Shown: positions 1-33,784 of the stretch, in pieces
How positions within the stretch are numbered: the first letter of the stretch is position 1
Layout of the letters: each line of letters begins with the position of its first letter
DNA from: Alphaproteobacteria bacterium
GTDB lineage: Bacteria > Pseudomonadota > Alphaproteobacteria > Rickettsiales > 21-14-0-20-44-7
Assembly: GCA_013288575.1 (NCBI GenBank)
Contig: JABDBO010000003.1
Location: 1 to 33,784, forward strand
Direction: 5' to 3'
DNA: 33,784 nt
Made by a program: the position numbers and the translations under genes
Notes under the pieces: model-generated
The model's input: only the letters and a program-made list of their open reading frames with translations
The model's database searches: none
Told to the model about the DNA's origin: nothing

Positions 1-2
1 AA

Positions 3-1318
3 CCGAAATTCATCATCCCAATCGCCGCTCGCGAGGGTGACAACATCACCAAAAAATCCGAAAACATGAAGTGGTACAAAGGCCCGGCCATCACCGAAGC
101 GCTTGACCAATTCCAACTCTTGCCAGCCCCAACTGAACTGCCGCTCCGTTTCCCGGTGCAGGACGTCTACAAATTCGACGAACGCCGCATCATCGTCGGC
201 CGCATCGAATCCGGCACTTTGAAAATCGGCGATAAAGTAATCTTCAACCCAAGCAATCGCGTTGAAACCGTAAAATCTATCGAGAACTGGAATTCACCTG
301 CGCAAACGCAAGTAAGCGCCGGAATGTCCGTCGGCATCACATTAGAAAGACAAATTTTCGTCGAACGCGGCCAAGTCGCCAGCCACATCGAAGATGCCCC
401 AAAACTTACAAACATTCTTCGCGCCAAACTCTTCTGGCTGCATGACCGCGCGCTTGAAGAAGGCAAAAAATACAAACTAAAACTCGCCACTGCCGAGTAC
501 CAAGTCGAAGTTAAAAAAGTCGAAAAAATTATCGACACATCAGACCTTGCACATTCTGACAGCAAAAAACTTGAACGCTTAGGCGTTGGCGAAGTAATCC
601 TTCGCAGCCGCACATTGATGAGCGTTGATGATTTCACCAACAATCAGCACATGGGCCGCTTCATGCTGCTCGATGGTTACGACGTTTCCGGCGGCGGCAT
701 TATCGACACTCAAGGTTTCGCTGACCAACGCAAAGACACCGACATCAAATCTGAAAACATCAAATCGGTAGATTTCAAAATCACCCGCAAAGAGCGCGAA
801 CTAGTCAACGGCCACCGCGGCGGCGTAATGTGGTTCTCTGGTCTTTCCGGTTCCGGCAAATCCACACTCGCCAATGAACTGATGACCCGCCTCTACCGCA
901 AAGGTTTGAACGTTTATGTGTTAGATGGCGACAACGTCCGCCAGGGCTTAAAGTTGCAAATTTATTCGCGGATTCCGGCACAATAGTTATCACCAGTTTC
1001 ATCAGCCCATATAAAAAAGAGCGCGACCACGCGAGATCAATCGCGCCAGAAAACTTCCACTCGGTTTACATCAAGGCTGATTTAAAAACCGTCGAAGCGC
1101 GTGACCCGAAAGGCCTCTACAAAAAAGCCCGCAAAGGTGAAATCAAAAACTTCACTGGGGTTGATGATGTTTACGAAGAGCCGGAAAATGCTGATCTCAC
1201 CATCGACACCGCCACCACTTCACTCGACCGCAGCATCGAAATTTTGATGACTTATGTTGACGAAAACTTCGTTAAACCAATCCGCGAAGCGGCTGATTTC
1301 GGAGGGGCGGATATATGA
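3..1318 (+). pseudogene. cysNC: Bifunctional sulfate adenylyltransferase subunit 1 / APS kinase (CysN/CysC), 5'-truncated by the window edge, with a frameshifting deletion at ~950
   Basis: Frame is open from base 3 (PKFIIPIAAREGDN..WYKGP..LRFPVQDVYK, CysN GTPase domains) and carries the CysC P-loop WFSGLSGSGKST and LDGDNVRQGL. From 953 another frame continues VANLFADSGTIVITSFISPY..RDPKGLYKKARKGEIKNFTGVDDVYEEP to TGA at 1316-1318. Confidence 0.9.
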
Positions 1319-1759
1319 CGCATACTCAATTCACATTCGATACCGCGATCGATTATTTCATGCTGCTCTGCGTGATAATCATCTTATTTAGAGTTCTGAA
1401 AGAATTAGGCAGAATAAAAAATTTGAAAACTAACGGCTGCATTGTTAAAGGAACTTTCATTGATAAAAAACTTTGCGAAACATTAAGTGGAAACAGCGTT
1501 TTCTGCAAAATTTCGTATTACTTTGTGGATGAAAAAAAATAATCGCTATGAAATGCCAATTTCTATATTCAATTGGAAATATAGAAAAGCCAAAGCTGGA
1601 GATGAAATTATTATAACTTACGATAAGAACAATCCTAATCGGGCTTTTATCAAAGAGGATATTAATCAACATATTAACACATACTATATTTTGGCAGGAC
1701 TATTTGTTATCCTACTTACTCTCAAAATAATTAGACTATCTGGAATAATAGAAACATAA
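1315..1759 (+). pseudogene. Small two-TM membrane protein (DUF3592-like), split by a frameshift in an A8 run at 1532-1539
   Basis: ORFs 1315..1542 and 1487..1759 join into 147 aa if one A is removed: N-terminal TM, ..G.EI.ITYDKNNP.RA.I.. motif, C-terminal TM. ATGA and TAATG overlaps with both neighbours. Confidence 0.7.
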
Positions 1760-4700
1760 TGACCAACCTAAACCTCTCTCACAACCTGCAATTCCAAGAT
1801 CTCTACGCCCGCGACGGGCTAGCGAAGGTTGATGCCGCATTCGTAAAATTTTTGGAAGCCGCCAACATCGAACTCCACAATAAATTCGTTGCCGCCCGCA
1901 CCAACCCTGAAAGCTTGGAAAAGAAAGACGAATCCAACCTCCTAATCGCCATCGCGCCAATCCTCGAAGATTTCATCAGTGAGCTTTTCAACATCCGCGA
2001 AGCCGTCACCAAACTCCAATTCGCACACAACGAACTCGGCGATCTCTTCACCGCAAAACGCCTCTTCGTCCAACGCGCCGCGGCTAAGTTTTCTAAACCG
2101 GCCGAGCTGCCGGAATTAAATGGGGAAGAATTACAGCAACAACTCCTCCAGCTTTGTCATTCCCGCGAAGGCGGGAATCCAGGGTCGCAAACTCCACAGC
2201 TGGATCCCAGCCTACGCTGGGATGACTGGGAGCTGGAATTATCACGCCATATTATAAAATGGATGGACGCGGGTGACATCGAAAAACAAACCATCGCCGC
2301 CAAATACGCCAATTGGGCGAGCAATAACGAGCACATCGTAAAACACTCAACCATTTTCAAAAAACCAAAAAAACTAGATTTCACTAATCTCGTGCCGATG
2401 GAAACCATCCAGTTCAACGGCGTCACCATGCAGCGCCTGCCCGAACACGAATGGCGCGCCCGCGATGGCTTTGCACTGACCGACCAAGGCGGCTCACTAA
2501 CCTACGCCCTCGACCAGGCCAATTACTGCATCTACTGCCACAATCAAGGCAAAGACCAATGCTCCAAAGGCATGTGGGAAGCGAAAGAGCCAGTTAAAAT
2601 TGTCAAAAAATCGCCAACCAATGTCAACCTCGCTGGCTGCCCATTAGAAGAAAAAATCTCCGAAATGAACATGGTCAAAGCGCAAGGCTTCACCATCGGC
2701 GCGCTCGGAATTGTCACCGTCGATAACCCAATGTGCGCCGGCACCGGCCACCGGATTTGCAATGATTGCATGAAGAGCTGCATCTACCAAAAACAATCCC
2801 CGGTCGATATCCCGCAAGTCGAAACCCGTTCGCTTAAAGACGTGCTCAACCTCCCATGGGGCTTCGAAATCTATTCGCTATTAACCCGCTGGAACCCATT
2901 AAATCTCGCACGCCCATTACCAAAACCCGACACCGGCTATAAAGTATTGGTCGCCGGCTTAGGCCCCGCCGGATTTACGCTGGCCCATCATTTAATGAAT
3001 GACGGCCACACAGTCGTCGGCATCGACGGCTTAAAAATCGAACCTGTAGCGGAACAATATTCCGGCGTAAAATCCGATGGCTCACGCACACCATTCAAAC
3101 CAATAAAAGACATCAACGAAATAAAAGAAAACCTCTCCGAACGCACACTCGCCGGTTTCGGCGGCGTCGCCGAATATGGCATCACCGTCCGCTGGGATAA
3201 AAACTTCCTAAAAATCATCCGCCTCCTCCTCGAACGCCGCGCCCAATTCACCATGATCGGCGGCGTCAGATTCGGCAGCAACATCACTTACAGCCAAGCC
3301 TTCGACTTAGGATTCGACCACATCGCTCTCGCTATGGGCGCCGGAAAACCAACCGTCGTTGACATGAAAAACGGCCTCGCCCGCGGCGTACGCACCGCCA
3401 GTGATTTCCTCATGGCCCTCCAACTCACAGGTGCCGCCAAAAAAGACAGCATCGCCAACCTCACCGTGCGCCTCCCCGTAGTAGTAATCGGCGGCGGCCT
3501 CACCGCAGTCGACTCAGCGACTGAATCCATGGCCTATTACCCTATCCAAGTAGAAAAATTCCTGACGAGAGTTGAAGCCATCGGCCGCGAAAAATATTTC
3601 GCCAAATTAAACGAAGAAGAAAAACTGGTCGCCGAAGAATTTATTTCTCACGCCAAACAACTCCGAAACTCAAAACACGAAACTCAGAAACTTTTAAACG
3701 AATGGGGCGGCGTAACTTTGGCTTACCGCAAAAATCTCCAAGACGCGCCAAGCTATCGCCTAAACCACGAAGAAGTCGAACTCGCCTTCCAGGAAGGCAT
3801 CAACTTCCTCGGCGATGCAACTCCGGTTGAAGTCATCCTCGACAAATTCGGCCATGCTGAAAAGCTCCGCGTCAAAATCGGCACCGAAGAAAAAATCATC
3901 CCCGCCCGCACCATATTAATGGCCGCCGGCACCAGCCCAAACACCATTGCCGCCCGCGAAGAGCCGGAACATTTCGAACTCGATGGCAAATATTTCCGCA
4001 TGATCGATGAGAATGGCGAAATCAAAAAACCAGAATGGATTTCCAAACCATCCAAGGCCAATGTCCTGATGAATATAGACCAGTCTGGCAAAGCCATCAG
4101 CTTCTTCGGCGATTTACACCCTGATTATGCCGGCAACGTAGTAAAAGCCATGGGCAGCGCCAAACAAGGCTACCCGGTCGTCAGCCGCATCCTCGCCAAA
4201 GCCAAACCGAAAAACATCAACACAAATTTCAACCACCTGCTTCGCGCCAAAGTCCACGATGTCGTGCGCCTAACGCCCACAATCATCGAAGTAATCGTCC
4301 ACGCACCGCTTGCCGCGCAAAACTTCCAACCCGGCCAATTCTACAGATTACAAAATTACGAAGCTTTCGCTCCAAAACTCGAAACCCGAAACTCGGAACT
4401 CGAAACTACCTTAGCAATGGAAGGCCTAGCGCTTACTGGCGCCTGGGTTGATAAAGAAAAAGGCCTCATGTCCACCATCGTCTTAGAAATGGGCGGCAGC
4501 AGCGACCTCTGCGCCCACCTCAAGAAAGGCGAACCAGTAGTGCTCATGGGCCCAACCGGCACACCAACTGAAATCCCGAAAAATGAAACCGTCATGTTGG
4601 TCGGCGGCGGATTAGGCAATGCCGTATTATTCTCCATCGGCAAAGCCATGCGCGAAAACGGTTGCAAAGTTCTCTATTTCGCCGGCTACAAAAAACCAAG

Positions 4701-5262
4701 CGACCGCTACAAAATCGAAGAAATCGAAGCCGCATCAGATGTCGTAATCTGGGCCTGCGACGAAGCCGCTGATTTCCACCCCAACCGCAAGAACGACCGC
4801 TTCTTCACCGGCAACATCGTCCAAGCAATCGAAGCTTACGCCACCGGTAAACTCGGCGACACAATAATCAAAACCCAAGACGTCGAACATGTCGTCGTCA
4901 TCGGCAGTGACCGCATGATGGCCGCCGTCGGCTTTGCGCGCCACAACCAGTTAAAACCATATTTGAAAAACAACCACATCGCCATCGGCTCAATCAACTC
5001 ACCGATGCAATGCATGATGAAAGAAATCTGCGCCCAATGCCTGCAACGCCACGTTGACCCTGAAACCGGCAAAGAATTCTTCGTCTACAGCTGCTTCAAC
5101 CAAGACCAAAAACTGGATTTTGTTGATTTCAATTTCCTCAACGACCGCCTAAAACAAAACGGCGCGCAGGAGAAACTAACCGCCATGTGGATCAACAAAA
5201 CCCTCCACGAATTAGGCCTACGCCAGCAACACGCAGCACCTGCCGCTAAGGCGATGGGCTAA
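1759..5262 (+). CDS. FAD-dependent Fe-S oxidoreductase, GltD/NfnB-like module fused to a PyrK/NfnA-like FAD/NAD/2Fe-2S module
   Basis: 1167 aa. CIYCHNQGKDQC, GCP and CAGTGHRICNDCMKSC Fe-S motifs; GLGPAG and VIGGGLTAVD Rossmann motifs; PGQFYRL, MGPTG, VGGGLG and CMMKEICAQC..YSC in the C-terminal part. Confidence 0.88.
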   Translation: MTNLNLSHNLQFQDLYARDGLAKVDAAFVKFLEAANIELHNKFVAARTNPESLEKKDESNLLIAIAPILEDFISELFNIREAVTKLQFAHNELGDLFTAKRLFVQRAAAKFSKPAELPELNGEELQQQLLQLCHSREGGNPGSQTPQLDPSLRWDDWELELSRHIIKWMDAGDIEKQTIAAKYANWASNNEHIVKHSTIFKKPKKLDFTNLVPMETIQFNGVTMQRLPEHEWRARDGFALTDQGGSLTYALDQANYCIYCHNQGKDQCSKGMWEAKEPVKIVKKSPTNVNLAGCPLEEKISEMNMVKAQGFTIGALGIVTVDNPMCAGTGHRICNDCMKSCIYQKQSPVDIPQVETRSLKDVLNLPWGFEIYSLLTRWNPLNLARPLPKPDTGYKVLVAGLGPAGFTLAHHLMNDGHTVVGIDGLKIEPVAEQYSGVKSDGSRTPFKPIKDINEIKENLSERTLAGFGGVAEYGITVRWDKNFLKIIRLLLERRAQFTMIGGVRFGSNITYSQAFDLGFDHIALAMGAGKPTVVDMKNGLARGVRTASDFLMALQLTGAAKKDSIANLTVRLPVVVIGGGLTAVDSATESMAYYPIQVEKFLTRVEAIGREKYFAKLNEEEKLVAEEFISHAKQLRNSKHETQKLLNEWGGVTLAYRKNLQDAPSYRLNHEEVELAFQEGINFLGDATPVEVILDKFGHAEKLRVKIGTEEKIIPARTILMAAGTSPNTIAAREEPEHFELDGKYFRMIDENGEIKKPEWISKPSKANVLMNIDQSGKAISFFGDLHPDYAGNVVKAMGSAKQGYPVVSRILAKAKPKNINTNFNHLLRAKVHDVVRLTPTIIEVIVHAPLAAQNFQPGQFYRLQNYEAFAPKLETRNSELETTLAMEGLALTGAWVDKEKGLMSTIVLEMGGSSDLCAHLKKGEPVVLMGPTGTPTEIPKNETVMLVGGGLGNAVLFSIGKAMRENGCKVLYFAGYKKPSDRYKIEEIEAASDVVIWACDEAADFHPNRKNDRFFTGNIVQAIEAYATGKLGDTIIKTQDVEHVVVIGSDRMMAAVGFARHNQLKPYLKNNHIAIGSINSPMQCMMKEICAQCLQRHVDPETGKEFFVYSCFNQDQKLDFVDFNFLNDRLKQNGAQEKLTAMWINKTLHELGLRQQHAAPAAKAMG
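2156..2226. repeat. 71-bp REP doublet (REPIN / Rickettsia-palindromic-element-like) lying in frame inside the oxidoreductase
   Basis: GTCATTCCCGCGAAGGCGGGAATCCAG (2156-2182) and inverted CTGGATCCCAGCCTACGCTGGGATGAC (2200-2226), each an internal hairpin. Translates as CHSREGGNPGSQTPQLDPSLRWDD. Confidence 0.88.
4376..4407 (+). repeat. Heptamer tandem repeat inside the oxidoreductase
   Basis: AACTCGA AACCCGA AACTCGG AACTCGA AACT, within KLETRNSELET. Confidence 0.7.
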
Positions 5263-5265
5263 GAT

Positions 5266-5736
5266 ATGAAAAAATCATCAGTTATTATCTTCGCTACCTT
5301 TCTTATATGCACCACCGGCTGCAGTAAAAAACCTGTAAATCCTGTTCCTACTTCATTAGAAATTATTTGTGGTGGCGGATTTGGCGGGGCCACTAAATCA
5401 ACATTAGAGAATGGAAAAATAATTCAATCTCCATATTCGCAACCAACCAATAAAACAGTCACCGACATTACTTATGTCGAATGGCAGGATTTTAGAAATA
5501 GTCTGGATAAAATTAACGTCTGGAATTGGCCAAAATCTTGCTCAAGACAAATATTTGATGGTGGTGGTTGCAGCATAAAAATTGTCTATGCTGACAAAAC
5601 ATTAGATAATAAATATTCTAACTCTTATCCTTCAAGTTCCGGCAAATGCATTGATGAATCATACCTGGCAAAAGATTATAATTCTTTCTGGGAAGCCTGG
5701 CGCAAATTGATGAAATTCCATCCACAGAATAATTAG
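5266..5736 (+). CDS. Hypothetical lipoprotein
   Basis: 156 aa. MKKSS, hydrophobic stretch, lipobox-like TTG|C. AT-rich relative to the flanking genes. Confidence 0.8.
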   Translation: MKKSSVIIFATFLICTTGCSKKPVNPVPTSLEIICGGGFGGATKSTLENGKIIQSPYSQPTNKTVTDITYVEWQDFRNSLDKINVWNWPKSCSRQIFDGGGCSIKIVYADKTLDNKYSNSYPSSSGKCIDESYLAKDYNSFWEAWRKLMKFHPQNN

Positions 5737-5874
5737 CTTAAACCACGCGCCACAAACGCCCCGTTTTCAAAAATCTGGTTCTTCCCATAAGTAAACGGCG
5801 CACCCTCCGGCGTCACAACTGAACCACCAGCACTTTGCAAAATCGCCTGGCCTGCCGCCAAAGCGATGGGTTAA
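5733..5874. repeat. Chimeric duplicate: copy of the cysQ 3' end (5736-5859) fused through CCTGCCGC to a copy of the oxidoreductase 3' end (5851-5874)
   Basis: 5736-5859 matches 7572-7695 at 118/124 nt; 5851-5874 matches 5239-5262 at 21/24 nt. All differences are synonymous in the respective parent frames. Confidence 0.93.
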
Positions 5875-6056
5875 TTATCCAAAAGTTTCTTAATCTGGCT
5901 TAGACGCAATTTCAAAACCCTCGCCACAACTTCCGGCTCAATTCCCGCCTTCAATGCAATTTTTGCCGAAATTAATCTACTTTTCACAAACCCAGCCGGA
6001 TTCAACCTTTCTTGTCTTTCTGCCTCTTCCAGCAATTCTTCTGCAAACGGTTTCAT
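5871..6056 (-). CDS. Small hypothetical protein with an HTH-like C-terminus
   Basis: 61 aa. ATGA overlap with the upstream 239-aa gene. AKIALKAGIEPEVVARVLKLRLSQIKKLL has an HTH-like pattern. Confidence 0.7.
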   Translation of the reverse strand: MKPFAEELLEEAERQERLNPAGFVKSRLISAKIALKAGIEPEVVARVLKLRLSQIKKLLDN

Positions 6057-6772
6057 ATTTCTCTCTCTGCCAATTTCCCTTTACAATATGAATGAAACCT
6101 CGCCATCGAATCAGCATCATATCTATCACGACTACCGGTCCAGTTAGTATCTATCATAAGTAACTGACCATATTTTCTGGGTTTTGGTTCATTAGTCATT
6201 CCATCCATATCAGCTATTGCCCAAGCGATTTTTGGATCATCACTACATGATTGCAAAAGTCTTGTTACAAACTCTCTTTCCTCTTTAGGAATAAAATGTT
6301 CATATTGATCAAGATTTTTGATCACACCTGGTCTGAATGACTCAACAGTATCTGGCACAAAGCCATATTTCAGCCAGGCATAACTGCCAATTTCCTCAGA
6401 AGCTACTCTAACTGTAGAGATTTCTTTCATTTCATATATATCTTCCATGTTAACCAACATCTGGGTTGCTGATGCCTTTTGTTGATTTATAAATACATAA
6501 CCTGCAATTAGCTTGGCCTCACCTTCACCAATTTTAAAACAAAAATCAGAATGCTGAATTCTTTGCTGAAATAAATCTATCTGAATTGTTAAAAAACCAG
6601 CTGCATCTACATATAATACAATTTTCTCATACGGCTCCCACGGCGGCATTCCCCTTTTCAATATCTGATATATTTCTTGCGGCGCGCAACCTGGGAAAAA
6701 ACGTTGCCAAAAAATATCTGATTTATGCCCTGTAATGCCTTGCGGGGTTAATAAAATATCATCGTCTCTCAT
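6053..6772 (-). CDS. Hypothetical protein, possible GNAT-like fold (paralog A)
   Basis: 239 aa. SATQMLVNM..ISTVRVASEEIGSYAWLKYGF resembles the GNAT helix-strand-'GF' segment. Clear paralog at 6835-7539. Confidence 0.75.
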   Translation of the reverse strand: MRDDDILLTPQGITGHKSDIFWQRFFPGCAPQEIYQILKRGMPPWEPYEKIVLYVDAAGFLTIQIDLFQQRIQHSDFCFKIGEGEAKLIAGYVFINQQKASATQMLVNMEDIYEMKEISTVRVASEEIGSYAWLKYGFVPDTVESFRPGVIKNLDQYEHFIPKEEREFVTRLLQSCSDDPKIAWAIADMDGMTNEPKPRKYGQLLMIDTNWTGSRDRYDADSMARFHSYCKGKLAEREI

Positions 6773-6810
6773 TAAATAATATTGGCCGGATAAAGTTAAT
6801 AATTAGTTAC
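6773..6810 (-). promoter_or_regulatory. Putative CtrA-dependent leaderless promoter of paralog A
   Basis: Minus strand: GTAA-N7-TTAA (6810-6796), 11 nt, CAATAT (6784-6779), 6 nt, ATG. Confidence 0.6.
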
Positions 6811-6834
6811 TTTATTAATTAACTATTTAAATGA

Positions 6835-7539
6835 CTAGGCCAACCCTTTCTCCGCTAATTTTTCCTGGCAATATGCATTGAATCTTTCCATACTTTCTGG
6901 GTCTTTCCGATCTAGTTTACCACCCCAATTAGTGCCTATAGTAAGCAATTGCCCAAGTTTTAAAGAGCCCGGTTCAGAGATAAAACTTTCTAAATCTGCA
7001 ATCACCCAGGCAATTTTTGGATCAGAAGATTGCAAAATCCCCAGCACAATTTCCCTATCCCACGGGCTTACTAAATTAGCATCCATATTCACTATTACAC
7101 GTTCTTTGAATGATTCAATATCACCTGGCACAAAACCTAATTTTAGCCACGCATAACTGCCAACTTCACATGCACCTACTGTAACCGTATCAATATCAAG
7201 CGCCTCATAAATTTCATTCATATTAGCCAAAAGTTGCGTGGCCGAGCCTGTGGTCTTCTTAAAATAAACTGCAGTATCAGAAAAATAACTATTACCATTC
7301 GTAAAATTAAATACAAAATATGATTAGTGAGCTCCATTGCAATAAAAATTCATTTTTATTTTGAATGAATCATCAGAAACAGAAAATGTTACTTCTTCTT
7401 TTTTATCATACGGCGGCATTCCCCTTTTCAATATCTGATAAATTTCTTGCGGCTCGTGATTTGGAAAAGTCTTTTGCCAAAACTCCTGAGCTTCTTTCCC
7501 CAGATTACCATTAGGACCAAGATTAAATTCTAATTCCAT
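6835..7539 (-). pseudogene. Paralog B of the 239-aa protein, interrupted by one in-frame TAA at 7326-7324
   Basis: ORFs 7324..7539 and 6835..7230 are in the same frame and the intervening codons are open (SYFVFNFTNGNSYFSDTAVYFKKTTGSATQL). Shares PQEIYQILKRGMPP, GSYAWLK.GFVP, DPKIAW.IAD and GQLL.I.TNW.G with paralog A. Confidence 0.85.
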
Positions 7540-7577
7540 TATAAAATTCTAGAACTTAACTATTAAGATTGGCTTAA
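7540..7577 (-). promoter_or_regulatory. Putative CtrA-dependent leaderless promoter of paralog B, box embedded in the cysQ stop region
   Basis: Perfect TTAA-N7-TTAA at 7563-7577, 11 nt, TAGAAT (7551-7546), 6 nt, ATG at 7539. Confidence 0.7.
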
Positions 7578-8309
7578 ACCACGCGCCACAAACGCCCCGT
7601 TTTCAAAAATCTGGTTCTTCCCATAAGTAAACGGCGCACCTTCCGGCGTTACAACGCTACCACCAGCACTTTGCAAAATTGCCTGGCCTGCCGCCGTGTC
7701 CCATTCCATCGTCCGGCCAAAACGCGGGTAAATATCGGCCGCACCTTCCGCAATTAAACAAAACTTCAGCGAACTTGCCGCAGCCACTAATTTCAAATCT
7801 TTAAATTTTGATTTCTGGCTTTCAATATAATGTTTCGTCTCATCATCCATATGGTTGCGGCTGCCCACAATCACCACTCCATCATCCGGCATATGACGGC
7901 AGCGAATTTCCTTCCCATTCTTAAATGCCTTTTTGCCGTCGCCCCAATATTCATCACCACTCACCGGAACATAAATCACCCCGGCCATCGCTTTAAAATC
8001 CTTAACCAAGCCAATATTTACCGTAAACTCACCACTCCCACGAATAAACCCCTTCGTCCCATCCAGCGGATCAACCAAAAAGAAGGTGCCGGAAGTCTGG
8101 CGGTCTTTCGCCCCTTCCTCCGAAACTATTGGAATATCAGGGAAATGCGCTTTGAGCTCCGCCACAATATAGTCATTCGCCGCCATATCCGCCAATGTTA
8201 CGGGTGAATCATCAGCTTTTACAGTGGCCCCAAATTCGCCCTTGTAATAGCCCATAATTATCTTTCCCGCTTGCTTTGCAATATGTGTTAATCTATTAAT
8301 GTCAGCCAA
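7563..8309 (-). CDS. cysQ: 3'(2'),5'-bisphosphate nucleotidase CysQ
   Basis: KADDSPVTLAD, SEE, FLVDPLDGTK.F, SSLKFCLIAEG.AD.YPR, TMEWDTAAG motifs. AAGGAG RBS before a TTG start. Confidence 0.95.
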   Translation of the reverse strand: MADINRLTHIAKQAGKIIMGYYKGEFGATVKADDSPVTLADMAANDYIVAELKAHFPDIPIVSEEGAKDRQTSGTFFLVDPLDGTKGFIRGSGEFTVNIGLVKDFKAMAGVIYVPVSGDEYWGDGKKAFKNGKEIRCRHMPDDGVVIVGSRNHMDDETKHYIESQKSKFKDLKLVAAASSLKFCLIAEGAADIYPRFGRTMEWDTAAGQAILQSAGGSVVTPEGAPFTYGKNQIFENGAFVARGLSQS

Positions 8310-8336
8310 AATAACTCCTTGAAAATTCCATACGCT

Positions 8337-11300
8337 ATGACCAAAAACTCAGCTCAAAACACGCATATGAACAAGACTACCACAAAAACCTCTACGACCA
8401 ATAAGAAATCTCAAGGAAAAAACATTTCGCCGTTGGAACAATTCACCCAGAATTTTTATTCTTATGCTTTTGAAGATGAGTTGAAATACCAATCCCGCGA
8501 TGAACTTCTCGCTAAAACTGAAAATGCTTTCAAATTTTTTGAAAAGCGCAAACCTCATGAACCGAAAATTGAAATTGATCCGCCACAAGGCAAAGATCTA
8601 AAACCGCGCACAATTTTAAAAGTCTTGAACGACGATAAAACTTTTTTGGTTGATTCTGTCATCGCCGAAGTCAGCCGTCTTGGTTACAAAATTTATGAAA
8701 TTTACCACCCGGTTCTAAAAGTAAACCGCGATAAAAGCGGCAAATTTACCGAGTTTGATTCTAAACACGGCAAGGCTGAATCTCTCATCTATTTAAAAAT
8801 CAGCTATATCGAACACCAAGTCGCTATTGATTCACTCAAGAAAAACCTCGAAGCCGTTCTCCGCGCACTTTACTTGGCCGTTGACGACTGGCGCTCGATG
8901 CTGGTCAAAGTTGATGAAACCGTCAAATCAATGCATCTTGCCCAAAGCAGCTTCCCTAATGATGAAGTTGATGAAACTACTGATTTCCTAAAATGGCTGG
9001 CTGATGATCACTTCACATTCTTAGGCTACAGCGAATATGAAATTTCGCCAAAAAGCAAAAAGCTAAAACTTATAGAAGATTCTAACCTCGGCGTTTCTCG
9101 CCCTGAAGCTGCGCAACTCACAGATATTTCACCGGAAGAACAGGCAAAACTTTCTGCCGATGGCGACCTATTGCAGATTACAAAATCCGATAATAAAGCA
9201 ATCGTTCATCGCAGCGTTTACATGGACCACATCGCCGTCAAAAAATTTGATGGTAATGGCAAAATCATCGGCGAGCGCCGTTTCTTGGGCCTTTTTGCCA
9301 GCAGCGCTTACTATCAGATGACGAATACAATCCCAATCATCCGCCGCAAAGTAAAATACGTCCAAGGCAAATCCGGTTTCGCCCGCGGTGGCCACTCAGC
9401 CAAAATCGTCCAGTTTATTTTAGACTCATATCCACGCGACGAAATTTTCCAAAGCAATGCCGACCAACTCCTCAAAAATATCCTCTCCATTCTCGAATTA
9501 ATGGAGCGCCCGCGCGTCGGCCTCTACATGCGCAATGACCGTTTTGACCGTTTCATTTCCTGCTTAATTTATGTTCCGAAAGAGAAATTCGATACGAATT
9601 TGCGCTTCCGCATCCAGCGCATTTTAGAAAAATCACTCGAGGGCAAAGTCACCGAATATTATACACAAATTTCTGATTCACCGCTCTCACGCCTGCATCT
9701 TATCATCAAGCCAAACAGCAAAATTGGCAAATATGATGTTGAAGAACTCCGCACCAAAATCGCCGAAGTTTCCAATTTATGGTCAGACGAACTTTTGGCA
9801 ACTCTCGCCGAAAAATTTGGTGACCGCAAAGGCGAACAGCTTTTCACCAAATATGAAAATGCTTTCCCGAAAGATTACACCGCAATTTACAGCTCAAAAC
9901 ACGCCATCAGTGATATCAACAAAATCGAAGAATCGCTAAACGCGCATCGCCTCGAAGTTGAATTCTACCAATCAAAAGAAGATGGCGAAGTTGATAGCTA
10001 CCACCTAAAAACCTTCAACCCGGGTGACGCAATCGCACTTTCTGACGTGCTCCCAATTCTCGAAAACTTTGGCCTGCGCGTAATTTCTGAAAAACCATTC
10101 TTCGTTGAACCGGCCGGTGGCGAAGTCGGCGTCGGTATTTCAGATTTCGAAGTTGAGCCGATGAACAAACAGCCGATTAATCTCGAAGAAATAAAAGAAC
10201 TGCTCGAAACTGCCTTCAAAAAAGTTATCTTAGTTGAGGCCGAAAATGACCAGCTCAACAAGCTCGTGATTTTTGCTAACCTTCCTTGGCGCGATATCGT
10301 GCTGCTCCGCGCTTACACTCGTTATCTCCGCCAGGCAGGTCTTGCCCTCGGCATCAACTTCTTCATGGATGCGCTTGTCAACCAAGCCAAACTCTCAAGC
10401 CGGTTGGTTGATTTGTTCCACTCTTATTTTGATCCGAAAACCAAATTAAAAGCTGAAGATATTATTGCTGAAATCAATGAAGATTTAGCCAATGTTTCTA
10501 ACCTAAACGAAGACCGCGCCATCCGCCGCTTGAGTGAAACTATTGAAGCCACGCTTCGCACCAATTTCTTCCAAACTACTGATGTTGGTAGCAACAAATC
10601 ATACGTTTCCTTCAAATTTGATTCGCGCAAAGTGCCAGACTTGCCATTGCCGCGCCCACTCTATGAAGTTTTCGTCTACGCTCCATTCGTCGAAGGCATT
10701 CACTTACGCGGCGGCATGGTTGCCCGCGGTGGCCTCCGCTGGTCAGACCGGTCTGAAGATTTCCGCACCGAAATTTTGGGCCTCATGAAAGCGCAAATGG
10801 TCAAAAATTCCGTTATCGTGCCAGTCGGTTCCAAAGGCGGCTTCATCGTAAAAGGCCATGTGCCGGATGACCGTGACGCCAAATTGAAACAAGGCATCGA
10901 ATGCTACAAAACTTTCTTGCGCGGTGTGCTTGATGTTACTGATAACATCGTCAAAGGCAAAATCGCCCCACCGCAAAATGTCACTCGCCGTGACGGGGAT
11001 GATCCATACCTCGTAGTTGCCGCCGATAAAGGCACCGCAACATTCTCAGACATCGCCAACAGCGTTTCTGAAGAATACGGCTTCTGGCTCGGCGACGCAT
11101 TCGCATCAGGCGGAAGCGCCGGTTACGACCACAAAAAAATGGGCATCACCGCCAAAGGCGCATGGATTTCCGTCCAACGCCACTTCCGCGAAATCGGCGT
11201 TGATGTGCAATCACAAGATTTCACCTGCGTCGGCGTGGGTGATATGTCCGGCGACGTTTTCGGCAATGGCATGCTGCTTTCCGAACACATCAAATTAGTT

Positions 11301-13121
11301 GCCGCATTCAACCACATGCACATCTTCCTCGACCCAACTCCTGATGCTGCATCAAGCTTCAAAGAACGCGACCGCCTGTTCCAACTCCCACGCTCCGGCT
11401 GGGATGATTACGACAAAAAACTCATCTCCAAAGGCGGCGGAATTTTCAAACGTTCCGACAAATCAATCAAACTAACGCCGGAAGTAAAACAAGCGCTCGA
11501 CATTAAAGAAAATGAGTTAAACCCTGATGAGCTAATCCGCGCCATCCTAAAATCTCCAGTTGATCTATTGTGGAACGGCGGCATCGGCACTTATGTAAAA
11601 GCTGAGCTAGAGACTGCGCGCGATGTCGGTGATAAAAACAACGACAACTTGCGCATCAACGGCAAAGAACTCCGCGCCAAAGTAGCTGGTGAAGGTGGCA
11701 ACTTAGGTTTCACCCAACTCGGCCGCATCGAATACGCACTTAACGGTGGCCGCTTAAACACCGACGCTATCGATAACTCGGCTGGCGTTGACACTTCCGA
11801 TCATGAAGTAAACATCAAAATTCCTCTACAAGCCGCGATCGAGAAAAAGAAACTTAACATTGCCAACCGCAACAAGTTGTTGGTAAAAATGACAGATGAA
11901 ATCGCTGATCTGGTGCTACGCGATAACTACCTGCAAACTCAGGCAATCTCGATTGCCGAAACCCGTGGATATCTTGGCAACGAAGCTCGCGCCGCACTCA
12001 TGCGCAAACTTGAAGAAGACGGTTTGCTAAAACGCAAAATCGAATTCTTACCAAGTGATGAAGAAATCTTGCGCCGCACATCTTTAAAACTTTCCTTCAC
12101 CCGTCCGGAAGTTTCGGTACTGCTCGCATATAGCAAAATGTGGCTCTACAACCAGCTCATCGAATCTGATCTGCCAGATGATGAATATTTCAAAATTGAT
12201 TTGAACCGCTATTTCCCGGTCGAATTACAAAAGAAATATAAAACCGAGTTGGAAGATCACAAACTCCGCCGCGAAATTATTGCGACATTTGCCACCAACT
12301 CAATCGTCAACCGCGCCGGTTCGACATTCTTCTCAACCATTATCAAAGACACTGGCATGAGTGCGAGCGATATCGCCCGCGCTTACACCGTAACTCGCGA
12401 CGCCTTCAAACTGCGCGACTTATGGAAAGCGATTGAAAACCTCGATGGCAAAGTCGAAGCAAAAGTTCAATATGAAATGTTCCTCTCCATCGGCCGTTTC
12501 ATCGAGCGCCAAACCTTGTGGTTCCTCCGCAACTTGCCATTACCAATCAATGTGGAAAAAACCATCAAGGAATATGCCACCGATATTGCTGAATTCTCCA
12601 GCAAACTTTCCAGCATGTTAAACGAACTGGTTTCCGAACAAATCGAAAAACAGGAAGCCGCACTTACCGAGAAAAACGTTCCGCTCGCACTTGCCAAAAA
12701 AGTGTCATCACTTCGCGCGCTGATTTCCGCCTGCGACGTAGCACTCATCACCCGCACCAGCAAACTGCCGCTGCACATCGTCGGTAAAGTTTATTTCCAA
12801 CTCGGCCAGCGCCTGTCATTCAACTGGCTGCGCCTTGCCGCGCTCGAAATGCCGGCCGATACTTACTGGCAGCGTTTGGCAATTAAAAACCTTATCGATT
12901 CACTCTTTGAGCAACAACGCCGCATCGCTCGCGAAATTACGAGCAGCGCCTGTAAGGGTGATAAATGCGACACCGCATTAGACACCTGGACGGAGAAAAA
13001 CGCCGGCAACCTGGAACGCCACGATAAAATGATCGCCGAGTTGCAACAGTCATCCGATAAGTTTGATTTGGCTATGTTGATAGCGGCAGTGCGCAGAATC
13101 GAAAGCTTGGGCTCGGTTTAA
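8337..13121 (+). CDS. gdhB: Large-subunit NAD-specific glutamate dehydrogenase
   Basis: About 1600 aa. EGIHLRGGMVARGGLRWSDR, VAADKGTATFSD, GVGDMSGDVFGNGML, TDAIDNSAGVDTSDHEVNIKI. Start is uncertain (8319 TTG, 8337 or 8367 ATG). Confidence 0.95.
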   Translation: MTKNSAQNTHMNKTTTKTSTTNKKSQGKNISPLEQFTQNFYSYAFEDELKYQSRDELLAKTENAFKFFEKRKPHEPKIEIDPPQGKDLKPRTILKVLNDDKTFLVDSVIAEVSRLGYKIYEIYHPVLKVNRDKSGKFTEFDSKHGKAESLIYLKISYIEHQVAIDSLKKNLEAVLRALYLAVDDWRSMLVKVDETVKSMHLAQSSFPNDEVDETTDFLKWLADDHFTFLGYSEYEISPKSKKLKLIEDSNLGVSRPEAAQLTDISPEEQAKLSADGDLLQITKSDNKAIVHRSVYMDHIAVKKFDGNGKIIGERRFLGLFASSAYYQMTNTIPIIRRKVKYVQGKSGFARGGHSAKIVQFILDSYPRDEIFQSNADQLLKNILSILELMERPRVGLYMRNDRFDRFISCLIYVPKEKFDTNLRFRIQRILEKSLEGKVTEYYTQISDSPLSRLHLIIKPNSKIGKYDVEELRTKIAEVSNLWSDELLATLAEKFGDRKGEQLFTKYENAFPKDYTAIYSSKHAISDINKIEESLNAHRLEVEFYQSKEDGEVDSYHLKTFNPGDAIALSDVLPILENFGLRVISEKPFFVEPAGGEVGVGISDFEVEPMNKQPINLEEIKELLETAFKKVILVEAENDQLNKLVIFANLPWRDIVLLRAYTRYLRQAGLALGINFFMDALVNQAKLSSRLVDLFHSYFDPKTKLKAEDIIAEINEDLANVSNLNEDRAIRRLSETIEATLRTNFFQTTDVGSNKSYVSFKFDSRKVPDLPLPRPLYEVFVYAPFVEGIHLRGGMVARGGLRWSDRSEDFRTEILGLMKAQMVKNSVIVPVGSKGGFIVKGHVPDDRDAKLKQGIECYKTFLRGVLDVTDNIVKGKIAPPQNVTRRDGDDPYLVVAADKGTATFSDIANSVSEEYGFWLGDAFASGGSAGYDHKKMGITAKGAWISVQRHFREIGVDVQSQDFTCVGVGDMSGDVFGNGMLLSEHIKLVAAFNHMHIFLDPTPDAASSFKERDRLFQLPRSGWDDYDKKLISKGGGIFKRSDKSIKLTPEVKQALDIKENELNPDELIRAILKSPVDLLWNGGIGTYVKAELETARDVGDKNNDNLRINGKELRAKVAGEGGNLGFTQLGRIEYALNGGRLNTDAIDNSAGVDTSDHEVNIKIPLQAAIEKKKLNIANRNKLLVKMTDEIADLVLRDNYLQTQAISIAETRGYLGNEARAALMRKLEEDGLLKRKIEFLPSDEEILRRTSLKLSFTRPEVSVLLAYSKMWLYNQLIESDLPDDEYFKIDLNRYFPVELQKKYKTELEDHKLRREIIATFATNSIVNRAGSTFFSTIIKDTGMSASDIARAYTVTRDAFKLRDLWKAIENLDGKVEAKVQYEMFLSIGRFIERQTLWFLRNLPLPINVEKTIKEYATDIAEFSSKLSSMLNELVSEQIEKQEAALTEKNVPLALAKKVSSLRALISACDVALITRTSKLPLHIVGKVYFQLGQRLSFNWLRLAALEMPADTYWQRLAIKNLIDSLFEQQRRIAREITSSACKGDKCDTALDTWTEKNAGNLERHDKMIAELQQSSDKFDLAMLIAAVRRIESLGSV

Positions 13122-13124
13122 TAC

Positions 13125-13195
13125 GTCGTCCTGCGGCTCGACCGCAGGATCTGGTTTCACAATCAGGAGATCCTATGGTCAAGCCATAGGATGAC
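13125..13195. repeat. 71-bp REP doublet, left copy (type A)
   Basis: GTCGTCCTGCGGCTCGACCGCAGGATC..GATCCTATGGTCAAGCCATAGGATGAC. 69/71 identical to the reverse complement of 13846-13916. Confidence 0.9.
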
Positions 13196-13221
13196 GTTTA
13201 TAATAAAATTTAAAGAACAGA

Positions 13222-13291
13222 GAGCCGTCAGCCCGACGCATCCGTCGGCGTTACCAAACGCGAGCATGCGCAATGCTCGTTTGGTAACAAT
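13222..13291 (+). repeat. Structured repeat type B, copy 1
   Basis: GAGCCGTCAGCC, short hairpin CGACG-CATC-CGTCG, long hairpin GTTACCAAAC..GTTTGGTAAC. Confidence 0.85.
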
Positions 13292-13308
13292 AAAAATACC
13301 CACCTAAT

Positions 13309-13338
13309 TTGACTATTAGCTTCCCCCATGCCTAGAAT
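13309..13338 (+). promoter_or_regulatory. Sigma70-type promoter for the RelB/DinJ-like gene
   Basis: TTGACT-18 nt-TAGAAT. Confidence 0.55.
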
Positions 13339-13342
13339 TTTC

Positions 13343-13411
13343 ATGTAGAGCCAATTTCTGCCTTTCTAACGTTCTCTAGCGTCTTGAAAATGACGGGAAG
13401 TGGCTCTGCAT
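13343..13411 (+). promoter_or_regulatory. Putative structured 5' leader RNA
   Basis: ATGTAGAGCCAATTTC can pair with GAAGTGGCTCTGCAT (with G-U pairs), starting at the predicted transcription start. Confidence 0.45.
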
Positions 13412-13453
13412 GGCCATCAAAAATTCAACGAAATCAAACAAAAACAATAGCTT

Positions 13454-13765
13454 ATGCAAGAAAATAATGAAAAATCCACAATTCGCGTTTCAATGCCGGT
13501 TAAAACACTGAACGAAATCGAAGATATTCTCGCCGAAACCGGCCTTGAGATTCACGAAGCAGTGCGCTTATATTTAAGCCAAATCGTGCTAAATCACGGC
13601 ATTCCTTATAATGGTTTCAAATCCGGTTTAAAGCCAAAACCTATTAAAGAAAAAAAGCGCGATCAAAAGCGGGAATTTATGCTGGAAGCCGCAGAGCGCG
13701 AACTTGCCATTAGCAAAACTCACAAGGAAATAAAACACAGTGGCGGCCAAATTCCGAAATTATGA
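13454..13765 (+). CDS. RelB/DinJ-family ribbon-helix-helix antitoxin-like protein, no adjacent toxin
   Basis: STIRVSMP..LNEIEDILAETGLEIHEAVRLYLSQIVLNHGIPY follows the DinJ/RelB pattern (..IL...GL....A.R..L..I....GIPF). Confidence 0.75.
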   Translation: MQENNEKSTIRVSMPVKTLNEIEDILAETGLEIHEAVRLYLSQIVLNHGIPYNGFKSGLKPKPIKEKKRDQKREFMLEAAERELAISKTHKEIKHSGGQIPKL

Positions 13766-13833
13766 TTGTTACCAAACGAACGCTCGGGTGCTCGCGTTTG
13801 GTAACAGCGCTGGATGCAGCGGGCTGACGGCTC
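13765..13833 (-). repeat. Structured repeat type B, copy 2 (inverted relative to copy 1)
   Basis: Minus strand GAGCCGTCAGCC-CGCTG-CATC-CAGCG-CT-GTTACCAAACGCGAGCA..CGTTTGGTAACAAT. Confidence 0.85.
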
Positions 13834-13845
13834 CCTAGTCTTGAC

Positions 13846-13916
13846 GTCATCCTATGGCTTGACCATAGGATCTCTTGATTGTGAAACCAGATCCTGCGGT
13901 CGAGCCGCAGGATGAC
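13846..13916. repeat. 71-bp REP doublet, right copy (type A), inverted relative to 13125-13195
   Basis: GTCATCCTATGGCTTGACCATAGGATC..GATCCTGCGGTCGAGCCGCAGGATGAC. Confidence 0.9.
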
Positions 13917-13949
13917 GAATTCTGAGAACACAGGAAATATTTTCCCCTG

Positions 13950-13987
13950 CTAACGAAATCTTAATACTTGCCCCCCATGATGGTAAT
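13950..13987 (+). promoter_or_regulatory. Putative CtrA-dependent leaderless promoter of the MinD/FlhG gene
   Basis: CTAA-N7-TTAA (13950-13964), 11 nt, CATGAT (13976-13981), 6 nt, ATG. Confidence 0.6.
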
Positions 13988-14737
13988 ATGAAAAGCAAAG
14001 ACAATATATTAGCAATAGCCTCCGGCAAAGGCGGCGTCGGCAAAACCTGGGTTTCCACAACGATTTCGCATATTTTCGCCAATTCTGGCCGCAAGGCATT
14101 ATTATTTGATGGTGATATTGGCCTGGCCAATGTCGATGTCCAACTCGGCCTTTCACCGGCAGTTGATTTAAGCGATGTTTTCACCGGCAAAGCTACTTTG
14201 GCCCAAGCCGTAACCCATTATGATGAAGGCAATTTTGATATCATCGCCGGTCGTTCGGGCAGCGGGTCACTTGCCAATTTATCGGTCGATAAAATCAATT
14301 CACTTAGCCGGGAACTTGATGCGCTCGCCAAAACTTATGATCTCGTGCTGCTTGATCTCGGCGCGGGTATTGAACAACAAGTGCAAGCCATGGCCCAACT
14401 TGCCAGCCGCTGTTTAATTGTCATTACCGATGAGCCGACTTCGCTTACCGATGCTTATGCATTTATCAAAATTCTCCGCATGCAAAATCAAGATGCGGAT
14501 ATCCAAATTATTGTAAACATGGCTGAAAATCAGCGCGAAGGTTTAAAAACTTTTGGCGCCATTAAAAATGCTTGCGAGAGCTTTTTGAAATTTTCACCGC
14601 GCCTGGCGGGAATTGTTCGCCGTGATCCGAAAGTTAAGGAAGCTATACGTTCGCAAACGCCAATTCTCCTTAAAAACTCCAAATCGATGGCCGCCGCCGA
14701 TATCGCCGCATTGGCCGTAAAGCTAATGGCTCGATAG
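13988..14737 (+). CDS. MinD/ParA-family ATPase, FlhG/FleN/MotR-like flagellar regulator
   Basis: IASGKGGVGKT deviant Walker A, FDGDIGLANVD, LDLGAGI, EPTSLTDAYAFIK. Flagellar neighbourhood. Confidence 0.88.
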   Translation: MKSKDNILAIASGKGGVGKTWVSTTISHIFANSGRKALLFDGDIGLANVDVQLGLSPAVDLSDVFTGKATLAQAVTHYDEGNFDIIAGRSGSGSLANLSVDKINSLSRELDALAKTYDLVLLDLGAGIEQQVQAMAQLASRCLIVITDEPTSLTDAYAFIKILRMQNQDADIQIIVNMAENQREGLKTFGAIKNACESFLKFSPRLAGIVRRDPKVKEAIRSQTPILLKNSKSMAAADIAALAVKLMAR

Positions 14738-14838
14738 GAATACTAATTTGCGCTCGGCGCGCAGCCCCCGCCCTCAATGGGCTTGCCTTCCCGCTGGTCA
14801 GGATCCATAGCATCAACTTTGGCGTGGTTTAAGAACCG

Positions 14839-14895
14839 GAGCCGTCAGCCCGCAGAGCGGTAGTTTAAAGTAGCGCCCGAGCGCTGCCTTTAAAC
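14839..14895 (+). repeat. Structured repeat type B, copy 3 (divergent)
   Basis: GAGCCGTCAGC, hairpin CCGC-AGA-GCGG, long hairpin GTTTAAAG-TAGCGC-CCGA-GCGCTG-C-CTTTAAAC. Confidence 0.7.
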
Positions 14896-14905
14896 ATTTA
14901 TAAAG

Positions 14906-14944
14906 TTCATAAAATCTTAAGACTTTATGAATAAAATCAAATAC
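14906..14944 (+). promoter_or_regulatory. Putative CtrA-dependent leaderless promoter of the FliK-like gene
   Basis: TTCA-N7-TTAA (14906-14920), 11 nt, TAAAAT (14932-14937), 7 nt, ATG at 14945. Confidence 0.6.
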
Positions 14945-16747
14945 ATGGACGTGCCTATTATACCGCCAGTCACTATCCCGCCGCCGCAACCTGCCCCGCA
15001 AGCTGCGCTTAATCAAGGTACGCAGAATAATGCGCCACAAGTTCAGCAGCAACAAACTCAAGCCATCAACCAAATTCCTTTGGGGATCACGGTCGGCCAA
15101 GTGGCCGGTAATGACAAAAACGGTAACTTAATCGTGCGCCTTGCTGGCAGTGATCTGGTTCTCTCAAGCCCAATTGCTTTAGCAAAAGATGCGCTGGTGA
15201 CTTTGAAAATTGATAATATCAGCAGCAATTTGGCCGTGCAGCTTTTAAGCGTTGATGGCAAAACTCCAGCTTCGCAGCCGCAAGCTTTATCAAACCAGTT
15301 GCAACAAAATCCACCAAAAGACCAAAACCAGAATTCGCAAAACCAATTCCAGCAAAATCAGAACGGCAGCGTACCGCTGAAACTTGTTTCGATATTAAAT
15401 TCCAACAGCAGCACAAAACCTGCCGAACCACCTGCTCCTCAGCCAAACCAGGCGCAACCCGCGCAGGTTTATAAAACTGATACGGTAACTCTCACCTCGC
15501 CGCAAACCACTGCCGTTAAGGGAATTATCATCACTCTAGCGCCCGAAGCTGTTCAAAATCTAAAAGCGAATCTGCCATTTGATGAAGGTGATTCAGCCAA
15601 ACTTGCCGATTCTATACCTGAAGAAATCAAACCCGGCACGCAAGTAAATGCAAAAATCACCAGCATTGCCCAACCGCCGCAAAATCCAAATCAGCAGGTG
15701 CAAACTGAAAATAAAACCCTTGCCAAGCAAGATTGGATGCAGCCAGAACAACAAGCCCTAAAAGAATCTGCTGATGAGCCAAATGCTCCCCAGGTAAAAT
15801 TGCAAGAACAGGCCGATAATTTCACCCCCACCCTGCGCCCATTATCCAATGGCAATATCCAGATGAATGCGCGGGTGCTTGATGCCAAACCAAATGGCGA
15901 AATGCTGGTCGAAACTAAAATCGGCAAAATTCTAATTAGCAGCAATCCGCAAATTTCTACCGCCGTCAAAGGCGCGATATTAAAACTTGAACTAACAAAT
16001 TTCAGTCCGCCGGAAAAGGCTGATATTGAATTGCCAAGTGGTGATCAACTACCGCCGGCCCAACAGCTCGGCCATGATTGGCCGGCTCTCAAAACTTTAG
16101 CTGAGCGCGCTGACGAACTCGGCATGCCGCAACTTACCAATCAGCTCGCAGGGATTGATTCAGCTTTCGCTGGCCGTTTAGCAGGTTTTATCAATGCTAT
16201 GAAAACCGGCGATCTTAAAGCCTGGCTTGGTGAAAATGCTTATGACCTGCTTGATGATGGTGATTCTGGCAGCAATCTTTTGGCCAAGCTTAGAGGCGAT
16301 ATAAATAACATCCGCGATATTTTCAACCAGCGTGATAATGGCTGGCAAACTATGCTATTCCCTGTTTATGACGGGAACAGTTTATATCAGGCGCGCATGC
16401 ATGTGAAATATCTGCCTGATGAAGAAACCGGCCAGCCGGATAAAGCCAGCGGCACGCGTTTCATTGTTGAAGTTGATACTAGCCATTTCGGTGAAATTCA
16501 GCTTGATGGTTTAGTGCGCGGCAATATGACAGCCAAACATTTTGATTTAATGGTGCGCACACATAAGAATTTAGAGCTTAATATCCAGGATGATATTCGC
16601 AATATTTTCAGTTCAGCTGGTGAAATTACCGGCTTCCATGGTGATATTGAATTTTCAACCATGAAGGAATTCCCGGTAAATTTGTTTGATAAAATGGTCA
16701 ATAGCTCGCTCGCCAAAAAAATCGACCATAAAGGAATCGAGGCTTAA
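14945..16747 (+). CDS. Pro/Gln-rich protein with a FliK-like (hook-length control) C-terminal domain
   Basis: Long low-complexity P/Q/N tracts, then WQTMLFP..RFIVEVDTSHFGEIQLDGLV..FDLMVRT. Next to MinD/FlhG, fliJ and fliI. ORF track start is 14927; promoter geometry favours 14945. Confidence 0.62.
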   Translation: MDVPIIPPVTIPPPQPAPQAALNQGTQNNAPQVQQQQTQAINQIPLGITVGQVAGNDKNGNLIVRLAGSDLVLSSPIALAKDALVTLKIDNISSNLAVQLLSVDGKTPASQPQALSNQLQQNPPKDQNQNSQNQFQQNQNGSVPLKLVSILNSNSSTKPAEPPAPQPNQAQPAQVYKTDTVTLTSPQTTAVKGIIITLAPEAVQNLKANLPFDEGDSAKLADSIPEEIKPGTQVNAKITSIAQPPQNPNQQVQTENKTLAKQDWMQPEQQALKESADEPNAPQVKLQEQADNFTPTLRPLSNGNIQMNARVLDAKPNGEMLVETKIGKILISSNPQISTAVKGAILKLELTNFSPPEKADIELPSGDQLPPAQQLGHDWPALKTLAERADELGMPQLTNQLAGIDSAFAGRLAGFINAMKTGDLKAWLGENAYDLLDDGDSGSNLLAKLRGDINNIRDIFNQRDNGWQTMLFPVYDGNSLYQARMHVKYLPDEETGQPDKASGTRFIVEVDTSHFGEIQLDGLVRGNMTAKHFDLMVRTHKNLELNIQDDIRNIFSSAGEITGFHGDIEFSTMKEFPVNLFDKMVNSSLAKKIDHKGIEA

Positions 16748-16756
16748 ATTTTCGAA

Positions 16757-17470
16757 CTACTGCAGCGCCATCATATAATAAAATTGCCCATATACCGAGC
16801 GCGAATCAGTGCAAGGGTAAACCGCCAAATCACCATCGCTGCAATAACCAACCTGGCCGGCAGAATTTGCCAAACCTATTGAACTTCCAACAAACGGCAC
16901 AGAACCAAGCTTGGCCTCAAGCGCTAGTTCGGTGATTGGCATTACCTCAACCATCAGCGAAAAATTCCACGTTCCGCCCACATAATAAGAATCTATTCCC
17001 GGTTTAGAGCCCAAAACTGCAGTAGCTGGGCCTTCTATTTCAGTATAAGGTTCAACAACGCCGGGAATATCTGCAATATTATCAGAATGCGGGCCACCGC
17101 AGGCAGTTGCCGGCGAATACGGAACATAATTACCCGTAATCATGCCAGCTTCCACAAGATGCGCAAATACCTGCTGGTTTTCGGAATTGCTAAGTAAGCC
17201 GTTACACTGCGAACTACTTCCTCCCCCGCCAAGATCTAACTGTTCATCATTATTGCCAGGAGGGATGAAGTTGGAACTATCACCGGGATATTTTTTATAA
17301 TTCAGCCTAAAGTTATTTATCGCAACTTCATATTGCTGCAAATTTCTTATTATTTGCTGGGTCTTGGCTGTGCTTATCATACTTTGCGCAACTAATATGC
17401 CGCCGATAAGCAAGCCAATAATAACCAGCACAATAGAAAGTTCCACTAATGTGAAACCTTTACTGCGCAT
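16757..17470 (-). CDS. Type IV pilin / T2SS pseudopilin-like protein
   Basis: Canonical class III signal MRSKG|FTLVELSIVLVIIGLLIGGIL with Glu5. YPGD motif and paired Cys. Confidence 0.9.
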   Translation of the reverse strand: MRSKGFTLVELSIVLVIIGLLIGGILVAQSMISTAKTQQIIRNLQQYEVAINNFRLNYKKYPGDSSNFIPPGNNDEQLDLGGGGSSSQCNGLLSNSENQQVFAHLVEAGMITGNYVPYSPATACGGPHSDNIADIPGVVEPYTEIEGPATAVLGSKPGIDSYYVGGTWNFSLMVEVMPITELALEAKLGSVPFVGSSIGLANSAGQVGYCSDGDLAVYPCTDSRSVYGQFYYMMALQ

Positions 17471-17879
17471 CTTTCCTCACGAAACCGCGAAGCGCTACCT
17501 CATTCATCATTATGGTTTCGCGTCTTTGCGTTTCGCCACGTTCGGCCGCTAGGCGCTGATCGAGCGCAATTTCAAATTTTTTGAGTTCGCTAAATGCATC
17601 AAGCAATTCATCGCGTTTTTTATCAATTGCAACTTGCAACATTTCAATATTTTTAAGCAATGCCCGTTGCCGCTCAATTGTCTTTTTCGCAAATGCCGCA
17701 AACGCACTAGCACATTCCGGAAAGTTGGTTGCCGCAGTTGCTTCTAGTTCCAACTGCACGCCAAGTTCATGGTGTTCATCTTTTAAAATCCGCTGGCGCT
17801 CTTCTATTTGCGTCAGCTCTTTCTTGAGCTTATCGGCCTCATCTTTTTTCAGGCGAATCAATGTGCGCAATGTTTTCAT
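17460..17879 (-). CDS. fliJ: Flagellar export protein FliJ
   Basis: 139-aa coiled coil directly after fliI. MKTLRTLIRL..AFSELKKFEI..MNEVAL matches the alphaproteobacterial FliJ pattern. Confidence 0.85.
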   Translation of the reverse strand: MKTLRTLIRLKKDEADKLKKELTQIEERQRILKDEHHELGVQLELEATAATNFPECASAFAAFAKKTIERQRALLKNIEMLQVAIDKKRDELLDAFSELKKFEIALDQRLAAERGETQRRETIMMNEVALRGFVRKDAQ

Positions 17880-19205
17880 CTACGCCTCCGCCGGTTGCTC
17901 AGCTAAAATTTCCCCTAACCTCTTATATCCTTCCACCAATGTCGTATGATCGCGTGGAGTTTGCGATAAAAATTCTTCGATTTTCGGGTTCAACCGAATC
18001 GCCTCATCAACCGCCGGATCACTGCCTTTGCGATATGCGCCTAAACGAATCATCTCCGCCATATCATCATAAGTGGATAAAATATTCCGTGCTTTATTTA
18101 CAATCTTGTTTTCTTCATCAGTATTACATTGCGGCATCATCCGTGAAACGGATTTCAAAACATTCACCGCCGGATATCTTCCGCGCTCGGCGATTTTTCT
18201 TTCCAACACAATATGCCCATCTAAAATACCGCGCACCGCATCGGCTACCGGTTCATCATGGTCACCGCCATCAACCAAAACCGAAAATAGTCCGGTAATC
18301 GAACCTTCACCAACTCCCGGCCCGGCCCGTTCTAGCAACCTTGGCAGCTCAGCAAAAACAGTTGGCGTATAACCTTTTGATGTCGGCGGCTCACCGGCTG
18401 ATAAACCAATCTCACGCTGCGCCATCGCAAAACGCGTGACTGAATCCATCATGCACAAAACTTTTTTCTCACGGTCACGGAAATATTCGGCTACTGCCAT
18501 CGTCACAAACGCCGCATATTTACGCATCAGTGCGCTTTCATCAGAAGTTGCCACAATAACCACCGAGCGTTTCAAACCTTCTTCACCCAAATATTCCTCA
18601 ATAAATTCCTGCACCTCACGGCCACGTTCACCGATCAAACCGATCACGTTGATATCCGCCGAAGAGTAACGCGCAATCATCGACATGGTCATAGATTTAC
18701 CCACACCCGATCCGGCGAAAATACCAATACGCTGGCCGCTGCACAAAGTTGTAAATGTGTTTAAAACCCTAACGCCTAAATCAATTTTCCCGCCCACTCT
18801 TTTGCGCTTATTAGCCGGTGGCGGCGAAGCTTTTAGCGGGTAGCTATCCAACCCCAAAGGTAATGGCCCCTTATCATCAATCGGCTCGCCAAAAGCATTT
18901 ACTACCCGGCCCAGCCACTCATCACATGGGTGAATTGCGCTTTCCGCATCAGCCAGTTCCACTTTTGAACCAACACCCACACCTTCTACCGGGGTAAACG
19001 GCATCATTAAGGCTTTTTCTTCTTCAAATCCAACAACTTCGCAGGTAATCGGCTTGCCGACACGCGGATAAACCTTGCAGCGGCTGCCAATGCTCATGAA
19101 TTTCTCCAAACCGACGCACTCAACCAGTAGCCCGGAAATCTTACTAACCTTGCCGTAATACTGCACCGAATCTAGGCGATTGATTTCCCTAACTAAATGA
19201 TCCAT
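17880..19205 (-). CDS. fliI: Flagellar export ATPase FliI
   Basis: GQRIGIFAGSGVGKS, GLIGERGREV, MDSVTRFAMAQREIGL..GEPP, VRGILDGHIVL, GRYPAVNVLKSVSR. Confidence 0.96.
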   Translation of the reverse strand: MDHLVREINRLDSVQYYGKVSKISGLLVECVGLEKFMSIGSRCKVYPRVGKPITCEVVGFEEEKALMMPFTPVEGVGVGSKVELADAESAIHPCDEWLGRVVNAFGEPIDDKGPLPLGLDSYPLKASPPPANKRKRVGGKIDLGVRVLNTFTTLCSGQRIGIFAGSGVGKSMTMSMIARYSSADINVIGLIGERGREVQEFIEEYLGEEGLKRSVVIVATSDESALMRKYAAFVTMAVAEYFRDREKKVLCMMDSVTRFAMAQREIGLSAGEPPTSKGYTPTVFAELPRLLERAGPGVGEGSITGLFSVLVDGGDHDEPVADAVRGILDGHIVLERKIAERGRYPAVNVLKSVSRMMPQCNTDEENKIVNKARNILSTYDDMAEMIRLGAYRKGSDPAVDEAIRLNPKIEEFLSQTPRDHTTLVEGYKRLGEILAEQPAEA

Positions 19206-19324
19206 TTACAGATAAATCCCCTAATTTGTTCCTTGTAAATCACCCCTGTGACAACAAAACCCCAAGTTGTAAGAAATTTACCTAATTTCTCAAAGCAGGG
19301 AAGATTTTTCCCTTGCCTTCGTAT

Positions 19325-19356
19325 ATCTTGGCTATAAAAGTTTAATATAAAGTAAA
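19325..19356 (-). promoter_or_regulatory. Putative CtrA-dependent promoter of fliI-fliJ-pilin
   Basis: Minus strand TTTA-N7-TTAA (19356-19342), 11 nt, CAAGAT (19330-19325). Confidence 0.5.
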
Positions 19357-19435
19357 GATTGTTATTGAATTCCAACAAAATATAAGTTAACTTAATAATT
19401 AAGAAATATTGCAGTTTCATTAAAGGAGAAGAGCA

Positions 19436-20155
19436 ATGCGTGTATTACTAGTAGAAGATGATGCATCAACCGCCCGTTCGATAGAATTGGCCTTAGCTTC
19501 TGAAGGTATCGTTTGCGATACTGCTGACCTCGGCGAAGAAGGGCTAGAGATCGGAAAAATATACGATTATGACATCATCATCCTTGATTTAATGCTCCCT
19601 GACCTTGACGGTTACGAAGTTCTCCGCCGCCTCCGCGCTGCAAAAATTAAAACTCCAATTTTAATCCTTTCCGGCCTCTCTGCTCCTGACCAAAAAATTA
19701 AAGGTCTTGGCTTTGGCGCTGATGATTATCTCACTAAACCTTTCAACAAAGGCGAGCTCATTGCCCGTATCCAGGCAATTGTACGCCGCAGCAAAGGCCA
19801 CTCAGAATCAATCATCCGCACTGGCAAACTCTCTGTTAACCTCGACACTCGCAGCGTTGAAATTGAATCTAAACCAGTTCACCTGACTTCTAAAGAATAT
19901 GGCATCTTGGAACTTCTTTCTTTACGCAAAGGCTCAACCCTTACTAAAGAAATGTTCTTAAACCACCTTTACGGCGGCATTGATGAACCAGAACTCAAAA
20001 TCATCGACGTATTCGTCTGCAAACTCCGCAAAAAACTGGCTGATGAAGCTGGTGGCGAAAACTACATCGAAACCGTTTGGGGCCGTGGCTATGTGTTGAA
20101 AGACCCAGCTCGCGCCGGTGCTGATGCTAGCGCAGAAGAACTCGCAAACGCGTAG
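19436..20155 (+). CDS. ctrA: Cell-cycle response regulator CtrA
   Basis: [82 protein letters not shown]. Confidence 0.97.
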
Positions 20156-20177
20156 GGATATTTCAAATAAATAATCT

Positions 20178-20211
20178 AAGGCCGCTCCGAGAAATTGGGC
20201 GGCCTTTTTTT
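20178..20211 (+). terminator. Rho-independent terminator after ctrA
   Basis: AAGGCCGCTC-loop-GGGCGGCCTT running into a T7 tract. Confidence 0.85.
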
Positions 20212-20221
20212 AAAGGTTTAT

Positions 20222-20761
20222 ATGCAATCGGATGATATTGAAATAGATAGACAGGACGAAAAACATAAAGAACTCTTCAAAAAAGCTCTTAATTATGAGA
20301 TGCGGTTCTTTTTACCAGCACTGGCAGTAGTTATATTATGCGGCGCTTTCGAAATTTTCAGCTGCGGCACCAGTTGCGTTGCCACTACAGAAAAACTTCG
20401 CTTAGCCATATATGCTTGCAGTTTCTGCGGGATAATTATTCTATACATGCTCTATGAAAGCCTCTCTTTAAGCTCAAAATACCAAGCGACAATCGGCATG
20501 CGCAAAGCCGGAATTTACGCCACCCGCCAAGATAAAACCAAACATAGTTTCTTAAGCGCCATAGCAATTTACCTGCCGATATTGTTATTTGCTTTCATCA
20601 TGATTCTCTTAGACGAAGCAAAACCATGGATTAAGCATTTGCTAAGTAATATAGGATATGAGTTATTTACTATCGGCACGCCAATTATGTTGATGAGTTT
20701 GATGCTGTATTTTGTCCGAAAAGTCAGAAACAGCCGCCGTTATTTTATCGGCCACAAATAA
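20222..20761 (+). CDS. Membrane protein, degenerate RDD-like
   Basis: Multiple TM segments. SSKYQATIGMRKAGI resembles SKWQATPGKRIIGI in the next gene. The ORF-track start 20195 lies in the terminator, so ATG 20222 is preferred. Confidence 0.65.
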   Translation: MQSDDIEIDRQDEKHKELFKKALNYEMRFFLPALAVVILCGAFEIFSCGTSCVATTEKLRLAIYACSFCGIIILYMLYESLSLSSKYQATIGMRKAGIYATRQDKTKHSFLSAIAIYLPILLFAFIMILLDEAKPWIKHLLSNIGYELFTIGTPIMLMSLMLYFVRKVRNSRRYFIGHK

Positions 20762-20800
20762 ACCGCTTTGCTTTTCGTTTAAAAGCAATAATCTACGCCC

Positions 20801-21418
20801 ATGCAACCAACTTCCCAATACGCCACATTTTTCCAGCGCCTGCTCGCCCATATTATTGATACAGTACTGGTCGGCACGCCGGTGATTGCCCTTGTATTTT
20901 ATATATTAGTGCCGATGTTTCTTAATTTCCCCGTCATTCAGGCCGCAAAAGATAAGGAAGTTGAACTTGCCATCGAGCTTTATACCAGCCAGGTTTATAT
21001 CGCACTGCTAAGTGCGATATGCATGGCTTTCGTCTTAACAATTTTTGCCATTTCCAAATGGCAGGCTACTCCGGGAAAACGTATAATCGGCATTTATATT
21101 TCAATGCGAAATGGCGCAAAACCGCAATTTCGCGCGGCTTTCGGCCGGTTTATTTCACTGCCGCTTTTTTTACTTTTACTGCAATTTTTTGAACGCCGCG
21201 AAACTTATCAAAAGCTAAGCGACTTAAAAACTCCTGGCCGTGCAATTACTAATATAGAGCAATTGGAACAATATCTTAACGGCCCGGTTACTGCGCTTAC
21301 CACGCTTATTATATTAGTGGTAATTTCGTTCTGGTATTTGAAAATTGTTTTCTCAAGCGAACATACGGCAGTGCATGACACACTTTTTGAAACCCGGGTG
21401 CTCCAGGGCAAGAAATAA
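20801..21418 (+). CDS. RDD family membrane protein
   Basis: YATFFQRLLAHIID, QATPGKRIIGI, HDTLFETRV. Confidence 0.9.
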   Translation: MQPTSQYATFFQRLLAHIIDTVLVGTPVIALVFYILVPMFLNFPVIQAAKDKEVELAIELYTSQVYIALLSAICMAFVLTIFAISKWQATPGKRIIGIYISMRNGAKPQFRAAFGRFISLPLFLLLLQFFERRETYQKLSDLKTPGRAITNIEQLEQYLNGPVTALTTLIILVVISFWYLKIVFSSEHTAVHDTLFETRVLQGKK

Positions 21419-21466
21419 CTGATAATCTGATGGAAAATTCCTGCGCTCATCTATATAATCCGCCCC

Positions 21467-22648
21467 ATGTCCAAAAATAAAAACCATAATCCAGAAACTA
21501 CAGTTGTTCACTCTGGCCGCGAACCGGAGAAGAATTTTGGCGTCGTTAATCCGCCGGTTTACCATGCTTCGACCATTTTATTTGAAACTTTCCAAGACTT
21601 CAAAAAAGCCGAAGAAGGCCGTTTGGAACGCGCCGCTTATGGACGCCACGGCACACAAAGTTACCGCCTGTTTGAAGAATCACTCTGCGCAATTATCGGC
21701 AGCGAAAAGTGCCTCATCACCAATTCTGGCCTAAACGCAATTGCCATTACACTCACCGCCCTGCTCACGCCCGGCGACCATATTCTAATTGTTGATTCGA
21801 CCTATTCACCCACCCGCTTTTTTGCTGACCAGGAACTCAAACGTTTCGGCGTTGAAGTTGAATATTATGCACCGGGAATTGGCGCAGGAATTTCAAAACT
21901 CATCAAGAAAAACACCAAGGTAATTTATTGCGAAAGCCCCGGTTCACTGACGTTTGAAGTGGAAGATATTCCGGCAATCGTGAAATGCGCGCATGAAAAA
22001 AATGCGCTGGTCGTGCTTGATAACACCTGGGCAACACCACTGTTTTTTGATGCGGTAAAACACGGGGTTGATATTTCAATTCACTCCGCCACCAAATATA
22101 TCGGCGGCCATTCGGATTTGATGATGGGCATAATTTCGTGCAGCGAAAAATTATTTCCAACCTTAAAACGCAGCTATAAAAACTTCGGCATAATTTCCGG
22201 GCCGGATGATATTTATCTCGCGCAACGCGGCCTTCGCACTTTGCCAACACGTTTAAAAGCGCATGAAAAAGCTGCGCTTGATATTGCCCATTGGCTAAAA
22301 AACCAGCCGCAAATTGCGCGCGTTTTGCACCCAGCTTTGCCTGATTGCCCAGGCCATGAATTATGGAAACGTGATTTTACCGGCTCATCTGGCCTATTCA
22401 GTTTTGTGCTGAAAAAGCATTTGGATGAAGCAACTCTTGGCAAATTCCTCGATAATTTGCAGCTCTTCAAAATGGGTTATTCATGGGGCGGTTTTGAAAG
22501 CCTCATCATCCCAGTCTGGGCTGAAAAAATCCGCAGCGTTGAGAAATTTAAACCTGAAGGCACCGCCTTCCGCGTTTCAATCGGCTTGGAAAATGTGGAT
22601 GATTTAAAGGCAGATTTAGCTAACGGCTTGAGCGCACTAAAAAATTAA
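21467..22648 (+). CDS. metC: Cystathionine beta-lyase
   Basis: VNPPVYHASTILF, YGRHGT, ESPGSLTFE, DNTWATP, SATKYIGGHSD (PLP lysine), MGYSWGGFESL. Confidence 0.93.
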   Translation: MSKNKNHNPETTVVHSGREPEKNFGVVNPPVYHASTILFETFQDFKKAEEGRLERAAYGRHGTQSYRLFEESLCAIIGSEKCLITNSGLNAIAITLTALLTPGDHILIVDSTYSPTRFFADQELKRFGVEVEYYAPGIGAGISKLIKKNTKVIYCESPGSLTFEVEDIPAIVKCAHEKNALVVLDNTWATPLFFDAVKHGVDISIHSATKYIGGHSDLMMGIISCSEKLFPTLKRSYKNFGIISGPDDIYLAQRGLRTLPTRLKAHEKAALDIAHWLKNQPQIARVLHPALPDCPGHELWKRDFTGSSGLFSFVLKKHLDEATLGKFLDNLQLFKMGYSWGGFESLIIPVWAEKIRSVEKFKPEGTAFRVSIGLENVDDLKADLANGLSALKN

Positions 22649-22812
22649 TTTCCTATTAGCAATATACTATATATGCGAACCAGCCGGAAAATTCCCACTA
22701 GATGTTGCATAATTGCACTCTATTTCGAATTCTAAATAAATCTCACTAAAAAGGTTTGAAGTTACCTCTGACCTCTTGCAAAAGAGAGGCGAAATTTAGT
22801 TTAATTGGAAAC

Positions 22813-24303
22813 ATGTTCAACGAGGGTGGAAACCGCATATGCTCGCCTGAGCTGCTAGCGCAAATAGCAGAGGTAATTGACTCGGCGGTAGTAATTACAA
22901 AATTTGGCAGCCTCGGCCAGTTTGACCATCGCATAATCTACGCAAACCCGGCATTTACAAAACTTACCGGCTATAAAAATAACGAAATTATCGGCCGCTC
23001 ACCCGATGTTTTATGCGACCCACGCACTTCTGGTGACAAGATCATCGAGTTCTACACGCGCTGCGCACATGGCGGAAAATTCGCGGTAGAAATTGACAGC
23101 TTCAAAAAACTCGGCAGCGAAATTAAACTCCGCATGGAAGTGACACCGGTCATTGATGAAACTCAAGGCGTTAATTATTACATCCTATTTTTGAAAGATT
23201 TAGCACAAGCGGAAATTCGCGCTGCTATGCCGGAAAGCTTTGGCAGCCGCCCAACTTACGCTTACCAGCCACGTGAAGAACAAGAGCCGGCCCCTGCACT
23301 AAAACCGCAATATCATTTTGAAGTTCCGCCAGTAGCGGCAGTTAAACCAGCGGCAAAAGTTGAGGAAGAAGTTTTCCAATTCCAAACTCAATATCATCCA
23401 GAACCGCAAACTCAGCCACAATCACAGCCGGTTCAACAAGCAGTTCCGCCGAAAAAATTTGATGAACGTTATTGGCTTTCGCCTAACAATGATTTAACTC
23501 CTCATAGCACTCATAGCGCCGCAGAAGATGATGCTTTGCCAAAAGTTCCAGCTGAAATTTCTACTGATGAAAGCATTGCAGAATATTGCAAAACCCAGTT
23601 CTTAGCCAATATGAGCCATGATCTGCGTACGCCATTAAACGCAATTATCGGCTTTTCGGAAGTTATCAAAGACCAACTCTTCGGCCCGATTGATAACTCG
23701 CGTTATGTTTCATATGCCAATGATATTTTTAAAAGCGGACAAGAACTTTTCGCCACTATCAGCGAAATTATGGAGCTCTCTGAAATCGCGCCAGATGAAG
23801 ATTTAAGCGAAAACGAACGCATGAATATTTGCGATGTTATTGAATCAGTCATCGATGTCCTTTCGCCAAAAGCTTTTGAAGCTGATGTGAAAATTATCAA
23901 ATCGCTAAACGTTCACGAGCTGCGCTTAAAAGGCGATCGCCGCAAAATCAAACAAGCAGTAGCCGGCGTTATCAACAACGCGATCAAATATTCAGATAAA
24001 GCCAGCAAGATTGAAATTAGCGCTAATTTAAATGAAAAAGGTGACTTGAAACTCGTCGTTTATGCACGCTCTGCCAATATTATGCCAGCTCGCGGCGGCA
24101 ACGGTTTAATGGGCACCATCACAAAAAAAGCCGAAAGCGAATATCCGGAAATTTCGCTCGCCAAACGCTTTATCGAAGCACATGAAGGCAAATTCGCCAT
24201 TTTTAACTCAGCCATTTCCGGCACTGAAATTGCCATCACATTGCCAGCCACGCGGCTCTCGATGGAACAGGAAAAGAAAACCCTACTCAAAGTTATAAGC
24301 TAG
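22813..24303 (+). CDS. PAS-domain histidine kinase of the PleC/DivJ (PdhS) type with a degenerate ATP-binding domain
   Basis: PAS (IIYANPAFTKLTGY..EIIGRSP), P/Q linker, H-box FLANMSHDLRTPLNAIIGFSE, N-box NNAIKYS. G1 and G2 boxes not recognisable. ATG 22813 preferred over TTG 22756. Confidence 0.85.
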   Translation: MFNEGGNRICSPELLAQIAEVIDSAVVITKFGSLGQFDHRIIYANPAFTKLTGYKNNEIIGRSPDVLCDPRTSGDKIIEFYTRCAHGGKFAVEIDSFKKLGSEIKLRMEVTPVIDETQGVNYYILFLKDLAQAEIRAAMPESFGSRPTYAYQPREEQEPAPALKPQYHFEVPPVAAVKPAAKVEEEVFQFQTQYHPEPQTQPQSQPVQQAVPPKKFDERYWLSPNNDLTPHSTHSAAEDDALPKVPAEISTDESIAEYCKTQFLANMSHDLRTPLNAIIGFSEVIKDQLFGPIDNSRYVSYANDIFKSGQELFATISEIMELSEIAPDEDLSENERMNICDVIESVIDVLSPKAFEADVKIIKSLNVHELRLKGDRRKIKQAVAGVINNAIKYSDKASKIEISANLNEKGDLKLVVYARSANIMPARGGNGLMGTITKKAESEYPEISLAKRFIEAHEGKFAIFNSAISGTEIAITLPATRLSMEQEKKTLLKVIS

Positions 24304-24422
24304 TACCATTATTTATTATGAACATGCGCGAGGCAGAAGCCGAGCCCAGCCATGAGCTAGCGAAGCTATATTCCATCTAAAGCGGCAGGAGCCGCGAAGG
24401 GGAAAATTAATAAATTGATGCT

Positions 24423-24459
24423 AAAAATGCTGGCATTTTTACAAATAAATTTGTATAAT
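24423..24459 (+). promoter_or_regulatory. Promoter with two adjacent palindromic operators upstream of the MarR-like gene
   Basis: AAAAATGC-TG-GCATTTTT (24423-24440), TACAAAT-AA-ATTTGTA (24440-24455), TATAAT at 24454-24459, ATG 6 nt later. Confidence 0.55.
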
Positions 24460-24465
24460 ATTCAT

Positions 24466-24852
24466 ATGAAACACAAATTTACTCCGCAGCAGCATCGCGA
24501 ATATATTATCCTTTCACGCAAAACCGGGATGGATTGGCTGGAAGTTTTTTCCGGCAATACTGATTTTTATTCCACCTATTTCTGGGAGCTCTTAACCGAA
24601 ATGTGGTTCCATGATAAACCGGTGATGGTCTCTGACGCATTGCGTTATATGAAATCAATCAAAAGCCCATTCACTGCGCGCAAATATTTGCAAAAAGCCA
24701 TTGATGGCAAATTGGTAGTTGAGCGCAAAAACCCGAGTGATGAGCGTTCGATATTGGTTGAGCTACCGCCAGAAATGCGCAAGAAACTCGATGCATTTTT
24801 TGATAAGTCGATCGAGAAACTGCTGGATTCTGCCGAGAATTTGAAAAAGTGA
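24466..24852 (+). CDS. MarR-like winged-helix DNA-binding protein
   Basis: TARKYLQKAIDGKLVVERKNPSDERSILVEL wing motif (DxR). Confidence 0.75.
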   Translation: MKHKFTPQQHREYIILSRKTGMDWLEVFSGNTDFYSTYFWELLTEMWFHDKPVMVSDALRYMKSIKSPFTARKYLQKAIDGKLVVERKNPSDERSILVELPPEMRKKLDAFFDKSIEKLLDSAENLKK

Positions 24853-24862
24853 AAGTTAGAAG

Positions 24863-25270
24863 TTATTCTCTTTCAAAGCTTTTAACTTCAATAGCTCTCT
24901 TTGCCGTAATATTACTAGCCCAGCCATCAGATTCCATAATAAGACTCTCTTGTGGTGACATTGGAGCTTTTTCAACTTCCTGATTCGCTTCTTGTTGCGC
25001 GGTTAAAACAGTTAAACCGCCGATAGCTATAGCTGGTAAAGGTGACTTACGAAAAAATTCTTTTACTGAAAAGCTTGCATTTCTTATCGCGCCGCTTGGC
25101 AATTCCCAGCATAGATATATTGCAACACGAATTGGCCAAATTGGCCTTGCATTCCAACGCTGTGACGCCACATAATCATCGCTGTCCCTTTCTTCAGCAT
25201 AACCATCATTGGGAAATCTTTTGACTGATTCCAATAACGCGGATAGCAACTCTTCAATGCTTTCTCTCAT
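24863..25270 (-). CDS. Hypothetical protein with one hydrophobic segment
   Basis: 135-aa ORF filling the gap between the MarR-like gene and acpS, with its own near-consensus promoter. Confidence 0.55.
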   Translation of the reverse strand: MRESIEELLSALLESVKRFPNDGYAEERDSDDYVASQRWNARPIWPIRVAIYLCWELPSGAIRNASFSVKEFFRKSPLPAIAIGGLTVLTAQQEANQEVEKAPMSPQESLIMESDGWASNITAKRAIEVKSFERE

Positions 25271-25276
25271 AAAATG

Positions 25277-25305
25277 AATATATACAAGCTATTAGCTATT
25301 GTCAA
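25277..25305 (-). promoter_or_regulatory. Sigma70 leaderless promoter
   Basis: Minus strand TTGACA-17 nt-TATATT-6 nt-ATG(25270). Confidence 0.65.
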
Positions 25306-25321
25306 TTTTCGTTAGCAATTA

Positions 25322-25666
25322 CTATTCTTCTACTATAGCAAACGCCACTGCATAGTGGAAATCATCACTCAATGTCAGGTGAATTTTAGCAGTTACGCCT
25401 TTGACAATCGCATAAGGCTGGCCGCTGGGATGGTTTAAGATTTTGATATCTTTAAAACCAGTCTGCCCAATTCCCGTGCCAAGCGCTTTTGAAATTGCTT
25501 CCTTGGCAGCGAATCGTTTGGCGTAATGCGCCATTTTGATCTCGCCGGTTTTATCGGTACGCTCTTCGTCGTTGAAAATGCGATTCAGAAATTTCTCACC
25601 AAATTCATCAATCATTCCGGCAATGCGGTTGATGTCGACTATATCTGTGCCAATTCCGATTATCAT
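25322..25666 (-). CDS. acpS: Holo-[acyl-carrier-protein] synthase
   Basis: MIIGIGTDIV, AKRFAAKEAISKALGTG, LTLSDD..YAVAF. Follows pdxJ. Confidence 0.95.
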   Translation of the reverse strand: MIIGIGTDIVDINRIAGMIDEFGEKFLNRIFNDEERTDKTGEIKMAHYAKRFAAKEAISKALGTGIGQTGFKDIKILNHPSGQPYAIVKGVTAKIHLTLSDDFHYAVAFAIVEE

Positions 25667-25667
25667 A

Positions 25668-26402
25668 TCATGCCCCGAATTTGCGCGCCTTATCCATTAA
25701 AACCCGCATTTCGATTATTGCCATATCAAGCCCGGCGAATACGGCTTCACCGATCAAAAAATGCCCAATATTGAGTTCGCGGATAATTGGAATGGCGGCA
25801 ATTTTACTTACATTTCCGTAATTTAGCCCATGTCCGGCATGGCATTCCAGGTTCAATTCTTCAGCCTGGGTTGAAGAACACAGGATTTTTTCATATTCAC
25901 CCTTCTCGCCATGCGCATAAGCGCCGGTATGAAATTCAATTACCGGGGCTTTAAGTTCAGCCGCAGCTTCCACCTGTTTGGCATCGGCATTAATGAATAG
26001 CGAAACGCGGATTCCTGCGGCCGATAATTCCTCAACATAGCGCTTTAATTCATCTTTAAGCCGTGACACATCCAAGCCACCTTCAGTTGTCACTTCCTCC
26101 CTTCTTTCGGGAACCAGGCAAACCGCATGAGGCTTTGTTTTTAAAGCAATTTTTAGCATTTCAGGGGTAGCTGCCATTTCCAGATTAAGTGGCAGATTTA
26201 CCTCCATTTTGAGCTCTTCTATATCCCGGTCTTTTATATGCCTTCTATCTTCGCGCAAATGGGCGGTAATTCCGTCCGCACCGGCATCGGAAGCAAGCTG
26301 GGCAGCACGTAGCGGCGAAGGATGCACCCCGCCGCGGGCGTTACGAATTGTTGCAACATGGTCAATATTTACGCCAAGCCTCAGTTTTTGAACGATTGTC
26401 AA
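25668..26402 (-). CDS. pdxJ: Pyridoxine 5'-phosphate synthase
   Basis: [60 protein letters not shown]. Confidence 0.97.
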
Positions 26403-26464
26403 GCACTTCTCCTTAGAAAAACCTAGATATTTAAATTTTTTTCATTATGGTAACTTCCGCGCAA

Positions 26465-26998
26465 ATGAAAAGACTAAAAAAACTAATTGCCATAATATTT
26501 TTATCCGGTCTGACTGCCTGTGGCACCAGCATGCACGCCTCGCGTGACCCAAACCCAGAAGTTTATACGGATGCGGATGACTTTTATGATAGCGTCATCA
26601 CTGAAATAAATTACACGCCTGATCAGCAAAAGCTCATAAACTATAGCCGCGGCCTGCTTGGCACTGATTATAGCTATGGTAGCGAAAACCCGACTGATGG
26701 GTTTGATTGCAGCGGTTTCACTCAATATGTTTATGCCAAGTCATTGAATTTTAAGCTTCCTCGCACTGCACGTGAGATGGCGCAAACCGGTGAGCCGGTA
26801 AACATAGCTGACCTAAAAGCGGGAGACCTAGTATTTTTTAATTTATTAGGCTTCAAATATTCACATGTTGGTATATATATTGGTAACGGCCGGTTCTTCC
26901 ATGCCAGCACGAATCAGAAAGCAATTGTAATAGGGAATTTGAAAAATGAGTATTTTGCAAAAAGATATAACGGCGCTAGACGAGTCTTATCAAGCTAG
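26465..26998 (+). CDS. NlpC/P60 (C40) peptidoglycan endopeptidase lipoprotein
   Basis: Lipobox LTA|C, GFDCSGF, LPRTA, GDLVFF, HVGIYIG..FFHAS. Start at 26447 or 26465. Confidence 0.92.
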   Translation: MKRLKKLIAIIFLSGLTACGTSMHASRDPNPEVYTDADDFYDSVITEINYTPDQQKLINYSRGLLGTDYSYGSENPTDGFDCSGFTQYVYAKSLNFKLPRTAREMAQTGEPVNIADLKAGDLVFFNLLGFKYSHVGIYIGNGRFFHASTNQKAIVIGNLKNEYFAKRYNGARRVLSS

Positions 26999-28139
26999 TG
27001 AGCCAGTTGCCAAAAAGGGCAATATTAAATTTTCAATTGATCGCGCCAATATTTTGCGCGCGCTTTCGCATATTCAATCAGTTGTTGAAAAACGCACAAC
27101 CATTCCTGTGCTGTCAAATGTGAAGCTGGAAATTGAAAGTGATAAGCTGCGCTTAACCGCAACTGATATGGAAATTTCCATCACTGAAACTATTCCGGTT
27201 AAATCATCCGGCAATGGCGCAACAACGCTCTCTGCGCAGATTTTATATGATATCATCCGCAAACTTCCGGAAGGTTCGGAAGTTGAATTCTCAAGCGGCA
27301 AAAATGACCAGGTGGAAGTTAAAGCGGGCCGTTCTAAATTTAAACTTCTTTCACTTCCGGCTGAAACTTTCCCGGCACTAGAGCAAAATGATTTGCCGCA
27401 TAAATTTACATTGCCGGCCAAAGAAATGCGCTCGCTGATTGATAAAGTCCGCTTTGCGATTTCGAATGAGGAAACCCGTTATTATTTGAACGGAATTTAT
27501 TTGCACACCGGCGAAGAAAATGGCTCAGCAGTTTTGCGCACAGCTTCAACTGATGGCCACCGTTTGGCGCGGGTATCAATTAACCAACCAGCGGGCGCGG
27601 CAGAAATTCCGGGTGTTATTATTCCGAAGAAAACGGTTGGCGAATTGCGCAAACTTTTGGCTGAATATCAAAATGAAGTTGAAGTTTCGCTTTCTGAAAC
27701 CAAAATTATTTTCAGCTTCGGCGATGTGATTGTTTCTTCAAAATTGATCGACGGCAAATTCCCTGATTATGACCGCGTTATTCCGAAAGGTAATGACAAA
27801 ATCTTGGAGGTGAATTCAAAAGAATTCGCTGAAGCGGTTGACCGCGTTTCGACAATTTCAATGGAAAAAGCGCGCGCGATTAAACTCTCAATCAAAACTG
27901 GCCTAATCGGCATTTCGACTGATTCACCAGATGGCAGTAATGCCAACGAGGAATTGGAAGCAAGTTACAGCGCCGATGCGATCGAAACTGGTTACAACTT
28001 CCGGTATATACTTGATATGATGGGGCAAATTGAGGGCGAAACGACACAATTCATGCTTGCTGACGCTTCAAGCCCAGCATTAGTGAGAGATCCTAGTGAC
28101 GTTTCAGTACTTTATGTCATTATGCCAATGAGAATCTGA
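26946..28139 (+). CDS. dnaN: DNA polymerase III beta sliding clamp
   Basis: VVEKRTTIPVLSNV, ATDMEI, EETRYYLNGI, STDGHRLA, KLIDGKFPDYDRVIP, VIMPMRI. True start is uncertain. Confidence 0.97.
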   Translation: MSILQKDITALDESYQASEPVAKKGNIKFSIDRANILRALSHIQSVVEKRTTIPVLSNVKLEIESDKLRLTATDMEISITETIPVKSSGNGATTLSAQILYDIIRKLPEGSEVEFSSGKNDQVEVKAGRSKFKLLSLPAETFPALEQNDLPHKFTLPAKEMRSLIDKVRFAISNEETRYYLNGIYLHTGEENGSAVLRTASTDGHRLARVSINQPAGAAEIPGVIIPKKTVGELRKLLAEYQNEVEVSLSETKIIFSFGDVIVSSKLIDGKFPDYDRVIPKGNDKILEVNSKEFAEAVDRVSTISMEKARAIKLSIKTGLIGISTDSPDGSNANEELEASYSADAIETGYNFRYILDMMGQIEGETTQFMLADASSPALVRDPSDVSVLYVIMPMRI

Positions 28140-28179
28140 CCTTAGAATTTGGTGTTAATATAAGGCGTTAATTCAAAAA

Positions 28180-28216
28180 TTAACCCGTTCTTAAGGCATA
28201 AATTATAGAATGGGTA
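28180..28216 (+). promoter_or_regulatory. Putative CtrA-dependent leaderless promoter of giant pilin-like gene 1
   Basis: Perfect TTAA-CCCGTTC-TTAA (28180-28194), 11 nt, TAGAAT (28206-28211), 5 nt, ATG. Extra TTAA half-sites at 28155 and 28168. Confidence 0.7.
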
Positions 28217-30820
28217 ATGGCTTTACATAAAGATTTAAATAGGGGTTTTGCCCTCATTATTCTAGCCGTATTACTCGCCATTTTAGGCTTGGTTCTGATT
28301 AGCCGCGTCCCGGCTCAGCCCGATAAAGATAAAGTTGTTTTTATTAGAACCCAAACCAAGCTGGATGCTATTCATGCAGCTTTGCTGAATTATTATAATC
28401 TTAATTCTGGAACTTTGCCCTGCCCAGCCAATCCAACATTAAACACAAAAATCGATGCCGCTTTCGGCACTGCAGTTGCAACCGGTGCCGCATGTTCCAC
28501 AACCGCTTCCTGCCCCGCAGGTTTAGTTTGTGCAGCGGCTGACCCTAATGCTGCTGGCAATTCTACAGCTAACCAAATTAAAATTGGCGGCGTACCGACT
28601 AAAACTTTAGGCTTGCCTGATGAATATGCTTTTGACGAATGGGGTAACCGCCTGACTTTTGCGGTTGATCCAACTGCTGCCGAAAATATAGGCGTTTATT
28701 ATATTGATCGAACTGGTGCTAGTCCCGCTACTGTTCAATATAGCAACACAGCTAATCCTTGTTACACTTCCGCTTCGGCCGCTACTCCAAATTCCGCAAT
28801 TGCGCCAAAAAATTCACGCTGCTTAACTGACGATGTCTTAAATCCAATTACTATTCCGGCCGGCCAATTGCTAACTTATGGCACACATAAGGGTGTTGCC
28901 GCTTTCATAGTTGCGCATGGCAAAGATGGCTCTGCCATTTGGAACCGTAACGGCACTTCGGCAGGCACTTGTGCTAATTATAAAAATCCTAGCGGCACTG
29001 CGCTTATAACAACGGCAACCAGTGGCCTGGCAATTCCTTCTGAGGTCGAAAATTGTAACAATGATGCTAGCTTTATTATGGATACGGAAGGCGAAACTAA
29101 AGACAGCGCAAGCGGCAAATCAAGTTATTACGATGATCTCACAACCTATTTCGTGCCTGGCAAAACTTGCAATAATCCAATTTTTGCGATGATGATTTTG
29201 TCGGGCAGCGCAGTCTCAAAAGCTGAAAAAGATTATTCTGTCGGTAAGTTATGCGACGATGGAACCTACATGAGCGCGGAACAATTAGCAGCGAGCGATT
29301 CAGGCAACCTCTGGATTGCTACTAACGGTAGCACCGCTGGCAGTATAATGAATGGTAGTTATTGCTTGGAGTTGGCTAATGGTAATCCTTTATGCGTTGT
29401 TACCGGAGGCATAAATACAGATGATAAGATATCATTCCCTATGTTTTGGGCAATCCTGCCGCCAGATACCAAAACTTTTACCGCATCTGGATCAACCAAT
29501 TACACAGGTGCTAATTGCCTACTCGCACCACAACCAGCCCCTCCCGGCGCGGGTGTGAGTTATATCCGGCGCTACAAATCTACTAAATGCGTTGAACTTA
29601 ATACATTCTCAAATGTTGTGATGTGCGCTCTTGGCTCAAACGGCACTAATTCCGGTTTTGGCCATATATTTGAAGTTGATACCAACAACACAACATGTCC
29701 AATTATCCAGACCCCTTCATATTATATATCGGGATCTATGACGAGCACCTATCCGTCTGTCTATAGCGATATACTTGCCTGTGCTCCATTCGTTTCAACT
29801 TCTGATATGGTATGTATAAGACAATGGGCCGGTGGAAGCAAAATAGCTGCGTATAGATTGCCTTCCGTTTATGACCATGATGCACATGCTGGCGGCGCCC
29901 CTAGCGGCTCAACAACAACTTTAAACCCATATCTGCCAGTCGGTACAAATACAACTGCCTATTATATTGGTAAAAATGAAGATGGTGGGCAGGCCGATTG
30001 CAAAACTTTGAGCACTGATGAAGTGCTCTGCGTTGTTGCTTATGAGGATATGTATTACGCCGGGGCCGGCCCAACATATTATTGGCGACCAAGGCTTGAT
30101 GTACTCGTTTTTGACAAAGATATCACCACTACTTCTTTAGCTGATACAACCACTTTATGTACAACTACTAGCGGATCAAGCTCTTGCACAAGCCCAGTTG
30201 CAACAAACCCTATTCGCACAAGCACTAGCGGTACAGACTTGCCTTCGCCTAATCCTAACAATAACTGGAATAGTTATTCGCCAGTCAGCGGCACATATGT
30301 ACCACCTAATATTGGCGGCATGTATGGTTTAACCTTCCATTCCACTGATAATCCTCAGGAATATGCCACTGGTGTCTTTTGCAACCCTTACACAACTTTA
30401 GTTGGCGGCGTATTAACTCCAACTCCTGGCAAATTTACCTGCGTAGTAACTTTTTATGGAACTACTGGCTCTCCTAATGATGGGGTTGATGCGGGAGTAT
30501 TTATTGTCACCGCGGGTAGTAGAAGCTTAAATGTTGCACCAACCATAACTGCAGCGCCCGCCCCTACTTGCTCGAGTGCTGGCGGTTATTATGGCGATTA
30601 TCAAACCTGCTCAAAAACATTCTCAAATAACAATAAATTCTTTTGTTTGCAGCAAAATGGCGGCACCACTTGGTTAACTGGTCACCAATACAGAACTATT
30701 TCTTTCCCTGCTGATGGCAACGGATCATGCTCAATTGGTAAATGGAATGATATCCCATTTTATAATTCTATAACTAATCCGAGTGAAGTTTTGACGCAGA
30801 CTACATTCATTCGTAAATAA
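28217..30820 (+). CDS. Giant pilin-like surface protein 1 (class III signal lacking Glu5, Cys/Thr/Ser/Gly-rich C-terminal region)
   Basis: LNRG|FALIILAVLLAILGLVL, LPCPA, GGVPTKTLGLPDEYAFDEWGNRLTFAVD, AHGKDG and YYDDL resemble pseudopilin-type heads, followed by ~550 aa of Cys-paired sequence. Confidence 0.8.
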   Translation: MALHKDLNRGFALIILAVLLAILGLVLISRVPAQPDKDKVVFIRTQTKLDAIHAALLNYYNLNSGTLPCPANPTLNTKIDAAFGTAVATGAACSTTASCPAGLVCAAADPNAAGNSTANQIKIGGVPTKTLGLPDEYAFDEWGNRLTFAVDPTAAENIGVYYIDRTGASPATVQYSNTANPCYTSASAATPNSAIAPKNSRCLTDDVLNPITIPAGQLLTYGTHKGVAAFIVAHGKDGSAIWNRNGTSAGTCANYKNPSGTALITTATSGLAIPSEVENCNNDASFIMDTEGETKDSASGKSSYYDDLTTYFVPGKTCNNPIFAMMILSGSAVSKAEKDYSVGKLCDDGTYMSAEQLAASDSGNLWIATNGSTAGSIMNGSYCLELANGNPLCVVTGGINTDDKISFPMFWAILPPDTKTFTASGSTNYTGANCLLAPQPAPPGAGVSYIRRYKSTKCVELNTFSNVVMCALGSNGTNSGFGHIFEVDTNNTTCPIIQTPSYYISGSMTSTYPSVYSDILACAPFVSTSDMVCIRQWAGGSKIAAYRLPSVYDHDAHAGGAPSGSTTTLNPYLPVGTNTTAYYIGKNEDGGQADCKTLSTDEVLCVVAYEDMYYAGAGPTYYWRPRLDVLVFDKDITTTSLADTTTLCTTTSGSSSCTSPVATNPIRTSTSGTDLPSPNPNNNWNSYSPVSGTYVPPNIGGMYGLTFHSTDNPQEYATGVFCNPYTTLVGGVLTPTPGKFTCVVTFYGTTGSPNDGVDAGVFIVTAGSRSLNVAPTITAAPAPTCSSAGGYYGDYQTCSKTFSNNNKFFCLQQNGGTTWLTGHQYRTISFPADGNGSCSIGKWNDIPFYNSITNPSEVLTQTTFIRK

Positions 30821-30838
30821 CTATAACTTCAATAAAAC

Positions 30839-30871
30839 TTTACATGGGTTCAAGAGTTGATAAAATATTTG
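30839..30871 (+). promoter_or_regulatory. Promoter-like element homologous to the one upstream of recF
   Basis: TTTACA-16 nt-TAAAAT. 25/33 nt identical to 33617-33649. Confidence 0.5.
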
Positions 30872-30887
30872 AAATAGGGTTTAGATT

Positions 30888-33602
30888 ATGATTACGAACA
30901 AAGCTTTAGATAAAGGTTTTGCGCTTATAATTCTGGCAGTCTTGATTGCCATTTTAGGCTTGGTCTTAATTGGCCGCGTGCCAGCTCAACCGGAAAAAGA
31001 TAAAGTCGTTTTCGTTAGAACCCAAGCTAAACTAGATGCTATTCACGCGTCTTTGCTGAATTATTATAATCTTAATTCTTCAACTCTGCCCTGCCCGGCC
31101 AACCCAACTTATGCCACTAGTAACGCTAGTTTCGGTTTAGCTGCCGCTACTGGTTCCACTTGTTCAGGCACAGGATCTTGCCCTGCAGGTTTAGTTTGCG
31201 CGGCGGCCGATCCTAATGGTGCTGGCAATTCCACAGCTAACCAAATTAAAATTGGCGGCGTACCGACTAAAACTTTAGGTTTGCCGGATGATTACGCTTT
31301 TGATGAATGGGGCAATCGTATTACTTTCGCGGTTGATCCAACTGCTTCTGAAAATATTGGTGTTTATTGGATTAATCGCACTGGTACTTCAGCGCTTGTT
31401 CAATATAGTAACACTGTCAATCCTTGTTACACTTCTGCCTCGGCCTATACGCCAAGCACCGCAATTGCGACTAAAAATTCTCACTGTTTAACTGATGATA
31501 CATTAAACCCAACTTCTACCCCAATCGGACAGTTGCCAACTTATGGCACACATAAAGGGGTAGCCGCTTTCGTCGTTGCACATGGTAAAGATGGCTCTGC
31601 TATCTGGAACCGCAATGGCTCTAACATTTCTGCCAATTGTGTTGCCGGAACTTTAAAAAATCCTAGTAGCACCACAATGGATAGTTCGGTCTCGGAGCAA
31701 CAGAATTGCAATAAAACAGCTGTAGGAAGCGTCGCAAGTTTTGTTATGGATACTTTGGGTGATAAACTCTTAAACAGTAAATCTACCTATTATGATGATC
31801 TTACCACTTACTTCGTAGCAAATAACTCTTGCCCGGTTAATACCTCAACTTTCGGTATGATGATTGGCACTGAAGTCACTTCCGGTGCAACTTACGGGAA
31901 AGGCTACCAAGTATTCAAATTGTGCCAGGATGGAAGCATCTCAACAGTTGAAAATTATAATGACAGCACAAATGCAGCAGGAAACTTGTGGCTGACCAAT
32001 GGGACAGGATCTACCACATATATGCAAAGAGCATCTTGTCTGGAACTCAGTAATGGCAACCCATTTTGCGTAGTATATGGATGGTCAGTCAACGTAGGTA
32101 CATATTGGGTTATAAGCCCGGTTACTGGGGCAAAATTAGCATCCGCCGGAACTAATTACACAGGCTCTTCCTGCCAATTCACTCCAATCAATTCAACTGT
32201 AGATCCTGCAGTTGCAGGTTATACAGCTTATACCAGTGGCATTTCAGGTAATAATTCAACTAACCAATTAAATTGTTCAGAATCAGTTGCTGTTCCAGGC
32301 AAGATAGGGTGCAATTTGCAGTTCGGCGGTACTAGCAGTGGTTATGTTGGCGATTTTGAAATAGATGCCAATAACTTGCCTGTTGCCTGCCCTCTAACTT
32401 ACGATTATAACACTATAAGTAAGGGTCTTGCCAGCGGCGATGGCAATAGACCTATTTCTTGCGCGTTTTTCCCCGGTTCAGCCGATAAAGCATGTTTTAG
32501 AACCTATAGCGCTTCAGAAGTTTATCTTATGGAGCGTCACCATACAGTGTATAATGATATGAATGAAACTGGCACTGGTACGGGTGCATTTAATCCATAT
32601 CTTCCTAATCCTGCTTCCAATAATACTGAGAAATTAGATGCTAATCACGGCATGTACGGCGGCGCCAACAATGATCTGCCTCACCATACCGTTGCAGCAG
32701 ATTGTCATTCGTTAAATAGCGTTGCCTATCCTGATGATGTATTATGCATGGTAACTTATGAGGAACAATATATTGCTGGTACAGGTGGCGGATATCATCC
32801 GGCTGGTAACCAATACCGAGCAACTTTGAATGCTATCGTAGTAGCAAAAGATAATTATCCTGCCGAGCAAAATGGCTGCTCAGCAACACAAATATCGTCT
32901 CACCATAACTCTTTATGCTCTGTACCAACCACCGTATCTAATTGTGCGGGTTCAACTGGCTGTACTGCTCCGGTAAGTTCAAATCCTGCTCCAAATGATC
33001 TTACTACTACACCTAGTCCTAATGTAAATTGGACGACTTATTTTAACTCGTCAGCAGCAGGCACTAGAGATGCCTATTTACCATATACTATAACTGGGAT
33101 TGACCCTACCGTGGCGCAACCAGCCGGATCAAGCGCAACTTATATTCCTACCTATAACAATATTTTTTGCCGGCCTTATACGTCAAATGGCATAACTTCT
33201 AAAAACAAATATGTTTGCATAGTTTTATATTCGACAGGCGCTAATCCTGGGCTTTTCATAGTAGATGCGACACTAGCACCGGTTAAAATTACGGCTGGCC
33301 CTATCTGCTCAGGAATTTCAAGCACAAATAATCTTATTTGGGATTGTTCAAAAGTTTATACAAAAAACACGCCGAATAATTTTTATTGTTATATGTCGCT
33401 TACTACGCAACCAATAGGTATTACCACTCCTGAGGTCATTTCACATAGCTATCAGATGTTAAATATTGCCGCTGATGGCTCGTCGTGTGCTGTAACCAGT
33501 AGGGGGACGCAAACTGCGCCGCTCAGCCTTTATGTCAGAGGTGTTTCCTTCCAGAAAAATGACCATTGTGTTTTCAGTCCCTTAGATTCTATTTGCCAAT
33601 AA
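30888..33602 (+). CDS. Giant pilin-like surface protein 2, tandem paralog
   Basis: LDKG|FALIILAVLIAILGLVL. N-terminal ~310 aa is highly similar to protein 1 (47-nt exact match 28565-28611 = 31233-31279). C-terminal region is divergent but the Cys pattern is retained. Confidence 0.8.
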   Translation: MITNKALDKGFALIILAVLIAILGLVLIGRVPAQPEKDKVVFVRTQAKLDAIHASLLNYYNLNSSTLPCPANPTYATSNASFGLAAATGSTCSGTGSCPAGLVCAAADPNGAGNSTANQIKIGGVPTKTLGLPDDYAFDEWGNRITFAVDPTASENIGVYWINRTGTSALVQYSNTVNPCYTSASAYTPSTAIATKNSHCLTDDTLNPTSTPIGQLPTYGTHKGVAAFVVAHGKDGSAIWNRNGSNISANCVAGTLKNPSSTTMDSSVSEQQNCNKTAVGSVASFVMDTLGDKLLNSKSTYYDDLTTYFVANNSCPVNTSTFGMMIGTEVTSGATYGKGYQVFKLCQDGSISTVENYNDSTNAAGNLWLTNGTGSTTYMQRASCLELSNGNPFCVVYGWSVNVGTYWVISPVTGAKLASAGTNYTGSSCQFTPINSTVDPAVAGYTAYTSGISGNNSTNQLNCSESVAVPGKIGCNLQFGGTSSGYVGDFEIDANNLPVACPLTYDYNTISKGLASGDGNRPISCAFFPGSADKACFRTYSASEVYLMERHHTVYNDMNETGTGTGAFNPYLPNPASNNTEKLDANHGMYGGANNDLPHHTVAADCHSLNSVAYPDDVLCMVTYEEQYIAGTGGGYHPAGNQYRATLNAIVVAKDNYPAEQNGCSATQISSHHNSLCSVPTTVSNCAGSTGCTAPVSSNPAPNDLTTTPSPNVNWTTYFNSSAAGTRDAYLPYTITGIDPTVAQPAGSSATYIPTYNNIFCRPYTSNGITSKNKYVCIVLYSTGANPGLFIVDATLAPVKITAGPICSGISSTNNLIWDCSKVYTKNTPNNFYCYMSLTTQPIGITTPEVISHSYQMLNIAADGSSCAVTSRGTQTAPLSLYVRGVSFQKNDHCVFSPLDSICQ

Positions 33603-33616
33603 TTAGCGAAGTAGAG

Positions 33617-33649
33617 TTTACATATATTTAAGAGTGAATAGAATGTTTG
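33617..33649 (+). promoter_or_regulatory. Putative leaderless promoter of recF
   Basis: TTTACA-16 nt-TAGAAT (33639-33644), 6 nt, GTG at 33651. Confidence 0.5.
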
Positions 33650-33650
33650 G

Positions 33651-33784
33651 GTGCTTACCCAATTACTGCTCAACAATTTCCGCAATTACCATTCGCTACA
33701 ATTAAATTTTGCGGCGCAGGTAACGGTGATTTACGGCCATAATGGCGCCGGCAAAACCAATCTGCTGGAAGCAATTTCGCTATT
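33651..33784 (+). CDS. recF: DNA replication/repair protein RecF, 5' part (runs off the window)
   Basis: Not in the ORF track. GTG start gives MLTQLLLNNFRNYHSLQL..IYGHNGAGKTNLLEAISL (NFRNY and Walker A). dnaN lies upstream. Confidence 0.92.
   Translation, partial: MLTQLLLNNFRNYHSLQLNFAAQVTVIYGHNGAGKTNLLEAISL

Follow-up and report, generated by a model that had tools for sequence, protein, structure and literature searches.

Two cassettes between converging oxidoreductase and cysQ genes

In an uncultured soil alphaproteobacterium, the assembled sequence between an oxidoreductase gene and cysQ, which converge, holds two alternative cassettes in tandem. They lie on a 33.8-kb contig (C3) with 32 open reading frames (ORFs), which at its full length is the window analysed here and which belongs to a metagenome-assembled genome (MAG; 58% complete) from a mixed sample. 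The genes of the locus are as follows, cargo A being the first cassette and cargo B the second.

1759..5262, plus strand: left host gene, an oxidoreductase of 1167 aa, glutamate-synthase-beta / 2-polyprenylphenol-hydroxylase-like
5266..5736, plus strand: cargo A, 156-aa ORF, GC 36%; a hydrophobic stretch and a Cys at its N terminus read as lipoprotein-like
5871..6056, minus strand: cargo B, 61-aa ORF, whose start shares 4 nt (ATGA) with the stop of the 239-aa gene
6053..6772, minus strand: cargo B, 239-aa protein of predicted GNAT fold; its C-terminal ~135 aa recur in large polyvalent proteins of phages and conjugative elements
6835..7539, minus strand: cargo B, a paralogue 46% identical to the 239-aa gene and broken by a single in-frame TAA at 7324-7326
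7563..8309, minus strand: right host gene, cysQ (3'(2'),5'-bisphosphate nucleotidase); TIGR01331 E 2e-76, above cut-off; Pfam Inositol_P

The oxidoreductase matches NCBIfam PRK06567 (E 2e-242, below the curated cut-off) and Pfam Pyr_redox_2. The cargo has a GC content of 36-41%, as against 47-52% in the flanks. Profile searches gave no family match for the 156-aa protein of cargo A, and for the 61-aa protein neither family profiles nor searches for relatives gave a match. An earlier note, made from the bare sequence, had counted three genes in the second cassette; the third is the interrupted paralogue.

By profile, structural model and structure comparison, the 239-aa protein has the predicted fold of the GNAT acyltransferase superfamily. 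Its family profile matches acetyltransferases in the PDB (best E 8e-5), and its predicted structure (pLDDT 90.4) has GCN5/PCAF as the top Foldseek match (E 5e-3). Most of the 50 rows from VIA-align are GNAT enzymes with Z of 5.6-7.8, all of them below the tool's caution line of 8. Pfam GNAT models match the corresponding stretch in five of the 18 homologues scanned, and at the acetyl-CoA loop (Q/R-x-x-G-x-G/A) the consensus of the 34 family members reads QGxGxA. As for a type II toxin-antitoxin reading of the 239-aa and 61-aa genes, the two overlap by 4 nt, AtaT comes no higher than rank 46 (Z 5.7), and the 61-aa protein has neither a family match nor relatives. The GNAT-fold domain also recurs in polyvalent toxins of phages.

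Spare gene tails and a chimeric junction

Between the two cassettes, copies of the 3' ends of both host genes are fused to each other. The parents, the copies and the junction are located as follows.

5239..5262, plus strand: resident oxidoreductase tail (PAAKAMG*), beginning with CCTGCCGC at 5239-5246
5732..5859, minus strand: copy of the cysQ 3' end, 41 codons and an earlier stop at 5733-5735; 128 nt, 95% identical to 7568-7695 in the repeat search
5851..5859, no strand: chimeric junction, CCTGCCGC(C), common to the cysQ copy and the oxidoreductase-tail copy by base-by-base comparison
5851..5874, plus strand: copy of the oxidoreductase tail (PAAKAMG*), 24 nt, 88% identical to 5239-5262, with three silent differences
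7568..7695, minus strand: 3' end of the resident cysQ, the parent sequence, with CCTGCCGC at 7687-7694

Positions 5736-5858 thus repeat the 41 final codons of cysQ (7572-7694), and the copy ends in GLS*, two codons earlier than the resident GLSQS*. Each copied stop overlaps a stop of the cargo: TTAG at 5733-5736 combines the TAG of cargo A with the copied cysQ TAA, and TTAA at 5871-5874 combines the copied oxidoreductase TAA with that of the 61-aa gene. The earlier note had described this layout, including the overlapping stops and CCTGCCGC at 5239, 5851 and 7687, and our reading reproduces it at every position. The window holds CCTGCCGC five times, the further sites being 24382 (-) and 29455, against an expected mean of 1.33, and at least five copies were seen in 0 of 100 shuffles.

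The overlap at the junction is 8 nt, possibly 9, CCTGCCGCC being common to the junction and cysQ. CCTGCCGC(C) is G+C-rich, and the sequences flanking it share no further similarity on either side, which is the picture of a microhomology join in homology-facilitated illegitimate recombination (HFIR, see below). The other end has the extended homology of such an event, namely the cysQ tail of 124-128 nt (95% identity) with a block of 69 identical nucleotides on the cargo side (5736-5804 = 7572-7640). All six cysQ differences are within 5805-5844, a clustering that is statistically weak (~0.04 for all four codon changes to fall within 55 of the 124 nt).

We compared the copies with their parents base by base. 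The cysQ copy differs by six nucleotides in four codons (at 5805, 5814, 5820-5822 and 5844; Ala GCA/GCG, Ser AGC/TCA, Val GTA/GTG and Glu GAA/GAG), and the oxidoreductase copy by three nucleotides in three codons (Ala, Lys and Gly). All nine differences are synonymous, as the earlier note had reported. This outcome was reached in 0 of 300,000 simulations of nine random substitutions (144 aligned coding nucleotides, nine differences, seven codons); the silent share of single substitutions is 0.243, and 0.243^7 gives 5e-5. Since all differences are silent, the copies are, to judge from the sequences, former working alleles that evolved as coding sequence in separate lineages, which is also what the earlier note had proposed. 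Together with the low GC of the cargo, the silent-only divergence would fit an origin of the inserted DNA in another lineage; our searches found neither a donor nor a single-cassette allele.

Search for recombinase genes

The integrase and transposase models of NCBIfam (E<=1e-5) matched none of the 32 ORFs of the contig. The MAG has three matches to PF00589, on contigs C17, C6 and C27, and none on C3. The earlier note had seen no recombinase nearby, and these searches agree with it. An integron is not supported, as contig C3 has no intI or other tyrosine recombinase. Nor did the profile searches of the 32 ORFs or the search for PF00589 across the MAG find a recombinase gene in or beside the insert, as a site-specific integrative element would have.

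Integration into a gene end leaves direct repeats of the gene's 3' end that carry silent differences and have the crossover at their 5' edge. The 3' ends of both target genes are present here as direct repeats, so that the spare tails might be old att scars of one or two integrative elements that targeted the cysQ and oxidoreductase 3' ends, brought replacement tails and have since lost the integrase. Proteins of phages and conjugative elements typically carry the cargo domain, and an insertion in a sister species (hisF/BrnTA, see below) looks alike. We nevertheless consider this origin very unlikely. Neither the cassettes nor the 33.8-kb contig contain an integrase, transposase or phage structural gene, and tblastn of the 239-aa protein found nothing in 72,556 plasmid and 50,697 phage records. 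Moreover, one 8-mer would have to be the core in two unrelated genes, the two tails are fused directly with nothing between them, and the repeat search found no inverted repeats around the 8-mers.

The junction in a second assembly

One public run, X1, was assembled independently at k=31, which gave contigs totalling 12.4 million letters. This is the single run that holds the sequence and probably the source run. An unbranched contig of 895 nt (5775-6669, depth 45) contains the copy-specific variants, the junction and part of cargo B, and it has no branch towards the body of cysQ or that of the oxidoreductase. The junction is therefore present in the reads. On the other hand, the exact 69-nt repeat is not crossed by any contig of this assembly, so that the order lipoprotein gene - repeat - junction comes from the MAG assembler only. 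The earlier note would have been refuted if no single molecule spanned both cassettes (chimeric co-assembly of two strains); the second assembly spans the junction, and none of its contigs carries both cassettes across the repeat.

A junction that arose as an artefact, by co-assembly of two strains or as a chimeric molecule from amplification or library preparation, is highly improbable. This explanation draws on the mixed origin of the MAG contig, on signs of other variants in the sample and on the occurrence of the sequence in one run only. However, De Bruijn assemblers cannot join sequences through 8-9 nt, and a minority chimera should be accompanied by the native continuations, which are absent beside the contig of depth 45. 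The 5-12% divergence of the copies excludes a chimera made inside one genome, and a similar scar exists in another genome (G001).

The k-mer depth of the inner contigs is 35, 45, 47, 55 and 48, or 2-3.4 times that of the flanks (16.5 and 16.1), and that of the repeat is 95; contig depth is not copy number, as the tool itself warns, and for short contigs it is unreliable when the data set is small and its coverage may be uneven. The raised inner depth is not what one copy of the composite in a single strain would predict. The contigs also break at 5509-5538 and 6856-6885, which are not repeats within the MAG, so that other variants exist in the sample.

These data bear on the possibility that the assembler took a wrong path through the 69-nt repeat. 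The chromosome would then hold cargo A only, and the 1836-nt unit (cysQ tail - CCTGCCGC - oxidoreductase tail - cargo B) would exist separately and head to tail, in a tandem array or in a circle that a chromosome with cargo B had released by excision at the 8-mer. At k=31 the repeat node is entered from 5509-5765 and from 7411-7601, it is left towards 5775-6669 and towards 7611 onwards, and either pairing fits. The contigs of the unit have a depth of 45-55 beside flanks of ~16, and the distance from 5851 to 7687 is exactly one unit. We regard this arrangement as unlikely, because it leaves the depth of 35, rather than 16, of the lipoprotein-end contig (5509-5765) unexplained, and because the profile searches of its ORFs found no replication gene in the unit. 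In addition, excision at two 8-mers would truncate both host genes, the depth of short contigs gives no copy number, and the MAG assembler picked the composite path with longer words or read pairs.

A tandem duplication in situ would also bring the end of a unit next to its start. The cargo-B interval would have been duplicated between the directly repeated CCTGCCGC sites, and the cargo or cysQ side of one unit later replaced by homologous recombination with another allele. Join points at short repeats are common in bacterial duplications, the same-strand geometry is that of a duplication join point, and further amplification could underlie the raised depth of the unit. Against this, at least two further events are needed, and the two units carry unrelated cargo; the repeat search found similarity only in the tails and between the cargo-B paralogues. 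The silent differences in the cysQ tail would require a later exchange ending inside the 124-nt tail. Such a history appears quite unlikely.

The slot and similar scars in related genomes

The earlier note had proposed a comparison of the oxidoreductase-cysQ slot across strains. An invariant interval would have spoken against its reading, and the slot proves variable: its content differs in all four family genomes that keep both genes adjacent. The slot holds a 209-aa ORF in the sister species G001, a 364-aa ORF in G004, and a 188-aa ORF with a ParD/YafQ pair in G003. As to the accretion hotspot that the note had proposed, we found one stacking event, no tail copies in the intervals of these three relatives, and no strain-level alleles, the nearest cysQ relative in metagenome contigs being 61% identical. 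In the relative and metagenome searches, the cargo proteins were found on the contig of the window only, and single-cassette alleles with cargo A or cargo B nowhere.

A scan with 24-nt gene tails gave matches for four of 959 ORFs, compared with none in the control. On contig C50 of the window's own MAG (G000), the tail of a class-IV aminotransferase gene is copied after a 163-aa ORF, a single-tail scar. In G001, a 45-nt copy of the hisF tail, with silent differences only, follows a BrnT/BrnA toxin-antitoxin pair; it adjoins hisE, which directly follows hisF in two of three relatives. Full-length RecA is encoded in all four relatives, and recA was not found in the 58%-complete MAG. All five genomes of the family encode ComEC, as do 10 of 14 control genomes.

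A proposed composite of two alleles

We propose, with a probability of about 0.6, that the region is a composite of two alternative alleles, made by one homologous exchange and one microhomology join. Allele A would be oxidoreductase - 156-aa gene - cysQ, and allele B oxidoreductase - 61-aa gene, GNAT-fold gene and paralogue - cysQ; in both, the cargo would abut the host genes so tightly that the stops overlap. A cell carrying one allele would have taken in DNA of the other, by a route that we can only infer. A homologous exchange may have occurred in the common cysQ end, most likely inside the now-identical 69-nt block, and an illegitimate join at the chance 8-9 nt identity CCTGCCGC(C) would have linked the oxidoreductase tail of one allele to the cysQ of the other. 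The cassette would thereby have been added rather than replaced, with extra tails of cysQ and the oxidoreductase gene left behind in fusion. The earlier note had inferred a tandem join of two alleles at this microhomology, and the layout agrees with such a join. The absence of cysQ differences from the 69-nt block is expected if a RecA exchange used the one long identical block.

The event might have involved a linear fragment (HFIR) or a segment that closed into a circle at the 8-mer before Campbell-style insertion, two sub-variants with the same product that are indistinguishable here. Neither would need a site-specific recombinase; RecA would probably be involved, and the order of events given above is a presumed one. 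The mechanism belongs to a known class, hybrid homologous/illegitimate recombination, and no new mobile system or mobile-element type is established.

A broader view would be that small selfish cassettes in this lineage (toxin-antitoxin-like pairs and GNAT-fold genes) travel with copies of the last codons of abutting core genes as homology arms, possibly through circles closed at chance microhomologies. Free or tandem copies would then account for the roughly threefold k-mer depth of the 1836-nt unit, and the scars would mark at the cysQ, oxidoreductase, aminotransferase and hisF genes one recurrent recombinase-free route of gene gain. This remains speculative, and we think it unlikely.

Both parents of the illegitimate junction are kept beside it, and the event can be read base by base, which is rare outside laboratory transformation experiments. 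Under the two-allele composite, homologous replacement normally swaps the cargo of such a slot, but a second cassette can be gained instead. This suggests that small toxin-antitoxin-like modules may spread along the chromosomes of reduced-genome alphaproteobacteria without a recombinase of their own.

Comparison with known systems

Phages and genomic islands that integrate into a gene 3' end may bring a replacement tail in attP. The locus resembles their products in the duplicated gene end with silent differences beside cargo, but it has no integrase, and the tails of two different genes are fused at one 8-mer. Like integron cassette arrays, it has small promoterless cassettes arranged head to tail at one site; unlike them, it has host gene ends as arms and no intI on the contig. 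In Campbell-type insertion of circular DNA by a single crossover, direct repeats of the homologous segment flank the insert. The 124-nt cysQ tail is repeated around the insert in the same manner, and the exchange would be expected in the longest identical block (69 nt); however, the circle would need illegitimate closure at 8-9 nt, and no circle was observed.

In HFIR, as proposed for this locus, homology anchors one side and a microhomology joins the other. In the natural transformation of Acinetobacter baylyi, Streptococcus pneumoniae and Pseudomonas stutzeri, HFIR is described as RecA-dependent, as needing no site-specific recombinase and as adding foreign DNA (PMC6382021). The 8-9 nt of our junction fall within the 3-10 bp of microhomology reported there for HFIR junctions (PMC6382021, citing de Vries & Wackernagel 2002). 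The present case differs in being deduced from a scar that arose in nature, in a bacterium not in culture, in having alleles of one slot as donor and recipient, and in a product that duplicates the recipient's gene end. Finally, the slot recalls the replacement and additive flexible genomic islands, which are slots between conserved genes with genome-variable content exchanged through the flanks (PMC4033161). Compared with the islands described there, the slot is tiny (0.5-2.4 kb), and it would represent a replacement type turned additive by one imprecise exchange.

Two probable slot alleles joined at a double 3'-end junction

The gene content of the MAG (1.05 Mb in 93 contigs, 58% complete) points to a small-genome alphaproteobacterium; relatives in the same order have genomes of 1–3.3 Mb. 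A family-model scan of contig C3, which is the entire window, found genes for CtrA, a DivJ/PdhS-like kinase, FliI/FliJ and a Rickettsia-type PRK06567-like oxidoreductase. The oxidoreductase gene converges on cysQ, and the interval between these two host genes, here called the slot, contains two sets of cargo genes separated by copies of both host gene ends.

Features of the slot and its host genes
1759–5262, + strand: oxidoreductase, left host gene, converging on cysQ
5266–5736, + strand: 156-aa ORF (cargo A)
5732–5859: copied cysQ 3' end
5851–5874: copied oxidoreductase 3' end
5871–6056, − strand: 61-aa ORF (cargo B)
6053–6772, − strand: 239-aa ORF (cargo B)
6835–7539, − strand: paralogue of the 239-aa ORF (cargo B), broken by a lone in-frame TAA at 7324–7326
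7563–8309, − strand: cysQ, right host gene, converging on the oxidoreductase

Apart from its TAA, the broken paralogue is open across 237 codons. The cargo has a GC content of 36–41%, against 47–52% in the flanks and 43% genome-wide.

The copied cysQ and oxidoreductase tails meet at CCTGCCGC, an 8-mer that also lies in the resident oxidoreductase tail (5239) and in the resident cysQ (7687). It occurs five times in the window against 1.33 expected, and none of 100 shuffles reached five. At the join, 8–9 G+C-rich bases are identical, and the joined sequences have no other similarity. The cysQ copies differ by six nucleotides in four codons, including a Ser AGC/TCA exchange, and the oxidoreductase tail copies by three nucleotides in three codons. 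All these differences are silent, an outcome never reached in 300,000 simulations with nine random substitutions over 144 coding nucleotides. The stop codons of the copied tails overlap those of the adjoining cargo genes (TTAG at 5733–5736 and TTAA at 5871–5874), and the copied cysQ end is two codons shorter than the resident one. A base-by-base rereading of the sequence showed that the earlier note had described the layout, the 8-mer sites, the silent differences and the overlapping stops correctly. Its remark that no recombinase lies nearby also holds, none being found on the 33.8-kb contig in family-model and PF00589 searches. The slot might alternatively hold decayed site-specific elements, but these searches gave no recombinase on the contig and one 8-mer would have to serve two unrelated genes.

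Other repeats were seen outside the slot. Adjacent ORFs of 867 and 904 aa, tandem paralogues without an NCBIfam match, have about 730 nt in common at 80% identity (28229–28957 and 30900–31622). At 13120–13297 / 13759–13921 and 14744–14904, an inverted 178-nt pair (80%) surrounds a small ORF, and a dispersed repeat of 110–170 nt has copies on contigs C4, C10, C30, C34, C73 and C75 (72–88%). Contig C58 of the MAG (6.1 kb) carries a 732-nt inverted repeat with 99.9% identity at or near both ends (1–732 and 5409–6140).

The junction in independent contigs

The stretch is present in one public run only, which is probably its source. Independent k=31 contigs of that run cover the whole stretch with no differing base. 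From 5775 to 6669, a single unbranched 895-nt contig passes through the copy-specific cysQ variants and the junction into the oxidoreductase-tail copy and cargo B. If the junction were a minority chimera, branches towards the native continuations should remain; none were seen in this assembly. Such contigs can drop rare variants. The copies are 5–12% diverged, so the junction is not a chimera within one genome, and an overlap of 8–9 nt is too short for an assembler to bridge. The unbranched contig and the divergence of the copies both contradict an artefact at the junction.

Linkage of the two cassettes is a separate matter. Positions 5736–5804 are identical to 7572–7640, and this 69-nt block has two entries and two exits in the k=31 graph, with no contig bridging it. 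The other pairing through the block would yield a plain allele A (oxidoreductase, cargo A, cysQ) and a head-to-tail unit of 1836 nt. The serious rival to a stacked slot is that the assembly took a wrong turn in the repeat and that allele A and this unit exist separately. The earlier note had named a chimeric co-assembly of two strains as one danger to its reading; the junction withstands this, being unbranched in an independent assembly, while the presence of both cassettes on one molecule does not gain the same support, as no contig crosses the block. Uncovered or unbridged stretches of the k=31 assembly were not used as evidence of absence.

Contig k-mer depth was 16.5 and 16.1 in the flanks, 35, 45, 47, 55 and 48 in the inner contigs and 95 in the repeat; the raised depth of 35–55 spans 5509–7601, against about 16 in both flanks. 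We set aside a reading of these values as copy number, since the depth of a contig does not give its copy number, and the data set, at 12.4 million letters of contigs, is small. The contig breaks at 5509–5538 and 6856–6885 match no repeat in the MAG, indicating that the sample contains further variants. The depth excess adds doubt on the cassette linkage; we draw no explanation from it and do not count it in favour of circles.

A possible route to the composite

In the simplest account, two slot alleles, allele A and an allele B with cargo B between the same host genes, would have recombined by a single homologous exchange and a single illegitimate join. A rival order of events is a tandem duplication followed by allele replacement. 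For transformable bacteria, PMC6382021 gives junctions of 3–10 bp in homology-facilitated illegitimate recombination (HFIR), a range that includes the 8–9 identical bases of our join. The cysQ differences are confined to the 55 nt nearest the junction, with none in the 69 nt nearest the cargo. By our own arithmetic, the unchanged run of 23 codons has a probability of about 7e-4 if the alleles diverged elsewhere as much as in their variable stretches (7 of 26 codons). The difference-free block is compatible with RecA exchange inside it, or with conversion at a later time. It tips the balance slightly towards an exchange within the tail, as in a Campbell-type insertion of a segment that was closed at the 8-mer, and away from an anchor far inside cysQ. 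RecA is encoded in all four relatives; it was not found in the 58% complete MAG, probably through incompleteness. ComEC is present in five of five family genomes, yet also in 10 of 14 controls, and is hence uninformative.

Slot contents in related genomes

Of 40 relatives, three have the host genes side by side. The slot contains a 209-aa ORF in G001 (same genus), a 364-aa ORF in G004, and a 188-aa ORF with a ParD/YafQ toxin-antitoxin pair in G003. This last pair lies on contig C87 (L102, 1956–2565), with a 4-nt overlap between its last gene and the cysQ stop. No kinship of these contents to the window cargo was found (tblastn, E<=0.01), and none of the three slots has tail copies. A CysQ search of metagenome contigs returned 484 relatives, the best just 61% identical, so this search gave no single-cassette strain allele to compare. 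The slot is variable, but at the genus level, and a single stacked state in one genome does not amount to the accretion hotspot proposed in the earlier note.

Tail scars at other genes

We compared the ends of 959 MAG ORFs with the 4–5 kb downstream, using reversed tails as controls. Four matches were obtained with 24-nt tails and four with 30-nt tails, against none in the controls. They comprise the oxidoreductase, cysQ, a tandem-paralogue pair, a 187-aa gene on contig C21 and a class-IV aminotransferase gene on contig C50. On C21, a 35-nt tail is repeated after a 7-nt spacer (about 15488–15563, L169), within 150 nt of the contig end; the copies differ in an Ala codon (GCG/GCT) and in the stop (TAG/TAA). 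From its protein, we read this gene as a putative dCTP deaminase. On C50, the last 30 nt of the aminotransferase gene recur 3' of a 163-aa ORF with no family match (4607–4638 and 5245–5276; L168 1608–1639 and 2246–2277), with three differences, one of them non-silent (ADFDKLSHG* versus ADFDKLSQG*). This is a single-tail scar like that of the slot. The aminotransferase gene has no conserved downstream neighbour in four relatives, so no empty site is demonstrable there.

In G001 (1.03 of 1.9 Mb), 5 of 969 ORFs scored: three paralogues, one palindromic repeat and one true scar, at hisF. The last 45 nt of hisF recur 564–609 nt downstream (contig C7, L114, 12923–14299), and the differences (Val, Arg, Leu) are all silent. 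Between the tails lies a BrnT/CopG-type antitoxin pair that converges on hisF and overlaps its stop. The tail copy lies immediately before hisE, the gene that comes straight after hisF in two of the three other family genomes. This layout indicates that a toxin-antitoxin cassette brought its own hisF tail and entered 45 nt ahead of the former stop. Cargo with a replacement tail, the old tail being left behind, is a phenomenon that recurs in the genus.

The C5 matches in the MAG and four of the five in G001 were rejected as scars, being tandem paralogues or a palindromic repeat. Near 3440 of G001 contig C18 (L125), the last codons of an ORF consist of the palindromic repeat GTCATCCTGAGC...GCTCAGGATGAC. 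The oxidoreductase of G001 (L003) has an extra 'PSLREE...' segment, missing from the window's protein; such an element may have inserted there in frame.

Cargo proteins

The cassette ORFs have no Pfam or NCBIfam matches, and tblastn of five cargo peptides against 99 loci gave nothing at E<=0.01. Word-based protein searches returned the window's own protein alone for the 239-aa protein (1 of 113 candidates) and the 61-aa protein (1 of 2). Plasmid and phage collections gave no match to the 239-aa protein; the sole PHROGs match, a weak one (E 0.004), was to the broken paralogue. In a full HMMER scan, the 239-aa protein matched 349 representatives at E<=1e-3, 29 at 1e-10 and three at 1e-30. Some of these relatives stand alone at about 250 aa, and many are very large and match residues ~97–231, often at their extreme C-terminus. 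In 18 of these proteins that we scanned, we found GNAT on the matching stretch (5), Phage_Mu_F (4), ADP-ribosyltransferase (2), Zeta toxin (1) and a portal domain (1), and nothing in seven.

An alignment of 34 family members has a QGxGxA consensus and weakly matches solved acetyltransferases (E 8e-5). A structure model from the sequence by itself was of no use (pLDDT 40.9), and we used a confident alignment-based one (pLDDT 90.4). Its best Foldseek matches were GCN5/PCAF (E 5e-3, none below 1e-3), and most of 50 VIA-align rows were GNAT enzymes at Z 5.6–7.8, all under the caution line of 8. Taken together, these results support a GNAT-fold domain, of a kind found in what we take to be polyvalent proteins of phages and conjugative elements. 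The 61-aa gene and the stop of the 239-aa gene overlap by ATGA; the two could be a toxin-antidote pair.

Comparison with known systems

HFIR and replacement or additive islands are described in the literature. Among the matches listed in a limited search there was no published double 3'-end junction of this kind, and nothing relevant on toxin-antitoxin cassettes flanked by duplicated gene ends. The slot is a well-preserved natural footprint, and offers a clue to the way in which small selfish cassettes come to lodge at the ends of genes in reduced genomes. The features tested set it apart from integrons, transposons and integrative elements. The slot event works like HFIR or a Campbell insertion, and in outcome the slot resembles an attachment-site scar.

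Follow-up and report, generated by a model that had tools for sequence, protein, structure and literature searches.

A putative CtrA-type promoter class with a rigid layout before flagellar, pilin-like and accessory genes of an uncultured alphaproteobacterium

The window analysed here is a stretch of 33,784 nucleotides from an Alphaproteobacteria bacterium (GCA_013288575.1 JABDBO010000003.1:1-33784). It includes ctrA (19436..20155, plus strand), whose product scores 418.7 bits against the equivalog-level model NCBIfam NF045991 (cut-off 350), the runner-up family, PmrA, reaching 183.5 bits. The protein has the Pfam domains Response_reg at residues 3-113 and Trans_reg_C, an OmpR-type winged helix, at 146-221. 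The divergent gene is fliI for the flagellar export ATPase (17880..19205, minus strand; Pfam ATP-synt_ab and T3SS_ATPase_C), and it is followed by fliJ (17460-17879; Pfam FliJ, with a TIGR02473 match under its cut-off) and by a prepilin-type gene (16757-17470; Pfam N_methyl). A MinD/ParA-family ATPase gene (13988..14737, plus strand; Pfam CbiA, AAA_31 and ParA) lies beside the flagellar genes, and its protein matches NCBIfam MinD models under their cut-offs. The next gene (14945..16747, plus strand) encodes a 600-aa protein with no family match, syntenic in genomes G001 (same genus) and G004 (same family); its former label, FliK-like, is without family support. An in-frame ATG at 14927, which falls inside one of the promoter sites described below, is unconserved in relatives, whereas the ATG at 14945 is conserved and is the preferred candidate start.

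Two paralogous genes occupy the left part of the window. Protein A (239 aa; 6053..6772, minus strand) has no Pfam family, and at E <= 0.01 none was found for A or for B. The C-terminal ~135 aa of A constitute a GNAT-related domain that occurs in polyvalent proteins too. Five of the 14 remote relatives scanned match GNAT models, and in four of these five (P0002, P0005, P0010 and P0017) the match overlaps the stretch aligned to A. Foldseek with the predicted model of A (pLDDT 78.1) placed GNATs on top, with a best E-value of 5.4e-3 and none reaching 1e-3. In a VIA search nearly all of the top 50 structures were GNATs, the best having Z 8.2 and rmsd 6.4 over 141 aligned residues, where Z near 8 is common background. 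The acetyl-CoA pyrophosphate-binding motif of GNATs is Q/R-x-x-G-x-G/A; the place aligned to it reads HGAGTARQ and GHGMARQ in the L057/L058 relatives and QQKASATQ in A. As a statement on fold and distant homology the name GNAT-like may hold; A and B match no Pfam family. Gene B (6835..7539, minus strand) is 45-46% identical to A (45% by tblastn) and is interrupted by an in-frame TAA at 7326-7324. It is either a pseudogene or the result of a sequencing error.

At the right end lie the genes of two giant pilin-like proteins, the first of 867 aa (28217..30820, plus strand) and its paralogue at 30888-33602. The N-terminal ~150-180 aa of the first are homologous to prepilin-type proteins of relatives, and homologues of the giant proteins match N_methyl in four relatives. 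Neither giant protein matches Pfam N_methyl or any pilin family, and both are without Glu5, the motif region reading GFALII as against G-F-x-x-x-E in prepilins. Given the N_methyl matches of these homologues, the two proteins are pilin-related, but their status as pilins is putative.

The earlier note had described six sites with one geometry, a TTAA-N7-TTAA box followed after exactly 11 nt by a -10-like hexamer. All six were verified, with two perfect boxes, four with one mismatch, and the 11-nt spacing at 6/6 sites. Site 1, before protein A, has the one-mismatch box GTAA-N7-TTAA (6796..6810, minus strand) and the hexamer CAATAT (6779..6784), 6 nt from the ATG at 6772. Site 2, before gene B, has the perfect box TTAAGCCAATCTTAA (7563..7577, minus strand) and the hexamer TAGAAT (7546..7551), 6 nt from the ATG at 7539; this box overlaps the final codons of an inositol-monophosphatase-family gene and straddles an insertion junction. 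Site 3 (CTAA-N7-TTAA, 13950..13964, plus strand; CATGAT, 13976..13981) is placed 6 nt before the ATG of the MinD/ParA-family gene at 13988, and site 4 (TTCA-N7-TTAA, 14906..14920, plus strand; TAAAAT, 14932..14937) 7 nt before that of the 600-aa protein at 14945. Site 5 (TTTA-N7-TTAA, 19342..19356, minus strand; CAAGAT, 19325..19330) is located in the spacer between fliI and ctrA, 119 nt from the fliI ATG at 19205. Site 6, before giant pilin-like protein 1, combines the perfect box TTAACCCGTTCTTAA (28180..28194, plus strand) with TAGAAT (28206..28211), 5 nt from the ATG at 28217. Two hexamers are poor -10 matches, CATGAT of site 3 and CAAGAT of site 5. The fliI site is the weakest among the six: box and spacing are present, but the hexamer is poor, the leader is 119 nt long, and of the relatives compared only G001, from the same genus, has kept the site. 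A conserved cluster upstream of ctrA itself, TTAA-N1-TTAA-N3-TTAA (19387..19402, plus strand), does not have the N7 layout.

The ATG follows the hexamer after 5-7 nt in five cases (sites 1-4 and 6), as had been stated, with no room for a Shine-Dalgarno sequence. Because the hexamer ends so close to the ATG, transcription would begin at or beside the A of the ATG, and the mRNA would be leaderless. The first nucleotide of the box lies 26 nt before the hexamer and, at these five sites, 37-39 nt before the ATG. As deduced from the hexamer, it would span -38 to -24 relative to the start, the value of -38 applying only if transcription begins at the ATG. The close ATG without a Shine-Dalgarno sequence is present as the earlier note claimed, but it is no mark of a CtrA class, because it is a habit of the whole genome: TAnnnT stands exactly 6 nt before 104/1265 first ATGs as against 22-53 at other distances, and most such promoters carry ordinary TTG-type -35 elements.

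Genome-wide counts refer to a 1.05-Mb assembly, 58% complete, of the uncultured organism. Boxes alone, regarded without hexamer and spacing, are not enriched in the window, where 30 with at most one mismatch (3 perfect) in 33.8 kb roughly equal the estimated expectation from composition. The combined layout is in excess. A box with gap 7, spacer 11 and nAnnAT occurs at 86 sites in the genome, compared with 45-70 at each of the remaining spacers between 3 and 21; when only perfect boxes are counted, the figures are 12 and 1-6, respectively. No spacer-11 peak was found genome-wide with half-site gaps of 5, 6, 8 or 9. At spacer 11, 19 of the 122 box-plus-hexamer sites are followed 5-7 nt on by an ATG opening at least 60 codons, the control spacers 6-10 and 12-16 giving 0, 0, 2, 1, 1, 4, 1, 1, 1 and 1 such sites. 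The window contains five of these 19 leaderless composite sites, site 1 (6810-6779) among them. The distance from box to ATG is more modest evidence and weaker than the composite layout: with gap 7, 15 sites fall at offset 38, 9 at 39 and 8 at 40, and among the control gaps single offsets reach 12 with gap 8 and 11 and 10 with gap 6. The proposition that the geometry is no more frequent than chance is refuted by the excess tied to spacer 11 (19/122 versus 0-4 at ten spacers), and by these counts the layout is a real, non-random class of predicted promoters.

The same layout recurs in related bacteria. The pattern TTAA-N7-TTAA-N{7,15}-TANNNT-N6-ATG was scanned in 31 genomes belonging to this order (30 relatives and the present one) and gave 136 matches, 79 at spacer 11, 20 at spacer 12 and 3-9 at each of the other seven spacers; the reversed pattern, as control, gave 24 in total. 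At least one spacer-11 match is found in 21/30 relatives. The ATG opens at least 100 codons in 49 of the relatives' 74 spacer-11 matches and fewer than 30 codons in 23, so some are not leaderless gene starts. A C directly follows the 3' TTAA in 40 of these 74 sites, and a T-rich stretch stands behind each half-site, 11 bp apart, a repeat that would suit a tandem response-regulator dimer. Of the proteins encoded behind the motif in relatives, 22/51 are without family, and many are metabolic or uncharacterised and not appendage proteins. A class-III aminotransferase gene follows the motif in five relatives; its box encloses a good TTGACC -35 element, and this promoter may work without an activator.

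Footprints in G001 and G004 support individual sites. At site 3, ACG(A/G)AATCTTAA is kept in both genomes amid an otherwise unalignable spacer, and the hexamer counterpart, at the same 11-nt distance, is CATGAT in G001 and CACAAT in G004. At the place aligned to site 4 the box is perfect in G001 and ATAA-N7-TTAA in G004, with TAAACT and TAAAAT as hexamers, respectively, and ATGGA(C/T) at 14945 is conserved. The box of site 5 is conserved in G001, with the hexamer GAGAAT; G004 has a one-mismatch box nearby, but that box lacks an nAnnAT hexamer at the 11-nt distance. Elsewhere in G001, G022 and G004, pilin-like homologues have TAnnnT 11 nt behind a perfect box, and in G001 and G022 the gene-opening ATG comes 6 nt past TAnnnT.

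The layout sits before early flagellar and pilus genes, namely fliF, flgB-like, MinD-like, 600-aa, pilin-like, GspF/PilC-type, TadE-like and T2SSE genes. The fliF and flgB-like genes, located elsewhere in the genome and presumably of flagellar class II type, have box, 11 nt and hexamer with leaders. Four rod, hook and flagellin genes have TGGCAC-N5-TTGC-like elements, a fifth having a one-base variant (by eye). In the Caulobacter flagellar hierarchy, CtrA serves class II, and sigma-54 classes III and IV; the present genome is alike in having CtrA-type boxes at fliF and flgB-like and candidate sigma-54-like elements at rod, hook and flagellin genes. An RpoN motif is given as GGCNC-N4-CTTGC in PMC4287350.

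The -10 element here is AT-rich (TAnnnT), which differs from the GC-rich Caulobacter type. The layout is otherwise close to the Caulobacter full-motif promoters (ctrA P2, fliQ, fliL, pilA site 1 and hemE Ps), as they appear in excerpts of the two papers cited next. The documented full motif is TTAA-N7-TTAA(C) at -35, and most CtrA-activated promoters have one site at -35 (PMC4287350, PMC11264516). Both groups have TTAA-N7-TTAA with few mismatches, placed ahead of pilin genes and of flagellar genes of class II type. Here, too, the box would overlap -35, its 5' nucleotide lying at about -38 as deduced from the hexamer, compared with -39 at the activating ctrA P2 site (PMC4287350). The earlier note's statement that CtrA lies over -35 and activates flagellar and pilin genes in Caulobacter agrees with these sources, and the deduced box position would match. 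The promoters here differ in being mostly leaderless, with a rigid 38-nt distance from box to ATG and putative CtrA binding, and in a gene set that adds giant pilin-like proteins, the GNAT-related cassette, TPS exoproteins and metabolic genes. A leaderless gene with a CtrA box has a precedent in Caulobacter CCNA_01391, whose primary start site is leaderless and has TTAT-N7-TCAA at -32; this is the single case reported in the excerpt (PMC4287350), in contrast to 19 in a 58%-complete genome here and 74 perfect-box sites in 30 relatives. Excerpts on the Rickettsiales (Ehrlichia, Wolbachia) describe small-genome alphaproteobacteria that keep CtrA and TTAA-N7-TTAA sites (PMC9791040, PMC1914354, PMC4426382).

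With a probability of roughly 0.78, the six sites would form one CtrA-type promoter class, with the box across -35, 11 bp before -10, and putative activation by CtrA~P. The product of ctrA (19436-20155) is the regulator expected at the boxes. Phosphorylated CtrA would bind TTAA-N7-TTAA, usually with C next, as a dimer and recruit the housekeeping RNA polymerase, substituting for the absent -35 hexamer, in a mode analogous to the class II flagellar, pilA and ctrA P2 promoters of Caulobacter. Layout, excess and conservation are observed, as is the CtrA orthologue; binding, activation, start sites and timing are predictions from sequence.

It is improbable that the element is real and read by another protein, such as a different regulator of the OmpR family or an alternative sigma factor whose -35 element is rich in TTAA. 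Further OmpR-type regulators are encoded in the genome (32-41% identity to CtrA), CtrA binding to the boxes is predicted only, and many downstream genes are unlike classical CtrA targets. Against this, the sequence and predicted position of the box are those documented for CtrA in the excerpts cited above, the CtrA of the window scores above the equivalog cut-off, the element precedes typical CtrA targets (fliF, flgB-like, pilin-like and T2SS/T4P genes), and two repeated half-sites are ill-suited to a sigma factor.

Marginally less probable still is that CtrA represses or modulates constitutive leaderless sigma-70 promoters by occluding the -35 region. Leaderless TAnnnT-6-ATG promoters are indeed common without the box, a good -35 element lies within some of the boxes (TTAATTGACCATTAA), and G at -14 (32/74) and T at -15 (30/74) in the relatives' sites hint at an extended -10 workable without -35. 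Most boxes, however, replace and do not contain the TTG-type -35 element. In the Caulobacter excerpts, fliQ and fliL are both activated and repressed by CtrA (PMC11264516), but repressing sites lie over -10, and those starting near -39 or -35 activate (PMC4287350). That the boxes are chance matches in AT-rich intergenic DNA, of which the reader picked six near hexamers, has very little probability and is treated as already refuted by the spacer-11 counts in this genome and order-wide: the boxes by themselves are no commoner than composition predicts and the offset histogram is noisy, but the excess is restricted to spacer 11 and gap 7, 79/136 matches in 31 genomes have spacer 11, and sites are kept at aligned places in relatives.

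Under activation by CtrA, the class would unite flagellar genes (MinD-like, the 600-aa protein, fliF and flgB-like with leaders, and perhaps fliI), pilus or secretion genes (giant pilin-like proteins, GspF/PilC-type and TadE-like) and accessory genes (GNAT-related protein A, SpbR/DUF2336-like and acyltransferases). The further proposal that the GNAT-like proteins and the giant pilin are expressed in the motile stage is purely conjectural. As the six sites copy the CtrA layout and recur across the order, we read them as a switch of a familiar type in a lineage new for it, a rigid layout recurring throughout an order of uncultured bacteria.

The layout described in the earlier note, a TTAA-N7-TTAA box (a putative CtrA site), an 11-nt spacer and a -10-like hexamer, is present at all six places read, before protein A (ATG at 6772), gene B (7539), a MinD-like gene (13988), the gene of a 600-aa protein formerly called FliK-like (14945), fliI (19205) and giant protein 1 (28217). 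Box quality is also as claimed, with two perfect boxes and four carrying one mismatch, and so are the five short distances, an ATG standing 5-7 nt past the hexamer at five of the six sites and 119 nt past it at fliI. The hexamers are, in order, CAATAT, TAGAAT, CATGAT, TAAAAT, CAAGAT and TAGAAT, among which CATGAT and CAAGAT are poor -10 matches.

The composite layout is enriched, unlike the boxes alone: the window contains 30 boxes that are perfect (3) or have one mismatch, which is no enrichment. In the whole assembly (1,048,552 bases, 93 contigs, 58% complete), a box with a half-site gap of 7 nt is followed at spacer 11 by nAnnAT in 86 cases, against 45-70 at other spacers from 3 to 21; for perfect boxes only, the counts are 12 against 1-6. 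Half-site gaps of 5, 6, 8 and 9 nt give no spacer-11 peak in this assembly. The contrast is sharpest when the hexamer must also be followed within 5-7 nt by an ATG opening at least 60 codons; 19 of 122 composite sites pass at spacer 11, against 0, 0, 2, 1, 1, 4, 1, 1, 1 and 1 at the control spacers 6-10 and 12-16. Five of these 19 leaderless sites fall in the window, which is 3% of the assembly. The histogram of box-to-ATG distances is less convincing as support, with 15, 9 and 8 sites at offsets 38-40 for gap 7 and up to 10-12 at single offsets for control gaps.

Leaderless starts are common in this organism. In 104 of 1265 long open reading frames the first ATG stands exactly 6 nt past the end of a TAnnnT, compared with 22-53 at other distances. 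In 111 such candidates the positions 17 bp upstream of the hexamer carry T (59), T (71) and G (45), an ordinary -35 element, and the box stands in the exact position in only seven of them (2 perfect, 5 with one mismatch). Because the arrangement is common genome-wide and mostly lacks the box, the absence of Shine-Dalgarno sequences is an organism-wide property; the CtrA-type box marks a subclass of leaderless promoters in which it takes the place of the -35 element. Two boxless leaderless examples occur in the window, before the RDD-family gene at 20801 (+) and the reading frame ending at 25270 (-).

The layout recurs across the order. A pattern of perfect box, 7-15 nt spacer, TANNNT, 6 nt and ATG has 136 matches in 31 genomes, with 79 at spacer 11, 20 at spacer 12 and 3-9 at each remaining spacer; the reversed pattern has 24 in total. 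At least one spacer-11 match is found in 21 of the 30 relatives, and in their 74 matches the ATG opens at least 30 codons in 51 (at least 100 in 49) and fewer than 30 in 23. Genomes of other orders of the class hold 23 exact spacer-11 matches, in 17 of 149 genomes (reversed control, 8). At 74 copies in 30 genomes, compared with 23 in 149, the layout is much commoner per genome in this order, a difference to which base composition surely contributes. In the 74 sites of the relatives, the base after the 3' TTAA is C in 40, T-rich stretches lie behind both half-sites with an 11-bp period, and G at -14 (32 sites) and T at -15 (30 sites) hint at an extended -10 element.

Single sites are conserved as well. 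The window is syntenic with a same-genus genome (G001), whose CtrA is 96% identical to that of the window, and with a same-family genome (G004). Before the MinD-like gene the box cTAACGaAATCTTAA is kept in all three amid a spacer that is hard to align, followed after 11 nt by CATGAT, CATGAT or CACAAT. In a scan of named genomes, all relatives of the MinD-like protein itself were only 48-57% identical to it, and they came from Tistlia, Dongia and assorted metagenome genomes. For the 600-aa protein, the box is perfect in G001, while that of G004 reads ATAA-N7-TTAA; the hexamers run TAAAAT (window), TAAACT (G001) and TAAAAT (G004), followed after 7 nt by a conserved ATGGA(C/T), and the start of this protein is therefore placed at 14945, not 14927. 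The fliI box is kept in G001, and G004 has only a nearby one-mismatch box with no fitting hexamer.

A Caulobacter study places the 5' nucleotide of the full motif at -39 of ctrA P2, where the motif activates, describes repression by CtrA half-sites over -10, and lists one leaderless start site with a CtrA motif at -32 (PMC4287350); another notes one site at -35 in most CtrA-activated promoters (PMC11264516). Were transcription to start at the ATG, the boxes of the window would begin at -37 to -39, as in Caulobacter, so that the mechanism would be the known one. Beyond Caulobacter, there is a new lineage, a leaderless form of rigid layout, how often this form occurs, and the set of genes behind it. 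A literature search on CtrA and 'leaderless' found no description of such a rigid class, which may still have been published. Sequence statistics, conservation and agreement with Caulobacter all give the CtrA reading good support. The earlier note further had the accessory genes joined to the flagellar regulon and expressed in the motile stage; such expression is an inference of the note. A search for sequencing runs turned up one of DNA, which may be from the source sample, and none of RNA.

The ctrA gene itself lies in the window (19436-20155; 418.7 bits on NF045991, cut-off 350), divergent to fliI-fliJ. The N7 layout was looked for before it and not found; its upstream region holds instead a TTAA-N1-TTAA-N3-TTAA cluster (19387-19402, +), 34-49 nt upstream of the start and conserved in the window, G001 and G004, and is possibly an autoregulatory element whose spacing is irregular. 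A PAS histidine kinase (22756-24303, +), encoded three genes downstream of ctrA, has a catalytic part closest to DivJ/PdhS models, far below their cut-offs, and may belong to the CtrA pathway.

Flagellar gene classes in Caulobacter depend first on a CtrA step and then on a sigma-54-like step. In the window's genome, fliF and a flgB-like gene have the box, 11 nt and a hexamer (CTAAAT and TAAGAT, respectively), but here the box start and the ATG are 62-67 nt apart. fliF diverges from a 163-aa no-family gene (contig C9, 4738-4846); the two share a spacer of about 175 nt with one CtrA-type box each, and the 163-aa gene has the leaderless form. By eye, the sigma-54-like element TGGCAC-N5-TTGC was seen before four rod, hook and flagellin-family genes (C12 at ~700, C5 at ~19440, C15 at ~3250 and C72 at ~1980), and a fifth (C5 at ~18640) has a one-base variant with ATGC replacing TTGC. 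An RpoN motif of this kind is quoted in a section of the Caulobacter study (PMC4287350). The pattern points to a flagellar hierarchy of two steps, as in Caulobacter. A search of the assembly for FHIPEP (FlhA) was negative, which at 58% completeness is no evidence that the gene is absent.

Other genes behind the motif in this genome encode a TadE-like protein, a DUF2336 protein (SpbR family match below cut-off), an Aas-like protein in which an acyltransferase and an AMP-binding enzyme are combined, MlaA, EamA, PfkB, a class-III aminotransferase and several small proteins without family; a GspF/PilC-type platform protein has the hexamer TATTAA, outside the filter, and so is not among the 19. A family scan of 51 motif-linked proteins in relatives gave class-III aminotransferase (5), T2SS/T4P ATPase (4), prepilin-type (4), DUF2336, acyltransferase and TPS exoprotein (2 each), ten families once each and 22 proteins without family. 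The aminotransferase box TTAATTGACC(A/G)TTAA, which encloses a good TTGACC -35 element, is kept in four genomes of the family (G000, the window's own, C24:8129-8169, -; G001, C1:267333; G003, C3:20129; G004, C20:25969).

Proteins A and B match no Pfam family. Gene B, paralogous to A, is interrupted by one in-frame TAA (7324-7326, -) in an otherwise open frame of 235 codons; either the gene became a pseudogene recently or the stop codon is a sequencing error. A word-indexed protein search with A returned only A itself, and an exhaustive HMMER search found 349 relatives of its C-terminal ~135 residues among cluster representatives, often at the C-terminal end of long proteins. Five of 14 scanned relatives match GNAT models, in four of them over the stretch aligned to A, and Mu F, portal, ADP-ribosyltransferase or LPD23 domains occur in others. 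GNAT folds top both searches with the predicted structure of A (pLDDT 78.1), weakly (Foldseek E 5.4e-3 or worse; VIA Z 8.2). Together with the GNAT-matching relatives, this makes the earlier label 'GNAT-like' reasonable as a remote relationship.

The A/B segment (5860-7584) has no counterpart where G001 and G004 are syntenic with the window, and is flanked by a direct duplication of ~117 nt (5741-5859 and 7570-7695), the 3' end of an inositol-monophosphatase-family gene, and therefore looks like an insertion. The perfect box of gene B straddles the insertion/duplication junction. Its 15-mer TTAAGCCAATCTTAA (7563-7577) recurs identically before a 711-aa acyltransferase-hydrolase gene (C12:9929-9970, -; spacer 12), and a shared mobile element behind both copies was considered; however, chance identity among ~54 perfect boxes is not very unlikely (of the order of 0.1, a rough estimate).

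In the giant pilin-like proteins, homology to a family present in 24 of 31 genomes is confined to the N-terminal ~150-180 residues, and both proteins lack Glu5. Their homologues in G001, G004 and a further relative (G022) have a perfect box, 11 nt and TAnnnT, with a gene-opening ATG 6 nt later in G001 and G022. There is no box in 30800-30900 before giant protein 2 (30888), which may be co-transcribed with protein 1. A prepilin-type gene (16757-17470, -; Pfam N_methyl) directly follows fliJ on the same strand. G001 has only ~350 nt between the neighbouring genes at this place, so the fliI-fliJ unit seems to have gained this gene, which resembles at least nine others of the assembly in its N-terminal part.

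A tentative reading, given a probability of about 0.3, is that the rigid ~41-bp unit (CtrA box, 11 bp, extended -10, 6 bp, ATG) is a portable promoter-plus-start-codon cassette, used far more in this order than in other Alphaproteobacteria, that wires surface and effector genes, recently acquired or evolving fast, to the CtrA programme. If so, CtrA would replace the -35 contact and translation would be leader-free. The giant pilin-like proteins, TPS exoproteins and a GNAT-related domain otherwise of phage/conjugative polyvalent proteins would be examples, and the gene B box, assembled across an insertion junction, would be wiring caught in the act.

The mechanism is textbook, and the value lies in annotation and comparison rather than concept. 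With box and start codon a constant 38 nt apart, related metagenome genomes can be searched simply and specifically for CtrA targets, and the sites would make a clean, naturally occurring set of leaderless promoters that depend on an activator. A CtrA regulon is predicted site by site for a lineage of uncultured soil Alphaproteobacteria whose genomes are small; the Caulobacter-style flagellar order is suggested to hold in this lineage too, and the giant pilin-like proteins, the GNAT-related cassette and the SpbR/DUF2336-like proteins would belong to a testable motility and surface programme.
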